A DNA stretch of 64,000 nucleotides from a virus. Taxonomy: Duplodnaviria; Caudoviricetes. How positions within the stretch are numbered: position 1 is the stretch's first letter; each line of letters starts with the position of its first letter. The stretch is from IMG/VR virus record IMGVR_UViG_3300044981_000214; one strand, 5' to 3'. Position numbers and translations under genes: made by a program. The notes beneath the pieces are model-generated. The model was given only the letters and a program-made list of their open reading frames with translations. It searched no databases and had not been told where the DNA came from. Shown here piece after piece: positions 1 to 64,000 of the stretch.

Positions 1-30
1 AGCTATATCTAACGTAGTAGCCATATCGCT

Positions 31-984
31 ATGGCTGTTCGCGCTAGTAATCGGACTGGCCGTTTTGACGATAGTCACGCAATTTTCATGAACCAGATTA
101 CGCTACCACATACAGAAAGCACGATACCGCCGCGAGCTGGTTGCCTACCATTGATTAAATGGGTAGGAGGTAAGAGAGCTTTAGTTCCCTTCCTGTCGCC
201 CATTATTCATGAGCTATTAACGGCGTCACATGGTCGCTACATCGAGCCTTTTCTTGGTGGTGGTGCTCTTGCACTCGACCTAGGCCAGCCAAATATGATG
301 CTGGCTGACTGCTGCAAGCCTCTTGTCACTATGTATCAAGGCGTGAAGAAAAATCCTGCAGCCGTTCATCGATTACTGACCGAACTGGTTTCTGAAGGCG
401 TTGACAAGGAATCGTATTTGCGGGTCCGTGCCATTCACAACGAGACCAAGGTTTCAGGAGTACTGCTAGGTGCAGCACGATTTCTCTATCTCAGCGCGCT
501 GTCGTTCAATGGACTCTATCGAGAAAACAGCAAGGGAGAATTCAACGTTCCGTGGGGGCAGAACGCCAAAGGCCAAAACCAGAAGCGTCGGATACCTAGT
601 TTGGAAGAAATCCAAGCAGTAGCGCGTGCACTGGCGACTAGTGAAGTTATAGTTAGCGACTTTAGCGGTTTAGTAAATCGAGCAGAACGAGGTGATGCGA
701 TTTATGGAGACCCACCCTACTATGAAACCTTTACGAACTATACTTCCAACGGCTTTATGGAACAAGACCAAGCTGATTTGGCTGTCACGCTCAAGTTAGC
801 GCACGAACGCGGTGTCTACGTTTTCGCCTCTAACATAGACCATCCTAGAATTCGCGAGCTGTATGCCTGGGCCTATATAACGCCTGTTACTGAGAAGCAC
901 ACGGTTGGTGCTACTGGAGCCAGACGAGGTGCCAAGAAAGCAGTACTGATAGCGGGGCACTCAGATTACCTGAGGCAACGATGA
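31..984 (+). CDS. dam: Dam-family (D12 class) N6-adenine DNA methyltransferase
   Basis: KWVGGK, EPFLGGG (motif I), FNGLYRENSKGEFNVPWG and GDPPY (motif IV); the real start may be Met at 88. Confidence 0.9.
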   Translation: MAVRASNRTGRFDDSHAIFMNQITLPHTESTIPPRAGCLPLIKWVGGKRALVPFLSPIIHELLTASHGRYIEPFLGGGALALDLGQPNMMLADCCKPLVTMYQGVKKNPAAVHRLLTELVSEGVDKESYLRVRAIHNETKVSGVLLGAARFLYLSALSFNGLYRENSKGEFNVPWGQNAKGQNQKRRIPSLEEIQAVARALATSEVIVSDFSGLVNRAERGDAIYGDPPYYETFTNYTSNGFMEQDQADLAVTLKLAHERGVYVFASNIDHPRIRELYAWAYITPVTEKHTVGATGARRGAKKAVLIAGHSDYLRQR

Positions 985-1265
985 TCTCTCAAGATGATGT
1001 TCTGTGGGCTATACGTGCGTTGAGTGCTGCACGAGAATTCGTTAAGGCAGAAGAGATGGCACGCGAGTTTGATCTTAGACCCTACTGTCGAATCTGTAGT
1101 GCGCCTATGACATTCGACACGCGAACCTGGTTGCTGATCGGAGGGCGTTGTGTATTCGCTTGTCTCGATTGTGTAAATAATGATTCTTACCTGTTCAATA
1201 TTCAGCGCACTCAATTCGTAGACTCTTTTCGCTACTATAAAGTTAGCGAACAGGACATCGAATAG
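981..1265 (+). CDS. Hypothetical protein, 'ALQA' helical-module family with Zn ribbon
   Basis: DDVLWAIRALSAAREFVKAEEMAREFDL followed by CRIC...CLDC; similar to 57277..57687. Confidence 0.6.
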   Translation: MISQDDVLWAIRALSAAREFVKAEEMAREFDLRPYCRICSAPMTFDTRTWLLIGGRCVFACLDCVNNDSYLFNIQRTQFVDSFRYYKVSEQDIE

Positions 1266-1268
1266 CCT

Positions 1269-1463
1269 TTAGTAATCGCTTCCCGGTTGGCCACTAGCGT
1301 TAGAGTTTGTGCATTCCAGTTCGTGATTAGTAGCTTTAGGACAACGCTTGTTGCCACAAGATTCACAGGTGACAAAGGTACGGGCTACCGCACGAGCGAG
1401 TCCTGAGAGATGTGCAAGCGCCGCGTCTTCACATTTACGACAGCAGTAGATGCTTGTCTTCAT
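1269..1463 (-). CDS. Small Cys-rich phage protein
   Basis: CCRKC...CESCGNKRCPKATNHELECTNSNASGQPGS. Confidence 0.6.
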   Translation of the reverse strand: MKTSIYCCRKCEDAALAHLSGLARAVARTFVTCESCGNKRCPKATNHELECTNSNASGQPGSDY

Positions 1464-1747
1464 TTTATCGCCCGCCTCTTCCTTTTGGGCGTTTGCTCGG
1501 TTTCGAACGGAACGCCGTTGACCCAGTACATGCAGATGCTGTGCAGGTCGCCGGGGTCGATACGACCTTCCTGGACGGCGAGCCTGACTCCACGCTCTGT
1601 GATGCCAAACAAATCTGCGAGGTCACTGTAGCTGTATCCCCACAGTTTTGCCCAGGCCTTGGTGGAAGTTCGCTCACTAAGTCTAACTTGCCTGCGCCGA
1701 GTGAAGTGCCGTTTTCTAGTTGAAGCTCGGGGGTATTGGTCGGGCAT
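1460..1747 (-). CDS. HTH DNA-binding protein
   Basis: YSYSDLADLFGITERGVRLAV helix-turn-helix; AAGGAG upstream of the ATG. Confidence 0.65.
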   Translation of the reverse strand: MPDQYPRASTRKRHFTRRRQVRLSERTSTKAWAKLWGYSYSDLADLFGITERGVRLAVQEGRIDPGDLHSICMYWVNGVPFETEQTPKRKRRAIK

Positions 1748-2097
1748 GGCAAGGGCTCCTTGAATGTAATTGCTATTGAGTCTCCTAGTGGTACAGAGGG
1801 CAAATTATCCAATACAGTAGCGATTGCCTCAGGCCTAATCCATGAGGCATGCAGGTGGTGTGATTGACAAGCAATCAATAGATTGTCAGCTAGCGCTTGG
1901 GCAAGCATGAGACCGCTATAACGTTTAGCTGCGATCAACAGTAATGGAAATGGATTAGCTATCTGAATTTCTCGATAACGTCCTGGTAGATCGTTAGTAG
2001 CGCCGAGCTGAATCGGTCCACAAGGTGCCAGTTGAATGGCATAGACTACGGGGACATTGATCAAGCCGTTTAGGTTATATCTGAGGCACAAATCCAT
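1465..2097 (-). CDS. GIY-YIG-like (T5orf172/MUG113) protein, probably degenerate
   Basis: VYAIQLAPCGPIQLGATNDLPGRYREIQIANPFPL; the 3' half overlaps the HTH gene and is doubtful. Confidence 0.5.
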   Translation of the reverse strand: MDLCLRYNLNGLINVPVVYAIQLAPCGPIQLGATNDLPGRYREIQIANPFPLLLIAAKRYSGLMLAQALADNLLIACQSHHLHASWIRPEAIATVLDNLPSVPLGDSIAITFKEPLPCPTNTPELQLENGTSLGAGKLDLVSELPPRPGQNCGDTATVTSQICLASQSVESGSPSRKVVSTPATCTASACTGSTAFRSKPSKRPKGRGGR

Positions 2098-2229
2098 GGT
2101 TATTACACGTCAGTCTAGCACATCTTGTTGCGCGTAAGTTCCGTTTCTAAGCCGTCGCCTGTATAGTTGTGATCGCTACTGCGATCAATGCTTGACGTAT
2201 AGGAATAGTAGTGGGATATTAGTTATACT

Positions 2230-2316
2230 ATGGCACGTAGAAAGAAGCACTGCGCACACGGTCGTAAGAAGAGCGGAGCCTGCAAGCGTAAGCCAGGCCG
2301 TAAGCGCGGTCGTTAA
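2230..2316 (+). CDS. 28-aa basic protamine-like peptide (not in ORF track)
   Basis: MARRKKHCAHGRKKSGACKRKPGRKRGR*; paralog of the next ORF. Confidence 0.75.
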   Translation: MARRKKHCAHGRKKSGACKRKPGRKRGR

Positions 2317-2369
2317 TTTACTCTTTAGTAACCTGTAACCTGTAACCAACTCAAACCAAGGAAAAAACA

Positions 2370-2465
2370 ATGGCACGTCGTAAGAAGAAGCACTGCAAGT
2401 TTGGCGTTGACAAGCGCAAGGGCAAGAACAGGTGCATTAAGCACCGCCGCGCTAAGCGCCGTTAA
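2370..2465 (+). CDS. 31-aa basic protamine-like peptide (not in ORF track)
   Basis: MARRKKKHCKFGVDKRKGKNRCIKHRRAKRR*; RBS AAGGAAAAAACA upstream. Confidence 0.78.
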   Translation: MARRKKKHCKFGVDKRKGKNRCIKHRRAKRR

Positions 2466-2479
2466 TCTGGATATGCGTC

Positions 2480-2700
2480 GCGCGGTATTTATACACACGC
2501 GACCTATTCGTCTTGAAAGTCCGCGAAGGCGCAATAGGATAAAATCTATTGTGCGTCGGCCTGCATATCATGAGTCGCCTCGGCGACGCGCTTATGCTTG
2601 ATCGGCTTTGCCCTGAAATTCTTTAGGGCTTCTCCTTCAACGACCTTAAATTTCAAGGCCTCCAGAACCCGCAAGCCGCGGGCTAAAATATTTAGGGCTG
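2480..2700 (-). ncRNA. Putative omegaRNA of TnpB-1
   Basis: Hairpin-rich region overlapping the tnpB 3' end (e.g. CAATAG..CTATTG); boundaries uncertain. Confidence 0.4.
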
Positions 2701-3769
2701 CGTTATGGTCGCGGTCTAATGTTAGGCCGCACTGAGGGCAATCGTGTACTCGGACACTCAAGTCCTTAGGTACCGGTTTGCCGCAGCCGTAACAGTCAAT
2801 CGATGTGCCGCTAGGGTTTACTGCCTGTACCCACTTACCAGCTTCTTCCGCTTTGTTAGTAGTACAAATGATGAAGGCACTCCAAGCAACATCATTGATT
2901 GCTTTACTCAAGCAGTGATTACGAACCATTCCTTTGATGTTCAACGCTTCAAAGGCGATGAGGTCGTACTTTGTTACTAACTCCTTTGCGAGGTGTCGGG
3001 CGTGATTGAGTTTCAAGTTCTTGATACGCTCGTAGGCCTTGGCAAGCTGGACCTTAGCTCTGAAACGGTTGTTGGAGTCCTTCTGCTTACGTGCTAGCTC
3101 TTGGTTGAGACGTTTCAACTTAGCTTCAGACTCACGATAGAACCGTGGGTTGGGGATGTGCTCACCGTTAGAGAGCGTCGCGAAGTGAGTCAAGCCGACA
3201 TCGATGCCAATCGCGGTTCCTGTGTTGTTCTTGTTCGGTGAAGGGCCAAGCTCAAGAACTAAACTGATAGCCCAATTCCCTGTACTCTTGTACTTTACGC
3301 TTACCTGCTTTATCTTCGCGTGCGCAGGTATCTTACGGTATAGATTGAATTTTACATAGCCGAGAGTTGGAATCTTGATCCGATTCTTAACTATTCTGGT
3401 CTTAGGGAACGTAAATGAGGCGTACCGGCGCGCACCTTTGTATCGTGGATAGCCTGGTACATCACCTTGCTTCACGCGTCTAAAGAAGGCAAGGAAAGCG
3501 CGATCGAGCCGAGTAATAGCTGACCTAAGAACGTCAACTGAGATTGCGCCCCATTCAAGGTCTTTCCTAAGTTCAGTCAGTTCTATCGTCTGATCAAATC
3601 GACTTATCGCCTTCTTCTGTGTCGTATACGCATGAGTACGCTGTTCCAAACAAGCGTTATAGAGCCAGCGGCAATGCTTGATCCAATCAAATAGTGTCTC
3701 TGCTTGTTTGGGCGTAGGCAATAGCGGATATGTGTAACTACGAAGCAAGCGGACGACATTTAAGCACAT
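2546..3769 (-). CDS. tnpB: TnpB RNA-guided endonuclease (IS200/IS605-type), no tnpA nearby
   Basis: N-terminal HTH; RuvC D (IGIDVG), E (IAFEAL) and D (DRDHNAA); CxxC-CxxC finger. Confidence 0.95.
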   Translation of the reverse strand: MCLNVVRLLRSYTYPLLPTPKQAETLFDWIKHCRWLYNACLEQRTHAYTTQKKAISRFDQTIELTELRKDLEWGAISVDVLRSAITRLDRAFLAFFRRVKQGDVPGYPRYKGARRYASFTFPKTRIVKNRIKIPTLGYVKFNLYRKIPAHAKIKQVSVKYKSTGNWAISLVLELGPSPNKNNTGTAIGIDVGLTHFATLSNGEHIPNPRFYRESEAKLKRLNQELARKQKDSNNRFRAKVQLAKAYERIKNLKLNHARHLAKELVTKYDLIAFEALNIKGMVRNHCLSKAINDVAWSAFIICTTNKAEEAGKWVQAVNPSGTSIDCYGCGKPVPKDLSVRVHDCPQCGLTLDRDHNAALNILARGLRVLEALKFKVVEGEALKNFRAKPIKHKRVAEATHDMQADAQ

Positions 3770-3790
3770 GAACCATTACATGACAAGTGG

Positions 3791-3819
3791 TTGTAAGACC
3801 TAATTGAATATTGTAAGCT
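3791..3819 (+). promoter_or_regulatory. sigma70-type promoter of the 3826 operon
   Basis: TTGTAA-N17-TAAGCT, with the ATG 6 nt downstream. Confidence 0.55.
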
Positions 3820-3825
3820 TATCTT

Positions 3826-3954
3826 ATGGCAATCAAACCGATGGTCCTAGGTCTAGTAGGCCGTCGGACAAATAAACGCATTTGTGTAAAGGTCGGTCGT
3901 CGTGTCTACTGCGGTAGACGTGTCAAACGTCAAGCAAGGCTTAAACTTAGGTAG
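3826..3954 (+). CDS. 42-aa basic Cys-paired peptide (not in ORF track)
   Basis: MAIKPMVLGLVGRRTNKRICVKVGRRVYCGRRVKRQARLKLR*. Confidence 0.7.
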   Translation: MAIKPMVLGLVGRRTNKRICVKVGRRVYCGRRVKRQARLKLR

Positions 3955-3963
3955 GATCCTGAT

Positions 3964-4251
3964 ATGCCCATTAAGCCAGTAACTGTCATCGCGAAAGGTC
4001 CCCTAAAGAACGTTCAGCGTGCAGCAGCACGTTATGACGTTCCCGTTTCTGACTGTCGAGCTATTGGCGGTGACGTACAGTGTCACACGTTATGCAGCGC
4101 TGAAGCTAATATGGCTGAATGGTTCTCAGCACGTGGGCGTGTCAAGCAGGGAAGAGGATTCCCGCCTGGCACGCTTCTCTATTATTCCGGCAAGTGCGGG
4201 ACACGCGAGCTAGGGACAAGACGTTCGCGTAAACGTACGCGGAGGCGCTAA
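3964..4251 (+). CDS. Hypothetical protein with LG + Arg-rich tail
   Basis: Ends RELG-TRRSRKRTRRR; TAGGAT 6 nt before the ATG. Confidence 0.7.
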   Translation: MPIKPVTVIAKGPLKNVQRAAARYDVPVSDCRAIGGDVQCHTLCSAEANMAEWFSARGRVKQGRGFPPGTLLYYSGKCGTRELGTRRSRKRTRRR

Positions 4252-4256
4252 AAGCC

Positions 4257-4817
4257 GTGCGACGGCATCGTTCAACAGGCTTCGGTGACACGCCTGAAGA
4301 GGCGTGGATGATTGCGCGTGATGCTATTGAGGAGGAAAAGCCAGGCTACCAGGAGCGCGTATCTCAGATAGTTAAGCAGGGTAAAGATTTGCTTAACGCT
4401 GAAGACATTAAGACAGGTAGAAAATCTGTCCCCCGTGACTTGTTGCCATACGACCTCGAACGTAATCCGCGGATCAAGACTACGTACTCGATAATAACAC
4501 CTGAATCAGCAGAAATTGGTGACACAGCAGAACGTGGTTGGATCGACGAGGAAGGCGAATCGATGTTACCCGCTGATGAAGACGAGACAGTCATCGATCG
4601 GGCAGTAGCATTTCTGCTGAGTGAAGGTATTACTGAGTCGTCATCATCGGGCAGTTACGGCAGATGGCCAGGTCCTGGAATTTGGTATTCAACACAATTT
4701 GAAATGGACTATTCTACAGGCAATGAGGAAGAGCGTTCATTTCATCTATATGAGTTTACTGATGACGAGGAGAAAGCTATATACTTTGCCTTGAAGTCAA
4801 AGATTAGATCCCTATGA
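4257..4817 (+). CDS. Acidic protein with basic FGD leader; N-domain shared with 55994..56629
   Basis: MRRHRSTGFGD...ARDAIEEEKPGY. Confidence 0.75.
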   Translation: MRRHRSTGFGDTPEEAWMIARDAIEEEKPGYQERVSQIVKQGKDLLNAEDIKTGRKSVPRDLLPYDLERNPRIKTTYSIITPESAEIGDTAERGWIDEEGESMLPADEDETVIDRAVAFLLSEGITESSSSGSYGRWPGPGIWYSTQFEMDYSTGNEEERSFHLYEFTDDEEKAIYFALKSKIRSL

Positions 4818-5146
4818 GACGCAAACCTTGTCCAGCTGGCAAGACGCCAGACATCAACCGTGGCGGCTGTCGTCTAATCGGTAAGATCGGCAATCGCCAA
4901 CTGGGCAGCACACGACCGCTAGTTACGAATCCTACTGAGAACGCTGCACGGATCGTTGAACGTGCATTTGAGAACTGCCAGGATCGTCGCGGACGCGCTT
5001 TTTGGCAAAATAATCGCTGGTTCGTTGAAGATGATAAGCGCCGCGTTTATGCTGCTCTAGATGCGTCTCCAGGCTGTGCAGGGTCGAATATTGACTTCAC
5101 CCAAGTGAAGAGTTTTGGGCAGGTCGATAGGAAGAAAAAACGCTGA
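4814..5146 (+). CDS. Hypothetical protein with LG/FG motifs
   Basis: NRQLG-ST and KSFG-QVDRKKKR; overlaps the upstream stop (ATGA). Confidence 0.65.
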   Translation: MRRKPCPAGKTPDINRGGCRLIGKIGNRQLGSTRPLVTNPTENAARIVERAFENCQDRRGRAFWQNNRWFVEDDKRRVYAALDASPGCAGSNIDFTQVKSFGQVDRKKKR

Positions 5147-5184
5147 ATTGTGTGATAAGCTAGGTTAAAGAAAGGCTTAATCAA

Positions 5185-5883
5185 ATGGTTTCAGTTTTTA
5201 CTCTAGAGGGCCTTTCTCCACAGCAACTCAGTCTGTTGGGTACACCTACGGACACCAGTTTCTGGAATACCGGTGAGAATTACCAGACACTAAATACAGT
5301 CGCCAAGCCGCCCGCTAACGTTCGTCGCATGGAAAATTATCAGCCTTCTGGATTGCCTCAAGCGATGGCCAATCAGCCAAGCCTAGGCAATCCGCCTATC
5401 CAGTATTTCAACATGAACGACACGGGGCCATTACAGCGGGCTCTGGACAATAGACTGCATTTGGGCGACACACCGATTATTGAATATGGTGTGTTCGCTC
5501 ACAACAATCCACGTATGCTTGGCGACATTGCTACGCAGCCTAGCAACGTTCCAACGAATCCTAATACAGTCTACTACCCTATCAACTACGGTGGACCGTA
5601 TGCGCCACACGGTAAAGTTATCGGACCACAGAGGCCATTCACTTACGTTTACGGTGCAGGTGGTACGCCGACATCGTACGGTTGGACACCTCCGCCACGC
5701 GGCGCGATTACTGATTATGCTAACCCGACGCCCAATTTCGTGTCGTTCAGCGGGCCACAACAGTTAGGCCATTATGGTCACGGCTATCGGTATGAAGACA
5801 GCGACTGTAGCCCGAATTGGGTCGTTGCAGGCGTTGGGATGGCGCTAGGCGCAGCTGTAGTTTGGCTATTGGGCAAACGCTAG
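5185..5883 (+). CDS. Pro/Asn/Tyr-rich tail-anchored membrane protein with repeated LG motifs
   Basis: Five luminal LG motifs; C-terminus EDSDCSPNW + TM + KR. Confidence 0.75.
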   Translation: MVSVFTLEGLSPQQLSLLGTPTDTSFWNTGENYQTLNTVAKPPANVRRMENYQPSGLPQAMANQPSLGNPPIQYFNMNDTGPLQRALDNRLHLGDTPIIEYGVFAHNNPRMLGDIATQPSNVPTNPNTVYYPINYGGPYAPHGKVIGPQRPFTYVYGAGGTPTSYGWTPPPRGAITDYANPTPNFVSFSGPQQLGHYGHGYRYEDSDCSPNWVVAGVGMALGAAVVWLLGKR

Positions 5884-5916
5884 CGCTGATGGGAGCTTTC
5901 GCGTAGACTGTTAGAC

Positions 5917-6198
5917 ATGAGACAGCTCGTGTTCGCAATTATTGGCTTGGGACGAGAGAATATGGCTCGTGTGACGAGCGCTGATCCACGATGTGCGTTG
6001 GATGTCGCCATCGCACAAGCGCAGGTGCCTCACCCGATTGATAAAGACATTCGTAAGTGTCTTAACGAGATTGTAGAAATGCGGCCCAGCAACGCGGCGA
6101 CTAGCGTTCGGATATCCGAACTACTGATCCGTGGTGATATTGATTACAAGTTTGGCGAAGATTGGACCGTTAGCATCGGAACGGTCGAAGTCATTTAG
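5917..6198 (+). CDS. Hypothetical protein
   Basis: ORF with TAGACT 7 nt before the ATG. Confidence 0.55.
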   Translation: MRQLVFAIIGLGRENMARVTSADPRCALDVAIAQAQVPHPIDKDIRKCLNEIVEMRPSNAATSVRISELLIRGDIDYKFGEDWTVSIGTVEVI

Positions 6199-6698
6199 AG
6201 CTTAGCAGCTTGGTCCTGTGCGATGTCCTTGCATTCACGCTGTGTCTGCCCTGAGCCGACTATCTTCCAACCGCTAGGGCTCAGAGCAATATGTCTTGCA
6301 GCACAACCCAACGCTGGCCGTGTGCATCCGCCATAGATAGGCGTGATCCACCATTTGCCGCAGTATGATTCGACGTAGTCATTGAACGAACGCTTCCAGC
6401 GAATCATTTCTTCAGCTCGCCGTCTGGTGTCGTCTGCGGGTGCTGCGCCCACCACGCATTGAACTTCGCGCTCAGGTCGTCTGGCGACCAGTAGACGCTG
6501 CTCACCTCGTTGGCCGCAGCTTGGTAAGCCTGCCAGGCGACGTCCATCGGACGCAAGAGAGTTCGTTTTTTCTTGGTCATATTGTTAGCACCAGATCAGT
6601 TGGGCGATAACGGCAATCCAGCCAATTATAATCGACACGCCAATGACAATGTCAAACTTGGTATCTTGTTGTTTGTAAATCATTGCTATTTGCTTCTC

Positions 6699-7289
6699 TT
6701 ATGACTTGTTCTGTTTATCTGCATGCTCAGCAAGCTGCTTGATTCGACTCATGGCCCACAGGACGTTCTTGGGGTACTGCAGCGTGGTGTAGATGCTCAC
6801 GCCGCTATAGCCTGCGCCATAACCAGCCAGAGCACACTGCAAACGGTCATCGTCAGCTAGACTAGCACAATGCGGATCGTGCATCCAGATTGTTAGCTCC
6901 TTGGCTCCGGTCTCGTAGGCGTAAACGAGATCGGTCCGCATCTTGTCACATTCCTCCCAAGAAATATTGCCGCCGGTCTGGCTGACACCGCAGTAATAAG
7001 TGGGAAACGCGTGGGGCGGCTTCTCGTGAGACGTCCAGGGCGTGGTAACGCGCTTGCAGTTCTTGCCGTCGTCATCACACTCACGACGTGAAAGCGCCAT
7101 GGTATCGTAACGCGATTCAATGAGTGCTTGGCCCAACAGTAATTCGACAGGAAGGCTGTATTTCTCGGCTGCCTTAGTAGCAGCTTCCACGTTGAGTTTG
7201 GCATTATCTTCAGAGAGGCTAAATGACGCACTCTGAGGAAGGTTAGCCGCCATACCGATGATCGCTGTAACGAGAGCTGGAATAGTCAT
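6699..7289 (-). CDS. Lytic transglycosylase (SLT/lysozyme-like)
   Basis: AEKYSLPVELLLGQALIESRYD (catalytic ES), ALAGYGAG; hydrophobic N-terminus. Confidence 0.7.
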   Translation of the reverse strand: MTIPALVTAIIGMAANLPQSASFSLSEDNAKLNVEAATKAAEKYSLPVELLLGQALIESRYDTMALSRRECDDDGKNCKRVTTPWTSHEKPPHAFPTYYCGVSQTGGNISWEECDKMRTDLVYAYETGAKELTIWMHDPHCASLADDDRLQCALAGYGAGYSGVSIYTTLQYPKNVLWAMSRIKQLAEHADKQNKS

Positions 7290-7398
7290 TGTTGTTGAGG
7301 ACCCTATCTTGTCTGTTTGTCCAGATCAAGGCAGGAGCAGCAGGGATTATTTCGTAGGGTGTAAATCGTTCATTTCTGGTAAGATAGGAAATATCGCC

Positions 7399-7899
7399 AT
7401 GCCTGCTAAGAAACCTGCAGATGTATTGACTATTTCGGAGTTAGCTAAGATGTTCGGCTTGCCGGAATGGGACGAAGTCGATGAAATGAATCTAGATTAT
7501 TATTGGGAGCTTGCGAGGGGCTCTGAGGACGAAACTGAGGCCGAGTCAGCGGCTCAACAAGAGGTTTATGGGCAATGGTACGATGCTGTAGAACAAGTAG
7601 CTGCCAAACTGTTTGGCGAGTACGAGCTTGAACTAGGTCCGCGGAATACCAAAGATTCAGATCGACCGTACGAACTTCGTATTACGCCCAAGACGACATG
7701 GAATGATGCGGCTCAAAAGATCATCAATACCATCAATGGCGTAGGGCACTTTCATTTTTCTTCGCTTAAGGAATTCCTTGACTCTGGACCGTACACAGCA
7801 CGTCAGGCTGTTCTTGAACATCTTAGTTACGTGAGACGTGCGCCTGAGGTCTACGGTGACACTTCACCCCGTCAGCTGTACGAGAGGTATTTCCGGTAA
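7399..7899 (+). CDS. Hypothetical acidic phage protein
   Basis: Start chosen after TGGTAAGAT and AGGA; the ORF track starts at 7258. Confidence 0.65.
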   Translation: MPAKKPADVLTISELAKMFGLPEWDEVDEMNLDYYWELARGSEDETEAESAAQQEVYGQWYDAVEQVAAKLFGEYELELGPRNTKDSDRPYELRITPKTTWNDAAQKIINTINGVGHFHFSSLKEFLDSGPYTARQAVLEHLSYVRRAPEVYGDTSPRQLYERYFR

Positions 7900-7941
7900 T
7901 TTCTTGCTCTAATCCGGTTTAGACGGTATCGTTCGTTTGTC

Positions 7942-8298
7942 GTGCTAACCGTTACGCGTGAAGGCGCTACGCCCAACATGCTAAAGTACTATATCGTTGC
8001 CGACGAGGACGGCGGAGAAATAGCTATTGCGCGAGAACAGCTATTGAAAGATTGCACCTTCGGGCCTTTGAGAAAATACATTGATTCAGCCGTCAGTCTC
8101 CCAAGCGCTGATGCTGCCTGGCAGTATCTATTCTGCAATACTTCTATACGCGCGCTGCTGACACCAAGAACGTTAGCCAGGACCTGCGTTGATGCCGCAG
8201 TATTGATACCTAGCGGTAAGTTGCAGATCTGTTTTAGAGCAGAACCGAACGCTAAAGCTGTTTTCGCACTTGAATTTCGTCACACTCTATCTGCATAA
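7942..8298 (+). CDS. Hypothetical protein
   Basis: ORF in operon order. Confidence 0.5.
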   Translation: MLTVTREGATPNMLKYYIVADEDGGEIAIAREQLLKDCTFGPLRKYIDSAVSLPSADAAWQYLFCNTSIRALLTPRTLARTCVDAAVLIPSGKLQICFRAEPNAKAVFALEFRHTLSA

Positions 8299-8306
8299 TT
8301 TAGTGA

Positions 8307-8648
8307 GTGGGATTCAAGATATTGATCTTTGCGTTTATTGGCGCTTCACTAGTATCAGTGCCTAAGGCATCTGCCGTACAAGACCCTGATGAACCTACAG
8401 CACCAATGCCTGACGCTAGGCCTGAACCACATGAACCGCCCCCGCTACCTGACCCGATTCCGGTTCCTCCAGAATCCCCGACTGATCCTGTAGAACTTCC
8501 TCCAGACCAAAATCCATTGCCCGATCCAGAAGACCCGCCTGACAGACCTGGGCCCGATGATTTTAGATATAGCCAAGACCTTCGCAGTTTAGACACGGCT
8601 GCCAGCCTACGCCGAAGCCTACAAAGATCATCCCGACGGGATGATTAA
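8307..8648 (+). CDS. Secreted Pro/Asp/Glu-rich low-complexity protein
   Basis: Signal peptide (..KASA) followed by PDP/PEP-rich tract. Confidence 0.55.
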   Translation: MGFKILIFAFIGASLVSVPKASAVQDPDEPTAPMPDARPEPHEPPPLPDPIPVPPESPTDPVELPPDQNPLPDPEDPPDRPGPDDFRYSQDLRSLDTAASLRRSLQRSSRRDD

Positions 8649-9066
8649 TCTCGTCCGGTTGCTGCCTGCAAGCCGGACATTGTCGAAGGGCGATCACGCG
8701 ATCGATACACTGCTTAGCCGTCTCATTTTCTTTGGGATCGAGGCTGAGACAAATATAGTCGGTGTCAGTTACTATTGCGTTCGGATCGCCGGTATTTAGC
8801 CGCTCAGCAGCAGCACGAAAGGCATCTGCCTGAAGAGGCACGAAGATCTTGTCTGAATATATGTGATATCGATATCGTGTAAGGTCACCGTAACTGATTC
8901 GATAACTACGATTTCCTGCGACGTGGAATCCCCAATCCGGGCCTTCTTCAATAACTAAGCGTTCCGCCTTAAAATCAGCTTCGATGTTATTAAGCACCAA
9001 TAAAGCCTGCAGGGCTTCCAATTTCTCACGGGGAAGTATCATGAATCGTACCTGTGCCCGCGGCAT
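8563..9066 (-). CDS. Hypothetical protein, ALQA module + C-terminal DnaJ-like Zn finger
   Basis: EKLEALQALL; CPAC...CLNCEGLG. Confidence 0.6.
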   Translation of the reverse strand: MPRAQVRFMILPREKLEALQALLVLNNIEADFKAERLVIEEGPDWGFHVAGNRSYRISYGDLTRYRYHIYSDKIFVPLQADAFRAAAERLNTGDPNAIVTDTDYICLSLDPKENETAKQCIDRVIALRQCPACRQQPDEINHPVGMIFVGFGVGWQPCLNCEGLGYI

Positions 9067-12000
9067 TTAAAATATCAGCGCAGCGTGCTCGATGTCCTGG
9101 CCAGTTATGGCCAATCACACGTTCGAAATAACGGGCCATGGTTCGGTCGCCTTTGGCAGCGAACTTTTGGCTAGTGGTGTGCAATAGCTCGTCTGTGACG
9201 TCAGCAACGGTCAGCATTTATGGAATCCTATTTTGGAACATCGTGTCAAGCGAAGCTTCATCTGTGCCGTACATATCCTTGAACTCTTTCCGCGTCATCG
9301 GCCATCTGCCCTTTAATGCACTGCGCAGGTCTCGCGCCCATCGTTGCATCTGTGATACAGCACTAGGCGGCATATTAGCGAAGTCTCCAGTATATGGGAC
9401 ATGTTGACCGCCTTTGCCACGACTCTCGAAATTGGCAATGGCACCTTCAAAAAGGTCGATAACTGCCCATATCGCAGCTCGTAGGCGTTCGGTTTCGTTA
9501 TCACCGGGCATGAATTAAATCTCCTCGAAATCAAACGTATTGAAATCGCCACCTTGATGCTCACATAACGTCCCATAAGTCATAGGAACACAAACACCAT
9601 CAGGGGATTGGATAGCCCAACGACAAACACGCGCGAGTGGACAGTGTATTTTCTTGGTCAGGTTACCTACAGGAATCGTTTCAGGTGCTGTACATCGTTT
9701 GGCTAGCTTACCCCACCAAGCATGGCATTGAGTACAGGGCTCGTGGGTTAACTGTGTCACGCCTCCGACGGACGGACATTGAATCTTCATGATGATAATG
9801 GCTTAGGGCACTGCCTAAGCGCTTCCTTGATCACATGGTCAACAGGTGCGTCGTTGCCGAGTTTGGCTTGAGCTGCATCGACAGCAGGAAACGCGACTCC
9901 AGGTTTGAATCCTAGTGTAGTTAGCGCCTTCCTGGCGTCATCACGAGTAGCCTTAGAATTGTATCCCGTATCGCCGGGATCACGCGAACGTGCTTGAACC
10001 ACACGTCTTGGAGCGCAACCCTGTGCGCTCGAATCTATTTGCTGGCGACGGTTCCCTCTAATTCGATCGGCTACAGCATCGATGACAATGCCGAACGCGA
10101 CTAGAAGCGCACCTGTACCAAGCAAGAAAATGTCGTTCCATGACAACATCTAAAAAGCTCGCCACATCCAGTAGGCAATGCAGATCAGGACAATCTGAAC
10201 AAAGAGAAAGTGTAGCGCAAAGGCAACTAGAGCGCCTAAGTCGCCGTTGTGAAGCCATTTAAGGAGATTCTTCATTTGCACTTTCTCAGCAGCTCCGAGT
10301 CGAAATAGTGCGAGCCTGCCCCTCCTGCCCAAACTTCACGGCCACCGCAACGCTTGCAGGTACGAACAGACCCGAACCTGTCATTGCTGGCGCAAGCGAC
10401 TATCGTTGACTCTTTGCGGCCGAATTGATGCGAAGCATCCGGCTTCGCATCCATCATGACCATTTCCATGTTAAGGGCGTAGATCATAGAGCGAGCGCTC
10501 CAACGCCAACCCAGCCAAAATCGCCGGTATCAGTCTCTACCAGAGCGTCCAGGTATTCAACCTGTCCAATGTCCTTGTAGGAATAGCCTTCACCGTCGGC
10601 CCACTTAGAATAGTCGATGACTATGGTCTTGATGCGCACCACTGTCCCTGCCTTGAAGACGTCAATGACAGGAGAATTTTGGGTCTGTTCGCCGTTGATA
10701 GGCTCACGGCGCATCTGAACCCCGGCTGACGTCTTAGCCTTGACGGTAGCCCCTACAACAATTTCATTCGACATTAGGAGACCTCGCGACCCATTGCCAT
10801 CCAAGCTCATCTCGAACGATATTGAGCCAATCCGCACAATCGCAATCGGCCATCAACGGGTATTTATAGAATTGAGATTTGTAGAATTGAGCGTAGTCCT
10901 TATGAAAAAGAACGATTCCAAGCAACGCTGCAGTGATGTTGTCCATGCCGGACATGGGATGAGGTGGAATAACGTAGTCCATGTTAATCCGCCGACTTCT
11001 TCATGCGCGTAGTCTTGGCGTAGAAAGCATCCGCTCCGTTATTAACAGCTTCTTCGTAGGCCTCGTTTGCCTCAGCCTCATCACGGTAGAAGGACACCGT
11101 GGTCTCGACGCCCCAGAAAGCAACCACAACCCAAGCACGGCCCTTGGAGGTGTCCCACGACTTCGGAGTAGCACTTGAGCCCTTGGGGTGCACAGCGGCA
11201 ACGCGGTCATCATAAGACGATTTATTCGGCTTATTGCGCATTTTACGCAGCCTCCCTCTTCAGGAACGTGCAGAAAATCTGCCCATTGCCCCTCAAATCG
11301 GTGCAGTAAACGACGCCACGATCCTCAAGCTCGTGAGCGATCTTGGTGTCAATCCACATCTCGCCATAAAGCTCGATGTCGCGGGCGATACGATTGAGTC
11401 GGTTGTTCTTCATTTGCGTCAATAACGATCGTGGATAGACGGTTATTTCTGGTTCTTTGTCCCACCGCACAAATATCCAGCAGGCGACAGTGGGCAGTCT
11501 TCTTCATGCATTTCTAGACCGTCACAAATAGCGCATGTCTCTAGTTCCTCAAAATCAATGACTTTAGCAATTGTCCCGAGGGCTGATTGAAGCTGGTTGA
11601 TAGAAGGCAAGTCCGGGCCTGGAACCTCGACTTCAATATAAATAATGCGTTTGGACATTAGTCGGTCCAATCTGCTGTAGCAATCTTGTGACAGGATTCA
11701 CAAAGGCCATCAACGTACTTAATTCGCCGCTTGTCGCAAGAATGACACATCACACGATGCGCAGGCGGCACATCGGGTGACTTCTTCAATGCGGTGATGA
11801 GGCGCTGAATCAACCTGACAGCATCCCGGTTAACGTCATGGGACTCCCAGTCTACATCAATCCAGTGCTGAATCTGTTCAAGCTGTTTAGCTGTGACAGG
11901 TCCTGAACGATTAGCAAGCCAGTGCAGGCTGACAGCGTCTAGTTTGGATCTAGTCATCGTCTCGCTCTTCAACATCATTTAAGCGATCTCTAAGGTCCGT

Positions 12001-12912
12001 TACACTGCTTGCGAGAATTCTTTCTGAACCGTCATAGGTAAAGCCGTCGTGGAGGATAACCATGACAAAACTAAAATCGCCTTCGCTCTCCTCGACTGTA
12101 GCTTGACGTATAAGAGCGATTCTAAAGTCCTTAGCGACGTGGTTCCACTTGGCTTTGCCTGTTATATTCTTGTTCATTACGTTGCCTTTGTTTGCCTTTG
12201 TAAATACTACTTACACCCGGGTCCGCAGCCGCCCGCAGCGATGCAACGCTTACACGTAACCTTACTGGGATCGTCAGTCGTGTTGGCGTTGGGCGGAATT
12301 TCTGTACGCTCACGACACCACAGGGTGTCGCCTCGCGAGCCGATCGTGCCTCCCTCGATTAGAAGGTGCGTAACTGTGCGCCAGTGCGGTCTACGAATTC
12401 GCGCTGCAAGGCTTCTTGCAGTCATGATGTTACTCGGTCTCGATTCCGAGGACCTTGACCTTTGGGAAGTCGTCCGTCTCGATTCCGAGGACCTTGATCA
12501 GCAGGTCACGAGCAGCGTCCAGTGCTCCCTCAGCCGACCCCAGGTCACCGTACTTACGGGCCGTACGAGACACGTCCAGATGGCTGATAGCGCGTGCGAT
12601 CATGTCAACGGCCTCGCCAGCACCAAGCTTCTCGACAAGATAAGCAGCGCGCTCGCGGTTAGTTTCCGAGATATGCCCCACCATTTGATCCATCTCTGTA
12701 GTCTGCACTGCGCCTCCGGCTACGGCCGTCACAAAGAACGGATAGCTTCGCGTGATCTCGGTCTCCAGCTTAGGCTTAGCCTTGTCATTCTCCTGGGAGT
12801 AGATCTTAATAGTCCACACCCCAGGCCGTGCCTTGGAAGCGTTAAGCGGGTTCAAATAAGAAGTAGTAGGATAAGAAGTAGTAGGAGCAATCTTGGTGTT
12901 TGTGTCCTTCAT
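9026..12912 (-). other. Run of about 14 small co-directional hypothetical phage genes
   Basis: Abutting minus-strand ORFs (9218, 9515, 10272, 10484, 10764, 10984, 11243, 11443, 11658, 11950, 12207, 12430). Confidence 0.65.
9787..10149 (-). CDS. Membrane protein with RuvA C-terminal-like domain
   Basis: N-terminal TM; DARKALTTLGFKPGVAFPAV...VDHVIKEALR resembles RuvA domain III. Confidence 0.65.
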   Translation of the reverse strand: MLSWNDIFLLGTGALLVAFGIVIDAVADRIRGNRRQQIDSSAQGCAPRRVVQARSRDPGDTGYNSKATRDDARKALTTLGFKPGVAFPAVDAAQAKLGNDAPVDHVIKEALRQCPKPLSS

Positions 12913-12963
12913 ATCAACCCAACGCCACTCTACTAGCGCCTATTCCAAAAATCAAGTCAAGAG

Positions 12964-13551
12964 CTAGTCGTCATCCGAAACTCCCCCAAGTCCTTGTACC
13001 AGCGTACCTAACGCCGGAGGTCTTAACCCGGCCTTAAGGTAAGGGTAAGCCAAAGCTGTTGGCTGTGACTTAGCCATCTCGATAGCCACCATGCAGGTTT
13101 GCCTGATGGACGAACATACAGGAATATTCGGGTACGAGAGCTGTAGTCGCCTACGTAGGTAGGCCCCTCCAGTAAAACCCCGTTCAAACCCCACGACTAC
13201 ACGGGCAAGGCCTGCCTGCGACTTGATAGCCCACTCTCCAAGCTCGAATCGTGCCGCTTGGGCATAACTGCGATTGCAGCGGTGCGAAGTCTCCTTTGGA
13301 AAAAGAAAAAGCTGCACCCCGTTGACAGCTGCTTGCTCTTGCAACACCCGCGACCATTGAAGCTGATCTTCGAGCTTGCCGTTAAACGATTTGGCGCGTG
13401 GGTTAGCAAAGTGCATATTTCTTGACGCGTGCTGCGTCAAAATCGCTAGTGCTTCGCGTTGCCACTCCGCACAGCCCTGAATGGGACCATTCAAGTATAT
13501 CAACGGCTCGGATAAAGGCTGTTGAGGGAGATCAGGTGCAGTGAAAATCAT
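12964..13551 (-). CDS. Nucleoside 2-deoxyribosyltransferase-like protein
   Basis: IYLNGPIQGCAEWQ, ANPR, QLQW and RFELGEW motifs. Confidence 0.7.
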   Translation of the reverse strand: MIFTAPDLPQQPLSEPLIYLNGPIQGCAEWQREALAILTQHASRNMHFANPRAKSFNGKLEDQLQWSRVLQEQAAVNGVQLFLFPKETSHRCNRSYAQAARFELGEWAIKSQAGLARVVVGFERGFTGGAYLRRRLQLSYPNIPVCSSIRQTCMVAIEMAKSQPTALAYPYLKAGLRPPALGTLVQGLGGVSDDD

Positions 13552-13566
13552 GGTAAACTATTTAAT

Positions 13567-14178
13567 ATGCAACCGCTTGGGGATGTACAACCGACCCAAC
13601 AAATTTTCGAGTTTTCTTGTGGCAGTGCGGCATTAAAGGCCGTTCTAAAGCATTGGGGTATGGATGTTGACGAACCGACACTAATTGATCTTATCGGTGT
13701 AGACCCAAAGACAGGTAGCACTGCGTACCAAGTCGAGCGTGCCGCAAAGAAGCTCGGGTATCAAGCCATAACTTTTGAGTTCGACAACGTGGAGGAACTT
13801 AAACCTTTCGTCGACAATCACGTGCCCGTCATCATGGCTATCCAGAGCTTCAAACGGCCAGATCAAGGGCACTTCGTCGTCGGAACGAAAGTCCAAGACA
13901 ACACAATCGATATTATGGACCCAAACGTCAAAGGCAACTGGCGGACGATCTCGAAAGCTGAAGCTACTCGACGCTGGAAGTTTCGTGACAACGTGGGCAT
14001 TGTGGTAACGCCTAAGTCAGGTTTGGGGGAATTGGATTGGGTACGGTCAAGAAATCGGCAAATGTACGATTATGGTCGTGGGGTTGGAATTGCCGAAGAT
14101 GCCACCTGTAATCCACTTCTTTGGGCCGTCGGAGGGATAGCTGCTACGTTAGCTGCGGTGTGGCTGATTACGCGCTAG
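13567..14178 (+). CDS. C39-like cysteine peptidase with C-terminal membrane anchor
   Basis: QQIFEFSCGSAAL (Gln/Cys), GHFVV (His), MDPN (Asp); TM + R at the end; start set 7 nt after TGGTAAACT. Confidence 0.85.
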   Translation: MQPLGDVQPTQQIFEFSCGSAALKAVLKHWGMDVDEPTLIDLIGVDPKTGSTAYQVERAAKKLGYQAITFEFDNVEELKPFVDNHVPVIMAIQSFKRPDQGHFVVGTKVQDNTIDIMDPNVKGNWRTISKAEATRRWKFRDNVGIVVTPKSGLGELDWVRSRNRQMYDYGRGVGIAEDATCNPLLWAVGGIAATLAAVWLITR

Positions 14179-14444
14179 CACTTTTCTTTGAAAACGGCGT
14201 CTCCGCCACCCCACGATGTTCCTATTAGGCCAAACAACAGTGAAAATAGAAACGAGTTGTTAGGACAGCCCGACGGTGAAGCTGAGGGCGATACTTTATC
14301 GAACATAATATCTGCTAAAACGCCTAAAGCTAACCCGACGCTACTTCCAATTGCTACTCCTTTAATGTATTGGCCTTGCGTAATAGGGCACGCCGTTTTA
14401 GTTGTATCTCCTAATTGGTGCACATTTCGCCTATTTCGTCTCAT
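14175..14444 (-). CDS. Small two-TM protein with basic LGD leader
   Basis: MRRNRRNVHQLGD; two hydrophobic Gly-rich segments. Confidence 0.7.
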   Translation of the reverse strand: MRRNRRNVHQLGDTTKTACPITQGQYIKGVAIGSSVGLALGVLADIMFDKVSPSASPSGCPNNSFLFSLLFGLIGTSWGGGDAVFKEKC

Positions 14445-14461
14445 CTTCTGATTATCACACG

Positions 14462-14620
14462 AAAAAAAAAAACACTAGCGCGAAGTAGTAAGACCTAATT
14501 ACGTGCCTATCCGGTTAACGCTCATTGAGCAACCCGGCTTCCCTCAACAGGAGGCTGATGACAGATCTTAGCTAGATCTACCAGCTGTCTTTTCGACAAC
14601 GCACTCAGCCCGAGATTAAG
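14462..14620 (-). ncRNA. Orphan TnpB omegaRNA with about 21-nt variable tail and T11 tract
   Basis: Scaffold near-identical to about 54230-54353; diverges after GTAAT(T/G)AGG; hairpins conserved. Confidence 0.6.
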
Positions 14621-14852
14621 TATGTTCTGTGCCGAGTTCACGTCTCGGTCGTGGCTAGCGCCACATTCAGAACATACCCATTCCCTTATTCCAAGACCTG
14701 CGATACCTTTCGGCCTCGACTCGGGGATAATTCCACAAGCCGAACAGGTTTGGGTCGTGAAACGCTCTGACACTTCTTCGAATATCCCTTGGCGCCTTCT
14801 GGCCTTGTAATCAAGGGCTTGTTTGGAAGCGTACCAGCCTGCATCATAGATT
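14494..14852 (-). pseudogene. tnpB: 3' remnant of TnpB-2-like gene
   Basis: IYDAGWY...CSAC..CSEC..HDRDVNSAQNI; nearly identical to about 53997-54353; the 5' part is absent. Confidence 0.9.
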
Positions 14853-15124
14853 GTTGGGTTCTCGCAGTACCGACAGACCTAACAAATGCTCTACAGGCAG
14901 TATTGAATATAGGCAATCATGACTTGGCGAAAGAGTTAGCGAATGATGCAGGCTGGTCTCTAACATTGGTTCATACCTTCCAATCCTGGGGACCGAATTA
15001 TTACCAGTTGAGCATCAGAAGTGAGACGCCCCCTTTATTTGAAAGACATATGTATTTAATCTACATAGACCGTGTATTAGAATACGTTCCCTGCCCCAAG
15101 GAACGTGTTCATACCTATGTGTAA
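14789..15124 (+). CDS. ALQA-module family protein, possibly 5'-truncated
   Basis: PTDLTNALQAVLNIGNHDLAKELANDAGW; no start codon between the tnpB remnant and the module. Confidence 0.55.
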   Translation: MAPSGLVIKGLFGSVPACIIDCWVLAVPTDLTNALQAVLNIGNHDLAKELANDAGWSLTLVHTFQSWGPNYYQLSIRSETPPLFERHMYLIYIDRVLEYVPCPKERVHTYV

Positions 15125-15389
15125 CGACGGCGAGACTAGCCACGATTTCCTTGAGGCTCTTCAGGCCTTACTAAGGGTAGGTACAGACGAGGCTAAAGGC
15201 ATCGCGAAACAGCTTTGTCTCGATGCAGGATGGATACTAACCACCTATTCCAGCTTTGATAACGAGCCCTTTTGGGAACTGCAAAATTTTACAAGATACC
15301 CTGGTAAAGTCTTATATAGATATGTCCTCACTGATCGGATATCCGATTTGAAGACTTGGTACCCTGACACACTTGATATACTGGAGTAA
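15105..15389 (+). CDS. ALQA-module family protein
   Basis: DFLEALQALLRVG...AKQLCLDAGW. Confidence 0.7.
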   Translation: MFIPMCNDGETSHDFLEALQALLRVGTDEAKGIAKQLCLDAGWILTTYSSFDNEPFWELQNFTRYPGKVLYRYVLTDRISDLKTWYPDTLDILE

Positions 15390-15395
15390 CAACCC

Positions 15396-16667
15396 ATGGC
15401 TGCAATCCTGCCCAATCTCGAAGTTCCCGAAGACATATCGATTCTAGAACGCGAATATTCAAAATGCGCCTCGTCGATGCATGGCGCAACGCTAGGCGAA
15501 AACAGTCCTAGCTGTCCATCGCCCGACACAGTCATCGCAGAGGCGCACGCAGGCCTACTCAACATGGTATTCGTTCGTGAGGCTGTAGAACAGAGTCTCA
15601 TAGACGTAACGTTCATTGCTCAGGCCGGAAATCTGGCTGGTAAAGATACTAAGGGCGTATACCTAGTACTCGACAAGCCGATCGGTAGGGGGCCGGCGTG
15701 GAACCCTACTACAAATCCTGACGTCCAACAGTATTCGTTGCTGAGCTGGACTAGCAAGATGGCTTGCCCCTCGTTCAGCTTGCCTGCAGGTGATATAACC
15801 ATTGGCGGTAGCTGTCCCGGGGCTGCAGCAGGACAGAGTGTCGTCCCCGAAGGACGGTTAGTTGCAGCCCAAAGACTAGTTGCCAAGATTATCAAGAAAG
15901 AAGTCAATTTGGCGCAGTGTATCTGTGAGCACTGCTATAGTATGGGAGGTCAGTACAGCACTGGCCAGGTCCAGTACGCACAGATCCTACGCTATCTATG
16001 GGCACGGCAAGCCATCAATGTTGTAGCACCAGCACCAGATGGCTCGCCGTCTACTGCGTTTATCGAGACGATGGTTTATGCAATCGACAACGCCAATTTC
16101 TACCTCCAAGGCAGCAAAGGCGAAGACGCTGAACTAGTTCCCGAGCAATCCGGCAAGAAATTTTTTCGTATTCACGATTCAGGCGATTTCTTTGAGGAAG
16201 AATATCTTAGCCAATGGAAACAAATCGCTAGGCGTCTACCGCATATTCACTTCTGGGCACCTTCGAGGATTTGGGCCACAAGTTGGGGCATTGACGCAGT
16301 CAATAAGATCAACTCGCCGATTGATAACTTAGTTATTAGACCGTCGAGCTATGAAATCAACGAGCATCCACCACGAGATTTGGGTCCGGGATGGAGTGCT
16401 GGATCAACAGTGATTGCAGCTGACCAATTTCTTGGAATGACATCAGAGCTTGAGAAATATGTCTACGAGCACGCGCAACGAGTAGCGGTTCGCCCGAATG
16501 GACCTGATCCAAGAGCAGATTGGAACTGCCAAGCCTACTCCACCGAAGACGCTAAGCACACTTGCAGGAAAGCCGTAGCGCCTCCTGGGAAAGGTGGCGT
16601 TGCTGGCAAAGGCTGCCGAGCTTGTTGGCTAAGTACCGATTTAGTAGTTAACTATACGTTACATTAA
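15396..16667 (+). CDS. GP88-like (radical-SAM-like) phage protein
   Basis: TSKMACPSFSLPA, SCPG, ICEHCY, FFRIHDSGDFF, FWAPSR and CRACW motifs. Confidence 0.75.
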   Translation: MAAILPNLEVPEDISILEREYSKCASSMHGATLGENSPSCPSPDTVIAEAHAGLLNMVFVREAVEQSLIDVTFIAQAGNLAGKDTKGVYLVLDKPIGRGPAWNPTTNPDVQQYSLLSWTSKMACPSFSLPAGDITIGGSCPGAAAGQSVVPEGRLVAAQRLVAKIIKKEVNLAQCICEHCYSMGGQYSTGQVQYAQILRYLWARQAINVVAPAPDGSPSTAFIETMVYAIDNANFYLQGSKGEDAELVPEQSGKKFFRIHDSGDFFEEEYLSQWKQIARRLPHIHFWAPSRIWATSWGIDAVNKINSPIDNLVIRPSSYEINEHPPRDLGPGWSAGSTVIAADQFLGMTSELEKYVYEHAQRVAVRPNGPDPRADWNCQAYSTEDAKHTCRKAVAPPGKGGVAGKGCRACWLSTDLVVNYTLH

Positions 16668-16694
16668 AGTTATTTGTAGAGGAATAAACGGTAA

Positions 16695-17315
16695 TTATTG
16701 AATGTCCTCTGGCTGAACGCTTGTAAATACACCGTCGCCCTTTGAGCCTATCGCTGTAATAATGCCTACTAGTTTACCTTGGGCGTTAAATACTCCTGCA
16801 CCTGAATTACCGTGCTGCACTGCACCTGTGAAATTTACATCGCGACCGCCAGGACCGCCTACAGAGGTTACTACTCCGCATAATGTGTCAACCTTCGGGT
16901 CGGCCACGTGAGCACATACTGTTTCACCGATCTTCACGGCAGCAACTTCTGGGGATGCCAATGTATCGCCCAATGAACCGTTTGGAATTGACAATAATGC
17001 AAGATCCCTTGCACGAGATAGCCAAATGACCGAAGCGAAGGCATGACTCCCATTAGGAAGTTCAACGTATAGGCCTTGAACATTACAATCAGCCATATGC
17101 CCTGCAGTCAACACGCGCCTCGGCCCTAAGGCGATACCTGTACCTCTATAGCCTGTGTAGGCTTGATTTGTTGTGGTTAGGTCAACCTTTACACAAATCT
17201 CGTCAAGACGAACTGTCACTGCTGCTTGATAAGCTGGGGTAAATATCGAAGAACGGGATGACGAAAAACATCCAGTCATTATGCTAGCAACAAGCCACAA
17301 CCGAAAACCGCGCAT
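16695..17315 (-). CDS. Trypsin-like serine protease, putative lipoprotein
   Basis: LTAGH, DLALL, GNSGAGV triad motifs; MTGC lipobox-like. Confidence 0.85.
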   Translation of the reverse strand: MRGFRLWLVASIMTGCFSSSRSSIFTPAYQAAVTVRLDEICVKVDLTTTNQAYTGYRGTGIALGPRRVLTAGHMADCNVQGLYVELPNGSHAFASVIWLSRARDLALLSIPNGSLGDTLASPEVAAVKIGETVCAHVADPKVDTLCGVVTSVGGPGGRDVNFTGAVQHGNSGAGVFNAQGKLVGIITAIGSKGDGVFTSVQPEDIQ

Positions 17316-17341
17316 GCATAGATCGTAACACGAATGGCACT

Positions 17342-17989
17342 TTACTCAGCTGCTATAGTATTTGCGGCGTTTAGCAAAAACCAAGTAGGGTCGAGCAGTG
17401 TATTAGGCCGTTCACCGCGACGGGGCCATTCGGGCGCATCACGTGTACCATGCTTGTGCAATTCCAAGTGAAGCATCGCCATAGGTCGACCTTTGTCGTG
17501 TATTAACACAGTCTTGACGCAACCGATCAAATTCTTTGCCTTTATCATCTGTCCGACAGTAAGCGTTGTAGAAATTTCGCCGTATACGACAACGCCGGTC
17601 CTACCTTCAACCAATACAGCGTCTGTATCAGACCAATATGAAGAGCTGGCTTTAGCTCCTGTGAACGGTAGGACAGCTACTACCGTCCCGTCTTCAACCG
17701 CTGTTACTGGTGTTCCTTCTGGACAATACAAGTCGACGCCCTCGTGTATATGGTGTTTTCTTACGAAGGCAAAGCTACCGGGATGCGGTGCTAGCGGGAT
17801 TGCAATCTCGAATTTCTTGAGGCTCTTGAACGATTCGCTATCACGTGATGGAATTAGCTTGAAGTCTAACAACGGAGAGTACCAAGGGATATCTCCAACG
17901 GTTGCAGGCACTGCTGGGCGCGCTGCAAGAGGCCAACAGTGCAAGCCTTCAACCCAAACAAAGAGGCCAACCAACACATACTCAATCAT
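17342..17989 (-). CDS. M23 family metallopeptidase
   Basis: HEGVDLY (HxxxD), GTPVTAVEDGTV, MLHLE (first His of HxH replaced). Confidence 0.85.
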   Translation of the reverse strand: MIEYVLVGLFVWVEGLHCWPLAARPAVPATVGDIPWYSPLLDFKLIPSRDSESFKSLKKFEIAIPLAPHPGSFAFVRKHHIHEGVDLYCPEGTPVTAVEDGTVVAVLPFTGAKASSSYWSDTDAVLVEGRTGVVVYGEISTTLTVGQMIKAKNLIGCVKTVLIHDKGRPMAMLHLELHKHGTRDAPEWPRRGERPNTLLDPTWFLLNAANTIAAE

Positions 17990-17997
17990 GGCTTAAA

Positions 17998-18966
17998 TCA
18001 CGGCCCGATCGTATAGATGCTAGCGCCGTTGTTATCCTCATCACCAGGATCACCGAAATAGTTGAAGCTGTAGAGATGGATCTTGATGAACAAGGCTACA
18101 TATGGATCGTATGGATTCATGTCAGGATTGGTCCTGACTGTCTTCCACCAATCGCTTGGAGGTTCATTTTCCTTATCCCATTCTGGCCACATACCATACG
18201 CGGGCAGGTACCAAATATTCATGCCACAAGCGGTACAGCCCATCGTTTGATCCCACACCTCGATAATGCCATCACTGCACTGTTGCGGTAGTTCACGCCA
18301 ATCACCTTCCCAACAAATTTGGTTGTAAGGCTTATCTTTAATCTGACAGTTGCTCATAGCATTTTCTTGGTCTTATTGTGCGGGTCCAGTCCTAGCTGTT
18401 CACGAACCTCATGATTTAGCATCACCTTTACTGTATTAGCAACCTCAGTCATAGTTGGCTCAGTACCCCACGGTTGGGTAGTCTTGAATTCCGCTATTTC
18501 GCCCGTTTCTACATCGAGCGAGCATATTCTACACTCGATAACCCATGCGGTAGGGTCTTCAATATTCCTTGTCACAGATACTTTACAAGACTCAGGAAGC
18601 TTAATCGTGAAGGTCTCTGGCTCCGTAATCGTTCGTACGGCCGGGTCCCATTCAGCAATCAGCGCATCGATTGCATCTTTGGCTTGACGTAGCTCTTGTT
18701 CCTTTGTTAGCTCTCGAACTTTAGCTAGTTTCTTATCCCACTCCTCATTGGTCACGGCGAGGACCTCTTTCTCCTTTAGCTAGCCAAAATGCTAGAATCG
18801 TGTTCGCTGATGCGAACAAGAAATAAAGGGGCCATGCAAGGAACAGCGCGGTCTTCTCTAACCAGCGCCATCGTAGGGACCAACTCCAGGCACTAAACAC
18901 GCCGTCAACGTAGACCGTAAGGCCGATTAGTAGATATGCTGCAATACCGTAGATGAACATTGGCAC
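17998..18966 (-). other. Three small hypothetical genes (17998, 18354, 18745), the last a membrane protein
   Basis: Abutting ORFs. Confidence 0.55.
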
Positions 18967-18990
18967 TAGAAAGCAGTGTACAATTATTTC

Positions 18991-19464
18991 GTGCCCACTA
19001 AGAAAAAATCAGCTTCAAGCGCCCCACCTTGCTTGAAGGTCAAGATCGGGGCTAGCAAGGGAACGCATCAGCGTACCGAAGGCGGTTGTGCGACTGTTGG
19101 CACGGGCAGTTTTGATCGTAAGTCTTTCAACCTCGGCAAGAAATTCGGTGCGACGTCCAAGACTGTTGACGCTATCGATGGCAAATATTGCGGTACCGAC
19201 AAGCATGGTAAGAAGAAAAAGTGCCCTGAACCTTGTCAGGCGGTCTCGAAGCGTAAGACCTGTCCTGTTCAGTTAGTGTTTGACCGCGGACAACCGTTTC
19301 TACGTTTTTGTCGAGCAGCTAAAGAAGCGGGATATCGAGTAAACGTCGAGTCGAGCCGAGAGGCTGTAAGTGTAGCAGAGAGGGCCTGTGCGCACTGGAA
19401 GCGTGTTGGCTCGTTTGAGGGCTACTTCCCGAGTGGGACGCCGCTAAGGGGACGCACCAAGTGA
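18991..19464 (+). CDS. Basic Cys-rich protein
   Basis: Lys/Cys-rich; FNLG-KKFG motifs; TACAAT 6 nt before GTG. Confidence 0.65.
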   Translation: MPTKKKSASSAPPCLKVKIGASKGTHQRTEGGCATVGTGSFDRKSFNLGKKFGATSKTVDAIDGKYCGTDKHGKKKKCPEPCQAVSKRKTCPVQLVFDRGQPFLRFCRAAKEAGYRVNVESSREAVSVAERACAHWKRVGSFEGYFPSGTPLRGRTK

Positions 19465-20108
19465 CTACCTTTCTGGTTGCAGCGACTATGATCCAATAGC
19501 CATTGTGTGGCTTGACTGTCACGTGCCGGCCAACCAGCATCAGACCCGATACAACAGTATGTCGCACCGCAACCGCACGTCAGAGTCGTGCCTGCCCAAT
19601 TTTTTGACGTGTTGATCACTGGCTATCTAGCCTTCTTTGGCAATCCGGCGCCAATTGTCTTGATCCAACGATTCCAGTAAGCCCTTGCAACCCTACGTGC
19701 CTCTTCCTGTTGGGCTTTGGTAGTATTCCACGGTATCTGTACGCCAAGATTATCTATCACCCAGTCCTCGATTTCGAATGTCGAGAACTTGAACTTGGGT
19801 CCGCGGTATTTGGGATTGAGCATACAAATAAAGAAATCGGTAGATATCTTCTCTGCAAGGGCTCTAACTGTATCGGTTCTACTTAGCATTTGATCGACCT
19901 GCTTCAAACTCTTCAAGGTATCTAGAGAAAGTAACTTCCGGATCATCTTCCTCCAGTAATTCATTAACGATACTTAGGGCCATATTCCATTCGTCCGGCC
20001 TTTGCTGATTAACGGTACAGGCTAGTTTGATTGCCTTGTCTAGGTAATACCTAATGACCTTAGCTGCCGCAGTACGCTGAGCCTTAGTAGGCTTTCGTTT
20101 CTTTTTCT

Positions 20109-20948
20109 TCACCAGCACAGTCCTGACCCGTCTTCTGCCCAAGCTTCTAATGCTCCTAGTAGTTTGAGCATATCGCCCTTGTAGAAGCCTGCTGAATTGA
20201 GATTATTGACCTCAACAATTTTTAGGCCTTCAGACGTATCAGCAACGTCTAGAACATAAGCGTCATTGGGATGCCAGACCTTGTGACACTCGTGCGCAAA
20301 CTCCAGCACCCGAGGTTCGGTCAGCTCTGGCGCTTGGTACCGCTTGATCGTTCCGATCTTGTAGCCTGAAGACGTGACAGGTCCCCACGGTAGCATCCAC
20401 ACCCGAGTCTCGGACCAAATTTCTTTCTTGGTGCAGACCATCACGGGAGTATCCAGGTCAAGGAGGTTGATCCCAAGTGGATCGTTAACAGGGTCTGCGG
20501 TCTCGGGCATACGTTTGAGCCCTGCTACCCAATCTTGATAGTAGGGATAATCGCAGACCATCCCTGTGAAAGCCTTGGTGTCATGAACAGGTCGCAAGAA
20601 AAAGGGCTTCTCTTGTTCTGGAACAGCGCCCATTTTGTAGATCTTAGCATCGAAATTGAGCATTCGATCGCCCCAGTGCTGGCGCTGAATCTCAAAGTCT
20701 AAATTGGCTAAGAAAGCCCCTGGATGCCAGTTTCGTTCCTTGCGGGCAACGCGTGCCAGCGTATAGCTGCCGAGTACGATTGCATCTGCGCCGTTTTCGG
20801 GCAGAGCTGCGCCTTCAACTACTTCGAGCCCTCCTACAAATGGGATTACCTTAACCAACGTGTAGGTAAGATTCAAACGCTTGATTGCCGCAAGAAGACC
20901 TTCAAAGCCCTCTTCAGCGTAGATATTGGACTGAATCACCCAGTGCAT
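20109..20948 (-). CDS. ATP-grasp domain protein (DUF4343/R2K-like)
   Basis: FFLRPVHDTKAFTG; YVLDVA...KIVEVNNLNSAGFY. Confidence 0.8.
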   Translation of the reverse strand: MHWVIQSNIYAEEGFEGLLAAIKRLNLTYTLVKVIPFVGGLEVVEGAALPENGADAIVLGSYTLARVARKERNWHPGAFLANLDFEIQRQHWGDRMLNFDAKIYKMGAVPEQEKPFFLRPVHDTKAFTGMVCDYPYYQDWVAGLKRMPETADPVNDPLGINLLDLDTPVMVCTKKEIWSETRVWMLPWGPVTSSGYKIGTIKRYQAPELTEPRVLEFAHECHKVWHPNDAYVLDVADTSEGLKIVEVNNLNSAGFYKGDMLKLLGALEAWAEDGSGLCW

Positions 20949-21148
20949 GAGTTACCTACTATCTAACCACTGAGACAGAAAGAAGGCTGTAACACCTAGA
21001 TCCACAACAGTAAATATTGCGAAAATAATCGCGTTGCGCAACCAGCGCTTAGATGGCTGGTCTCGGTATCGACCGTACCAAGAAAGGCAAATGATACCGG
21101 CCTCGATAGTGCAAATCAGCCAAATCACCGTCGGAAGAAGCATCATAG

Positions 21149-21351
21149 CTAGGCGCTTCCGTATCGGAATGAGGTAAACATCCCAGTATCTTCGTCAGTA
21201 AAAAACCCAATTTATGTAATGCCGCTTTGTCCTCGTCCGATACTGACTCTGATTTGATACAGACGTACATAATGTCATGCTCGCAATGTGTAGGACGGCG
21301 AGGGTTACCGTACTTCGAAAAAATTGTCAGTGCAGCGATTAGATCTTGCAT
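21149..21351 (-). CDS. Small phage protein, needs a -1 shift at GGGTTTTTTA
   Basis: PTHCEHD motif; the -1 frame gives LGFFTDEDTGMFTSFRYGSA* ending 2 nt before the next ATG. Confidence 0.55.
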
Positions 21352-21357
21352 AGGATT

Positions 21358-22143
21358 TCACTCCCAAGGTTCGTATTCCAGATCGACCAGCACCTGCGGT
21401 GTTTCCTCTTTGGCCTTGCTAGCCGCGATCTTTAACCGTAGCTCATGACTCCAAGCCTCACTAGCTTTCTGTTTGGCCAGTAACGTCGTCGAGCGATCTG
21501 TTTGGCCAGCAACGTCGTCGAGCGAGGGCTCAGGACTCTTAACGGTCCAATTAGAGATTTGGCATTGAGCATTGAAGGTGATGCTGTAGGTTGCTCCAGC
21601 AACTGCTGGCACTGCCACATAATGTGAAGCTGTAACTGTAGTCGAGGTAACCGCAGCCGCTTTAGCTCCTGCTTCTGCCTGCTTAGCCCACTCCCGTTGA
21701 TAAGCTTGTCGCATGTTCTCATATGGAACAGCACACGGTTGATCACGAAACCATGGATCATCAAGGTCTCGTTGAGATTGAGGCTTCAAATCTTTTCTGT
21801 CTATCTGTGCAAGACCACCAGAGTACTTGCGTATAGCATCACTAGGTGTATTACGAACAAATCGAACAGTATCAACCGGGATCTGCTTTATCAACCAGAC
21901 TCCAATAGTCCCGTCAGCGCTAACTTCCAGTGGCCGAGGAATCGCATCGTCCTCCGCTACAATAGCCCATAAACACTGATTGTTACTATAGTCTGTAATT
22001 GTGCTCCAGTACCATTCATCTAATGACTTAGCCCGGTTGCAGAAATTCTGCATCTCAGTTTCTGTACACTGAGACAGAAAAAGTGCAGCCCTCGCACCTA
22101 CCCGACAGTCAGCGACACGTGCATATGTAAATTTCGTTGTCAC
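21358..22143 (-). CDS. Hypothetical protein containing a 29-bp tandem duplication
   Basis: ORF; repeat at 21468-21525. Confidence 0.6.
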   Translation of the reverse strand: MTTKFTYARVADCRVGARAALFLSQCTETEMQNFCNRAKSLDEWYWSTITDYSNNQCLWAIVAEDDAIPRPLEVSADGTIGVWLIKQIPVDTVRFVRNTPSDAIRKYSGGLAQIDRKDLKPQSQRDLDDPWFRDQPCAVPYENMRQAYQREWAKQAEAGAKAAAVTSTTVTASHYVAVPAVAGATYSITFNAQCQISNWTVKSPEPSLDDVAGQTDRSTTLLAKQKASEAWSHELRLKIAASKAKEETPQVLVDLEYEPWE

Positions 22144-22409
22144 TTAGTCTCCCTTTTCTTCCTTCTGATACCAAAGTCACCTGTTTCGTACTTATCAGGC
22201 TGTAGAAGATGATCATGTCCTACATGTGACGGCCAAGCATAAACCACGCATTGCGTATGCAGCGCCTCTGCAATAGCGGCAGCATTTGGATGATCACAGT
22301 TATCAATGAACATTTGAATCTTACGTACTTTTTCGAGTAGTTGATCCATTCGTAGCAGCGCACGAACGATATCAGCGTCCGTCTTGAAGTCTTTAATGAC
22401 ACTCACCGT

Positions 22410-22931
22410 TTAGGCTTCGCCTTTCCACGTGTATTTGAAATTACGGTACCAATCATCAACTATTTGACAATCATAGGTCGACCAGAATTCGATCTGATCC
22501 ATTGGATCTGCACCTTGCATTCTCAGAATGGCACCACAATCAGCATCCGGTGTAATTTCTCGCACAAGTCGAATCGAACGTCCAGACTTAAGCATCGTCT
22601 CGTTGGGAACTAGTCTAGGTAGCAACGTACGAGACTTATCCCGCAGCTGTCCAAGCGACTTCCCAGCCTCATCCATCGTCAACCGATAGTCAAGCTCTTC
22701 CCAAGACCAATCGAAATTATCATGATCGTCGAACGGTTCAGAAGGCGGGAAAGGCTTGAAGGGGTCACACCGAAACACGCCCCATTCAGCGATAGTCATG
22801 CCCTTGAACAACGATACGACCGCAAAAATACGGTCTAGACTAACCCAGTGGCCGCCGCTGAAGCTCTCGAACGTAGTACCGCCGAGCTGCTTACGCAACC
22901 GACGACGAGGCTTGACTGCTGATTTAGCCAT
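22410..22931 (-). CDS. Hypothetical protein with basic LG leader
   Basis: MAKSAVKPRRRLRKQLG-GTT followed by an acidic domain. Confidence 0.65.
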   Translation of the reverse strand: MAKSAVKPRRRLRKQLGGTTFESFSGGHWVSLDRIFAVVSLFKGMTIAEWGVFRCDPFKPFPPSEPFDDHDNFDWSWEELDYRLTMDEAGKSLGQLRDKSRTLLPRLVPNETMLKSGRSIRLVREITPDADCGAILRMQGADPMDQIEFWSTYDCQIVDDWYRNFKYTWKGEA

Positions 22932-23388
22932 TGTGTTGTGGCCAGTAGACGTGTTGTGGCCAGTAGACGACTTCTTCAGCGAAGCGAGCCGTGATCCGGT
23001 CGGCTTGGTCCTGGCCTAGCTTCCAACGTGCCTTGAACCTCTCAGCGTCTTCAGGCGTGTTAGCATAGCTGCCACCGCCATCGATTTGACTATCGCAACG
23101 CGCCCAACCGTAGTTGGCATACTCCAAGGCCTCACCAACTGTCATGGTGCCCTTAACAATTCGCTGCAGCAGGTCCAACGCCATATAGACATTGCCGCCT
23201 GCGCCAGGGATCGCATTACTCGTAAGCGCAGTCACAAAGTCGCTTCCGACTTTGTGCTCTGTAGCGGCATCGAAAGAAGGAAACACGTGAATAATCAAGA
23301 GCGCAATCGTAATCGGGTGTCCTGGGTAAACAGCCGATTCGCCGAGTAGCTCACGTTCAAGTTTGTGACCGTCGATGGTAGGGTTCAT
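22924..23388 (-). CDS. Hypothetical protein
   Basis: Follows a GAAATAA-N15-CGTA promoter; 18-bp duplication near the 3' end. Confidence 0.65.
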   Translation of the reverse strand: MNPTIDGHKLERELLGESAVYPGHPITIALLIIHVFPSFDAATEHKVGSDFVTALTSNAIPGAGGNVYMALDLLQRIVKGTMTVGEALEYANYGWARCDSQIDGGGSYANTPEDAERFKARWKLGQDQADRITARFAEEVVYWPQHVYWPQHNG

Positions 23389-23399
23389 AATAGATTTAT

Positions 23400-23425
23400 T
23401 ACGTTTCAGGTATAGGCCTTATTTC
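23400..23425 (-). promoter_or_regulatory. GAAATAR-N15-CGTA promoter motif
   Basis: GAAATAA ggcctatacctgaaa CGTA, 11 nt before the ATG. Confidence 0.7.
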
Positions 23426-23488
23426 CTTTGAACCAACGATCACGTAACACGGCGATTTCAGGGGGTAAGCACCACCGATCATAGACCT

Positions 23489-24085
23489 TTAAGGGGTGTT
23501 TTTAACACACCTAAGCCAGGTCTCGGCATCTTCCTTTTTCTTGAATATAGCAAACGTCTTCTCGATGGCCCACCAGGCATCATACCAATCGTAATCGTCG
23601 CGAGTTTTAGCAAACCTAGACGACACCGAAATACCTTTAACGTCTGATGGCCCGCGTTCGTCAACAAAATTGTCACGAATACACGTACGCTCCTTCAGCC
23701 GCGTGAAATCACCAGACAGGCCAAGCTGGTCGATAAACAGCATCTTGGCCAGAGTATATTCATCCTCGGGGCCAACGTACCAACAAAGGTACTTGCCTGC
23801 GACTTTGATACGCTTTGGCTCAGACACCATAGTAGCTGCCCGCATGCGCTTGAGTGCAGCTGGCAGCGCGCCATACTCGAACTCCGCCGATCCCATATAA
23901 TCCATGGTGAAGAAGTAGTCGATGGACGTAGGGATAGGGTCAGGTAGCAAGTGCTTAGACGCACGTTGAATGAATTTAGATTTCACTCGTTGAACGAGAT
24001 AAATATTGTGCTTGAGCGTTGGCCGCTTGGCAACTTCACGAGAGTTTGCCGTTGCCTGAAACGCACGCTTGAGTCCGTCGCCCAT
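23489..24085 (-). CDS. Conserved-looking phage protein
   Basis: DYMGSAEFEYGALP motif. Confidence 0.65.
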   Translation of the reverse strand: MGDGLKRAFQATANSREVAKRPTLKHNIYLVQRVKSKFIQRASKHLLPDPIPTSIDYFFTMDYMGSAEFEYGALPAALKRMRAATMVSEPKRIKVAGKYLCWYVGPEDEYTLAKMLFIDQLGLSGDFTRLKERTCIRDNFVDERGPSDVKGISVSSRFAKTRDDYDWYDAWWAIEKTFAIFKKKEDAETWLRCVKNTP

Positions 24086-24134
24086 AACATTTCTCCTATG
24101 CTAGATCAAACGTCCGACTCGCTAACCTATTCCC

Positions 24135-24776
24135 TCAATAAATCCTTGTGACACGCGGCACATCTTCAGCAAACGGCGACCGGCCTGCCAGCAACTCGAT
24201 AGCCGCGCTCCCATTACCGCAGCTCATAAGCGCTGCACAGGCTTCTAAAAGGTCGTCATCTGCTTCTACCAGCCTTTTAGCGTCGAGGTCCCACAGTTCG
24301 ATATAGAGCTGATCACGACGGGCGGGCTGATAGTCCCACACCTGAGCATGAATCACACGACATGCAGCCTGGGCTAATAGCTTTCGATTTGATCGACTAG
24401 CAGTAGGGTGACCCCAAACACTAGCTGCGAAGCGCGCAAGCCGTGGGCTAATCGCATGATGCTGGCCAAAGGTCAAGGCCGAATTGACCGCGTTCAGTAT
24501 TGAGGCTGAACTAGCCGACGTCATACGCGAAATATTGTACGAACCCGCTAGCCGCCCTTCGGGACTCGCGATGCCAACGCATACCTCGGACCAGGGTTTG
24601 GTACGCGATTGACCTCCCCAGACGGCTTTGTATTGCCACGTGTGGCTTGTAACAGCTTTATCGATTAGTTCCTCGAAAGAAAATCGAGCACATGCGACAT
24701 CGTTGCTGCCCTCATCATCGAGAGGATCTTGCCAGTCTCGCCAGTCACTACAGATCAATCGAATATTGGCTGACAT
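24135..24776 (-). CDS. Hypothetical protein with C-terminal ALQA-like module
   Basis: DDLLEACAALMSCGNGSAAIELL; start reassigned to MSANIRL. Confidence 0.55.
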   Translation of the reverse strand: MSANIRLICSDWRDWQDPLDDEGSNDVACARFSFEELIDKAVTSHTWQYKAVWGGQSRTKPWSEVCVGIASPEGRLAGSYNISRMTSASSASILNAVNSALTFGQHHAISPRLARFAASVWGHPTASRSNRKLLAQAACRVIHAQVWDYQPARRDQLYIELWDLDAKRLVEADDDLLEACAALMSCGNGSAAIELLAGRSPFAEDVPRVTRIY

Positions 24777-25354
24777 GAAGGTGAAGGCGAATAGATTATC
24801 GAGAATTATTAAGAAGCCTTGGTAGCGCCGACATCCACGGCACAAGGCCTGACGGATACTCTGCAGTATACCCACGCCAGCCGTCGTTCTCGCACGCAAT
24901 GAGCGCATCGTTGCGCGTGTTGAAAATCGCGTCGTGACCATTGACCTGAAGCCAGCCACGAATCTTGGCATTTGGCTCAGTCGGGTGCTTGTTGTCGTGC
25001 ATATACACGACGCCGTAAGTAATCATATTAATCCTCGATCTTGAGGGCAATTTTGAAATTACGCTTACCTGCAGGGACGACGCCTTCAGCCAACCGTGCG
25101 ACCATCGCGTCACGAAATTCAATAATCTCTGCGGGCGTCAACGCGCGCTCCGAATCAGCAGAATACATCCAACGAATTTCTTGCATCAGGTACGCATCAA
25201 TCAATGCGTTGCGAATCACAGGCCCAAAAAGGTGCCACGAGTGCCTGCTATCACTAGCGGCAAATTCACGGGCTGACCGCTCGATGTCTTCTTTGCAAAA
25301 TCGCTTCATTTGAAGATGCAACGTAGGTAGTCTATCGATTATTCCACTAAGGAA

Positions 25355-26251
25355 TTACTTCTGAACTCTCGGCCACTTAGCCGGTGCCCAGTCAGCAATC
25401 TTCTTGCTGTAAATCGCGATATCCTGCGTCAAAGCCTTGATATCACGTTCTAATTCGTACTTCAGGTTCGCGATGGCCTTATCGAACTCGGGCTCGCCAC
25501 GCTTCAGTTCTTTCTTCTCAGAAACAAATCGGCCCGAACCAATGTACTTGCGGTTAACTTCGACCAGCATCGTCTGGAGGGTATCAGCACCCACTAGACG
25601 CTCTTGGCGAGCCTTCAGGGTAGCTTTCAGCACCTCCAGCCACGACTTGGTGCCCTCACAAGAAACCTCGAAGGGCGCAAAGCCAACGCCATGGCAGTCG
25701 CCGATGATATAGCCAATGCCCGGCCGCTGGAACCCGTGGTGGACCATATTCTGCGGTTTGACAACGTAATCGCCAAAACAAACCGGGCAGGTACCGCAGC
25801 GCTCGCCACGCTTCTCGAAGTCCTGCTTGGCCCGAATAGCCCTCTTCTCGCTTTTCTCAACTTCACGAGTCAGGTACTGCAGCACGGCAATCATCTTGCC
25901 AACGATTTTCTTGAACCGGAAGCCCTCAACCGTACGGTCGAAATCGACCTCGTGCCAAGTGCCAGCGGCGTAGCAAGTGTTCGTCTCGTTCGACCAAGCC
26001 GGCTGCGAATAGTTATTAACCATCTGTACGATCAAGCCGTGACGGTTTACACCGCGAACGATGAGCGGCTGAGGCTTAGGGAAGAGAAAAAGTTTGCTGT
26101 GGACGATGAAGGGCGGGCAAACAACATAGCTATTCTTCGGTAGTCGACTAGCGACAGGCAAGTCTGTGACCACTTCGCCTGAAACTGCTTCCCACTGATG
26201 CGGCCAAACGTTGCGGACCGGGACCAAAAACTGGGTAGTGGCGGTGCTCAT
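25355..26251 (-). CDS. Hypothetical early-type protein with Zn finger and coiled coil
   Basis: GTCPVC, HHGFQRPG, DCHG. Confidence 0.7.
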   Translation of the reverse strand: MSTATTQFLVPVRNVWPHQWEAVSGEVVTDLPVASRLPKNSYVVCPPFIVHSKLFLFPKPQPLIVRGVNRHGLIVQMVNNYSQPAWSNETNTCYAAGTWHEVDFDRTVEGFRFKKIVGKMIAVLQYLTREVEKSEKRAIRAKQDFEKRGERCGTCPVCFGDYVVKPQNMVHHGFQRPGIGYIIGDCHGVGFAPFEVSCEGTKSWLEVLKATLKARQERLVGADTLQTMLVEVNRKYIGSGRFVSEKKELKRGEPEFDKAIANLKYELERDIKALTQDIAIYSKKIADWAPAKWPRVQK

Positions 26252-26261
26252 TTGATAGATA

Positions 26262-26287
26262 TACGTTTGAGCTGTGCAGACTATTTC
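26262..26287 (-). promoter_or_regulatory. GAAATAG-N15-CGTA promoter motif
   Basis: Exact spacing, 10 nt before the ATG. Confidence 0.75.
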
Positions 26288-26302
26288 TTGAAAAAGGCGC
26301 CG

Positions 26303-26533
26303 TTACGGGCAAACGCCGACAAGCGTCACACCGCGGCGACTAGCCTCAGCGATCGCAAGCCGCTTGGCCTCAGTATAAGTCCTTGCAGGACCAGGAACGA
26401 ACCAAGCCTCATCAACGGTGACGTAATCCGTCTTACCAAACACGAACGCCCAGCTTCCAAGGCCTCGTGGGGTATGCCCATGCTCGAACTTGAAGGCTGA
26501 GGTATCGAACTGGATCTTCATGGTGGTGCTCAT
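26303..26533 (-). CDS. Small early-type phage protein
   Basis: HGHTPRGLGSWAF; start set by the promoter. Confidence 0.7.
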   Translation of the reverse strand: MSTTMKIQFDTSAFKFEHGHTPRGLGSWAFVFGKTDYVTVDEAWFVPGPARTYTEAKRLAIAEASRRGVTLVGVCP

Positions 26534-26543
26534 TTGATAGATA

Positions 26544-26569
26544 TACGTTTTTAGCAGGCGATCTATTTC
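26544..26569 (-). promoter_or_regulatory. GAAATAG-N15-CGTA promoter motif
   Basis: Shares AAACGTATATCTATCAAATGAGCACC with the 26251 cassette. Confidence 0.75.
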
Positions 26570-26894
26570 AAGTAGTCGAGAGCTATTTAGCTCTCCGTGC
26601 ATAACCTTTCACGTAAGGATCATTCAAGTTAGTCAACGACTGCCGCAACACATCGAGCTGTTTCTTCGTGTCCACATTCACGTAAGCTTCTTCTGACACG
26701 TTAACCCAATTATCGTTATCAGCAACTTCACAGATGCTGATTGAAGCTGTCTGATCATACCGATCGGCAGGCAGATATACTAGACCACGCCCGTCCTCAA
26801 ACTTAGCTAATAGAAACCCGTCAAGCACTTCACCCTTGACGTGAAGTGCAACCATACCAGTACATAAATACTTAATCTTCTTCATGAGGAACTC

Positions 26895-27050
26895 CTAGAT
26901 CTTCGTGTTGCCAGTCGTGCCCGAGATCACGTCGAGGGCTGCCATGATCGAACCAGCAGACACGCCAAGCACTGTAATGCCTGGAGTCCTGGGCAGATAC
27001 CAAGCGCGGTACTCAATACCCTTGAAGAGGCGTTGTCTCATGTTCATCAT
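26895..27050 (-). CDS. 51-aa hypothetical protein (not in ORF track)
   Basis: MMNMRQRLFKG...; directly after the promoter motif. Confidence 0.55.
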   Translation of the reverse strand: MMNMRQRLFKGIEYRAWYLPRTPGITVLGVSAGSIMAALDVISGTTGNTKI

Positions 27051-27060
27051 ATGGCTAGTA

Positions 27061-27086
27061 TACGTTTAAAGCTAACGCTCTATTTC
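27061..27086 (-). promoter_or_regulatory. GAAATAG-N15-CGTA promoter motif
   Basis: GAAATAG agcgttagctttaaa CGTA. Confidence 0.75.
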
Positions 27087-27379
27087 AAGTCGAGCGCTAT
27101 TTGGCCTTATTAAGATTGTCATGTTCAAAGTTGTAAAGATCCGAAAACTCTGAAGGCGTGAGGTTGTTAACCGTGAGCACGGAGCCTAGGCTAATGCCGT
27201 ATTCTTCGGCCTCTGGAAACTTGTCCTCTCGGGTGCCTGCCAGCAGGTACCTCCGATAACGCGTCTCGGTCATGCGAAATATTTCGCCGTGATCATTGAC
27301 ATAGCGATATGTAATCTTCCCCATAATTACCTCCAATAGGCATCCAGTCGATTAAACAACGGTCAAATCCTAGTAAAGC

Positions 27380-27592
27380 CTAGGTCCTCGTGATGATGGT
27401 GTCGACGCCAGCTTCGCCGATCTCGGTAGTGGGCGTGTTGGCATAGTAAAACGAGCGCCCCTCCACGTCGTCCTCGGCCTCACGCTGGGACTCGTACTCC
27501 TCATCGTCGAATTCCCCGCCAGTGTCAGACACCTGCCAGGATTCCGCATTATCATCGATGCGGTGGTGGATATTAATTTCGATCGTCGCCAT
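27380..27592 (-). CDS. Small very acidic protein
   Basis: D/E-rich, 70 aa; follows a promoter motif. Confidence 0.65.
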   Translation of the reverse strand: MATIEINIHHRIDDNAESWQVSDTGGEFDDEEYESQREAEDDVEGRSFYYANTPTTEIGEAGVDTIITRT

Positions 27593-27603
27593 GTTGACTA
27601 GTA

Positions 27604-27629
27604 TACGTTTATCGACTTCTGGCTATTTC
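27604..27629 (-). promoter_or_regulatory. GAAATAG-N15-CGTA promoter motif
   Basis: GAAATAG ccagaagtcgataaa CGTA. Confidence 0.75.
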
Positions 27630-28052
27630 AGTCGAGCAAAGACCATTTTTAGTGTGCCTACTAATACCCTCCCCGTCGAACCGCCACGGTGTAGTAGCCA
27701 TTACGGTCTTGCTGGAGACTTGGCCAGCCGGCGTCCCAGCCCGGGATCTCGTCAACAACACGCATGAATTCCCACGCGAGGTCACGCGCGGTGAAATAGA
27801 ACGTACGCGTTTCACCGAAGTCTTGTGTGTCATCCGGGCGCTTAGCATCAATTCGCATACCGTAATAAAGCTGTACCCAGGTTAACTATTCCAAGTCAAG
27901 CTCTAAATCGTATAAGTACTTGATGTCCTGCAAGTATTTGATTACACGAAGCGTCAATTTCGCGTGCCAAAAATCTTTAATCTCACTTCAGGTACTTGCG
28001 CAACAGGCTCTCGACAAGAAAATAATGCCGCGTTATAAACGTTATTACTGCC

Positions 28053-28229
28053 ATGACGCCAGCCAAATACTTTTATTGGAAAGTCTGGGTGACGACTACG
28101 CTTCTACGTAGGCGTGTGGCTCTGGTCGTGTCTGGTCCTACAAAGGACGCTGCCAAAGAAGCTGTCGGCGGTAAAGTAAAGCGTACGCTCGGCCCGTTTA
28201 ATTCGGTGGCGGAAGCGATTAACGCGTGA
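28053..28229 (+). CDS. 58-aa hypothetical protein (not in ORF track)
   Basis: MTPAKYFYWKV...; preceded by GAAAATA-N15-CGTT. Confidence 0.6.
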   Translation: MTPAKYFYWKVWVTTTLLRRRVALVVSGPTKDAAKEAVGGKVKRTLGPFNSVAEAINA

Positions 28230-28447
28230 TACAGAAGTTTGATGAGCACAAGAATCGGCGTTGTTCCTGATGTTCACAACAGTGAAGCCATCCATGTGTT
28301 AGCGAGTCGTGGTGGCGTCGAGCTGTACCAGACTTACCACACCCATACGTTGACGCCTATTGAGGCACGAAATTACGCAGCACTGTTGGTTCGAGCTTCA
28401 GAAGAAGCTGAGCGGATGCAGAGCAAGATAGAACAAGACGATACCTT

Positions 28448-28473
28448 GAAATAGTTTGCAGCGTAGAGACGTA
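28448..28473 (+). promoter_or_regulatory. GAAATAG-N15-CGTA promoter motif
   Basis: 9 nt before the ATG at 28483. Confidence 0.7.
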
Positions 28474-29547
28474 TTTAGCGACATGATCCCGACATCAAGA
28501 AGTTTTTATGAATGGCACGCATCCCTTCGTGCTCGTCGAAACGCTGAAGCTGCTGTGCAACAGGCTGAAGCTGGAGTAGAAGCCGCACGCAATATTTTGG
28601 CTAGTGCTGAATCTGCCATCGATCAAGCCCGCGAGCTATTGGCTGACGCAGAAGACCGACTGAATAGCGCACAAATCGAATTAGCTGATACCCAAAAGGT
28701 CGTCAGGACCGCACGCAAGGCGGTTGAAGAAATGAGAATCTGATGCGAGATCTTACCGACGAAGCGTTCATGAAGTGGGCCGAAGCGCTTAAACCGTGTC
28801 GTTACTGTCAAAGAAAATTCTACGGTCCTGTTTGTCCGTGCGAACTGTCCAAACGACAGTCTAAGTAAAGAAAAAGAGAAAGAAATGGGTGTAGATTACA
28901 CTGCAATCGCTGTTCTGGGCGTCAACGTCACAGGAAAATTGCACACGCACGAGCTTGTTACTAGGCCCGTGTGCAACCATACAGTCGTGCCTAATGCTAA
29001 GTTCTGTTCTGAATGCGGCGCCAAGGCAACGTACCACGCCTGGGTGCCCGTCAAAGGATATGATGAGGATCTTCCTAAGATGGGCTCGTTTCAGGTTATT
29101 AACGGTACGTACGATGATAGATATCCTAACCTAACGCCTCGATTTGTAGGGGTAGCAGTAGAAGTTGGAAACTACGATAATCCTCGCAGACTGCCGATTG
29201 AGATCGGACAATTCTGCGATGATATTGAATCTCTACAGAAAAATCTACAAGCTACGCTAGAACCATTAGGTCTTTGGGATCCAAAAATGTTTGGTATCTG
29301 GGCCGTCTTGCAGTGCCGTTATTGACATGCGAATCACCAACGAACAAATCGCGTTCGCGACCAAACTAACCGCTGACGCTACTCTAGGTCCATGGAGCGT
29401 ATCAGCAGCAGGCCACATGAGCGGTTGGACAAGTTACAGCGTCAACGGCCCGGTTCCAGGACCGTACGGAGATGATTTTGACCGCGAGCAAAGAATTCGC
29501 GCAATGGCTACGCGATATCTCTGAAGCCAACTACCTTCATAGAAGGT

Positions 29548-29967
29548 GTGGCTGTTGTTGAGAACTATTCATCAGGCATTATTTACACTATTGCTGTTTG
29601 TGTGGATCGGAAAGATCGTCACGCTGAAGCATATCTAAATGCACACACACGAGTCGATTGGGGCGTGAAATTCTTTCAAAGGCGAAATCCTGACCGTTAC
29701 CAGAGCGAAGAAAAATGGCAAGGAACTGGATATCGTTTCATTGATGCCATTAAAATCTGTCAGGCCTGGGCTATTCACGGTGAAGCGCTTGAGGATAAAC
29801 AGAGAAAGATGATGATGATGCTGGGTGCCGTAGACCCTAACGGATACGTCACTGACGGCGAACGCCTACACGCTATCGAAGCGGCCTGGACAGCAGGTGC
29901 ATACGACTTGGCTAAGCAACTGGCAGCAGATTGTGCACCTGGGAAAGCGCGCAAGAAGAGCGCATAG
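29548..29967 (+). CDS. Hypothetical protein with C-terminal ALQA-like module
   Basis: ERLHAIEAAWTAGAYDLAKQLA. Confidence 0.55.
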   Translation: MAVVENYSSGIIYTIAVCVDRKDRHAEAYLNAHTRVDWGVKFFQRRNPDRYQSEEKWQGTGYRFIDAIKICQAWAIHGEALEDKQRKMMMMLGAVDPNGYVTDGERLHAIEAAWTAGAYDLAKQLAADCAPGKARKKSA

Positions 29968-30620
29968 CTCTTGACAAGTCGACGGCAAGTAAGCTCTCAT
30001 TCGTAAGTTATGTTTTCTATCGTTTTGTTGATCGGCTGGGCTTGCGCCGTCGGTCTTACTTTTCTAACTATCGATGAACCAAGACCCTAACGGTAGTCAA
30101 GAAGAAATAATATGGTAATGAAACAAGGGACGATCGTCCCGCCTGAACTTGACTTTCGTGCTCTCTGTCGAGGTGCAGTGAATACTGAAATTGCTATTTG
30201 GAATGACTACGAGAAATCCAAGTGGCTCCTACTCGGCGAAGTCATGCTTATGCCCCGAGACGGGCATCACCATAAAGGCATTTGGAGTCTCGGAGCATAC
30301 CTGCTAAACGCGACCGACTTCGAACATGACGCTGCATGGCTCCTGAAGATGGAACTGGTTGGTGTAGAACTGGACTCTATGACATACGGTCAGACCTGCA
30401 TACAGGGCTGGATTCGTGCAGATCACTCCGAGGCGTTCAGAGTTCCATCCGCAGGCTACAATCCGGTCAAACACAAAGACGCAACGCCCTGTCGCGAAAA
30501 GGACTGCCGTCGAGGCGAGAAGCACATTATCGTACCAGAAGGATTCTACGTGCCACCTGAGAACCCCGAGTTATTCAACATCGTTCGTGGGCGGCGTATC
30601 GAAATAACAATGACAAGCAA

Positions 30621-31067
30621 ATGATTACGAACCGTAAGCTATTCAATACGGCTTGGCGAATTTCTGAGGCATTCGATCTCTATGTAGACACCAACGCTGT
30701 TAGATCCGTTAGTCATGAACTTGCGCATGCGGCTCTATTGCGCCTTCCTTTAATAGACGATTTTGGATCTATCAAACGGTTGAGCGATCGAATTTCTTCT
30801 TCTATAGACAAACTAACTGAGGACGGTGCTCTCTGGCATGAGCTACGAGCCTGTGCCGTTGCCCAACGTGCAATGCGCGCTTTGGGTTATCATATGTCAA
30901 CTAGGACATTAACAATTGAAGCTCTGGATGGCATCGGTTATACCTTCTCCTATCGTGCTAGACTGAACTATAAACGTTCAGCGCGTTTCATCGAGACTGT
31001 TAAGATCGGTCAGCAAACCGTCCAAGGTGTGGTCGACCGCTTCCTCTATTTCTCCAGGACACCGTGA
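30621..31067 (+). CDS. Putative HExxH zinc-metallopeptidase-like protein
   Basis: HELAH motif with downstream HELRA. Confidence 0.45.
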   Translation: MITNRKLFNTAWRISEAFDLYVDTNAVRSVSHELAHAALLRLPLIDDFGSIKRLSDRISSSIDKLTEDGALWHELRACAVAQRAMRALGYHMSTRTLTIEALDGIGYTFSYRARLNYKRSARFIETVKIGQQTVQGVVDRFLYFSRTP

Positions 31068-31264
31068 GATTTAGTAGAGATTCAGACGAAGAAGCTTGCT
31101 GCGAAGTAATAAAGTTCGTAGGTAAACACGATACCTATGATGTATGTTGTATGCGTACTAAAAGGTCACGCAGGGGAGCATATTGCTGTGGCTTGTCATG
31201 CAGGTTTGGCAGACGGTGTTTGTTGGTGTTGTCGTAATAAATTAGGCCTGCCACATAAGGCAGA

Positions 31265-32086
31265 TTGCCTAACACTACGAGAGGAAATATGTTGAGATTA
31301 TCTATAGCATTGCCTGCTTATGGGCTACACCTAGATATTGGCCATGCAGCGATGTGGTTTGGTTTAGGTGCATCGATGCAGCAAGCCAGCGACAAAATCG
31401 AGCTTGCCTCGTTTGTCGAGTATCATATCAATGGAATCGATTTGTGTAGAAACACGGCCGTATGGGATGCACTACAGACCCCAGCTAGCCACCTCCTAAT
31501 GGTCGATGCTGACACTTATCATCGTTCTAGCGGCGAAGCTATTGCGGATGCGGGCACTGATATCGTACAAATGATTAGGGACGCAGATCGGATGGCTACG
31601 CCAGAGCTACAAGTTGACGGTAGCCACAAACTTGTACCAATCGAGCCTCCTAAATTAGCCGACGCTTATCTCCCTTTGCAACACACAGGTGTTGCAATGA
31701 TTGCTGCACCGGTCCGAGGGAGGGGCGGAAAGAGCGGCGTTTGTGTACAGAAACTTGTGCTAGAACGAACATCGGCAGGCGATATTATCAAACGACCAGG
31801 CGAGGCACTAACATTGGGGGAACTAACGGGCAAGGTTCAGCCCGTAGGCCGAATCGGCGGAGCCTTCATTGTTATTTCTCTTGATTGGCTTAGAACCCAT
31901 TGGCCAGACCCCCCCTGGTTCGTTATGGAGAATGCATACCCTCAAGGATCTAGACCTTCCAATGCGCGTGGTGAGGACTATACCTTTTGTGATGGTATAT
32001 ATAAACGTAACGGCCTTGTTCTATGCGATGGCCGATTCGTACCGTCGCATGTTGACCGTCGTCGGCTGGTTGGCGAGCAGACCTAA
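31265..32086 (+). CDS. GT-A fold (GT2-like) glycosyltransferase
   Basis: SIALPAY, CRN, LLMVDAD, GEDYTFC. Confidence 0.7.
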   Translation: MPNTTRGNMLRLSIALPAYGLHLDIGHAAMWFGLGASMQQASDKIELASFVEYHINGIDLCRNTAVWDALQTPASHLLMVDADTYHRSSGEAIADAGTDIVQMIRDADRMATPELQVDGSHKLVPIEPPKLADAYLPLQHTGVAMIAAPVRGRGGKSGVCVQKLVLERTSAGDIIKRPGEALTLGELTGKVQPVGRIGGAFIVISLDWLRTHWPDPPWFVMENAYPQGSRPSNARGEDYTFCDGIYKRNGLVLCDGRFVPSHVDRRRLVGEQT

Positions 32087-32423
32087 ACCTGCTAGTCAGA
32101 AATACGCAATGGCTCGCAAACTGGCAGTCGTCGATCCTACTCAGCCCAATCCTGTATTGTGCCAAGACCTCGATCTTGATAACGTTGAAGAGTTTAAACG
32201 CCTAGACTGCCGTCGGTACGAGAATTGTCTGACTATTGCAGCTAACAAAAACTTCGCGCAGTTTACTTGCAATGAGTGCAAGGCCTACGTCAAAGAAGCT
32301 CCTCGTGGGCCAGTAACCGTCAACAGTGAGCTAGCTACTTTTGCGGCTGCGATTTCTTTACTGACAGACCACGACTCTGATATAGACATCTGAGGATAAA
32401 TAACCTGCGAGGCGACATGCCGC

Positions 32424-33305
32424 ATGCCATCAACCGATAAACTTGAATCAGCTATAACCAACGCAAGAAAATTTCGGCCACGAACGCGAGAGTTATACCT
32501 TCAACACGTTCGCGGTTTCTTGCGCTTTGGTACAGGCAAACGCAAAGTTGACTTAGAACGCGTCGAGCTTTGGCGCGATAGCATGGTCGATCGCGGGGTG
32601 GCACCGCAAAGCATTAACGTTGCGTTGAATGCCTTACGGTTCGCTGTAAAGACGGCAGGCTTTACCTTCGGTGACGACATTCAAACCGTGCCCGTACCCG
32701 ATAAGGTAACTAGGAAAAGGAATCGGGCTCTGACCTGGAACGAAAGTATTAAGCTGTTAAATTCTTGCGCTACAGATCAGCCGCGGGACATTCGCGATAG
32801 AGCCATCATCACACTTGGCTTACGTACTGGCATGTTGCGCTTCAGCCTATGCCAGTTGAAACTAGACGATATAGACAGCGGGACTTTGACTTTCGTGAAA
32901 AAAGGCGGACGGAAGCATATTATCAGTCTAGACCACTGTACCGTTGTAGCGTTAACGGCATGGACCGACTGGCTAGCTTCAAATGGCGTGACTTCTGGTC
33001 CGTTGTTTAGAAGCCTCAGTAGACCAACGGCACGGAGTCTGGCTATCGGCCAGCCAAGAGTAGAAATAGGTGGTCTACTGACGCCTGACGGCTTATATCG
33101 AGCGTTCAAGCTTCGAGCGGAGTACGCCGGTATCGACGACTTGAATCCTAACATTTTTCGTCAAACGTTCATCGAGTGGTCCAAGAAAGCCGGGGCTAGT
33201 GCGTCGCAAATCGCGGCTGTCACTGGACATAAATCAGACGGTAACGAGAATAACCGTGAAGGACCTCCTGCCAATTTCTTACTCGACGGTTGGAAACATG
33301 ACTAA
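32424..33305 (+). CDS. Tyrosine-recombinase-fold protein, catalytically degenerate
   Basis: RDRAII..TGMLR; NIFR instead of HxxR; no Tyr after VTGH. Confidence 0.8.
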   Translation: MPSTDKLESAITNARKFRPRTRELYLQHVRGFLRFGTGKRKVDLERVELWRDSMVDRGVAPQSINVALNALRFAVKTAGFTFGDDIQTVPVPDKVTRKRNRALTWNESIKLLNSCATDQPRDIRDRAIITLGLRTGMLRFSLCQLKLDDIDSGTLTFVKKGGRKHIISLDHCTVVALTAWTDWLASNGVTSGPLFRSLSRPTARSLAIGQPRVEIGGLLTPDGLYRAFKLRAEYAGIDDLNPNIFRQTFIEWSKKAGASASQIAAVTGHKSDGNENNREGPPANFLLDGWKHD

Positions 33306-34555
33306 GCTAACCTACACTATAGTACAGCTTCTCAAGGAGTGCCATAAGTGTCACGGCAATGGCTTTTATCTTGAGAAACAAGGGCACGCATTTGTCGTTA
33401 TGCGCTGCAGTTGTTTAGCACGTTTGTTTAGTCGAGCACAATTCGCATGAAGACCGCTGAATTGCGTGAATGGGCCGAATACTGGACCAAGCAACCTGAC
33501 CAACCTGAGTATCCTAGGGCTACTGCCGTGCTTGAGTTGCTTGCTGTACTCGAAACGCTACTTCTTGAGCGTAAGGGACTCCGAGCTGAAGTTGAGCGTT
33601 TGACGGAGACTGTTAAACTTATGGAGACATACGATTAATGGCAACGACATTACCTATAGCTAGCGAGGAAGAACCTGAATACAAGTGGCGTAAGACTAAC
33701 GTCACTGACGTCATTATTCCTATCAATCTATTCATCGCTGGAGTACGCGCAGGGGTCTTCAAAGACGGTTATGGTGAATGCGTTGTCGAGGATAATGTAT
33801 CGAACATCCGGATCTATCCACAAGATTTAAGCAGGCCTAGCCAAACTACACACGTCTGTTGGCACGCTGCTAACGACGAGCCTTCCACGCTATCAGCGTG
33901 GCTTGCTATTATTGATAAGCTACTAATTGAACGTGATCGACTGATAGACTTTTATCGACCAGCCTTTGGCGCCACGGTGATCGCACGCTCGGGCCATTAC
34001 GATATTGCATCGGTAATGAAAGAAGAACGCGAGCACGTACTCACACGTGAAGGACTCGCGTCACTAGAAGAGGCCAAGATAAAGTGACAACTATCCAGAA
34101 AGTTTGTCTCGTCTGTGGTCATAAGTGCAAACGTAAGCTACTAGAGAGAATGTATTGCGTAGGCGTTCGAGGTGTTCATGAGACCGCCTCTGAGTTAGCA
34201 TTGTGTCCTTACGGCCACGGTGAAATGGCTAGGGTAGACGGTCTTGTCGAAACTAATGGAGTAGTTACTGGGAGAAGGCTATGAAAAAGCATCCAAGAAA
34301 AATTTGGGCTGCAGGATTCAATTTAGGCGGGTTATGGAATGACGAGCCTATTGCTATGCATTGGGCTTCAGCCCTAGACTGCTGGTACGATGACACAGGA
34401 AATCTGAGCGTCGAGAACCTTGGACTAGATAAGCAAGGCGATGGTTCATTAACAACCTTTAGCTCAACAAACAAACGAGAAGTCGAGATTTTTCTTCTTG
34501 CCTGTAAGACTGTAGGTGAGGCTGTTAATCGCTTGTTCGTGATGAGTCACGGGTA

Positions 34556-35890
34556 ATGACGCTTTTCAATTTCGATCGTGCTCACACTGCTCGCGTCGAT
34601 TACGTAGCATCGAATCTACGCGCTTGGCCTCAGGGCGTACCTCTTTCACTCAAGAAGGGTACACCGGCACATCAGGTCCCTAAGTTAGTTGACTTCCGTC
34701 GAGACGACGCCAAACTCGACGTTTCAGCGCTAAATCGAATTCTGACTATTGATCCAGTAAAACGTATTTGTGTAGCTGAATCGGGCGTGACATTCGATCA
34801 GCTTGTACGCGCTTGTCTACGCCATGGGCTCATGCCTATTATTGTCCCCGAGCTGTCGTCAATTACGATTGGTGGTGCTGTAACAGGCTGTTCTTTAGAG
34901 TCCGCGTCGTTCCGCTACGGCGGATTTCATGACACTTGTCTCGCATACGAAATAGTCACGACAGCCGGAGACGTAATCCACTGCACGCCAGACAACGCCC
35001 ACGCTTTCGTATTCGAGATGATGCACGGGTCGTTCGGGACATTAGGCGTACTTACCGCCCTCATGTTTCGATTGATCCCAGCAAGAAAACATGTAGCCGT
35101 CAGCTATACGCGCTACGATAAATTATCCGACTACCTAGCAGCTATTCAAAATAACTGCGCCTTAGATAGCCAAGCTGATTTCGTAGATGGGATCATGCAT
35201 GCACCGGACTGCTATGCATTAGCTGTAGGGACGTTTGCCGACATCGTGCCCTATACACATTCCTACGATTGGACTAGGGTCTATTACAAGTCCACCAGGA
35301 CTCGAACTGAAGATTACCTGCGAACCTATGACTACCTATTTCGCTACGACCGTGGTGTCACCAACGTAACACCGTCTTCATGGGTGGGGAGATTGCTATT
35401 CGGTCGGTTTGCGACTTCCAAGCGGGTCATGTGGCTAGCCAATAAGTTCCCGTGGTTAGCAGGGCGTGATAGACCTAAAGTAACACTTGATGTATTTGTA
35501 CCACTGTCGCGTGTGCCGGACTTCATGCAGTGGTATACTGGCAAAGTCAATCACTTCCCACTATGGGCTGTGCCCTATCGACGAGTTCGAGATTACCCCT
35601 GGCTCACACCTAGTGTCTATGAAGGTCTTACCGATGAGTTGTTTCTTGATATTGCCATCTATGGTATGGCTCAACCGGATAATGTAAACGTGTATCGCGA
35701 GATCGAGAAAGAGTTGATGGCTATCGGCGGTGTCAAGACGCTAATCGCGCACAATTACTACTCGAAGAGTGAGTTCTGGCAGACCTGGAATCAAGAAAAT
35801 CATCTAAAGGCTAAAGCTATTACAGACCCAAGAAATAGGCTACGTGACTTGTATGAGAAGACTTGTCGAGCAGCGATGGGGCTAAAGTGA
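34556..35890 (+). CDS. FAD-linked oxidoreductase (VAO/PCMH fold, DHCR24-like)
   Basis: IVPELSSITIGGAVTGCSLESASFRYGGFHD; HGSFGTLG. Confidence 0.85.
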   Translation: MTLFNFDRAHTARVDYVASNLRAWPQGVPLSLKKGTPAHQVPKLVDFRRDDAKLDVSALNRILTIDPVKRICVAESGVTFDQLVRACLRHGLMPIIVPELSSITIGGAVTGCSLESASFRYGGFHDTCLAYEIVTTAGDVIHCTPDNAHAFVFEMMHGSFGTLGVLTALMFRLIPARKHVAVSYTRYDKLSDYLAAIQNNCALDSQADFVDGIMHAPDCYALAVGTFADIVPYTHSYDWTRVYYKSTRTRTEDYLRTYDYLFRYDRGVTNVTPSSWVGRLLFGRFATSKRVMWLANKFPWLAGRDRPKVTLDVFVPLSRVPDFMQWYTGKVNHFPLWAVPYRRVRDYPWLTPSVYEGLTDELFLDIAIYGMAQPDNVNVYREIEKELMAIGGVKTLIAHNYYSKSEFWQTWNQENHLKAKAITDPRNRLRDLYEKTCRAAMGLK

Positions 35891-36737
35891 TATACACAAT
35901 TGAGGATTGTCTCGTGGTTTTATTAGGGCTAATTATATTGGTTATCGGGGTAGTCGCGGTATCGGGATCTTGGGGAGCAACGATAAAACCTGTTAATCAA
36001 TCAACGCGTATAGTTACTAAGCCCGCTCCGCTTCCTATCGCTACAGTGCTTAAGAGGACACGTGAACAACAAAGACGCTAAAGAACAAGCTACTCAATGG
36101 TTTGCCGAGTGGCAGGCACACTTTGATCGAGGCGCCAATTCCGATGGCATTGACGGTATCTACGATAATTTAGACGACGCACTTCTAGACGGTCACTTTG
36201 AAGTCGTTCGTGAAGTGTTTAAACTAGCGCTTGTGAAGACTACCCTGCGACGTTCAGGGTACCTGTCCATGTTGACGATCAGCAGGCCGTGGCGAGCTAA
36301 GCTTCAGCCCGAGTTCGATGCACTTCGCGATGCACAGCCGCGGGAACTTGTAAGACATCTTTATACAACTACCTAACCACAATAATTACGGTAATTTAAT
36401 GAGCAACAACACTGATCAGCCTATACCAATCCGACCATTTAACCCTCCAACAACTTCTCCTCAAGCCATTGAACAAATTACGTGGTTCTCTGACCGGATT
36501 CTGTTCGAGCTTATCCGTGAGACTGATGACGAAGATGTTGTTGAATGGGAGCGTACTTTATCGCGTACGCAGAATGGCGATTTCAATCAGACCCATTTCA
36601 ATGACAATTGCAAGACCATGCACAATGAAGCATATAGGTTAGCGACAAGAGAAGAAGACCGAACCGAACATCGTGAACGAAGACTCGCACGCAAGCGTGC
36701 TCAAGTAGGCTAAAATCTCTACTCAAGGACTTAATTT

Positions 36738-37034
36738 ATGAACCTCAAAGAGCTTCAGCAAGAAGTAAACAAGCGGTGGACGCTTCAGTGCGGCAACCCG
36801 TGCCATAAGTCAGCTGATCCCGGACACGCTCTTGTGCACATGACCAAAGCGCTGGGCAAGATAGCGTCTGCATTCAATGACGCTGAGCACGAACAGCGCG
36901 AAGTCCGTTCTGACGAAGTAGGAAAGTATTTGGCTGATCTAGTTATTTGCGCTGCGCGCTTTGCACAGGACAACATCGATCTCGATGAAGCATGTCTGCG
37001 ACGATTGGCCGAGAAGTTTACACTGAACGTCTAA
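36738..37034 (+). CDS. MazG-like all-alpha protein
   Basis: MNLKELQ...GKIA...LADLVI...IDLDEA. Confidence 0.55.
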   Translation: MNLKELQQEVNKRWTLQCGNPCHKSADPGHALVHMTKALGKIASAFNDAEHEQREVRSDEVGKYLADLVICAARFAQDNIDLDEACLRRLAEKFTLNV

Positions 37035-39577
37035 TGTCTCTCGCGGCCGACCTTTTCGACGCTACCGTCAGGATGACTCTTGCTGAAGATCGAGTCACTG
37101 AGGCGTTGATTGCATTGGTCGGTATCGAGAACTGGGACGACTTTACTAGTGACTACTACGACGAATCGATCGAGATCTACGGGTGCAAGTTTGTGCTGGC
37201 TGACGCCGAGAAAGAAAATGCAATCTCCGACGAGATTGCAGCAGGTATAGGTGCTATGGGATTTGCGAGAGCCTGGATTCATCCCCATGAGAAAGATGAA
37301 CGTTACCCCAAAGGCTGCTTGTGTAGGAGTATCGTTCTGCCACAAGTTAAATCAAAATGAAGTTATTAGGCACGCGATACGTTCACGATGACGGAACCGA
37401 ACTAACAATGGAGGAGCTGTGTCTGCACGTGAAACGTGGGACATACCCGATCCCAATGTCTGGAGAACCTCCACACTGCAGTAACTGTGGTTGCTCTGAG
37501 AGCATGCACAACCGACCAGGGTACAATCGCGGTAGCACGCATTGGGGACCTGGATGTGACATTCACAATGATCATTGGCTACTGTTGGGGTGGATTCGAT
37601 TTAGCGCCCGGCGGAACGCATACAAGTACCTGTACGCATCGCAACGGCTGTAAAGAGTGGTGTCCCTACAGAGACGAGATAGTTGCTTGTGATGCAGAAG
37701 AGCAAGGTGATCTAGCCCTTGCCAAGAAAATTCGCGACAATGCTAAGGCTAGAGGCGACGCGTATAGAGCACGGTTAAATGTTACCAACAGCTAGATTAC
37801 GCGGTGATGTGTCCCTCTGGCGCCGCTTCGTTGGTTGGTTGAATGGACCGTCCAGACCGCTCTGTTCAGATTGCAAAGAGCCTCTTGACCCTCATCCAGA
37901 ATACGGAGAAATAGGTTGCCTTTGTGATTACTTCTCCACCGGCAGTAGCATCCACACCTGGAACACATGAGCACCAAAATCTGGGAAGCCTATAGACTCA
38001 AAAAAGACTATGATCTTTGGGAAGTCACTACGGATCTTCGCCATCGCGCTGAGCGCAACATCAAACGATCGCTTGCTAAGCTCTATCAAGCCTTGGTCGA
38101 AGACGCTAAGAAACAACCCAAAGATCGGGTCTGGTTTCCTCACGAGCAGGATCTGTCCAATTTCTCTATCATGCGTGCTCACGATCATGTGCTCAAAGCA
38201 TATCGCGCAAACTTTGGCCTCCGTGAGCGGGACACTTTCGATTTCGACGTATCGATTACGATTCGGCGTACGCTGAGAGGCAAACGATATCTATTGATTC
38301 CTTATCCTGGGTCGTCAGGAATTACAGGTAACGCGCTCCACTTCATGCGTAAGCACGAAGCCCTTGAGGACTATCACTTCCAGGACCAAAGCGATCAGCC
38401 TGACAATATTTCTTCCCGAGAATGGCATGAACGAGGACGGACTTGGGCGCCACTACTTGAAGACAGCAGATGGCGTGACATCTTCTTGATCGAGGTTCTA
38501 TCCGTCAGTAACTTTTGGACGGTATCGCCAGCATACGACATGATGCTAAAATCCATGAACAGGAAGGCCAAGTGATATGGCTGACGGCTGTAAAACGCTA
38601 TTCGACATTGCAGCGTGCATAACGTTATCGCCTGACGGTGGCCCCCGTGAATATCGTCAACGCGGAAAAGAACTGCCCGAGAAATATCTTCCCGGACGTT
38701 ATCTGGCCTGGCTTCAGCCCGAAACGCGTGAAGCGGTTATCAAGGCTGCGAACGGCAAGAATGAAATCGCTCCGTGGGCCTTGAAAAAGATAATCGACGA
38801 TGAAACTGAAACTGACCCGATGAAGAAGGCAGGCCAGTATTTCAAGAACGGTAAACTACCGGCTCCACCACGGGGCTCGGGTCGTCGTCGAGGTTAACCA
38901 GTGACTGAATCTACTTATAGTACTCGCGAGTTTGCTAGGTTTCTATTCCACATAACCTTTGATCTATTAAATCCACCCAATACAGCCAACGTTACTTTAC
39001 TACCTCCCGCAAACTATGTGATGAGGCGCGTCGCTACGGTCTTAGAACGTACGTTAGCGCAGGCGAATGAGCTTAAGCTTGAATACGGTTTAACAGCTAA
39101 TCATTTGCATGCTCTTAGTGCTGTGATGTCAGGTTTAGTTAAGGTACCTGACGATTATACGATGACGATTATACGATTCCTCGTGACAACTACACGCCTG
39201 TAAATCCCGAATCGCCTTGGCTTGCCGTCCATGTAGAATTATTACGGTGCTGTATGTTTGGACAGGGAATGGGCTCTGACTCAGTTGCTAAACGCAGCGA
39301 AATACCGCAGAATGATCAATAAGACAACAACAAATGCCTAATCCAGTTCGCGCTGATCGTTTGACACACAATGAAGAGGCCGTAGCCGACGAGATCGAGA
39401 AAGACCTCGCTAAGCTATTTGACAAATGGGGCTTCAAAGGCTTCCCAAAGAATGTAGTAGTGCCCATGGCATTACTGCTATCTATTGACGAAGCTAAACG
39501 CGCTGGTATCAGCTACAAATCTGTATTAGAGACGGTTCAGATGGTATTTGGGCGTAAGCTAAGTTAAACTGTATCGT

Positions 39578-39675
39578 ATGCCCTGCACACAAAAAACCCT
39601 TACGGCGGTCCTTTGATCGGAGGTTTGTTAGGTTTGGGAGTTGGGGCGTTACTACCAGCTAAGTGTCAATCTTGA
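39578..39675 (+). pseudogene. Frameshifted glycine-zipper micropeptide
   Basis: TAAACT-N7-ATG; one extra A in the A6 run would give MPCTQKNPYGGPLIGGLLGLGVGALLPAKCQS*. Confidence 0.4.
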
Positions 39676-39681
39676 AACCGA

Positions 39682-40380
39682 TTACTTGCGTCGATTTGAC
39701 AGTATCAAAGCAATAGCGCCTATACCTAACAACGCCGCTCCACCGATAGCCAAATACTTGGCGGTTGGACTAGAAAACAGTCCTACGGAACTTGCAGCTG
39801 CCACTGCTGACGGTCCAATAGATGGCACCGACGCCGACTGTGTTCCTTGATAGCAAGGTGACGAAGAAAGATTTGGGTCCGTTGTGACGCCTTGACATGT
39901 AGCAGCGCTGATCGCGTTGCCATTATCATCCAACGGGACAGTACAATTTGGATCGCTACCACACGCACTGATCTGTACCTGCGTTAGTGTACTAGATGTT
40001 TGCGTTGGTCCCTGTGCCTGAGAAGCCATTGCAGTCGCTTGCTGCATCGCCGGTTGTAGAGCGTTACTTACCGCGGGCCAGATTTGGCTGTTACACCCGC
40101 CCGGTAAGAAAGCAGCTGTAGATACTGCACCATCCCCACCTGACAGTGTTAGTGTTAACGTCTGACTACCGTCGTATACACCAGATATCACTACACCGTG
40201 CATACTTGCATTGGCGGACGATACTGAATAATTGTTACCTGACACAGTTACTGTGAAACCGGAGGACTGTAGTATCTGGACTAAGTTTGCCAGAACTTGC
40301 GGTGTGATATTTGAGATTGTTTGCGATCCGCAAGATGACGCGTCTCCAAAACCGGATCCTGTGTATACAGCTTGTAGCAT
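39682..40380 (-). CDS. Ser/Thr-rich tail-anchored protein with FGD leader
   Basis: MLQAVYTGSGFGD; C-terminal TM + NRRK. Confidence 0.75.
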   Translation of the reverse strand: MLQAVYTGSGFGDASSCGSQTISNITPQVLANLVQILQSSGFTVTVSGNNYSVSSANASMHGVVISGVYDGSQTLTLTLSGGDGAVSTAAFLPGGCNSQIWPAVSNALQPAMQQATAMASQAQGPTQTSSTLTQVQISACGSDPNCTVPLDDNGNAISAATCQGVTTDPNLSSSPCYQGTQSASVPSIGPSAVAAASSVGLFSSPTAKYLAIGGAALLGIGAIALILSNRRK

Positions 40381-40385
40381 ATTCC

Positions 40386-41264
40386 TCAGCCCTTTCTTCG
40401 TATACGCTTACGACGTCGTTGTGTGCCAAAGCCGGAATTCATACGACGTTTGGCTATGTAGTAAGCTGTATAGCCAATCAATGCCAAACCTGCTATTGTC
40501 AATATCCCGTAGATTATCTGTTGTCCCTTAGTCAACGACCCTGCGGTAGCTGCAACCCCACCTTGTTCGAGATCTGCGTCACCAGGACCTATGCTCGTAT
40601 CCGTGCTCGCACTTCCCGAAGCATCAATTGTTGCTTGTTGTACAACCGCGCCCGATCCCATCGTTGCATTGTTAATCAATGACAGATACAAATTTTGTGC
40701 AAACGGTACGGCGCCGGCTGCCTGGAAATGGACACCGTCAGCTGTACGATTATCGGTGCTGGATATAAGGCGGCTATCGATTACATGATCAGCCCCAAAT
40801 ACATTCTGCAGCGTGCTATAGACTACTTGAGCTTGGGCATTACGATTTGCATCAGCAAATATGGGCGGTCCGATTGCCCATGCCTCGGCGTTAGGGAAAG
40901 CTTGACGGATTTGAGTAAAGGCGTTGGCATCTGCAGTAGGATCGAGCCCAAGGTCATTGGTACCAAGAAATACGACTAACTGTGTAGGAGAAAAAACTTG
41001 GTCGGAACTAATCAAGTCTACACCAGTATGAAACTGATACCGTGCACCACCAGTCCAGAAATTTGGCGCAGACCTGCTAACGTTGGCATCGATACGAACG
41101 CCTTGTGCACCGTTTTCCCATAGCATGGACGCTAACAAGTCGCCGGGAGCGGAGCTAGCACGCGTTGAACCTTGATTTACGTCCCAGATTTCTGGATCCG
41201 AGTCAAGACCGTGATGGGAAAGTGAGTCTCCGAACAGCAGTATGCGTTCGCCTTGAACGTTCAC
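40386..41264 (-). CDS. SGNH/GDSL hydrolase with C-terminal TM and basic tail
   Basis: FGDSL, LGTND, DGVH; TM then SGFG-TQRRRKRIRRKG. Confidence 0.85.
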   Translation of the reverse strand: MNVQGERILLFGDSLSHHGLDSDPEIWDVNQGSTRASSAPGDLLASMLWENGAQGVRIDANVSRSAPNFWTGGARYQFHTGVDLISSDQVFSPTQLVVFLGTNDLGLDPTADANAFTQIRQAFPNAEAWAIGPPIFADANRNAQAQVVYSTLQNVFGADHVIDSRLISSTDNRTADGVHFQAAGAVPFAQNLYLSLINNATMGSGAVVQQATIDASGSASTDTSIGPGDADLEQGGVAATAGSLTKGQQIIYGILTIAGLALIGYTAYYIAKRRMNSGFGTQRRRKRIRRKG

Positions 41265-42631
41265 GGCTTAACCTCATGGCGCTTCATTTCTCGATAAACA
41301 CGCTTGGTTTCTACATCCTCGCGATCGACAGGCTTGTGCTTGTTAGCATATTTCTCAACACCGCTCTTAACTCTAGCTATCGTGTTGCCTGTGAAGATGC
41401 GCCTGAACCCAGTCCCATCGTCAAGCAATCCTTCAAATTTGCGTTGCGGGTTAAGGTCTGCATTAGGACGTACAATAACAGCAAAACCGTTAATCGTGTC
41501 CTCCCAGCTGTCTGGGTTTTCCTCGGTCCATTCGGAGAGCATCCGTCTACGTCGTGTAGGTTTCTTATGTCGCCCCAACGCAACCGCAGCACGTTTCCTA
41601 GTGTAATAATACGCACCGTACCCCAACAGCCCCAGTCCAACAATCGCGCCTGCGATCGTTGCATAATGCCAAAATACACCCCACGGGCTTCCAGAAGCGC
41701 GATCAGGGCCAGGATCCTGTGCATCAGAGCCCGGGTCAGCTCCACTTGAGTCACTTGGCGGTGGTATCAGCGCCATATCTGTAGAGTTATCCCCGCCGCT
41801 GTCCGAGCTACATACAGGCATGTCAGCGGGCCATACAGGGCGATTGGTAGCTATGCCATTGACATAGCCCGGATTCGCATAGGCTTGAAGTGCTCGTTGT
41901 ATTAACGCTTGGCCGTCAGTAGAAGCATAAGAAAAAGGGTATCGCTTTAATACTGCCAATCGATAATGATCTACACCTGGAAGCAAGCCTACCCAAAAAC
42001 AACCATTTGGGACTGGAGTAGCGCAGCCCTTCTGATCGCAACACATTGCGTAGTTGTTGATGACGTTCGGGATACTCGGGAAATACTTTTGATACTCCCA
42101 ACCGTCTTGGTCGTTGCCACCACCAGTGAAGTTGTTGCTCTGCCCGGAGAGCACAAAATTAGCAATGATCGCAGCGAGAAAAGACGGGTCCTGAGATGAA
42201 GAGGTCCATCTCCCAGTTGACCCTCCTTGAATTTCGCCGAATAGACCACTATGAGATGTCAAAACGAGCTGAGATACAGTTTGCCCTCGCTGGGCAGCCT
42301 GATTGACGGTTGTTTCGGCTAATGCAACACGTGTCTCGGCCGTCGAGGCTCCAACTTCACTTTGAATATTTCTTGCTAGAGCATAAACGTCCGCTGATAA
42401 AGCTTGACTACTAGGCCATTCAGGCAACCCTGAAGCTTGAAGCTGTTGCTCGGCTGCGGCACGTAAAGCTTCAGGGTTACACGGTATATCGCCTGCTGCA
42501 TTAAGTGCACAACCCGAACTGATGCTAGCTTCATAGTTCGGTTGACCTACAAGCGGCGCTAATTGGCTATGCCAAGTAGGGTAACAAGTAGGATCGGCGT
42601 CACCAAAATAGCCGAAATGACCCCATCGCAT
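41261..42631 (-). CDS. SleB-like cell wall hydrolase domain + TM + extra C-terminal domain
   Basis: YALARNIQSEVG...RVALAETTVNQA; MRWGHFGYFGD leader. Confidence 0.65.
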   Translation of the reverse strand: MRWGHFGYFGDADPTCYPTWHSQLAPLVGQPNYEASISSGCALNAAGDIPCNPEALRAAAEQQLQASGLPEWPSSQALSADVYALARNIQSEVGASTAETRVALAETTVNQAAQRGQTVSQLVLTSHSGLFGEIQGGSTGRWTSSSQDPSFLAAIIANFVLSGQSNNFTGGGNDQDGWEYQKYFPSIPNVINNYAMCCDQKGCATPVPNGCFWVGLLPGVDHYRLAVLKRYPFSYASTDGQALIQRALQAYANPGYVNGIATNRPVWPADMPVCSSDSGGDNSTDMALIPPPSDSSGADPGSDAQDPGPDRASGSPWGVFWHYATIAGAIVGLGLLGYGAYYYTRKRAAVALGRHKKPTRRRRMLSEWTEENPDSWEDTINGFAVIVRPNADLNPQRKFEGLLDDGTGFRRIFTGNTIARVKSGVEKYANKHKPVDREDVETKRVYREMKRHEVKP

Positions 42632-42651
42632 GAGAGCTAGTGTATCACAGC

Positions 42652-42680
42652 TTGACGGTCTATCGACTTAACTATATGAT
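42652..42680 (+). promoter_or_regulatory. sigma70 promoter
   Basis: TTGACG-N17-TATGAT; GGAG RBS before 42710. Confidence 0.65.
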
Positions 42681-42709
42681 GCTGCTCAATAACTAGGAGT
42701 TAATGAAAA

Positions 42710-43221
42710 ATGCCCCGCGCACAACAGCAACAACAAACTGACGATAACTATGAAATCGTTCCCAATAATGAACGAACACCGGCCATGCTACGAGAAATAG
42801 CCCAGCGAACCAAACTTCGTACATTGGCTGATATGTCTGAGACTGAGATACGTGCACTTGAAAAATTGTACGGTGCTAAGATCATAAGGCCATCGAAACG
42901 TAAGACTAAGCGAGTTAGACTCGTGAAATAATGTCTTCTACGGAAATCGCACCTATAGCTATCGCTTTCGCTGACCTGATCGACCGCATCAAAGCAGTCT
43001 GCCCGGAGGCAGCATTACTCGGTGAAGGGCCGTCGATCGGGATTGCGAACCCAAAAAGCATTTTGCCGCCCGGGACGCTAATTCTAGACGATTTGATGTT
43101 CAAAGCGGAATGCAGCGAAATATTTTCTCGATTCGATATTCCACATTACAAAGAAGCTGACGGGGTCCTGATTATGCGACCCAAGCCAATACCTCGCCCG
43201 CAAGAAGACAACGGGAACTGA
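42710..43221 (+). other. Two hypothetical genes (42710..42931, 42931..43221)
   Basis: TAATG-coupled ORFs. Confidence 0.6.
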
Positions 43222-43227
43222 AGGTGA

Positions 43228-43461
43228 CTATATGAGGTCGTCATATTTCCCAGTATCTTCTCGTGGCCCTACAATTCGAGAAGGAAATATCCAATATCGA
43301 TCAGGGTGTCTGTGTAACAAATAGTATCTCGGGTCATCCCGATCGTGACAGCGTAACGCATACCCTGCGTTTTCTGCAATTGTGCTAGCCAAATCATGTT
43401 GCCCAACATGTAGGCAAGCTTGCAAGGCGTGCAGCAGTTCAAGAATAGATTCGAAGGTCAT
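43228..43461 (-). CDS. ALQA-module family protein
   Basis: LELLHALQACLHVGQHDLASTIAENAGY. Confidence 0.72.
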   Translation of the reverse strand: MTFESILELLHALQACLHVGQHDLASTIAENAGYALRCHDRDDPRYYLLHRHPDRYWIFPSRIVGPREDTGKYDDLI

Positions 43462-43757
43462 TAGAATAACTTCTGACGTTCATAACCGTAGGACATTCTA
43501 TACACGCCATCAGCTGTTATACGATAGGATAACTTCCATAAATGTTCCTGCCGGTGGATCGTGTAATAATGTTGGCTAAGCCAATTCTCGTTGGTCCACT
43601 CACTAAACACCCATCCTGCATCCTCTGCAAGCGCGTGAGCCAATTTGGGCTGCCTAGCGTTGAAACAAGCTTGGAGCGCGTGCAGTAGCTCAAGTAGCTT
43701 GTTGTTCTCCTCAAGGATTGTAGATGTGGCCTGTTCTGTCATAGCTGACAATTTCAT
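43461..43757 (-). CDS. ALQA-module family protein
   Basis: LELLHALQACFNARQPKLAHALAEDAGW. Confidence 0.72.
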   Translation of the reverse strand: MKLSAMTEQATSTILEENNKLLELLHALQACFNARQPKLAHALAEDAGWVFSEWTNENWLSQHYYTIHRQEHLWKLSYRITADGVYRMSYGYERQKLF

Positions 43758-43962
43758 CCATGTAGACCACGTGACGTGGACGAGGGTTTGCCTTCCCTAC
43801 TTCCTTTATAGGCCGTAGTTCATAACACCGTTGCCCTTGATTATCCCACAACGCTATCAGCCACCATCCATAATCATGGACTATGCACCTTGCTAAGTTA
43901 TACGATTCTCCAGTACGGAGAAGCGCTTGTACCGCTTGGAGTAACTCGTTAGAGAGCGTCAT
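43711..43962 (-). CDS. ALQA-module family protein
   Basis: NELLQAVQALLRTGESYNLARCIVHDYGW. Confidence 0.72.
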   Translation of the reverse strand: MTLSNELLQAVQALLRTGESYNLARCIVHDYGWWLIALWDNQGQRCYELRPIKEVGKANPRPRHVVYMDEIVSYDRTGHIYNP

Positions 43963-44288
43963 GTAAGTGTAGTAGCTTCACCCGCTAACACCCAATTGTC
44001 CGCTAGGCTTCTCCGTGATAAAAATATAACCCGATTCTGATCTGGATTGACTAGATATCCTCTATTGTCAGAGGTCATGATCCAATTTCTTGGCCCGCGA
44101 ATACTCAACGGAGCCCAACGAGTGAATACATGATCGGTACTTGTACCTGATGCAGTTCCCCAGTCAGCGAACGTCAAACGCCAATTAAGCGCTACAGCAA
44201 ACACCATCGCTTCAGCGCGCTTGATATGAATTAACGCCTGTATAGCGTTTATCAGTTCGATGTCGTTATCAATAACAGAGAGACTCAT
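43959..44288 (-). CDS. ALQA-module family protein
   Basis: IELINAIQALIHIKRAEAMVFAVALNW. Confidence 0.68.
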   Translation of the reverse strand: MSLSVIDNDIELINAIQALIHIKRAEAMVFAVALNWRLTFADWGTASGTSTDHVFTRWAPLSIRGPRNWIMTSDNRGYLVNPDQNRVIFLSRRSLADNWVLAGEATTLT

Positions 44289-44737
44289 TTTAGTTCTCGC
44301 TCTGGATCGCCGATAGCACGTCGTAGGAGATTAGCTAAGCCGTTAGCCAACGGTGCGGTCCAGAATGTCGTCTTGCGTGCGTTCGTCAGTTTGTCTAGGA
44401 CCTTTATGATTTCACGAATCGACTCGGCCGTAGTAGGATAATGCGCGCCACAGGCGTCAGCTACTGCTGTTGTAGCCCTTCTGGCAATTTCTTTCTGTTG
44501 GTTCTGTTCTAGTTCTCTCAGATTCAACCACGGACGGTCATCCATACCACTGCCCCAACACTTGTCACAGACGTCGACCGACATAGCTTGCCCGCCTATT
44601 CCCCTGCGCCATCCAGAGGTATTCCCGTACATCTTAGTGCCTAAGCCTGCACACTGTTCGCACGCGTCATCTTCGTTCCGAATGCCTCGCTGTCGCAGTA
44701 GGTCTCGCCAGGCTTCGTCGTAATCGGCGCTACTCAT
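44285..44737 (-). CDS. DnaJ-type Zn-finger protein
   Basis: CEQCAGLG...CDKCWGSG. Confidence 0.65.
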   Translation of the reverse strand: MSSADYDEAWRDLLRQRGIRNEDDACEQCAGLGTKMYGNTSGWRRGIGGQAMSVDVCDKCWGSGMDDRPWLNLRELEQNQQKEIARRATTAVADACGAHYPTTAESIREIIKVLDKLTNARKTTFWTAPLANGLANLLRRAIGDPERELK

Positions 44738-45021
44738 TTGTAGTCCTCTTCTTTAGTTGAGATTACAAACTTTATGCGTTCGGAGCTTACTGAGAAGGTT
44801 TCAGGAATAACCGCGGATCCATTGGACATTTCCAGTTCCTGTTGTTTCTGTAATAATAAACAAAAGGACGATGCATCCATGAACGGGATCACACGCCACC
44901 CAGCAGCTCTGGCTATAGCGTCGGCTTGGTCGTAGTGTCGAATCTTCAGCAAAGCTTGAATAGCGTTAAGGAGTTCGTCATCCATGAAATGAAGAGGGAT
45001 CGAGTAAATCTGTAAAATCAT
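44734..45021 (-). CDS. ALQA-module family protein
   Basis: DELLNAIQALLKIRHYDQADAIARAAGW. Confidence 0.72.
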   Translation of the reverse strand: MILQIYSIPLHFMDDELLNAIQALLKIRHYDQADAIARAAGWRVIPFMDASSFCLLLQKQQELEMSNGSAVIPETFSVSSERIKFVISTKEEDYK

Positions 45022-45211
45022 CGGGGCTGATCATAATGATGTGTTCGCGGTTCCAACTATTACCGGCTTGTGCAATACGTAGGTACCATCCATCAGAATA
45101 TTTCCAAGCTTGAGCCTCCCAGCCGGCAAATACAGCCAAGTCTTTGGCTTGGCTTATCTCGCCAAGCTTTAACAAAGCTTGAATCGCGTGGATAAGCTCG
45201 ATCGGGAGCAA
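44978..45211 (-). CDS. ALQA-module family protein
   Basis: LPIELIHAIQALLKLGEISQAKDLAVFAGW. Confidence 0.72.
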   Translation of the reverse strand: MLPIELIHAIQALLKLGEISQAKDLAVFAGWEAQAWKYSDGWYLRIAQAGNSWNREHIIMISPDDFTDLLDPSSFHG

Positions 45212-45217
45212 ACCATC

Positions 45218-46398
45218 TTACTTTCGAGCTTGAAGCTTCGGACGTACCTTTGAGGCTCCTGTGCGAGGCATTTTCTTCACAACTTTACGTGCCACGCGTG
45301 AATTTATCACCGGCTGACTCGCCGCGGTGGTGGAGCCTATTTTCTTATGGTGGCTGCGTTTGGCAGGAACGAGTTGAGTATTGGCTTGCTTGGTTGGTTG
45401 CTTATTTCTCAAGTATGCAGAGACATCAGGAGGGTCTTTAGCGTTGCCCTCTTGTGTATGGAAAACGTCGCAGGCAAGCTTTGCTGAATCGAAGGCCATC
45501 TGGGCGTCGCGTCTGGTAAGGGCGCAGTTATGCCAGGCATCGCGTGCAAGTATGTCCTGCCAATAGGCGACTTTACAAGTCAGGTTAGGACAGCCTTTCG
45601 CTGCATCACCAGCTTTTCGAGCCGCTTCGATTTTCTGTTTTAGCCGTTCGGCTGTGCGTGCCCATTCTTCAGATAACCGTAGGGCTTGTTCGAGGTCTTC
45701 TTGGAGCGTTTTTGGGGGCTTGAGGGTGTGGAGGGTCATCGCATCCCTATCTTTTTTGAATTGATTCGGGTTCTCGAACAAGGCCACCCGTTGTCATCCT
45801 GTTGACAAGTTGTTTCTATACTGGGCATATTAGGACGGTACAAGACCCAAATATCAGAACTGTGATAAGGCCATCTGGCAACTCCGCCTGATTTCAGCAT
45901 CACCATTGTCTTTGCTGCAGATTGATATCCGACTTCGAGAGGAACCAGTCGAGGTCCAACGGTAATTATTGGTCCCGGTACTAATTGCTTAGTCTTTACT
46001 ATAGACCCTCCAAGGTGAATATGATCATACCATCCGAAATTACCGTCATGATCATCATTACCGCCTTGGAAATTTGCGTAGAATTGAGGCGATAACTGTT
46101 CAAGCTTGGCGTTGTTCTCCTCTGTAGCCCTGTCGTTGCCAGGAGTCTCGCCAAGAGATATTCGGGCTATGCGTGTCCGTCCTCGCATAATATCGGCATA
46201 GACCAAAATGAATGCATAAGCATCAGTAAACGTAATAGGCCAACGATCCCATTTTTGGAATATTGCATCTACAAGCGCAGGTTCATAAGGTTTCTTGGCA
46301 TTCAATTTACTTAACACTTGTGCGATCGTTGTTGCCAATTCAGGTTCAACAGCAAGTCTTTTGGACATTGCAGCTTCAAGTTCAGTCTCATAGCTCAT
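45218..46398 (-). other. Two hypothetical genes (45218..45787, 45736..46398)
   Basis: Co-directional ORFs downstream of the recombinase. Confidence 0.6.
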
Positions 46399-46404
46399 CG
46401 TGTT

Positions 46405-47403
46405 CTATCCTAGTTCCTTAGGCAAAATGCCTGCGGCAGATGTATTCGTTAGATCTGTTGTGTAATGGTCGATGATAGCGTCTGATAGTTGACCCGTAAT
46501 TCGCTTGATTTGATATATAGGAACGCCTCGTGCAACCATGTAACTAATAAACGAGTGACGCATTACGTGAGGGGTTACACCTGTGACTCCTGCAAGACGG
46601 GCTCTTTTTTTTACAGCTTCATATATACCTTCATCTGTAAGCGGCCCTACGAGTTCATCGCTGTTGCGTTTGAATGCTCTAAAAAACGGCCCTGTATTAA
46701 CCCCGTATCGTTTAATTAACACGTCTTGCCATGCGTTTACAGCCTTTATACAAGCTGCATCAAGAGGTACCTCCCAACGACGCTTCCCCTTAAGCTGAAT
46801 CTCTACAACCGCCTCTTTGGTTCTGTACGAAGTTTTGAAGTCCGTGAGTAGAATGCCTGCCATACCTGATCTACGCATTCCTGTCCGAAAACCAAGGACT
46901 AGTATCGCAAAGTCTCTTACATCTCTCGGATTATTACTCCGACAGGTATTTAATATAGCAGCTGCGGAAGACTCAGGAATAGCATACCTATTCTTTTTAC
47001 TCTCTTCCTTCTTTAGTTTAAGCCCGTCGGCGAAGTCATATTTGGCTATACTCTCCCCCGCTCGTTTGACACGTAACGCGTAGGCTCTAGAAACCCAACG
47101 AATGGCCTTAGTATAAAGGAGTACGCTTTGTGGGCTTAGCGGCGCAGGCGCTCGTCGTCTACGGTCACTGCTTATTAGGTTAAGTTCAAGGCCCGAGGCT
47201 GACAATTTCTTTCGCCAATCCTGTACGGCTGCAGTTGTCCAGTCTTTGCGTGCCCCACCAGCAAAGGCTATAAAGTCTCGGATTGCACGTTCATACAGGC
47301 GAGATGTTTCAGGGCTAAAGTCGTCTTTATTAGCTTCTAATGTCGTTAACAGAGTCTCCGTCGGCACGGCTTTTACCCTCTCATAGCGAAACCCTAAAGT
47401 CAA
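46405..47403 (-). CDS. Tyrosine recombinase (XerC/D-like)
   Basis: TGMRR, LKGK, HVMRH, ITGQ..IDHY. Confidence 0.88.
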   Translation of the reverse strand: MTLGFRYERVKAVPTETLLTTLEANKDDFSPETSRLYERAIRDFIAFAGGARKDWTTAAVQDWRKKLSASGLELNLISSDRRRRAPAPLSPQSVLLYTKAIRWVSRAYALRVKRAGESIAKYDFADGLKLKKEESKKNRYAIPESSAAAILNTCRSNNPRDVRDFAILVLGFRTGMRRSGMAGILLTDFKTSYRTKEAVVEIQLKGKRRWEVPLDAACIKAVNAWQDVLIKRYGVNTGPFFRAFKRNSDELVGPLTDEGIYEAVKKRARLAGVTGVTPHVMRHSFISYMVARGVPIYQIKRITGQLSDAIIDHYTTDLTNTSAAGILPKELG

Positions 47404-47525
47404 CCCTGATAACTTGAATTACCAGGGTACCCTCCGGATGTAGTAAATGCCTGAAATCATTAAGGAATTTGATCATCTCAGTTATGCGATTATTGTAACG
47501 TCTCAGAACTGCTAAGCTAAATGAA

Positions 47526-47900
47526 ATGGGCCGCAGCGGACCAATCCCTCGTGAGAACGCTTTTTATCGCCTCGCTCCGCGTGATGGCCGCGTGCTGCCC
47601 GTAGTATATGCAACGAAGAAAAACGGGCCGCCGTACGTGTTGTGGCCAGGGCCAGCTGAGCATTTAAGAGAAGGCGATCTAGGATATTTCAAGCGCCACC
47701 CGCTTGCCGGCTACCGCGGTTATATCCCAGTGTTGAAACTTGCCGCAATGGACTATGGTCTTGCTGCAGCAGAAGACCTTGAACGACGTTTAGTAGTTAT
47801 ACCTATCGATGGCGATACCTGGAATTGGGATCGCGCTAACTTGTACTTGATTGCGCGCCGTGACTACTTTTTGCTTTCTCACAATCGACCGTCACGATAG
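47526..47900 (+). CDS. Degenerate HNH-like protein
   Basis: VIPIDGDTWNWDRANL resembles HNH_3 without the His. Confidence 0.5.
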   Translation: MGRSGPIPRENAFYRLAPRDGRVLPVVYATKKNGPPYVLWPGPAEHLREGDLGYFKRHPLAGYRGYIPVLKLAAMDYGLAAAEDLERRLVVIPIDGDTWNWDRANLYLIARRDYFLLSHNRPSR

Positions 47901-48684
47901 GGTTGGGATACGCTCATGAAGAAAAAGCCTAAGTACTGGCGCCACACCGGAGGCGGTTGTGGGCTGACAACGTCGTCGAGACATCCTTGTGACGAAAGCT
48001 ACGAACGTGGCAGCGAACGCGTGACGGTGCTAACGACGTTTGATAGGCACTGGAACATGCCCGAACGTGTCGTGTCGTTATCGCAACTTAAGCGGCTGAA
48101 GGGCGTTGGCACAATCAAGAAAGAGAAATAAGACCTGCTACTTCATCAGTAACGTACGATTGACGACCAAGCGCGTAGCGTGTCGCAGACGATAGCAACG
48201 CGAAAAGGTCACCGCGACCCATAGTAATAGGCATTTGTTTATCGGTCATTTGGGGTACCATAGCCAGTGTCTCTCCGACGGCGACCAATCCCACATCAAA
48301 TTATAAATGTCCGCAGCCGGAAAGTGTCTTTCTGGTGTTGCTGAAACCCATACACGTCCCGATACGCAGCTCGAAATGGAACTTTTGATCTAGATCAAGC
48401 CAGCTCTCAACCGCAGCCTTTGCAATAGCCGCAGAAGCGGTGCAACGCTGGCAGCGCCCGACGTTCAGATTCTCGTCGGTGCAGGTCGTCCTGGCATGCT
48501 CGGGAAGGCAGAGGTCAATGAACTCACGAACCTCTGGGTTCTTGATAAGCCGCAGAAATGCAGCCTCGTAGGCGGCTTCTTTGGCTGCGATACGCTGCGC
48601 CTCCAGCTCGCTACGTCGTTTGAGTTCAGCGTGTAGATCGGCGTCAGTAATTTCTTCTAGCTTGGTCATAAACTACCCCATAGG

Positions 48685-48903
48685 TTAGAAACGCTTGATT
48701 TGCGAACTTTCACGCTGCCACCACTCCGCCTTCGTCGGCACTTCGCTAGGCTTGTGATCGCACGCACACCCGGGGCAACACGCCACCTGGGCGCCTGGCT
48801 TACGATCAGGAAGATTAGTCCAGAAAATTGTAGGTGTACGACATGAGAAACAACGCTCGTATGGCGGCTCAGGATCGTCTTGACGCTGGATGGGTACGCT
48901 CAT
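48685..48903 (-). CDS. Small Cys-rich protein, copy 1
   Basis: CFSC...CCPGCAC. Confidence 0.65.
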   Translation of the reverse strand: MSVPIQRQDDPEPPYERCFSCRTPTIFWTNLPDRKPGAQVACCPGCACDHKPSEVPTKAEWWQRESSQIKRF

Positions 48904-49321
48904 ATCAGCTCTACGTTTAACCTAGAAATTCTATTTCATCCAGCCAATTCATTGCCTTGAAGGCGCATCAGGCAAAAGCAGCTGTTGGTTGTTCGGGAAC
49001 AGCAACTCGGCGATCTTCCGAACATGGCGCGGATGAGGACGCCAAGGCTGACGCCGACGCTTGCATCGAAGCATTTAAGAAGACAGCGGATCCAAACACC
49101 ACTCCGCCTTCGTCGGCACTTCGCTAGGCTTGTGATCGCACGCACACCCGGGGCAACACGCCACCTGGGCGCCTGGCTTACGATCAGGAAGATTAGTCCA
49201 GAAAATTGTAGGTGTACGACATGAGAAACAACGCTCGTATGGCGGCTCAGGATCGTCTTGACGCTGGATGGGTACGCTCATATCAGCTCTACGTTTAACC
49301 TAGAAATTCTATTTCATCCAG
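48719..49321. repeat. 225-bp direct repeat (48719-48943, 49097-49321) around a 153-bp unique segment
   Basis: Identical by eye; includes the promoter motif and most of the gene. Confidence 0.92.
49075..49281 (-). CDS. Small Cys-rich protein, copy 2 (different C-terminus)
   Basis: First 61 aa identical to copy 1. Confidence 0.6.
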   Translation of the reverse strand: MSVPIQRQDDPEPPYERCFSCRTPTIFWTNLPDRKPGAQVACCPGCACDHKPSEVPTKAEWCLDPLSS

Positions 49322-49334
49322 GCCCCTATTTCAG

Positions 49335-49376
49335 AAAAAAAAAACGCGAAGTTAGCCCCTCCGGGCCAACTTCGCG
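49335..49376 (-). terminator. Rho-independent terminator
   Basis: CGCGAAGTTGGCCC..GGGCTAACTTCGCG + T10. Confidence 0.85.
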
Positions 49377-49386
49377 AGGTTATAGG

Positions 49387-49446
49387 TTGGACGATTACAC
49401 GTGAAAGATGCTGGACGATTACACGTGAAAGATGTTGGACGATTAC
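49387..49446. repeat. 24-bp tandem repeat x2.5
   Basis: (T/C)TGGACGATTACACGTGAAAGATG. Confidence 0.9.
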
Positions 49447-50096
49447 TATTTCTTGAGCGGTTGCAGCCTCGCGTCGATAGCCTCGGGTCCAACCAATAGC
49501 CACCTTGCCCGCCCAGTCGTACCGAAATTCCAAATGGGAGCGCCAGACCGTTGGATCGCTACGATCGCAGCACTGATTCGAGCGGGGCGTGCACCAATCG
49601 CGGCAACCAGTTCCAAGAGATACATCGGGCGGTAGGAGATCAACTTCCTGACTACCTTATCCAGTTCCTGAGCCGTGCACGACTCACCAATACGCCACGT
49701 CCATGCGGGGCGTTCCTCGGTCCCGAGATTGTAGATCTTCTCGGTCTTGATAGGCTCGACGAGCATCGTCTGGACGCGATTCAACGGGATCCCTAGGCGC
49801 TTCTGTAGGTCCACCGTAGAAAGAATGCCTTCGCTAAGCATGACCTCCAAGGTTTGACCGATGGGTGGAATCGCCTTGAGCACGGGTGCCTTTATTTCCC
49901 TTGTACCTCGTGCCAGTTTCTGACGAAGCGTTGTCAACTCCTCTCGCATATCAGCGAGCGACTGTTCGAGATGCAACATCGTCGGATGTCTGGGGCCTTC
50001 GTTGACGACCTCTTGCGAGTGCTGTTCACTCCCATTGGTCGTCTCGTTGGTCTGTTCGGTGGATTCGGTGGGTTCGATATTATTGCTATTCAGCAT
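49446..50096 (-). CDS. Coiled-coil + tandem winged-HTH-like protein
   Basis: LSTVDLQKRLGIP and MYLLELVAAIGA repeats. Confidence 0.55.
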   Translation of the reverse strand: MLNSNNIEPTESTEQTNETTNGSEQHSQEVVNEGPRHPTMLHLEQSLADMREELTTLRQKLARGTREIKAPVLKAIPPIGQTLEVMLSEGILSTVDLQKRLGIPLNRVQTMLVEPIKTEKIYNLGTEERPAWTWRIGESCTAQELDKVVRKLISYRPMYLLELVAAIGARPARISAAIVAIQRSGAPIWNFGTTGRARWLLVGPEAIDARLQPLKK

Positions 50097-50382
50097 GCGC
50101 TGGCCTTGTGCAGCCGCTGTGCCGTAACCTAGTATTTTGTGATCTCATATATTTATGCGGAAACATATGTAATAACCACTACGCGCATTAGACACACCGC
50201 GCTATAAAGGCCTAGCAGATTAGCAACAACTCAAATTTATTTGGAAATTCCTTACCGTTGAACTACAACTCTTGACTTAGCTTACAAATTTAACGCGCAA
50301 ATTTTCTTCCTCTTCCTTGTCAGATTCGCCCCTCGTGCTGCGTCTGGGTGATTGAGAGACGTAATAAAGGAGGTGGACTAAT

Positions 50383-50733
50383 ATGGAAATCCAAAATCGT
50401 AGCCTGCAACTATGCGGCGACCATACTGTGGCCGACCCGTGGTTCAGCAGGGTCGTGTACGTGAACCAGCACTGCATCGAGCTGGTCGAGTTCGACTCGA
50501 TGCGCGAGGAGTGCCGGGTGAACGGCGCGCTGTACACATGTGACAGCGTAGAGGACATCGCGATCGATACCGGTAGCTGCAAGGCTAGCGAGGCGTTCGA
50601 GCAGCTAACGGGAATGTGGCCCCGCGATTGGGACCGTATGTACCGACGATTGTACTGGTCCGCATGGATGTGTAGTACCTGCCAATGGCGTACGGACTAT
50701 CGTACCTATACCTGCTGGCGGCATAGACACTAG
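50383..50733 (+). CDS. Hypothetical protein
   Basis: Strong AAGGAGG RBS. Confidence 0.6.
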   Translation: MEIQNRSLQLCGDHTVADPWFSRVVYVNQHCIELVEFDSMREECRVNGALYTCDSVEDIAIDTGSCKASEAFEQLTGMWPRDWDRMYRRLYWSAWMCSTCQWRTDYRTYTCWRHRH

Positions 50734-50754
50734 ACGTGGTACGATAAGGAGGTC

Positions 50755-51219
50755 GTGACGAGACCTTCAAAGTTACGTAAGCCTCGGCGTTTGTCGGGTC
50801 AAGAAATAGTCGTGCGCCAGGGCAGCAATAAGGGTACCTTGCTCGCGATTATCGGTGTCGCTGGAATAGTCGGCTTAGCATATTGGCTATGGACGAAATT
50901 AAGCGGCATCGGAATTGGTGGAGGGTCTTCTATCAATAGCGGTAGCGGAAGCAGTCCAAACGGGACTGTTCCAACAGCTCCAACTGCAACCGCTCCGAGT
51001 TCGACAGATTCAAGCCAAGCGTCGCAGCCAGCACTTTGTGCTATCAGATTGTCGTCAACTGGGCTGACAATAAACGGCGTTGCAGCAACGATTGATCAAG
51101 TGTCAAGCTGTACGCAAGGCGCCAATGTAATCGTTTCGGGCGATGCCCGTCAAGGCGACGTTGATGCTCTACAAACAGCACTTAGCGCTAGTGGCATACA
51201 GTTTACTATCAATATCTAA
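50755..51219 (+). CDS. Membrane protein with ExbD/TolR-like C-terminal domain
   Basis: Basic N-terminus, TM, S/T linker, IRLSSTGLTING...VIVSGDARQGDVDALQTALSASGI. Confidence 0.6.
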   Translation: MTRPSKLRKPRRLSGQEIVVRQGSNKGTLLAIIGVAGIVGLAYWLWTKLSGIGIGGGSSINSGSGSSPNGTVPTAPTATAPSSTDSSQASQPALCAIRLSSTGLTINGVAATIDQVSSCTQGANVIVSGDARQGDVDALQTALSASGIQFTINI

Positions 51220-51237
51220 TGATATACTGTAATAACT

Positions 51238-51510
51238 ATGAAGAAGCGTAATAGGACCTTAGGTTACGCCAAACGCCCAGCAGGCGCTAAGTGGACCGAC
51301 GCAAAGCGCGTTGAGTGGGCTGTGGACAATATCAAGGTTCTGCTAGATCCGTACAATTACGAACCTAGGGAAACACGGTGTGAGAATGCTCGCCGACAAG
51401 CCGCTAAGGCAGAAAGGCTATTAGCTAGAATTTCAGCCTCATCTTCCCACGCTTGGACACGCGAGATTCAAGCTATTCTTGATCGGGTTGCAAAGAAGTG
51501 CTCGCGGTGA
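51238..51510 (+). CDS. Hypothetical protein with basic LG leader
   Basis: MKKRNRTLG-YAKR; TGATATACT upstream. Confidence 0.65.
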   Translation: MKKRNRTLGYAKRPAGAKWTDAKRVEWAVDNIKVLLDPYNYEPRETRCENARRQAAKAERLLARISASSSHAWTREIQAILDRVAKKCSR

Positions 51511-52075
51511 CTGAATACGCCTCTTCTATCTCTTTAACAGAGGCTTGGTCATGCTTTGCTAGTTCAGTTTCGTAGATCTTAGCAAAGTGTGCTAACTGAC
51601 TCACGCTAGTATTTAGAACCTTAAGTGTTTTCTTAGGGTTGCTATTAGCCCGTTCGATAGCTAAACACTCGATCGAATTAGATAGATCCGTTGGTTGAAT
51701 AGTTATACCGCCTTTTGAATCTACTGCATACCAGGCTGGAAATAGCACGCAGAATCTGGGGCGCGTGTTCCTATCCAACGTGCAACCTTTGTCAGGTTTC
51801 CAGAAATAACACGCCCGAGTGTCCGGGTCGAATTTAAATGAAAGCCGAATATGGTGGGGGAACATTCGGTCTATACCTGGTGCAACTGCGGCCATATCAC
51901 GCTTTGCTAGAGGATGAATTTCTTCATAGTCAAGAAAATTACTAGGGGCCAATCCTGTAGCCTTACTGATCCGTTGGGTGTCACTGATCGTGAGTCCGAA
52001 TTTTACAGGCTCGGTTCCAGGCTTGAGATGACAACAGTCTCGACACTGATTAGAGCAATCGGCGCAAACGTTCAT
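51473..52075 (-). CDS. YkgJ-family Cys-cluster (Fe-S/Zn) protein
   Basis: CADC..CRDCC, CYFW...GCTL..RPRFCVLFP. Confidence 0.75.
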   Translation of the reverse strand: MNVCADCSNQCRDCCHLKPGTEPVKFGLTISDTQRISKATGLAPSNFLDYEEIHPLAKRDMAAVAPGIDRMFPHHIRLSFKFDPDTRACYFWKPDKGCTLDRNTRPRFCVLFPAWYAVDSKGGITIQPTDLSNSIECLAIERANSNPKKTLKVLNTSVSQLAHFAKIYETELAKHDQASVKEIEEAYSVTASTSLQPDQE

Positions 52076-52113
52076 ACTTTACACGAACCTTAGCATGAGC
52101 TACGGTACTGCTC

Positions 52114-52923
52114 GTGGAAAAACTTTTGGTCGCGCTTCCGCTTTTCGGCTCGGTATCGGTCACATTCTTCGACCGTTGGAACCAGTTAGATAAGTCACCG
52201 ATGGTCCGTATGTCTTCGATGAAATGTCCGTACATCCACTTATCGATGCGGACAATTGTCGAAGAGTCGTTAGCCCAGACCGGATGGGATCGTCTGGTAA
52301 TACTTGAACACGACATGATTCCACCGATCGACGCACTGGTCAGAATCGCCACAGTACATAAAGACCATGACATCGTTGGCTGTATGTATTTCAAACATGA
52401 ACCTCCGCACTATCCGTATGTATGGAATAGAGTAGGTAACGAGCCCTGCGATATTGAGGCTCAACGACTGAGCAAAGAAATCAAAGCAGGGCTGAAAAAG
52501 ACCAAACGGACTGATGAGAATCATCGTCAGCAGGCCGCAGCCCGACAGAGGGCGTATGAACTTGAGCTACTAGCCAATAATCGCCGCTTGCCGCCGCCTA
52601 TCCAAGTCATTAAGCAATGGTGTGATAAACCCGGTCTATATGAATGTGATGCAGTCGGTATGGGACTGACGTCTATTTCAAGAAAAATGTTAGAGGCGTG
52701 GCCGGAAGACATTTCAATGTTCAACGCTCCCGCCGAACTGCCCTATCGAGGAAGTCATGACCTCTGGTTTTGTGATAAAGCCAAAGACCAAGGGTTTAAA
52801 GTCTGGTGTGATTCAGGTTTGATCGTCGAGCATCTAACAACAGTCCCGGTCGGACTATCGCATGCGCTCGACCACATGATTGTGCCGTCGGAAGTCGGGC
52901 AAGTTAGCTTCAATAAGAAATAG
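52114..52923 (+). CDS. GT-A fold (GT2-like) glycosyltransferase
   Basis: LVALP, ILEHDM, VGMGL, GSHDLWFC. Confidence 0.68.
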   Translation: MEKLLVALPLFGSVSVTFFDRWNQLDKSPMVRMSSMKCPYIHLSMRTIVEESLAQTGWDRLVILEHDMIPPIDALVRIATVHKDHDIVGCMYFKHEPPHYPYVWNRVGNEPCDIEAQRLSKEIKAGLKKTKRTDENHRQQAAARQRAYELELLANNRRLPPPIQVIKQWCDKPGLYECDAVGMGLTSISRKMLEAWPEDISMFNAPAELPYRGSHDLWFCDKAKDQGFKVWCDSGLIVEHLTTVPVGLSHALDHMIVPSEVGQVSFNKK

Positions 52924-53117
52924 CGCCTTCAGCGTTTACGTCGTCGCTTAGATAGACTATCTGGCGGAGGGCGATTGAATCTGTACTGCGCACACCCTCC
53001 ACGGCCCTTGGTAGGCAACGAATAGTCCACGCTCGATGCGCCCTCACCCCTTGATACGCACACTGCACGGCCCTTGTCCGCCTGTTTCTTATTGCATAGC
53101 GACATCGAACGCTCATA

Positions 53118-53155
53118 TGCTAGTGACAGCTTCTCAGGTGCTAGTGACAGCTTCT
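53118..53155. repeat. 17-bp direct repeat upstream of tnpB-2
   Basis: TGCTAGTGACAGCTTCT x2 separated by CAGG. Confidence 0.85.
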
Positions 53156-53200
53156 GGAAGAAATCGTGCTTATCCAGTTGACACCCAATCCAGCTAATCC

Positions 53201-54322
53201 ATGATCCTGACCTACAAATATCGGCTCAAAGGTAAGCGTACAGTTCGTCAACAGCGACAGTTTGCTTGGGCTGTAAACCAAGTGTGGAATTTCTGCGTTG
53301 CCGTGCAGCGCAAGATCCAGCGGAATTGGAAAGAAGGGTTGTTATCAAAATGGCCGTCCTTCTACGATTTGAAGGATCTGACCGCAGGATCCTCCAAAGA
53401 ATTGAGCCTTCATGCACAAACGATTCAGGATGTTTGTGCCCAATTTGTGAAGTCACGTGATCAACACAAGAGATGCCCAAAGTTTCGTAAGTCGAACGGA
53501 TCAAAACGTTCTCTTGGGTGGGTTCCATTTGAGGGACAGTCCCGGCAGATCACCTCTAGCTCGGTAACATATCTCGGCAACGAATATCGTTTCTTTGGTG
53601 CTAAGCGGCGTCCTCTTCCTGACACTGCTAAAGGCGGTTGTTTTGTAGAAGATGCGCGGGGACGGTGGTGGGTTTGCTTCCATGTCGAAGTTGATCAGTT
53701 GCAGCAAGCACCTGCTAAGGCAGTTGGGATCGATCTTGGACTGAAGACGCTAGCAACGTTATCAACAAATAAGAAGATCGAGGCGCCAAAGTTCTATCGA
53801 AAGCTTGAAAAGAAACTTGCGACGGCCCAACGGGCTAATAATCACGATCTAGCAAAAGCAGTAAATGCCAAAATCGCAAACCGTCGTCGTGATCACACGC
53901 ATAAATGGACGACGTGGTTAGCTAACAACTATAGCTTAATTTGTGTAGGCGATGTTTCAAGTTCTAAACTGGCCAAGACGTCGATGGCAAAGTCCATCAA
54001 CGATGCAGGCTGGTACGCTTCCAAGAAAGCCCTTGATTATAAAGCCAGAAGGCGCCAAGGGATATTCGAAGAAGTGTCAGAGCGTTTCACGACCCAAACC
54101 TGTTCGGCTTGTGGAATGACCCCCGAGTCGAGTCCGAAAGGTATCGCAGGGCTTGGAATAAGGGAATGGGTATGTTCTGAATGTGGCACAAGCCATGACC
54201 GAGACGTGAACTCGGCACAGAACATACTTAATCTCGGGCTGAGTGCGCTGTCGAAAAGCCAGCTGAGAATCCTAGCGGGTGCTCATCAGCCTCCTGTGGA
54301 GGAAAGCCGGGTTGCTCAATGA
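53201..54322 (+). CDS. tnpB: TnpB with rearranged RuvC-II, no tnpA nearby
   Basis: VGIDLG, VGDVS (canonical E absent), VSERFTT (alternative E), DRDVNSA, Zn finger. Confidence 0.95.
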   Translation: MILTYKYRLKGKRTVRQQRQFAWAVNQVWNFCVAVQRKIQRNWKEGLLSKWPSFYDLKDLTAGSSKELSLHAQTIQDVCAQFVKSRDQHKRCPKFRKSNGSKRSLGWVPFEGQSRQITSSSVTYLGNEYRFFGAKRRPLPDTAKGGCFVEDARGRWWVCFHVEVDQLQQAPAKAVGIDLGLKTLATLSTNKKIEAPKFYRKLEKKLATAQRANNHDLAKAVNAKIANRRRDHTHKWTTWLANNYSLICVGDVSSSKLAKTSMAKSINDAGWYASKKALDYKARRRQGIFEEVSERFTTQTCSACGMTPESSPKGIAGLGIREWVCSECGTSHDRDVNSAQNILNLGLSALSKSQLRILAGAHQPPVEESRVAQ

Positions 54323-54375
54323 TGAGCGTTAACCGGATAGGCACGTAATGAGGCAGACCGCAGTATGCGCACTCT
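54230..54375 (+). ncRNA. omegaRNA of TnpB-2
   Basis: Conserved past the stop codon with the 14.5-kb copy up to GTAATGAGG (54353); hairpins. Confidence 0.6.
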
Positions 54376-54436
54376 TTGAGCTACCTCCAACGTTATGACG
54401 CTGAACGTGCCCAGAAATGAGCATAACTGCTCAGTC

Positions 54437-54817
54437 TTAGCGATCCCAGGTGTGGCGGAATTCGATCGTCAAGTAAGACACGCCGGCACTTGTGGTGTCG
54501 GCAGCGACGATGTTGAAACCTGGAACACCGGCCTCGTTTTCACCTTCGACACCGAGAGTCGTTGTCGATAGTGTCGAGTTGGTCGTGACGCGAATCTTGG
54601 TGCTGTTCATCAGCGCCGCGGTTGCGTTCGCCGAACCCGACGAGGTCAAGCCCGCTAGAAGAGCTTGAAGCGGACCGCCGATACCGCCCTGGCCGTTGGC
54701 AAGCATGCTTGCCATTGTGACCGCGGCAGACGCCGAGGCGCCGCCTGAGAGGGTCAACGAGTATCTTTGCATGTATTTATCGGCATTTACGAGTGCTACT
54801 GCGAGTGCTGCTGACAT
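54437..54817 (-). CDS. Ala/Ser/Thr/Gly-rich protein, possibly structural
   Basis: AAGGAAAAAAACAA RBS like the one at 2370; structured leader. Confidence 0.6.
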   Translation of the reverse strand: MSAALAVALVNADKYMQRYSLTLSGGASASAAVTMASMLANGQGGIGGPLQALLAGLTSSGSANATAALMNSTKIRVTTNSTLSTTTLGVEGENEAGVPGFNIVAADTTSAGVSYLTIEFRHTWDR

Positions 54818-54924
54818 TTGTTTTTTCCTTTTGCTCCTGAGCCGTTAATCCGGTTAGCCGTTCGAATTAACGGCTATGAGGGGTTGTCAACGATTATAGC
54901 GTGATCGCTACAGCGATCAACATG

Positions 54925-55797
54925 TTATTTGGCTAACTGGTTCAAATAATATCCGTATGAGCTACTGATATGCTGGTCCGCTATAGTCTGTAGATTTTCT
55001 TTGGATATCCAGTTGTTAGCGTATGCAATTTCTTCGGGACAGGCTATATACAACCCCTGACGGCGCTGGACAGCCTCCACGAAATTGGCTGCGTCCAGTA
55101 ACGACTCGTGTGTACCCATGTCAAACCAGGCATTACCACGACCGAGTACATCGACATGAAGCCGATCAAGATTCAAGTAGACTTGATTCAGATCTGTTAT
55201 CTCTAACTCGTTACGCGCTGACGGTTTCAAGTCAAATGCTATTTTGCTGACCCCTGGTGGATAGAAATAGAGTCCTGGAACAGCTAAATCGGACTTTGGA
55301 GTAATCGGTTTCTCTTGTAGAGATAACGGTCGACCTATTGATGACAGTTCGACCACGCCATAAGCTGTCGGGTTAGTGACGTGATAGCCAAATATCACGG
55401 CTGCATTGCGTCTCTCGGTCTTGATTGTTGCGTCTTTAAGTCGCTGTGACAATGTCGCGCCGTAGATCAGATTATCGCCAAGAGTCAAGACAACGGGATC
55501 ATCACCTATAAAGTCTTCACCGATAATCAGTGCCTCAGCAATGCCACGAGATTCGAGCTGAACCTGATAGGTGAAGTGCAAGCCAAACTGGCTACCATCG
55601 CCGAGTAGGCGCTTGAAAAGGTATTCGTCTTGGAGCGTGCATATGATCAATATTTCTTGTATGCCCGCAAGCATTAATGTGCTCAGGGGATAATAGATCA
55701 TCGGCTTGTCATAGACAGGCAGCAGCTGTTTAGAGAACGGGAGAGTTATAGGCCAGAGTCGAGTAGACTTGCCGCCAGCTAGAACGATGCCTTTCAT
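54925..55797 (-). CDS. rfbA: Glucose-1-phosphate thymidylyltransferase
   Basis: GIVLAGG, SKQLLPVYDKPMIYYPL, LEITD, WFDMGT; full length. Confidence 0.96.
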   Translation of the reverse strand: MKGIVLAGGKSTRLWPITLPFSKQLLPVYDKPMIYYPLSTLMLAGIQEILIICTLQDEYLFKRLLGDGSQFGLHFTYQVQLESRGIAEALIIGEDFIGDDPVVLTLGDNLIYGATLSQRLKDATIKTERRNAAVIFGYHVTNPTAYGVVELSSIGRPLSLQEKPITPKSDLAVPGLYFYPPGVSKIAFDLKPSARNELEITDLNQVYLNLDRLHVDVLGRGNAWFDMGTHESLLDAANFVEAVQRRQGLYIACPEEIAYANNWISKENLQTIADQHISSSYGYYLNQLAK

Positions 55798-55851
55798 AGG
55801 TTGTTCGAAGTGTAGCTTGAATTGGCAAAGAAATAGCTAGATAATACCGTT

Positions 55852-55992
55852 ATGGCCAAGCGTAAACGAGGATTCTGGGATAAGAGACGAAAGTACGACC
55901 GTGTAATCTTTCGCAAATTCCCTGAAGGTGACGTGATCGCTCTGTTTCCCTCACAGTCTGAAGGGCTAGGCGGCGTAGAGGACGGTAATTGA
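55852..55992 (+). CDS. 46-aa protein with basic leader, possibly truncated (not in ORF track)
   Basis: MAKRKRGFWDKRRKYDRVIFRKFPEGDVIALFP...; GATAAT 6 nt before the ATG. Confidence 0.55.
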   Translation: MAKRKRGFWDKRRKYDRVIFRKFPEGDVIALFPSQSEGLGGVEDGN

Positions 55993-55993
55993 T

Positions 55994-56629
55994 ATGAAGC
56001 GTCACCGTGTAGACTTTAGTTTTGGCGACTCAGCCGATGACAGTTTTCTTGTTGCACGCGATGCAATTGAAGAAAAAAGACCAGGCTGGGAACAGCACGT
56101 AACCAAGATCATGGCTCAGGTTAAGCAAGAATATCCTGATGCAACGATTCCAGATGATCTAGGTCCATGGGACCCGGACTGGTGGGCCGCGTTTGCTGAA
56201 GGCGCTGCTCGCGCTATTTGGTCGGATACCTATATTACCGAGGTTGAACAGCTTACCGAAAGCGATGATCCAGGCGATCGAGAAGCCTATCGCGAGTTGT
56301 CCCCTGGACCCGGTGGAGCGTGGGAGTCTGTGATACCTGAAACTGTTCCTACGTCAGCAGAGAAACAGGGCAAGGAGTTCACGACGCAAGTGCGAAGAGC
56401 GTTGAAAAGAGAGGATCAAATAGAAGTAGCGTCTAAGCTTGACGCAGACACCGCAGGATGGTATGGGATGATGCAGGCACTAGGGCACGGTATGGGTTGG
56501 GGCGACTACGACATCAACGCTGATCCTGATATTCATGCTATGCCTGATACTGACGTCTACAACGACGCCTACCAGGCTGTGACTGAAGCGCTAGAAGAAG
56601 CCGGATACGAGAGAGCAGACGAAGAATAA
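55994..56629 (+). CDS. Acidic protein with basic FGD leader; N-domain shared with 4257..4817
   Basis: MKRHRVDFSFGD...ARDAIEEKRPGW. Confidence 0.75.
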   Translation: MKRHRVDFSFGDSADDSFLVARDAIEEKRPGWEQHVTKIMAQVKQEYPDATIPDDLGPWDPDWWAAFAEGAARAIWSDTYITEVEQLTESDDPGDREAYRELSPGPGGAWESVIPETVPTSAEKQGKEFTTQVRRALKREDQIEVASKLDADTAGWYGMMQALGHGMGWGDYDINADPDIHAMPDTDVYNDAYQAVTEALEEAGYERADEE

Positions 56630-57276
56630 TCTACTTAAGCAATTTATCGTTGCACTTGCACGGTTCGCCCCACAAATAGACTCGCCATGCAGTAATGATT
56701 TCGTTCAGCCTTGGGGACGCAAGCGCATCAGCAGCTGTCCACTTTAGCTGTTTGCAGTTGGGACAGCGTTTTTTCTCTAACCGTGCTAGGTCATGTTCAA
56801 TACGACAGTCACGACAAATTCGTGGATTGTATGTAGACTCGCCACACTCCTCACACGCTCGCTCCACGTATTCGTCGTCGTTTGGCATTTATGGCTTCCA
56901 GATGTTGTGGAGCAGCCTTTCACGTAGTCGGTCGTAGATGCGTCTGCCGGAACGCAACACGACTCTGCCGTCTAGCAACGAATCAGCAATGCGTGCAGCG
57001 ATGTCTTCAGGAAGCTTGACGTCTTCTTTGAGCGCTTGCTCCAACGCTTCGCGAATGATTTTTATGAGCCGTTCGCGCATGCCAAGACCCGTATGTTGAT
57101 AGGTTACCATATGAGCTGTTAAACAGGCTGCATTCTTCGTGTTCTAGTAGCTCGTGGGTGTCGGGCATTTTCGTTGAAGCTTACGACCTAAATTTACAAT
57201 AAGTCAAGAGCAAGGTGAATCTTCGAGAGCCTTGAGCATTTAGCTTGCTTTTCGTGTAGACTAAGCTGACCTAGTA

Positions 57277-57687
57277 ATGGCCCTCTCGAAGAAGACCCGC
57301 CAGGCTCTTAAAGAAACGCCAATTGCCCTTTTCAAGGGTGCTCGCCGAGCAGTCTTTGTCGATGGTGTGACTGAAGAAGAAATACTTCAAGCCATACGTG
57401 CGGCTGCCGGCATACATGAATTCTATTTGGCTAATGACATAGCCGCGCGATACAACTTAGAAATTTGCTGCCGATGCGCATGGCTTGAGAGTTCATGGTC
57501 TGCACTATGCACCCCTAGCAAGCATTCCGCGGTCACAAATAATCATTGGGTTCGAGTATGCTCGGGCTGCGCTCTGTACATACCATCAATTGCACTGGTA
57601 GCTGGTGACGAAGGTGCAGGCGCACGACTACTAGAGAAACTTCACGCGAACGGCGAAGATATCGATGACGAGGACGAGGACGAATGA
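57277..57687 (+). CDS. ALQA-like module protein with Cys pairs
   Basis: EEILQAIRAAAGIHEFYLANDIAARYNL. Confidence 0.6.
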   Translation: MALSKKTRQALKETPIALFKGARRAVFVDGVTEEEILQAIRAAAGIHEFYLANDIAARYNLEICCRCAWLESSWSALCTPSKHSAVTNNHWVRVCSGCALYIPSIALVAGDEGAGARLLEKLHANGEDIDDEDEDE

Positions 57688-57892
57688 CGCGTTTACGCGC
57701 AGTCGATAAGGCGCACAGCTTCGGCTATGCAGGTAAGCAGATCGAGATCTACGGCAAGCATATTACGATGCGCGTAAGCAAGCGGGACGCATATAGGCTT
57801 GCAATGGTCTGCCTAGCGGCAGACCCGCGATGGGAGATGCTGCCGGTTGATTGGCGGAAGTATTTCACGAGGAAAAAACGATTTGTAATGAG

Positions 57893-57968
57893 AAGCGGGA
57901 GAAGGATTTGAACCTTCGATCTGCAACGTATGAAACTGCCGAGGACAACCGGGCTCCTCTACCCCGCA
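57893..57968 (-). tRNA. tRNA-Met(CAT), initiator-like acceptor stem, no encoded CCA
   Basis: Cloverleaf: TGCGGGG/TCCCGCT, GAGG/CCTC, GCAGT-TTCATAC-GTTGC, GAAGG-TTCAAAT-CCTTC. Confidence 0.88.
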
Positions 57969-58519
57969 AGCCTTTATTTGTAACCGACCGCGCTACCATT
58001 GTCAACTAAGTTTTGAGTCTAGCTCCAAGGTCTGACACATTTTCTCGATTGCCGTTCCTAAGTCGTCGGCGTATGCACTAGGTGGATAGCAAATACCTGC
58101 TGCAGTCTGCGCAGTAACTTGCCAACGCGTATCGGTCAAACGATTTCGTTCATCAGCAGCTACCCACGTAACGTTTCTTTCTAGATGCTGCAGTTTAACA
58201 GATTCCCCTGTATCGCGAACTACTGCAATCATGTGATAAGGTGCGCTGGAGTGGAAATAGACAATTTTCGCGTACTCGTTCGTCTTCAACAAAATCACCA
58301 TCGAGTCATCCCGTAGCTCGACTCGACGGTGTCGATCTTGAATGGTTATGAATGCATTAGAAGACACTAACTGCTCTAATTTCTTGAGCGTATCGAGGGC
58401 TGTTACTTCTTTCTTAAGTTGGTTGATCGTTGGGCCGGATTTCATATCGTCGGCTTGACATATCATACCGAACTTGTTCTTGACAACCCTAATGTTTCTC
58501 CAGCAAGCTACACAAGAAA

Positions 58520-61500
58520 ATGGATGATGCTGATCTCAAGAAGCTAGCGGAATATTTTATTTCCGCGGTGGGTAGCGACAAAGCGACGCTCGCTGAAGGA
58601 GTTTTGAGACTCTTAGCCGAACGCGACGCCTTGAAACTTCGCCAAACTGAATTGCTTGAATTGATCGCTAAGTTAACCCGTGAGACTCCTTACCCAGCAG
58701 AGCTGGACGAATGCCGGTCCGCTCGTGCAGCTTTAACATTACGGTCCGCCGAACGTAATTTGCGTGCTGAAATCGAAACCATGAAAGAGTTGGTCAAAGT
58801 TGCTTGTGAGTGGCGAAAACAGGCGTTTAGAACTCCCATCGGGTTGCCCTTGTTAGACGCAGTCGATAAATATTTAGGAGAACTAAAACCGCTAAGTGAA
58901 TACAAATGCCCTAGCTGCGGCAACGTAGAGATGCGCGACAAGGAAGGCCATTGCTTCAAATGCCCGGGTTACGGCAGTACGTGGATGTATCTCAAGGATG
59001 GTGACGATGCATGACGATGAATTGCAGCAACTAGTAGAACAAGCGCTAGCAGATGACCTATTAGCGACACCTGGGCCTTGGGATAGAGATTGGGATTGTA
59101 GCTGGTGGATATGGAATGACTGTAACGATTTCTTTTCACCTATTGAAGGTCGCGCGAACGCTACTTGGATAGCCAATGCTCGCACACGCGAGCCAGTACT
59201 GGCCAACGAGATCGGCAAGTTACTGGACGACAAGAAAAACTTACTCCGCCTGCTTGAACGCGCCTGTACACTGGTGCCCGATCGTTGGCTGTCGTTACAT
59301 GAACGCGAGGAATTCAACGAAATCTTGGCAGCTACAAGACTGACCAAATGATGATTGGAGTTGATTATTTCGACCTAGGCGTAGCGATGTATCGTCGTGG
59401 AGAACCGTGTCCCAATTACGATGGAATCGCTCTGACGGCTTGGATCATCGACGGATGGAAGCACGCCGCGAAGGTAGCGCAGGAGCCCGGGTACGAATGC
59501 GAGTGTGTGTCGTTCGATCATAAGACTATTCTTCGATGATGATGTCTGTGGCCCAGAAGACGTGCGTAGTCGAGATCCTGACTAGATTTAGCGACCATCA
59601 CCGTAAGCACGGCTATACGCTTCTGACTAGTCGATTGATGGCAGTAAAGTTTGTACCGCATACCTATGAAGGCGTGTTAGTAATGTACCCGGAGGGCTAT
59701 ACGCTAGATGTGTATGAAATTTCTATGTACGATGCCACCGCATTCAGTCTGGGTGCAGCCCGCATTGTCGCGTATGGCCGTGACGACGGACGTACTGGTG
59801 CCTTATTGCCAGCCGCCAAATTAGGGATTCATATAACTCTGCTCGTTAGTCCCAAAAGTGGACTGCCTTTGTCTGGCGATGAGGTCAGAGAAAGAATCAG
59901 TGGAAGGCTATTCACTTGTCCGTGTTCGATTTGCAAAGGGGAGAGCGCTTACATGCCGACAATTTTGTCTCCGATCAAGACTGTTAAGGAGCCTTAAAAG
60001 TGCCTGCCTACAATCAAATACAGCAGATTGTTATCGATGTGAGTCCTGAAGGTGCCATGTCTGACATCGTTTTTTCTTTCCATGGCAGTGATCCAAAGCA
60101 AGCACCGATGTGCATAGCCGAGTTTATTCCTGACTCGGCAACGCGGATCAAGTTAGAGAGTCTAGAAATCATGCTAGACAAATGGTTTGCAACCTATAAA
60201 GGCCTATTTAAGTGTGGCAAGCCAACAAAAACCGGGCCTTGTGTCTGTGCTGCAGGACACGATGAATGGGGCTGGTGCCCGTGTGAAAGTAACTCAGAAC
60301 TTGTCTGTTCTGCGTGCGGTCTTAGCTGTGATCATGTAGACCAAGCACACGTATTTTCGGTACAAGCAAAATGATTTGTCTTGAATGCAACGAAGTTTTC
60401 GCGCCTAGAATTTGCAAATGCGCGGGCGCAAGTCTAGGAAAGCGGTCCATTTGCAACGATTGTTGCGATTGTGGTGCAGCTACGATGACCTTTGAAGATC
60501 GTTTGGCAAAAATAGACAACCTGCACGAAAAATCCTTGGAAGCGTTTGTAAATCTGCAATTTTGCCCTCATTGTGATCAGCCGCGGGCAACCGCACCCGA
60601 GCACACGCCATGCCTCCCTATTAACTGTCCGACCTGTGATAATTTCTGTCACGGACTATTTGAAAACGGCGTGTGTACTAACCCTCCTGGACGCTCGGCA
60701 CCAGGAAAACGTAGGCTATTAAATCACATTGTACAGCTCGCTGTAGCGATCAAGAACTGTGACGGCAGCTATGAGAATCTCAAGCGCCTCACAACCGAGA
60801 TGAATAAGGTCACCGCTGAGTACATGAAATCTCCCGAGGACGAAAATGCTTAAGCTAACCCAAACTAGCCTCTACCCCAAAGGCAACTGCTGGCAGACAG
60901 CTGTAGCCTGTCTACTCGATATACCGGCTGAACAATTGCCATCTCAAGCCGATAGCTATTACTCGAAAATAGACAGGGATTCAGGCGAGACTACCTGGCA
61001 CATGAACTACAATAACAGGCTTCAAGCCTACCTGAAAAAGCACCACAAGCTTGCATATATCGAGCTATGGCAGCCCCAAGAGGCGTTATCTCAATTGCGT
61101 ATTGTTGGATATCACCTGATGTCTGGGACGACAGTACGTAGCGCTGCCTACGGTGGCCAACGGCATATCGTTGTTGGTTACGAAGGCAAGGTATTTTGGG
61201 ACCCTCACCCCAGCCAAGCGGGCTTGTTAGACGAAATCAGATGGGCTGTATTGTGCCCATTCCCACCTTCATGGGAACGGTATCAAAACGATGCGTGTGA
61301 ATGTCTGGCGTGCGTTGGCGAACCGAAACAATAAACATGAAAGATACCCCTACAACTGAGCTGGTTACTCGTGCTGTCGAGTATGCATTAGATGCTGCTT
61401 TAGGAGAAGTTCACCGTCAGGTCGGTGAAATGGGACATGTACTGAAAGAAGCTAGGGGCGCTGGTATGGACGCTGCACAGCTGTACATCGACCAAACAAG

Positions 61501-61955
61501 AATCAAGATCAGGGGCGAAGACTTCGCCTGCGAAGAGTGCGGCAAGCTTCAGGGATCACACTTGGATAATGGCTGGTATAGATGCAGCAATTGTGGTTAT
61601 CCTAGTAAGTAATCTCGAAATAATTCGTCTTGGTTAGGCGTAGACCTGATGGCAGGTATGCGCTAGAAGCTTTGTCGGCCCTAGTATCAACTAGGGAACA
61701 GAAATAAAACCCTGGATACACGTCATCCAGGCAGTTATGAACTTGACCGGCTACTATGAATCACGAGGTAAACGACGAACAAAGAAAATAGCCCGTGCTA
61801 AGCGACTACGTCTACGACGTGCAGCTAAACGTGAGCTAAATAAAAATGAGGGCGTCGCGGGTGACTCTTACGCTGACACCTACCCGAGTGGCGTCAGACC
61901 CTCAAAAACAAAACAGCCGCCGAGAGAGAGAGAGCTTGCTGCGTTTCCGCAGTAG
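58520..61955 (+). other. Run of small hypothetical genes, many Cys-rich; 58998 is Ead/Ea22-like
   Basis: Abutting ORFs; ATPGPW...NATWIANAR motif in 58998..59351. Confidence 0.6.
60846..61334 (+). CDS. Papain/C39-like cysteine peptidase fold
   Basis: Q....GNCWQTAVACLL, HIVV, WDPHP. Confidence 0.55.
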   Translation: MLKLTQTSLYPKGNCWQTAVACLLDIPAEQLPSQADSYYSKIDRDSGETTWHMNYNNRLQAYLKKHHKLAYIELWQPQEALSQLRIVGYHLMSGTTVRSAAYGGQRHIVVGYEGKVFWDPHPSQAGLLDEIRWAVLCPFPPSWERYQNDACECLACVGEPKQ

Positions 61956-61972
61956 AGGCCCGGCGGCTTTGT

Positions 61973-62371
61973 TTAGATATTGCCAGCGGGCGTCTTAAAG
62001 GTCGCACCATTGGCGTATTTCGCCCGGTAGTACTCAAGCGTTGCGTGAGCGTAAAACGCCTCGTCGACAACCGCGCCCGATCCCGAACCAAGCGCATGTG
62101 GCGTCACGCCAAACCACTGCTGAGAGAACTCAGCCAGTGCACAACCACCGATGCCTTCACCGGCATTGACAGCGTCTTGCTCGATTGCAGACCAGTTGGG
62201 CGCTCCACCGATAATCATGTTCTTGAACTGATTTAAAAGGTCAGCGATTGGTGCCAGGTTCTGGGTCGTGCAGTCAACCAGGGTCACCAGCGCAGCAGGC
62301 GGGTTGGTGCAGCTGACAGTAGAAGCTGGGACAGCGGCAAGAAGTATAACGGGGAGGACGAATGTCTTCAT
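61973..62371 (-). CDS. Putative lipoprotein
   Basis: MKTFVLPVILLAA...TVSC; TGCTACGCT 7 nt upstream. Confidence 0.6.
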   Translation of the reverse strand: MKTFVLPVILLAAVPASTVSCTNPPAALVTLVDCTTQNLAPIADLLNQFKNMIIGGAPNWSAIEQDAVNAGEGIGGCALAEFSQQWFGVTPHALGSGSGAVVDEAFYAHATLEYYRAKYANGATFKTPAGNI

Positions 62372-63378
62372 GGCTAAGAGCGTAGCACAATTTCTTCGTT
62401 GATGTATCAAGCATTAATCGTTATAACTCGGCGATGCATGAGACGGTTCCTCGATATGATCTTGCTCGCGTGGCCAACACAATTTTGTTAGAGCTTGTCC
62501 CTACTGAACCTCGGCTAATAACCGAAGTAGTTAACTCTCTTGGCACACGAGTGTCGGCCATATCAGAATTTCATCCAACCTTTGATTTTTCTTATTGGGG
62601 GCGTGGGACAGTCGTCGAGATAGTTAGGTTCCTACATGGTACAGGGTTAGTTAAGATAGAAGCCCATGAGGAAGATTTGGTCCTTTGGGATGATGTAAAG
62701 ATTTCTCTAACGGCTGAAGGTACTGATTATATCTATAGAGCCCGTAACGAACTAACTGAAGTTTTTAACAGCCTTGGGGCGATATGACTGCCGGTGAAGT
62801 TCCTCCATCGAGCCACGTCCGTTGTGGCTGTCCTGACTGTTGTGTCGCAGCCAACGCTGCGCTTGCACCGTCACCTGACTGGCCTATGGATGTGAGTAAC
62901 GGTCGACTACTGTGCACGCCCGAACGACCACGACCAGCTGATGCTAAGGGTCGTTGGGCGCATCGTGATATAGAAAATACTCACGCGGGTGACTACACCG
63001 ATGACTGGCGGTGCAAAGCTTGCGGCGTGGAATGGGCTGAGGAATTGGCAGAATGAACAACAAACAGGTTATCGAGGACTGGCGTTTGCTCGTCAATAGC
63101 TGGCGAAAGACTCACGACGAACAGACACAGATTAAAGTTGCCCGAATGCAATTTCTTGGCATAACGAAAATACGCGCCGAAACGCTTACAACCATTCCTC
63201 AACTACTTCCTCGTGCACGGGCACTGCACCGCTATTGGCCTATAGACTGGCCAAGAGAATGGTGGCTAGTAAGACTATTATGTAGGCTAGTAGATCGTGT
63301 ATTTGCGCCCTTTGATATATTGAAGGCCAAGTACGAGGTCAGGCTTGATAAGACAGACAACCACTGGAATGAATACAA

Positions 63379-63657
63379 ATGACAACAGATGAACTAAAGA
63401 CCAAATGCCGTGATTGGCCTAACGTTACTACCAACTCCTATACCGGCGACCCGCTCGTAGCACTTGGGCACGCGCGAGCTGCCTTTATGGGCATCGTGTC
63501 CAATTTTCTTGCGCCAGACTACGTCACCAACAAGCTCAAGCTCGCGCGCGAAATGAAAGTAGCACAGACGACTGTCGATCGCTGGGCACGTGGTATTTCT
63601 ATGCCAAATATCGGCGTCATGACGCTGATCGTAACGACAATTGAAAGGATGATTTAA
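63379..63657 (+). CDS. XRE-like HTH protein
   Basis: LAREMKVAQTTVDRWARGISMP. Confidence 0.7.
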   Translation: MTTDELKTKCRDWPNVTTNSYTGDPLVALGHARAAFMGIVSNFLAPDYVTNKLKLAREMKVAQTTVDRWARGISMPNIGVMTLIVTTIERMI

Positions 63658-63908
63658 CGCCGTCTAGGCCGTCTATTACCTAAGTCTGGAGTCACATTGA
63701 CTAGACACGTTTTCTCAAATCGTTGCCTCAGATTCTGCGTCCGATCGCCATTAGACGTGTGGCTTGAATCCAGATTTGAACGGCCTACTTCTTTGGCTAG
63801 CATAAGCCAGTTGTAGAAAGCGGTCCCACACGCACCCTTATCGAGGCTCGCATCTATTTTATTGGCTATGGTATGTATCTTTGCCCACGCTTTAGACGAT
63901 CTGGCCAT
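63654..63908 (-). CDS. Hypothetical protein with LG + Arg-rich tail
   Basis: Ends PDLG-NRRPRRR. Confidence 0.62.
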   Translation of the reverse strand: MARSSKAWAKIHTIANKIDASLDKGACGTAFYNWLMLAKEVGRSNLDSSHTSNGDRTQNLRQRFEKTCLVNVTPDLGNRRPRRR

Positions 63909-64000
63909 TTTTTATTATTTCACGAAAAAAAAAAAAAGGAAACAACAATGAGTGGAGCTGATTCAGATTACGATGATTTTTGTGCTGGCGGTTGTGGACG

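Follow-up and report, generated by a model that had tools for sequence, protein, structure and literature searches.

The stretch of viral DNA analysed here (the window; 64,000 nt) contains about 12 small genes whose products join a two-helix hairpin to differing second halves (Table 1). They form a real, undescribed and strain-variable gene set of a large, uncultured soil virus of bacteria. A single profile unites eight of the ORFs, six lying in an array (43228-45211) and the other two forming a pair (14789-15389), which we call the core family; its proteins are small and soluble (75-110 aa), and all eight ORFs have the N-terminal pattern ELLxA[ILV]QALLxxGxxDxAxxLAxxAGW. The six-frame translation contains 8 strict versions of this motif, whereas 100 base-shuffled sequences averaged 0.01-0.02 and never gave more than 1. 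The first-pass annotation of this DNA had proposed some 13 genes sharing the module: the eight array and pair copies are borne out by the motif counts, and 12 of the 13 genes in all hold up, at differing strengths.

Table 1. Hairpin-family genes of the window, with one array neighbour and one rejected ORF
Feature	Coordinates	Strand	Remarks
Core member 1	44978..45211	-	77 aa, TTG start; hairpin from residue 4
Core member 2	44734..45021	-	probable start ATG 44985, giving 83 aa, identical to P0007
Array non-member	44285..44737	-	150-aa zinc-finger protein, two CxxCxGxG motifs; 4-nt overlap with both neighbours
Core member 3	43959..44288	-	109 aa
Core member 4	43711..43962	-	83 aa; protein folded by AlphaFold2
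Core member 5	43461..43757	-	98 aa, or 93 aa from ATG 43742 (identical to P0003)
Core member 6	43228..43461	-	77 aa; last gene of the array
Core member 7	14789..15124	+	start uncertain: TTG 14789 or 14819
Core member 8	15105..15389	+	probable start ATG 15117, giving 90 aa
8563	8563..9066	-	core-type domain at residues 9-75, then ~90-aa extension ending CxxC...CxxCxGxG
Probable C-terminal hairpin of 29548	29857..29928	+	in 139-aa protein 29548-29967; short basic tail after
Zinc-finger-type member 981	981..1265	+	94 aa: hairpin, then CxxC...CxxC
Zinc-finger-type member 57277	57277..57687	+	136 aa: N-terminal extension, hairpin, four-cysteine finger, acidic tail
24135	24135..24971	-	listed in the first-pass annotation; membership unsupported

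The core genes and looser members

At the DNA level the copies resemble one another only over a 37-nt stretch coding for helix 1 (65-76% identity), and we therefore consider them old. A profile of the whole domain, covering the hairpin and the four-strand tail with its Y-x-I-x-x-D-R-I strand region, recognized the eight core ORFs, 8563, P0009, P0010 and P0001, and did not recognize 981, 57277, 29548 or 24135.

Neighbouring array genes overlap by 4 nt and are thus probably co-expressed from one shared transcript; no RNA runs were listed among the sequencing runs matching the region. The same overlaps leave no room for attachment sites, and we set aside an integron-like reading of the array as an island headed by a tyrosine recombinase gene. 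Neither the array neighbours (44285-44737 and 45218-45787) nor the core family itself has relatives in four related virus records, and beyond the window and its own virus the core family was found only in three short JGI proteins. Scans of IMG/VR, the JGI metagenomes and GTDB genomes with family members returned no matches, and phage and plasmid collections held no similar DNA. Pfam, PHROGs and NCBIfam placed the members in no family, F-box and ankyrin included, and no PDB sequence profile scored below E 0.09.

The copies that had been listed as looser fared unequally. The hhalign match of the 8563 product to the core profile spans the entire domain, with 62 aligned columns at 89% probability and E 2.4e-6, so that a profile joins it to the eight core ORFs. 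The C-terminus of 29548 matches a hairpin profile built without it (E 1.8e-5; hhalign probability 71%), and its ortholog in a relative gives a weak match of 6.7 bits; on these scores a C-terminal hairpin in 29548 is probable. The products of 981 and 57277 belong through the hairpin only. The remaining candidate, 24135, failed every test (hhalign probability 0.2%; -3.4 bits) and neither the profile nor any other comparison brings it into the family.

Fold of the core domain and divergence of its second half

AlphaFold2 folded the product of 43711-43962 as one compact alpha-alpha-beta-beta-beta-beta domain (pLDDT 90.2, pTM 0.75), with helices at residues 5-17 and 21-30 and strands at 33-39, 45-51, 63-66 and 71-74. 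It should be noted that this prediction covers one core member only and used a 10-row alignment made up mostly of the virus's own paralogs; the ESM Atlas model of the same protein was weak (pTM 0.52, pLDDT 0.61). Since a single compact domain is predicted, the shared ‘module’ appears to be half of a very small domain, the conserved half, and not a free-standing handle. The structure search suggested by the first-pass annotation found no clear match among solved structures: Foldseek of the core model against the PDB and BFVD returned nothing at E <= 0.001, ESM Atlas gave no usable feature match, and the best hit in a wide VIA-align search, to the N-terminal part of inositol-monophosphatase-type phosphatases, is at noise level (Z 5.2, rmsd 3.9 A, 80 residues).

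The two halves of the domain have evolved very differently. Among the nine core-type members of the window (the eight core ORFs and 8563), paralogs are on average 42% identical in the hairpin versus 15% in the tail, and the hairpin is by eye also the better conserved part between ortholog-like pairs. Leave-one-out tail profiles performed no better than shuffles, and most tail-versus-tail hhalign probabilities were below 2%. At the level of sequence, then, the regions outside the module indeed do not align, as had been observed. The further step to ‘unrelated partner domains’ is wrong for these nine, whose tails share a length class, a strand pattern and a predicted domain. Because tail homology is unprovable by sequence, one fold for all nine rests on the alignment pattern together with the single model; with that reading, the array and pair genes and 8563 look for the most part like ordinary paralogs, diverged copies of a single small domain, which is the alternative that the annotation itself had named.

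The position of helix 1 within the predicted domain also bears on whether it could be a cleavable N-terminal leader. Substrates of C39 peptidases carry N-terminal leaders of 15-30 residues ending in Gly-Gly, Gly-Ala or Gly-Ser, and the 14789/15105 pair is preceded, at a distance of about 600 bp, by a gene for a C39-type peptidase (13522-14178); several members have a hydrophobic residue and Gly at the turn after helix 1, where such an enzyme might cut. We consider this very improbable: the turn glycine occurs in about half of the members and never follows a conserved small residue, no Gly-Gly or Gly-Ala is conserved, so that the double-glycine signature is missing, 28 kb separate the array from the peptidase gene, and helix 1 belongs to a domain predicted with confidence.

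The zinc-finger-type family and the role of the hairpin

The products of 981 and 57277 resemble each other (BLASTP E 4e-6) and belong to a far larger family, with at least 42 clusters among 5.8 billion metagenome proteins; none of these clusters has a Pfam domain, and the only name in any source is ‘hypothetical protein’. Related virus records contain seven (in a 196-kb relative), three and one matches, and five copies stand in tandem within one 196-kb record. Two CxxC pairs are present in 981, 57277 and 11 relatives, with C40, C43, C71 and C74 invariant in the alignment. The core eight have 0-3 cysteines each, none conserved, and are therefore not zinc-finger members. A model of the zinc type has the same two helix lengths (pLDDT > 90), followed by CxxC, a beta-hairpin and the second CxxC; the finger region is less certain (pLDDT 54-76), Foldseek gave no match at E <= 0.001, and the best VIA Z was 4.1. 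A search for longer fused forms of this family, which is weak evidence, found none.

Between the two families hhalign aligned the hairpin only (probability 78%, E 1.7e-5, 28 columns). As these are about 28 alanine- and leucine-rich columns, we regard the hairpin link as moderately supported. Gene order upstream of the GP88-like gene (15396-16667) is not shared with relatives, so that a positional link of the two families is not demonstrable. The proposed combination of a conserved helix pair with a variable remainder thus stands for at least two architectures, a beta-sheet tail and a four-cysteine zinc finger, with the C-terminal hairpin as a possible third; within the core nine it gives way to a single domain.

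A constant hairpin on at least two different second halves is what would be expected of hub adaptors, with the hairpin docking to one common viral or host machine and the variable halves recruiting different targets. The much higher conservation of the hairpin and an invariant helix 1 glutamine in the core family fit this idea, which we nevertheless hold to be unlikely. No shared partner was found, the model embeds the hairpin in a compact domain, the zinc-type family shows no conservation of the glutamine, and packing alone can keep alanine-rich hairpins conserved. A broader version, in which the hairpin is a portable handle specific to a group of large soil viruses and connects changing recognition domains, be they beta-sheet tails, zinc fingers or larger proteins, to a single viral or host machine, seems to us doubtful.

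The best-known adaptors of this kind are the F-box and PRANC proteins of eukaryotes and poxviruses, in which a constant short helical handle is combined with variable target-binding parts. The F-box is a three-helix domain of about 45-50 residues that binds a Skp1-type partner, and we know of no such partner in bacteria. A likeness to the F-box start had been suggested for our proteins, and one member does begin LLPIELIxxI; the LP start is confined to that one of the eight members, Pfam reported no F-box (PF00646 / PF12937) at E <= 1 for the eight core members, 981 or 57277, and the model places two helices, not three, directly before the strands. We therefore discard the resemblance. The hairpin's small/hydrophobic register, A-L-L-x-x-G-x-x-[DE]-L-A-x-x-L-x-x-A-G, is like that of ankyrin repeat helices, and the only long match of the core profile is P0011, a 1491-aa ankyrin-repeat protein. 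Each P0011 repeat scores only 1-5 bits, however, and the E-value arises from adding up nine near-identical repeats, a summed-repeat artefact; Pfam Ank families gave no match at E <= 1. Unlike ankyrin proteins, which stack 33-residue repeats, these proteins have only one hairpin each; its first helix is longer, and strands or a zinc finger come after it. The zinc-type hairpin also superposes on the coat-binding tip of the P22 scaffolding protein (PDB 8i1v chain H; Z 3.5, rmsd 1.3 A, 30 residues), at a noise-level Z that any two-helix hairpin would reach and with no sequence relation; the P22 tip is a free-standing antiparallel two-helix docking element, whereas the hairpin here lies inside a larger domain.

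The four invariant cysteines raise a different prospect, namely that a helix pair and a zinc finger make up a minimal transcription factor or other small nucleic-acid-binding regulator. Several zinc-type relatives end in tails rich in Gly and arginine, and 981 is translationally coupled to a D12 DNA methyltransferase gene (31-984), whose stop it overlaps by 4 nt. There is also a precedent: in Bacillus phage G a lineage-specific expansion has led to about 35 copies of one small protein, a zinc ribbon, for which a DNA-binding or transcription-factor role was proposed (Iyer et al., 2021; PMC7824862). Like the phage G proteins, those described here are tiny, many and diverged, partly tandem and encoded in a very large phage genome, and the zinc-type branch also has a CxxC...CxxC finger. 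We draw this likeness without claiming a sequence relation; here a hairpin precedes the finger, and the eight core genes lost or never had zinc ligands and have a beta-sheet instead. That core family without ligands, the acidic to neutral charge of the window members (pI 4.5-6.8), and the weak structural matches of the zinc-type hairpin, which are to other helix hairpins (TPR/PPR-type and designed) and not to DNA-binding helix-turn-helix motifs, make such a regulatory role improbable.

Strain variation and proposed function

In contigs from three other soil runs of three studies, a 974-bp block (43229..44202), which takes in three complete array genes and the greater part of another, is missing, so that only codons 1-28 of core member 3 (44203-44288) are left at the site. 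Other soil strains carry core members 1 and 2, which are neighbours, fused into a 162-aa two-domain protein. Such a fusion would suit self-association, in which four-helix bundles form between the hairpins of separate copies and the paralogs work either as oligomers (homo- or hetero-) or as tandem domains. The 14789/15105 pair has counterparts as well: its ortholog-like relatives P0010 (44% identity to core member 7) and P0009 (51-55% to core member 8) are each on a 932-bp JGI contig, probably one and the same. Yet a neutral frame change of 1 nt may account for the fusion, and a core member is confidently predicted as a single chain; we think self-association improbable as well. A complex prediction for the 15105 and 14789 products scored 0.00, which carries no weight either way.

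Members of the family are dispensable and rearranged in other strains. The listed between-strain differences inside core-family genes, 11 synonymous and 4 non-synonymous, point to purifying selection on real genes; equally, the genes may be of little importance, given that several strains have lost four or five of them.

At roughly even odds (about 0.5), we favour the view that these genes provide the virus with an accessory, diversifying set of small binders, lineage-specific and variable between strains. Each core member would be one minimal domain, an alanine-rich antiparallel hairpin (13 + 10 residues) with tight packing, followed by a short four-stranded sheet. The hairpin would be the older part; the same hairpin with a four-cysteine zinc finger appears in a much wider family of the same virus group. 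The first role of the hairpin may be that of a structural keel of the fold, staying constant while the second half diverges or gets replaced. The variable half could then give each copy its own target, probably a host or viral protein in takeover or counter-defence, and the set would turn over by duplication, tail divergence, fusion or splitting of neighbours and illegitimate recombination.

Large phages have many expanded families of tiny orphan proteins, almost none with a known role. This one lends itself to testing, having a confident predicted fold without a clear solved match, clear constant and variable halves, and a link to a wider zinc-finger family. If the hairpin is a shared handle, viruses of prokaryotes would have in it an equivalent of the F-box/PRANC adaptor families and a simple natural scaffold on which to diversify small binders; if it is not, this would be one more accessory paralog family, mainly useful for annotating an unusual group of viruses.

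Natural strain variants, through loss, fusion and breakage, reveal which copies are dispensable. In other soil strains an inversion of about 28 kb breaks two members, with one breakpoint at 15305/15306, within core member 8. The strain breakpoint at 43228/43229, at the edge of the missing block, falls at the stop codon of core member 6.

A core family of small hairpin domains

Near the N-terminus of eight listed ORFs, six in a minus-strand array at 43228-45211 and two at 14789-15389, translation reveals the motif ELLxA[ILV]QALLxxGxxDxAxxLAxxAGW, and these core ORFs form a real family. Strict motif patterns occur 8 times in the window versus about 0.02 in 100 base shuffles, which bears out for these eight the shared 'ELLxA(I/L)QALL' module proposed by the first-pass annotation. 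A profile built from them recovers all eight from the six-frame translation at E 1e-15 to 1e-18, matches that arise by construction. The copies are old, since the one part of their DNA that can still be recognised as repeated is a 37-nt segment encoding helix 1 (65-76% identity). Neighbouring array genes overlap by 4 nt, as is typical of co-translation; the seventh array gene, 44285-44737, is a non-member with two CxxCxGxG motifs.

The module had been described as sitting on unrelated partner domains whose sequences do not align. AlphaFold2, run on one member (43711-43962) with an alignment whose 10 rows comprised paralogs and two metagenomic relatives, gave a model (pLDDT 90.2, pTM 0.75) with helices at residues 5-17 and 21-30 followed by strands at 33-39, 45-51, 63-66 and 71-74; the model that the ESM Atlas gives for this protein is weak. 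Because helices are followed by strands in this model, the conserved module is predicted to be a two-helix hairpin within a single small compact domain, which argues against unrelated partners for the core-type members. Mean paralog identity among the nine core-type window members is 42% in the hairpin versus 15% in the tail. Leave-one-out tail profiles did no better than shuffles and most tail-versus-tail hhalign probabilities were below 2% (best, 9%), so far agreeing with the earlier description, but an alignment shows a strand pattern common to the tails: W-x-L, an aromatic pair then x-L, then Y-x-I-x-x-D-R-I. Kinship of the tails is not demonstrable from sequence alone. With a cutoff of E <= 0.001, Foldseek found no solved or predicted viral structure like the core model; the top VIA match, at Z 5.2 (rmsd 3.9 A, 80 aligned residues), is below that tool's noise level.

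Core-family proteins are rare. Four related virus records (one 90% complete) lack them, and when 1.8 billion representatives were searched exhaustively by profile, the only hits besides proteins of the window itself were three: two short JGI proteins that are ortholog-like to 15105 (P0009) and to 14789 (P0010), each on a 932-bp contig, probably one and the same, and an ankyrin-repeat protein (P0011), whose score sums nine near-identical repeats of 1-5 bits each. Pfam ankyrin and F-box models match no core member, so that the F-box resemblance suggested earlier finds no backing there, and we treat both resemblances as leads only.

A larger family joining the hairpin to a predicted zinc finger

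Five looser copies had been proposed. The core profile aligns with 8563-9066 at 89% probability (E 2.4e-6) over 62 columns that span both the hairpin and the strands, which confirms this copy. Some 90 further residues follow its core domain, up to a CxxC...CxxCxGxG end that resembles the motifs of the mid-array protein 44285-44737; BLASTP found nothing in common between the two beyond the motif, and the core domain and this type of finger may be functionally linked.

The copies at 981 and 57277 match one another (E 4e-6) and have a hairpin related to that of the core, but they belong to a second, larger family. By hhalign the two families align with 78% probability (E 1.7e-5) over 28 columns, exactly the hairpin, which is thus common to both. 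The zinc-type consensus is a DG-x-x-x-x-D-I-x-x-A-I-Q-A-A hairpin, C-x-R-C, about 25 residues and C-x-x-C, with all four cysteines invariant. Its AlphaFold2 model has a helix pair of 13 and 10 residues as in the core (pLDDT above 90), then a zinc-finger-like part at lower confidence. Related virus records, located via the GP88-like neighbour, contain 7, 3 and 1 matches; in one of these records, of 196 kb (G001), five copies lie in tandem. A collection of 5.8 billion proteins yielded 42 clusters of 82-148 aa, none with a Pfam domain and none named by any source other than as 'hypothetical protein'; no Pfam, PHROGs or NCBIfam model matches either family. The D12 adenine methyltransferase gene and 981-1265 overlap by 4 nt at the stop of the former, which suggests coupled translation of the two. 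Several zinc-type relatives (P0015, P0028, P0038 and L012:1402-1677) have a C-terminal hydrophobic-Gly then arginine-rich tail, for example ...ASGRRRRP or ...SMGRSKRVR.

For 29548, a C-terminal hairpin copy is probable: a combined hairpin profile built without it picks up its last 24 residues (E 1.8e-5 in the window; hhalign probability 71%), but the match is weak (6.7 bits) for the orthologous protein of the 196-kb relative. In that relative a third protein has a similar hairpin at its end (11.7 bits). The protein 29548 itself ends in a short basic tail. At about 170.7 kb in G001, a 310-residue open frame (L014:1501-2430) carries the C-terminal hairpin-like sequence DDDLMAAFEAALIAGAYDFANELV and is 30% identical over 64 residues to the C-terminal part of 29548. 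The copy proposed at 24135 failed every membership test and was rejected.

Strain variation in the array

Soil metagenome runs contain DNA near-identical to the window. Three studies supplied four further soil runs whose contigs are 95-99% identical to the flanks, and in all four region 43229-44202 is uncovered. In two runs the sequence joined to 44203 is window 15306-15335 on the opposite strand (1 mismatch), and one 39.5-kb contig has the two flanks 26.7 kb apart in opposite orientation; together these fit an inversion of about 28 kb, from 15306 to 43228, in other soil strains. The breakpoints, which share TGGT microhomology, lie inside members 15105-15389 and 43959-44288, and the ORF spanning the junction loses its frame after 28 codons and then runs for 15 more. 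We infer that the rearranged form is probably derived, because a full-length relative of the intact 15105 gene exists elsewhere (P0009). Beyond 43228, two runs carry a different sequence, which takes the place of 43229-44202 there.

All four runs also have an extra A after 45013, which fuses 44978-45211 and 44734-45021 into a two-domain protein, seen in a separate search as P0001 (162 aa); the split form in the window is the rarer. Two of the four have further small insertions nearby (45013-45047). Family members are dispensable in some strains. Where present, the core genes are under purifying selection, since the listed strain differences inside them comprise 11 synonymous and 4 non-synonymous changes.

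Possible role and genomic setting

We propose that the array proteins would be made together, each binding a different target through its variable half, with the hairpin acting mainly as a structural keel. The first-pass annotation instead had the hairpin docking onto one common partner; hairpin-mediated self-association and leader cleavage are further alternatives, as is nucleic-acid binding, and the window members are acidic to neutral in charge. The nearest published parallel comes from Bacillus phage G, in which a small zinc ribbon has undergone lineage-specific expansion (PMC7824862). Orphan families of small proteins that have expanded in large phages are already known as a kind; what seems new is that a conserved hairpin is paired either with a zinc finger or with a sheet free of cysteines.

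The window proteins were placed on a 228,894-base contig, and short ORFs crowd the window. The array-bearing island is headed by one tyrosine recombinase gene and has no counterpart in the four related virus records. The pair at 14789-15389 is preceded, about 600 bp upstream, by the C39 peptidase gene.

Features of the window and of a related record
Feature	Position	Remark
D12 DNA methyltransferase gene	31-984	window
TnpB/IS605 OrfB-type genes (n=2) and tyrosine recombinase genes (n=2)	2546-3769, 53201-54322, 32424-33305, 46405-47403	
C39-family peptidase gene	13522-14178	Pfam E 2.5e-16
GP88-like protein gene and one tRNA-Met		present in window
Strain-difference boundaries	15305/15306, 43228/43229, 44202/44203	window
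Five head-to-tail hairpin and four-cysteine zinc-finger copies	L009:1516-2912	G001, about 64.8-66.3 kb

Follow-up and report, generated by a model that had tools for sequence, protein, structure and literature searches.

Many unrelated proteins encoded in the window, the 64,000-nucleotide stretch of viral DNA analyzed here, carry short Arg/Lys-rich end-pieces with a Leu-Gly or Phe-Gly pair at the junction with the protein body. Sequence comparison supports a recurrent, conserved Leu/Phe-Gly boundary between these basic terminal peptides and the protein bodies, and comparative evidence supports a specific tie between this boundary and a C39-fold cysteine peptidase encoded at 13567-14178. We see roughly an even chance that this protease, a member of a C39 subfamily, recognizes the hydrophobic-Gly pairs and cleaves there. 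The initial annotation had described a terminal tag from a set of quoted peptides, all 14 of which were found again by six-frame translation of the window; its observation was partly confirmed, being genuine but narrower than described. Its interpretation, in which the tag would route cargo into the particle and then be clipped, was supported in part, namely for the boundary and its tie to the C39 enzyme. The source is a large, uncultured virus from soil or peat.

The window statistics are based on 143 greedy ORFs. The predicted enrichment of the motif at protein ends held for [LF]GD at N-termini and for [LF]G ahead of basic C-terminal tails, but not for [LF]G alone, which occurred 15 times versus 11.9 expected within the first 12-20 residues of the 143 ORFs (p = 0.18). 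[LF]GD was found seven times within the first 15 residues versus 0.54 expected, a count reached in 0 of 2000 resamplings, and five occurrences versus 0.54 expected remained when a lipase was dropped and paralogues were merged (Poisson p = 2.4e-4). The N-terminal signal was weaker in the related genomes alone (11 [LF]G[DE] versus 4.0 expected, p = 0.003). At C-termini, [LF]G stood 0-3 aa ahead of five of the seven strong basic tails in the window, compared to a background of 3.5% (p = 1e-6). With a spacing of 0-2 aa, it preceded 13 of 34 basic tails in six pooled genomes (p = 8e-12) and 9 of 27 in the five relatives alone (p = 6e-8). The codons encoding the motif vary among copies, so the signal lies at the protein level and is not a DNA motif. 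The Gly is kept in orthologues with 38-65% identity while its flanks drift, as seen for the 3964 family, the 18976 family, the SleB-like protein and the lipase. About seven genes with an extended GAAATAG motif lack the tag termini, as had been proposed, an absence that carries no information at a tag rate of about 9%.

Among the leaders followed by Asp, (M)RRHRSTGFG (4257..4286, plus strand) has a GTG start with GGAGG 9 nt upstream, and MKRHRVDFSFG (55994..56026, plus strand) belongs to a paralogue of the 4257 protein, so the two give one count. The copy at 55994 retains RHR..FGD with synonymous codon changes, and its leader is identical in a strain variant (L002). As a caveat on the 4257 leader, the ESM Atlas version of this protein begins at residue 18. 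On the minus strand, the leader MRRNRRNVHQLG (14409..14444) belongs to a small membrane protein of 89 aa, MRWGHFGYFG (42602..42631) to a SleB-like membrane protein resembling wall hydrolases, and MLQAVYTGSGFG (40345..40380) to a 232-aa protein with a C-terminal membrane helix; all three are likewise followed by Asp. The sequence GYFGDADP of the SleB-like leader is kept in P0002, and more distant orthologues (P0003, P0004, L007, L012, L013) lack the leader and start approximately at the putative cut. Paralogues of the 40380 protein in L001 start with MLSAVYAPQFG-G and MLQAVLTPGFG-R. Weaker candidate leaders are MAKSAVKPRRRLRKQLG followed by Gly (22881..22931, minus strand) and MKKRNRTLG followed by Tyr (51238..51264, plus strand), the latter with akin starts in L003 (MTKRRRSLG) and L015 (MTKKKRKTLG). 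Two of the leaders originally listed have a different nature. MAIKPMVLG-L at 3826 belongs to an ORF of about 45 aa with a start similar to the N-terminus encoded by the following gene (MPIKPVTVIAKGP...) and is therefore no credible tag, and MQPLG-D at 13567 is not a basic leader but marks the N-terminal edge of the C39 domain, where it is conserved. The FGD early in the lipase ORF (40386-41264, minus strand) was rejected as a tag, as it corresponds to the GDS(L) catalytic block of an SGNH/GDSL lipase.

The C-terminal tails follow the pair in small proteins and membrane proteins. On the plus strand, LG precedes TRRSRKRTRRR in a 95-aa protein (4210..4248), whose orthologues retain LG (NLG-RRRKAGK in L017, ALG-ARSRRKRRR in L016), and FG precedes QVDRKKKR in a 110-aa protein (5114..5143), whose L003 orthologue reads PLS-RARSRRRRHR. 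On the minus strand, FG is followed by IRRKKRETK in an 88-aa protein that was missing from the original list (22143..22175), LG by NRRPRRR in an 84-aa protein (63657..63683), and FG by TQRRRKRIRRKG at the C-terminus of the GDSL/SGNH lipase, about 8 aa past a hydrophobic helix (40389..40430); the tail of the L001 lipase orthologue is ALG-KRRKPRSLIRRPK. ALG-RHKKPTRRRR, taken for a C-terminus at 41261, is internal, comprising residues 351-363 of the SleB-like ORF 41261-42631 (minus strand, nt 41581-41543). Its LG and RHKKPTRRRR (41543..41578) lie past a hydrophobic helix, and 93 more in-frame residues follow, which implies that a free C-terminus is not needed. Orthologues terminate at this point, among them the 57%-identical P0002. 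A homologue search with the 93-aa extension found none, and the extended sequence is identical in an independent assembly (L006).

Such ends could arise without any functional motif by chance, paralogy, wrong starts or downstream purine-rich ribosome-binding sites that overlap Arg/Lys codons. Several of the examples would fit this explanation: two are paralogues, one is a GDSL catalytic block, one a doubtful short ORF and one internal, the 4257 start is affected by the Atlas gene call, N-terminal [LF]G alone is unenriched, and in some cases a tail and the Shine-Dalgarno sequence of the following gene share nucleotides (GGAGG for the 4251 tail, AGGGAG for that at 22140). However, the enrichment persists once the doubtful cases are removed, it is replicated in five other genomes with GC contents from 49% to at least 66% (measured for L015-L017 only), orthologues keep the Gly, and tails with 7-12 Arg, mostly encoded by CGN codons, cannot all be ribosome-binding sites. 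This explanation is already largely refuted, and we consider it very improbable.

The gene at 13567..14178 (plus strand) encodes a stand-alone C39-fold cysteine peptidase of 203 aa with a C-terminal membrane helix. Its assignment as a C39-like enzyme was borne out by Pfam (PF03412, 60 bits versus a cutoff of 22). The product aligns with the ComA peptidase domain (3k8u), and its AF2 model (pLDDT 85.6) gave ComA, PCAT1 and LahT150 as best Foldseek matches. In the alignment with this fold, the catalytic set is intact, with Gln11/12 at 13597-13602, Cys18 at 13618-13620, His102 at 13870-13872 and Asp118 at 13918-13920 (plus strand). Leu4-Gly5, followed by Asp (QPLG/D, with the slash marking the candidate cut; 13576..13581, plus strand), abuts the V-x-P-x-Q-Q start of the catalytic domain. 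A second candidate site, Leu153-Gly154 (PKSGLG/E; 14023..14028, plus strand), is located in the linker that joins the catalytic domain to the membrane helix. At least 90% of the 47 sequences in alignment A4 share Gly154; the linker around it is otherwise unconserved and of low pLDDT (47-62 for residues 151-190), and it was not docked in the active site in the AF2 model, a point against cleavage. The hydrophobic stretch of residues 183-202 (14113..14172, plus strand) is a helix in the model and is followed only by Thr-Arg; homologues finish with a helix and YRRR-type residues. The P1' position is Asp or Glu at the protease's own sites, and likewise at the N-terminal tags. Since the protease is flanked by the same Leu/Phe-Gly pair as the tagged proteins, the pairs are probably cutting sites.

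A hydrophobic-[G/A/S] pair directly N-terminal to the catalytic domain is present in 45 of 47 close homologues, although these are mutually related, so that such counts do not represent independent events. The pair is retained whatever the length of the N-terminal extension, which ranges from 1 to about 80 aa and includes a DUF5661 domain of about 70 aa in P0018 and P0019. In 38 of 42 homologues, the domain is followed after 5-6 aa by a motif of the type "basic ... hydrophobic-Gly"; in the remaining four, A, S or G comes after L/F. Viral proteases that release themselves are usually bracketed by two copies of the same short motif. A profile search revealed many relatives in which the C39 domain is embedded in multidomain proteins, together with InPase and DUF5661, SNF2 helicase, C92 amidase, GDSL lipase or GNAT domains. 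Their flanks read EK-[TLI]-A/[QE]V upstream and EKTA/ or HGRTA/K downstream. The hydrophobic pair ahead of the peptidase is present also where other domains precede it, and it could be a structural part of the subfamily fold and not a site.

In L019, a crAss-like contig, the protease is bracketed by K-T-A and K-L-A. The 660-aa protein encoded directly upstream of this protease contains 10 [KR][TLIV]A motifs versus 1.7 expected (0 of 1000 shuffles) and five EK[TLIV]A versus 0.09 expected, and a 303-aa neighbor contains four [KR][TLIV]A versus 0.6 expected. In the other 11 L019 proteins, [KR][TLIV]A was not enriched. With K-x-Ala in both, flank motif and neighbor motif shift together, a co-variation found in one distant genome.

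A possible but clearly less probable explanation than cleavage is that the basic tails are permanent and bind the genome, by charge neutralization or protamine-like condensation, or an acidic inner surface of the particle. They would then form an electrostatic packaging address, the hydrophobic-Gly pair would be a mere cap or hinge closing the folded part, and the similar motifs of the protease would be there for unrelated reasons. Encapsulin cargo-loading peptides and engineered poly-Arg packaging tags, also short terminal peptides common to unrelated cargo, would suit this explanation, but encapsulin peptides are not poly-basic and have no protease link. Basic termini are far commoner than the motif: many small proteins of L015-L017 start with MAKKK or MAKRKR or finish with poly-R, and tails such as TS-RRRR occur, all without hydrophobic-Gly. 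Basic ends as such thus need no motif, which argues against cleavage. Some proteins are nearly all basic (e.g., L017 14719-14910), and the feature most often seen, in 21 of 34 tails, is any Gly 0-3 aa ahead, consistent with a helix C-cap. Permanent tails leave unexplained, however, the frequent Leu or Phe ahead of this Gly, the Asp after N-terminal tags as at the protease's own sites, the motif that brackets the protease domain in about 45 homologues, in an otherwise unconserved linker, and the joint switch of flank and neighbor to K-x-Ala in L019.

The SleB-like protein (41261-42631), the GDSL lipase (40386-41264) and a membrane protein (39682-40380) are encoded by a three-gene block (39682..42631, minus strand) that is located by the C39 gene in the relatives L001 and L003. 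The C39, SleB-like and lipase genes adjoin in L003 and are nearby in L001, a single protein with an N-terminal anchor combines the SleB-like and lipase domains in L010 and L011, and further products of the window are an M23 peptidase, a trypsin-like lipoprotein and a weakly glucosaminidase-like protein. This setting would fit a membrane and lysis or entry feature, in which the basic tails of the SleB-like protein, the lipase and other membrane proteins set a positive-inside topology or act as juxtamembrane anchors and the C39-fold enzyme is a further envelope-acting hydrolase, e.g., a peptidoglycan peptidase like papain-fold wall enzymes; the pseudomurein endoisopeptidase PeiR appears at rank 17 of the fold matches. 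We regard such a feature as unlikely, as the top sequence and fold matches are leader-peptide proteases and not wall hydrolases, the helicase, pyrophosphatase and GNAT domains fused to protease relatives are unrelated to the cell wall, the N-terminal tags stay unexplained, and a hydrophobic helix is missing from several tagged proteins (3964, 4814, 22140, 63654 and many in L015-L017). The topology also bears on cleavage. The tail sites of the SleB-like protein and the lipase lie past a hydrophobic helix and the catalytic domain of the protease ahead of its own; if all span one membrane in like orientation, enzyme and tail sites are on opposite sides, which argues against cleavage.

The enzyme shares its fold and the catalytic Gln/Cys/His/Asp with the double-glycine leader peptidases of AMS/PCAT systems (ComA 3k8u, PCAT1, LahT150 6mpz). 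Classical C39 enzymes cleave after a small P1 residue (G, A or S) and tolerate diverse P' positions (PMC6363468), matching the requirements of the candidate sites, where P1 was G, A or S. The proposed comparison with classical substrates nevertheless fails on its defining points, since those have Gly at position -2 and LahT150 and ComA need an amphipathic helix with positions -4/-7/-12 (PMC6363468), whereas the candidate sites have Leu/Phe at P2 and the leaders are basic, only 5-17 aa long and without such a hydrophobic helix. Moreover, the enzyme has a C-terminal membrane helix instead of an ABC transporter fusion, and candidate sites are found also at C-termini and flank the enzyme on either side.

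Similar layouts are known from other viral proteases. The maturation proteases of adenovirus, poxvirus and ASFV, to which the initial annotation referred, belong to a different clan, CE, so the comparison is one of analogy and not of homology. In the adenain precursors pVII and pX/mu, Gly-containing sites border highly basic DNA-binding peptides, and a single viral cysteine protease processes numerous virion proteins N- and C-terminally. Adenain has an unrelated fold, a eukaryotic host and the consensus (M/I/L)-X-G-G/X or (M/I/L)-X-G-X/G, and its cleavage and packaging have been demonstrated experimentally, whereas the present sites are candidates from sequence comparison. The T4 protease gp21 with the capsid-targeting sequence of internal proteins, a scheme to which the original proposal corresponds, likewise involves a short N-terminal leader common to unrelated proteins with a fixed cleavage motif at its end. 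The T4 prohead protease belongs to the serine (assemblin-like) type, with cleavage after Glu; head targeting is demonstrated for T4, in contrast to our sequence-based case, and T4 has no C-terminal tails of this kind. The distant protease relatives inside multidomain proteins resemble the embedded processing peptidases of polyvalent proteins from phages and plasmids, with typical partners (InPase, SNF2 helicase, GNAT, lipase) and repeated short motifs as flanks, and the L019 protease gene adjoins the giant virion-type RNA polymerase gene of the crAss-like phage. The four peptidase superfamilies named in the study on polyvalent proteins are zincin-like, assemblin-like, DD and LonC, and C39 goes unmentioned there (Iyer et al., 2017, PMC5512222). 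In contrast to such proteins, the window protease is a separate, small, membrane-anchored protein and its candidate substrates are encoded by separate genes.

We infer cleavage, the responsible enzyme and any link to the virion from these comparisons. If the pairs are processing sites, the protease would be made with its C-terminal membrane helix and, with QPLG/D and PKSGLG/E on either side of the catalytic domain, could trim itself and perhaps be released from its anchor. Acting in trans, it would remove short Arg/Lys-rich peptides from other viral proteins, at leaders of the form M-(basic)-x-[LF]-G/D and at tails of the form [LF]-G/(x)-poly-R/K. Before or after removal, the basic peptides may serve in DNA binding or condensation, in recruitment to DNA or the particle, or in keeping membrane enzymes inactive.

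All peptides quoted in the initial annotation are present in the window, but the checks of peptides and ORFs together with the statistics split its claim of a basic-[LF]G(D) tag in two: [LF]GD near N-termini and [LF]G ahead of basic C-terminal tails are enriched, [LF]G alone near N-termini is not. Near N-termini, [LF]G alone occurred 15 times compared to 11.9 expected, whereas [LF]GD within the first 15 residues occurred seven times compared to 0.54 expected; with the GDSL lipase (40386-41264) left out and paralogues merged, five cases remained against the same expectation (p = 2.4e-4). The C-terminal pattern was stronger. [LF]G was located 0-3 residues before five of the seven strongly basic window tails, with a background of 3.5% (p = 1e-6). 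Several individual examples had to be reassigned. The N-terminal FGD of the lipase is the catalytic block of this enzyme, and MQPLG-D of the gene at 13567, listed among the leaders, is not a basic leader but the conserved start of the protease domain. The example at 3826 is a doubtful 45-aa ORF. The proteins encoded at 4257 and 55994 do have the leaders described, but the two genes are paralogues and thus not separate examples. The tail ALG-RHKKPTRRRR of the SleB-like protein was given as a C-terminus and is internal here (nt 41581-41543), although the orthologue P0002 does end there.

The window has a GC content of 0.48-0.51 and about 143 mostly small ORFs (94% coding), the majority of which belong to no family. 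Recognized genes include those for a Dam-type methylase, two TnpB proteins, two tyrosine recombinases, a nucleotidyltransferase, an FAD-binding enzyme, an R2K ATP-grasp protein and GP88 (15396-16667, +, PF17338), besides a single tRNA-Met. Envelope-acting enzymes are represented by a C39 peptidase, the GDSL lipase, an M23 peptidase, a trypsin-like lipoprotein and a weakly glucosaminidase-like protein. Capsid, portal and terminase genes were not identified within the 64 kb. No relative of the window was found among the INPHARED phages by DNA and protein searches, two window proteins had no match in IMG/VR, and the GTDB genomes yielded only one 2.6-kb contig, so that the clade is all but missing from reference collections. 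Relatives are known only as metagenome contigs from soil, peat and wetland samples (L001, 232 kb; L007, 221 kb; L015, 151 kb; L016, 157 kb; L017, 56 kb; L003, 25 kb) and have C39, GP88, a recombinase and a nucleoside-deoxyribosyltransferase-like gene in common with the window. The window is a member of an uncultured clade of large viruses, whose hosts are probably bacteria, since peptidoglycan hydrolases are encoded.

In relatives, the C-terminal motif appears as ALG-RRRRRRS, AFG-RRRSRRRR, GFG-KRRRR, LLG-RRRRR, ALG-ARSRRKRRR, PFG-RRQRR, MTLG-RRRRYGRA or PAFG-RRGKLRPRGW. [LF]G preceded the basic tail in 13 of 34 tails of the pooled genomes (p = 8e-12) and in 9 of 27 of the relatives alone (p = 6e-8); the N-terminal motif was modestly enriched in the relatives (11 compared to 4.0 expected, p = 0.003). 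Within orthologous families the Gly is retained though adjoining residues vary. An origin of the motif at the DNA level was ruled out, as its codons vary between copies. Some tails overlap the ribosome-binding site of the next gene, which does not explain runs of 7-12 Arg codons. It is very improbable that the pattern is an artefact.

The motif occurs in two settings. In proteins with a C-terminal hydrophobic helix, such as the SleB-like protein (41261-42631), the lipase and several proteins of L001, L007 and L015, the helix is followed by a short basic patch, 4-6 small residues, [LF]-G and poly-R. In the small soluble proteins encoded at 3964, 4814, 22140 and 63654 and in many proteins of L015-L017, the chain simply ends in [LF]-G plus poly-R. 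The N-terminal form reads M-(often basic, 4-12 aa)-[G/S]-[LF]-G-D, and leaderless orthologues of the SleB-like protein begin approximately at the residue after the Gly. Basic termini, such as MAKKK... starts and tails without Gly, are commoner than the motif, which is therefore a frequent but not universal companion of basic ends. In one rival reading, the tags stay uncleaved and bind DNA or serve in packaging, the Gly forming a cap; we consider this rather unlikely. Pfam and PHROGs searches with ten tagged proteins revealed no families, and look-alikes of the 4257 protein in the ESM Atlas gave only weak leads, to HK97 gp10-like or YomN clusters. The Atlas entry of this protein (4257-4817, +) starts at residue 18, a Met, which means that gene calling elsewhere passed over the GTG start and, with it, the tag; public annotations may miss tagged N-termini systematically. 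In L002, the segment 1624-2279 is a near-identical strain variant of the window at about 55850-55990 with two added genes before the 55994 orthologue; both begin with M-x-KRKRGF, and one carries a poly-Arg tail at its end.

The SleB-like gene (41261-42631, -) is 93 codons longer than every orthologue, and the end of the orthologues (…ALG-RHKKPTRRRR) continues without a stop into an ORFan segment starting with MLSEW. The extended sequence is also present in the independent assembly L006. Since the 93-residue extension has no homologue in the loci or in a collection of 5.8 billion proteins, it demonstrates no polyprotein junction common to other viruses. In the high-GC relatives L010 (493-2130) and L011 (1698-3452), the SleB-like and GDSL lipase domains are joined in one protein whose membrane anchor is N-terminal; the window encodes them in two genes, each product having a C-terminal helix. 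A membrane-topology or lysis-cassette feature with the C39 enzyme as a wall hydrolase is improbable; the motif is found in helix-free soluble proteins as well. Sortase and exosortase signals belong to proteins with signal peptides at the N-terminus and consist of a motif followed by a transmembrane helix and a basic cluster. The tails studied here show a different order, with helix and basic patch ahead of hydrophobic-Gly and poly-R. A sorting signal of this kind was rejected because of this order, because the SleB-like protein and the lipase have no signal peptides and because several tagged proteins lack a helix. Type IV prepilin leaders were discarded as no hydrophobic stretch follows the Gly. 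Sites for basophilic kinases (RRxS-L-G, Kemptide-like) were considered because L003 encodes a protein kinase, and were dropped because most leaders have no suitably placed Ser or Thr.

Further features of the window were recorded alongside. No protein of the clade is more conserved than GP88 (54-65% identity), which has the invariant motifs C-x-x-C-Y, RIHDSGDFF and C-R-A-C-W and whose gene lies within a run of poly-Arg-tailed small proteins in L015-L017. GP88 was ruled out as capsid protein, as the conserved Cys-x-x-Cys and RIHDSGDFF-type motifs look like those of an enzyme. A 118-aa beta-protein (7942-8298, +), modelled as a possible capsid clue, had a pLDDT of 90.8 and no PDB match at E ≤ 0.001; together with 54437-54817 (-) it belongs to a conserved beta-rich family of about 120 aa ending in …EFRH(T/S)…. 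Intact TnpB genes (IS605 OrfB/Cas12f-like) are located at 2546-3769 (-) and 53201-54322 (+), and a TnpB 3′ remnant at 14522-14773 (-) is 63% identical to the TnpB of L003; in L002 a third TnpB element replaces window genes 58520-59539. The sequence GAAATAG occurs 30 times compared to 7.6 expected. About seven copies lie within a longer common element, TGAAATAG-N13-15-AAACGTATA, ending about 10 nt 5′ of an ATG (26240-26300, 26520-26580, 27040-27100, 27580-27640, 28440-28500, 48890-48950 and 49270-49340), which looks like a promoter for a single class of genes with very short leaders; about 45 bases are identical between the copies at 48931 and 49309. At 43228-45211 (-), six adjoining small genes start with a similar helical segment (variants …LLNAIQALL…, …LIHAIQALLKLG… and …LLQAVQALLRTG…) followed by unrelated tails, and the same module starts 15105-15389 and 8563-9066.

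The candidate protease is a 203-aa protein encoded by 13567-14178. It matches PF03412 with 60 bits (cutoff 22) and aligns with the peptidase domain of ComA, whose motifs its catalytic residues match. The catalytic set tested comprised Cys and His, the Asp orienting the His and the oxyanion Gln; all are present, and Gln11/12, Cys18, His102 and Asp118 are invariant among 47 homologues. The AF2 model (pLDDT 85.6) has a helix at 183-202, and its best Foldseek matches were 3k8u, 6v9z and 6mpz (E 2e-10 to 1e-8, rmsd about 2 Å), the nearest structures being ComA, PCAT1 and LahT150. By fold and catalytic residues, the protein is a member of family C39 (clan CA).

Family C39 is known for the removal of bacteriocin and quorum-peptide leaders. 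In the AMS/PCAT exporters of these peptides, an ABC transporter carries the peptidase at its N-terminus, whereas the 13567 protein stands alone and ends in a single hydrophobic helix; all 49 close homologues have 150-270 aa, and the Pfam matches of the window include no ABC transporter. Classical substrates have Gly at -2 and G/A/S at -1, and their leaders comprise at least 13 residues in a helix presenting hydrophobics at -4, -7 and -12 (PMC6363468). At the candidate sites, -2 is Leu/Phe and -1 is Gly, so that only position -1 fits, and the window leaders are basic, 5-17 aa long and without the -4/-7/-12 spacing. As P2 is not Gly and both leader helix and transporter are missing, the 13567 enzyme is not part of the double-glycine leader system as defined.

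Self-releasing viral proteases have a standard layout in which the protease lies between two copies of one short motif. Directly before V-x-P-Y-Q-Q, a hydrophobic-[G/A/S] pair is present in 45 of 47 close homologues, related sequences whose counts are not independent, and the extension ahead of it ranges from one residue to an entire DUF5661 domain. Five to six residues past the domain, 38 of 42 homologues, again not independent, have a hydrophobic-Gly motif (e.g., KRKQTQLG, RQQFGFG, RSRSSLG), and in the other four, L/F precedes A, S or G. The linker around this downstream motif is otherwise unconserved, and both linker and N-terminus are of low confidence in the full-length AF2 model. In the window enzyme, the flanking sites would be QPLG↓D before and PKSGLG↓E after the domain (arrows, proposed cuts); as far as the presence of the motif goes, the protease carries its own motif on its flanks. 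The pair ahead of the domain could also be a structural element. In the best-supported reading, for which we see about even chances, hydrophobic-Gly marks the cleavage sites of this C39-subfamily protease, which would process both itself and other viral proteins, removing basic peptides from the latter. Counting against cleavage, the tail sites of the membrane proteins lie on the opposite side of the helix from the expected position of the protease domain. A complex prediction for C39 residues 1-155 (47-sequence alignment) with the N-terminal 40 residues of the SleB-like protein gave a score of 0.02 (mark 0.32), which weighs neither way as to binding.

A profile search of 1.8 billion representatives yielded 4383 matches to the protease. 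Among the best were multidomain proteins with an internal or C-terminal peptidase, fused to InPase plus DUF5661, SNF2 helicases, C92 amidase, GDSL lipases or GNAT. Such fusion partners are typically encountered in phage and plasmid 'polyvalent proteins'. In the paper defining this group, four peptidase superfamilies are listed and C39 goes unmentioned (PMC5512222). Upstream of the peptidase, the multidomain relatives have EK-[TLI]-A followed by [QE]-V-x-P-Y-Q-Q; downstream, Pro/Ala-rich linkers contain EKTA or, in another branch, HGRTA-K, the bracketing layout of self-releasing viral proteases described above.

Co-variation was tested in one genome, L019, a crAss-like phage fragment in which the peptidase gene (product P0083) is located downstream of a giant RNA-polymerase fusion gene. 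The flanks of this peptidase are MIKTA-K and KVKLA-K. The 660-aa protein encoded directly upstream (8018-10000), between the giant gene and the peptidase gene, contains 10 [KR][TLIV]A compared to 1.7 expected (0 of 1000 shuffles), five of them EK[TLIV]A compared to 0.09 expected, and a 303-aa neighbour (19852-20763) contains four compared to 0.6 expected (p = 0.005). The remaining 11 L019 proteins showed no enrichment (6 compared to 7.9 expected), nor did EK[TLIV]A in the window (1 compared to 1.4 expected). Judged from its motif content, the 660-aa protein may be a cargo cut at many sites. In this one distant genome, K-x-Ala flanks thus go along with K-x-Ala-loaded neighbours, as [LF]-Gly flanks do with [LF]-Gly in other proteins, a pattern predicted by a protease-site relationship.

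In adenovirus, the basic peptides of pVII and pX/mu are delimited by Gly-containing sites. The adenovirus protease, like poxvirus I7 and ASFV pS273R, belongs to the adenain-like proteases of clan CE with a Ulp1-like fold, a different clan from that of the 13567 enzyme; the clan CA C39 fold makes the likeness one of function only. In the reading given about even chances, the C39 enzyme would work like a viral maturation or processing protease, with adenovirus as nearest analogy. That an undescribed clade of large viruses and crAss-like phages both employ C39 for general processing is possible, with the balance somewhat against it. A repurposed 'bacteriocin-type' C39 enzyme with the new specificity hydrophobic-Gly↓X would excise itself at flanking sites and remove poly-Arg/Lys peptides at both termini from dozens of unrelated proteins of the virus, and crAss-like phages would use the same subfamily, there with K-x-Ala specificity, to cut up the cargo proteins that they inject. 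Such a system would be to bacterial viruses what the protease/pVII/mu system is to adenovirus.

Viral proteases with flanking sites and terminal tags are already known as a kind of system; the enzyme family, the specificity and the virus clade would be new. The searchable literature yielded no account of the motif, nor of C39 acting as a phage processing protease. If the sites are cut, a large environmental virus lineage would have a proteolytic maturation code readable from sequence, and mature protein ends and free protamine-like peptides would become predictable. C39 would gain a second role as self-releasing processing protease of phage proteins, extending in crAss-like phages to cargo proteins beside the virion RNA polymerase, and a small protease recognizing a short and portable motif would be at hand. 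If the tags are left uncut, they would still be a conserved terminal address common to unrelated proteins.

Follow-up and report, generated by a model that had tools for sequence, protein, structure and literature searches.

Can the leftover end of a broken TnpB element serve as an RNA guide against another tnpB gene of the same virus? The question is raised by positions 14462–14852 of the 64,000-nt stretch of DNA analysed here (hereafter the window), which comes from the Caudoviricetes virus record IMGVR_UViG_3300044981_000214 and whose longest open reading frame has no more than 456 aa. At this place an omegaRNA scaffold is found with no effector gene beside it, and the DNA just past the scaffold resembles the region in front of tnpB-1, a gene whose protein is also recorded on a 228,894-nt contig, the window being part of a large virus genome. 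The initial annotation proposed that the remnant is a trans-acting guide, loaded on the TnpB-2 protein of an intact element in the same window and repressing its rival.

The remnant and its element family

The minus strand of 14494–14851 aligns to positions 53996–54353 of the intact element IS-2 with 93–97% identity, and it is thus correct, as had been noticed initially, that only the 3′ end of a TnpB-2 copy is left. By this homology and a Pfam match, the copy, named IS-2′, was placed at 14502–14852 (−) as a 5′-truncated second TnpB-2 element of which the final ~350 nt, the 3′ third, persist: 110 codons from the end of tnpB-2′, whose stop codon is at 14522–14524, an entire omegaRNA scaffold, and the right terminal inverted repeat ending ...GGATAGGCACG at 14502. 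The 110 codons still form an open reading frame and represent the TnpB C-terminus (Pfam Cas12f1-like_TNB, E = 1e-14); because the frame is still open, the truncation is likely to be recent. Homology to IS-2 just stops near 14852 and no left repeat was found near the remnant in the window, and the remnant does not have the pair of terminal inverted repeats and the 8-bp target-site duplication of a mobile MITE-like element. Two independent Logan contigs (run SRR19747158) enter the remnant from either side near 14852, and one of the two crosses the truncation junction, so that the truncation is not an artefact of the window assembly alone. On the plus strand, opposite the tnpB-2′ remnant, lies the TTG with which an open reading frame of a paralogous family (14789–15124) now begins; the rearrangement described below has probably deprived this frame of its original start. 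We found no near-identical phage records, an Rfam search gave no match, and exact look-ups of the proteins encoded next to the remnant showed them to be unrecorded or recorded only in the same Logan contig.

The intact IS-2 spans 53165–54345 (+), with its left terminal inverted repeat starting at 53165 and its right one ending at 54345, and encloses tnpB-2 (53201–54322, +; 373 aa). Both repeats are present in the window without a matching target-site duplication, and the element's own guide begins TAATGAGGCAGACC. Immediately left of the left repeat, a tandem duplication of GCTAGTGACAGCTTCT was seen at 53119–53155. We gathered TnpB-2 relatives from viral contigs and metagenomes, and loci with the right-end motif from bacterial genomes and viral contigs. 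Across 22 independent copies the element closes with a conserved ...AACCGGATA[G/A]GCACG and the flanks diverge from the next base; two copies, that of the metagenome contig L026 (see below) among them, have GCACA instead of GCACG. The scaffold had been taken initially to stop at AGG, but this family-wide end lies 8 nt earlier, at GCACG (14502), and the guide of the remnant would start exactly at the conserved element end.

The left end of the IS-2 family is the inverted complement of the right end, which gives terminal inverted repeats of ~26 bp, and perfect 8-bp target-site duplications bound 29 elements of the family. Bacterial 1.1-kb elements with IS-2-type ends code for IS1595-type DDE transposases (Pfam DDE_Tnp_IS1595, E = 3e-35 and 4e-38). 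Thus, the shared inverted repeats, the duplications and the IS1595-type DDE genes indicate that the tnpB-2 family is a passenger in IS1595-type ends and not an IS200/IS605 element, an identity ruled out for IS-2 by the symmetric inverted repeats and 8-bp duplications. It appears that tnpB takes the place of the transposase gene in this family and is mobilised in trans, and at the family level the features of a non-autonomous IS1595-type element are present. Loci with IS1595-type ends include 53165–54345 of the window, L143:3378-4489 and L147:3946-5056.

The last ~120 nt of the element form three helices with compensatory changes (20 sequences; ten both-side changes at one pair), and the remnant retains all three covarying helices. 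It combines the homology to the tnpB 3′ end, the right end and the conserved structure that make up an omegaRNA module. One scaffold hairpin reads GCTC-AAT-GAGC in the remnant and GCTCA-ATGA-TGAGC in the TnpB-2 element, just as the initial annotation described; the variable hairpin of the remnant is thus unlike that of IS-2, yet by eye both versions could pair, which we count against regarding the remnant as a mere relic. As for the effector, 13 relatives without exception share D178, E294 (relocated) and D335 of TnpB-2 as well as its four zinc-finger Cys, and its RuvC-II is rearranged, a Gly replacing the Glu with an alternative Glu present. Judged from these residues, TnpB-2 is catalytically intact, of nuclease type and not a TldR-like dead repressor, and it would be a compatible effector encoded by the same genome; its nuclease type is at odds with the initial suggestion that it represses by binding without cutting.

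Scaffolds without a complete tnpB gene also occur among the relatives. Viral contigs (L239, L300, L306 and L318, e.g. IMGVR_UViG_3300050119_000104) contain elements of 235–256 bp, several per contig, in which the scaffold stands between a left and a right repeat; they are bordered by perfect 8-bp duplications and differ in their flanks. These MITE-like elements look like mobile standalone guide modules. In a further viral contig (L004:5116-5235), an intact element is followed after 1.1 kb by an orphan omegaRNA scaffold with the right end; homology of this orphan to tnpB is limited to the final 60 codons, and compensatory changes preserve its helices.

The would-be guide and the tnpB-1 site

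The would-be guide, taken as the first 20 nt past the right end (14482–14501, −), starts TAATTAGGTCTTAC, and this flank is shared with L026. With its start corrected to TAATTAGG, the would-be guide reads TAATTAGGTCTTACTAC downward from 14501, and the tnpB-1 site reads CAATTAGGTCTTACAAC on the minus strand from 3806 to 3790; position 1 is an rU:dG wobble, positions 2–14 match, 15 is a mismatch and 16–17 match again. The identity of 15/16 between 14485–14500 and 3790–3805, on which the initial annotation was built, is borne out, and the window offers no second match even with 3 mismatches allowed; the exact 13-mer gave a blastn E of 0.05 (71-nt query against the window). The site was also correctly located 21–36 nt upstream of the tnpB-1 ATG at 3769. 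This gene (2546–3769, −; 407 aa) codes for a protein 30% identical to TnpB-2 and is the only other tnpB in the window. The proposed reading of the match as a TAM plus 8/9 seed bases was in the wrong register, the element end being at 14502. Farther on, the described tail is indeed followed by a T11 run (14462–14472, −), 29 nt past the right end, but no stable stem stands before it (−0.7 kcal/mol, no better than shuffles), and we rejected the run as an intrinsic terminator.

The flanks of the family point to a TAM. All 13 oriented relatives that carry an omegaRNA and a target-site duplication have T two bases ahead of the left duplication (position −2), and 8 of them have A at −3; DDE-only elements with IS-2-type ends have A or T at −2. 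From these flanks we infer (A)TN as a candidate TAM of the IS-2 family. The triplet preceding the tnpB-1 site is ATT (3809–3807, −), whereas the remnant's own locus has ACG and copy B of the motif (see below) has CAC. A compatible candidate, fitting T at −2, therefore precedes the site, although not in the register first proposed. On the sequence evidence, with this flank-derived ATT upstream and a match at positions 2–14, the guide match would be better placed for RNA-guided recognition than the initial annotation assumed, even though no promoter was detected at the site.

A live trans-guide is mechanistically plausible because standalone omegaRNAs work in trans, MITEs carrying the scaffold exist in the family, and an orphan scaffold is found in L004. 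The remnant RNA, loaded on TnpB-2, would pair with 3806–3790 (TAM ATT, seed 1–14), between the divergent start codons at 3769 and 3826, and would block the divergent promoters of tnpB-1 and a small gene, or else nick or cut the tnpB-1 left junction. The intact and covarying scaffold, the TnpB-2 encoded by the same genome, the contiguous pairing at positions 2–14 with the wobble at 1, and the context fitting the candidate TAM all favour such an action; standalone omegaRNAs are cited as acting in trans (PMC10691335, citing Altae-Tran 2021), and the TldR repressors are TnpB-type proteins able to regulate promoters. On the other hand, a catalytic TnpB-2 provided with a TAM and a 14-nt seed would risk self-cleavage, not repression, of its own genome, and a third copy of the motif occurs without the TAM.

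This third copy deserves attention. Copy A (AATTAGG-TCT-TACTAC; 14485–14500, −) lies in the would-be guide. Copy B (AATTAGG-AGA-TACAAC; 14401–14416, −), 84 nt from copy A, is within coding sequence: in the open reading frame 14175–14444 (−) it specifies the residues ...QLGDTT, part of a basic leader. Copy C (CAATTAGG-TCT-TACAAC; 3790–3806, −), 21–37 nt upstream of the tnpB-1 ATG, is the putative target. The pattern GTWGTA-N3-CCTAATT has 3 matches in the window vs 0.12 expected, and with 2 mismatches allowed 8 vs 1.8, four of them in 14000–14500. At the two positions where copy C differs from copy A, it agrees with copy B, and no homology was found among the flanks of the three copies. This would point to a family of short repeats more than to a guide dedicated to one target.

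Several other origins of the motif were considered and rejected. The remnant flank is not a decayed tnpB-1-type element, as homology ends with the 13-mer; colinear paralogy between the remnant flank and the DNA after tnpB-1 is weak (p ~0.01–0.04 with permissive gaps); a phage-RNAP promoter (SP6/K11-like by eye) is disfavoured by the presence of three copies only, their uneven spacing to start codons and the lack of such a polymerase in the window; and the motif does not fit the viral GAAATAG-N15-ACGTA promoter.

Pure coincidence, i.e. 15/16 identity arising with no shared cause, has to be weighed at this point. For one 16-mer at up to 3 mismatches, 0.38 matches per window are expected, the E value of the exact 13-mer is only 0.05, and the first readers scanned many possible coincidences. 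However, the match directly adjoins one TnpB element and is 21 nt away from the sole other tnpB gene, a related copy stands 84 nt off (~3e-4 estimated for a 14/17 match within 150 nt), and the pattern exceeds expectation at both stringencies. We consider chance a very unlikely source of the resemblance.

Transcription context and history of the two loci

A search of both strands of 14100–15450 gave no sigma-70-like promoter. The virus has a recurrent promoter motif, GAAATAG-N15-ACGTA followed by an ATG, of which 15 copies are present in the window and none faces the remnant. A broader form, G[AG]AATA-N13-17-RCGTW with an ATG 8–14 nt on, occurs e.g. at 12946(−), 26287(−), 27086(−), 48937(−) and 49315(−), and the recurrent motif probably represents a promoter class that belongs to the virus itself and serves leaderless genes. 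One such motif lies in each copy of a perfect 225-nt direct repeat (48719–48943 and 49097–49321, at 378-nt spacing). The genes past 14852 face the opposite way for 1.8 kb, and no read-through source was found for the remnant. At the tnpB-1 site, which was said initially to cover the −35 box of the 3826 operon, neither a sigma-70-like promoter nor the viral motif is predicted, so that this part of the proposal loses its footing. A guide acting on tnpB-1 would thus have no detected promoter of its own and none at its target.

The metagenome contig L026, from a sister virus, carries an intact 373-aa tnpB-2′; the flank to its right is that of the remnant (95% identical to 14851->12473 of the window), and the one to its left equals window 40678–43228 at 100%. 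Relative to L026, 14853–43228 of the window (~28 kb) is apparently inverted and ~1 kb is gone, with breakpoints inside tnpB-2′ and at 43228; what is missing is the 5′ two thirds of tnpB-2′ and the DNA upstream of this gene. If the inversion were reversed, two paralogous genes (14789–15389) and six (43228–45211) would come together in one array. The left terminal inverted repeat of IS-2′ was not recognisable in L026, implying that IS-2′ was already immobile. In addition, the junction of scaffold and guide is longer by 8 nt in L026, the additional bases lying precisely between GGCAC and GTAATTAGG; the guide register is therefore not conserved and the L026 guide would not seed on the tnpB-1 site. 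L026:3650-3830 is 100% identical to 54047–54226 of IS-2 over 180 nt, whereas the elements are 65–85% identical elsewhere. As judged from this alignment, the identity indicates a recent gene conversion between IS-2′ and IS-2, which could account for the TAAT[G/T]AGG at the start of both right flanks.

Another explanation is an ordinary OMEGA activity in trans: TnpB-2 with the remnant guide would cut related viruses that are without IS-2′ (TAM plus flank) and bias inheritance of the locus in co-infection, the likeness to tnpB-1 being incidental. The same scaffold and effector would serve this purpose, mobile standalone omegaRNA MITEs with target-site duplications exist in the IS-2 family, and TnpB has a known homing role (PMC10691335). 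However, it too requires transcription of a remnant for which no promoter was found. No IS-2′-free allele of the locus was recovered (the search for an empty site yielded, via the neighbour gp88, related viral contigs sharing gp88 only), and the left flank needed for homologous repair is rearranged. Homing by the remnant is thus unlikely.

The target has its own history. L109, a Logan contig of a sister strain from another run, is without tnpB-1 and has 67 nt in place of window 2467–3853; its identity to the window is 99.4% at one flank of tnpB-1 and 89% at the opposite one. At the corresponding place it shows a hairpin beginning AAATTAGG-AGGACGCC. Two hairpins, one beginning AAATTAGGAGGACGC, lie in L109:2565-2631 between small basic-protein genes. 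From this comparison, the AATTAGG half of the tnpB-1 site seems to predate tnpB-1, and the TCTTACAAC half seems to have arrived with the tnpB-1-bearing segment. Because tnpB-1 and the right half of the site are both missing in L109, the target is considered recent. Among 5.8 billion proteins, no TnpB-1 relative of >57% identity was found but the identical protein; its relatives at 44–57% identity have no conserved ends, no ends could be placed for the tnpB-1 element, and inverted repeats for it were not significant. Of the boundaries placed after TTAC and after TCAA, the right one, inside tnpB-1, disagrees with L109, whose homology picks up again at 2466, and the left one may hold.

The proposed guide on tnpB-1 keeps its scaffold, effector, seed match and candidate TAM, but it is weakened by the register, the promoter search, the recent arrival of tnpB-1, the third copy, the nuclease type of TnpB-2 and the missing support for a −35 box. 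We consider its action at the divergent promoters or the tnpB-1 left junction quite unlikely; that an orphan guide on a nuclease-competent TnpB-2 recognises and silences or nicks the unrelated tnpB-1 element (TAM ATT, 14-nt seed, mismatch at 15) is very doubtful. A selected circuit is disfavoured because the register is not conserved, tnpB-1 is recent, a third motif copy exists and no promoter was found. The resemblance between guide and tnpB-1 site is real, yet most likely not the mark of a circuit selected to regulate tnpB-1.

We lean, with modest confidence, towards an omegaRNA module that was stranded recently and whose flank has in common with the tnpB-1 locus either a short dispersed repeat or a junction history. 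IS-2′ would have been a second and already immobile copy, without left repeat, of a TnpB element in IS1595-type inverted repeats. A rearrangement in the window lineage, probably the inversion of ~14853–43228 with loss of ~1 kb seen relative to L026, would have cost tnpB-2′ its promoter and about two thirds of its length, together with the left portion of the element; the codons for the C-terminus, the whole scaffold, the right end and the former flank would have stayed behind. The would-be guide would then be merely the ancestral right flank of IS-2′, and its resemblance to the tnpB-1 site would come from the dispersed repeat (copies A, B and C) or from a junction history shared by both elements. 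We infer this order of events, and likewise that the module is neither expressed nor functional at present. Against a relic, the match begins at guide position 1–2 and covers the seed (13 contiguous nt plus the wobble), the site is in the promoter region of the sole other tnpB in the window and is preceded by ATT, which fits T at −2, and the mobile standalone omegaRNA MITEs imply that orphan modules can be maintained.

Relation to known TnpB systems

Even as a relic, the remnant and its relatives fix the element end, the scaffold and the candidate TAM of a virus-borne TnpB family in IS1595-type ends, and illustrate how guide modules may be stranded by rearrangement and gene conversion. If the remnant RNA is made and loaded, a natural and active TnpB nuclease would be re-aimed by an orphan guide at the promoter of another transposon, which would place two mobile elements of one virus in an RNA-guided conflict or cross-regulation and provide a possible intermediate on the way from selfish homing to TldR-type regulators.

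Elements of the IS200/IS605 group (ISDra2, IS608) have asymmetric hairpin ends, neither inverted repeats nor a target-site duplication, and a TAM that is the target of the transposase. IS-2 resembles their tnpB elements in that the guide comes from DNA past the right end and the scaffold overlaps the tnpB 3′ end, but unlike them it belongs to a family with symmetric inverted repeats and 8-bp duplications. It resembles the DDE-associated TnpBs with inverted repeats and the solo TnpBs mobilised in trans (PMC10691335), considering its ~26-bp inverted ends, its rearranged RuvC-II, the 8-bp duplications of its relatives and the IS1595-type DDE genes in the same ends. The main text of PMC10691335, however, names IS630 and not IS1595 for the branch DDE-6, and a pairing of IS1595 with TnpB in that sense was not found in the literature searched.

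Standalone omegaRNAs of OMEGA systems are cited in PMC10691335 (for Altae-Tran et al. 2021) as acting in trans with a compatible effector. Like them, the remnant consists of scaffold and right end with no adjacent effector and has a compatible TnpB elsewhere in the genome; unlike the mobilised ones, which have both ends and duplications, it is a truncation product with neither left end nor duplication. TldR proteins are TnpB-like, nuclease-dead repressors that have lost RuvC catalysis and have their guide RNA beside the gene (bioRxiv 10.1101/2023.11.30.569447; PMC13418256). The likeness to them is confined to the proposed logic, in which a protein of the TnpB family would be led by a short natural guide to a promoter site next to a TAM. 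TnpB-2 and its relatives, in contrast, conserve the D/E/D residues whose loss defines TldR, and the guide here would be the accidental flank of a broken copy.
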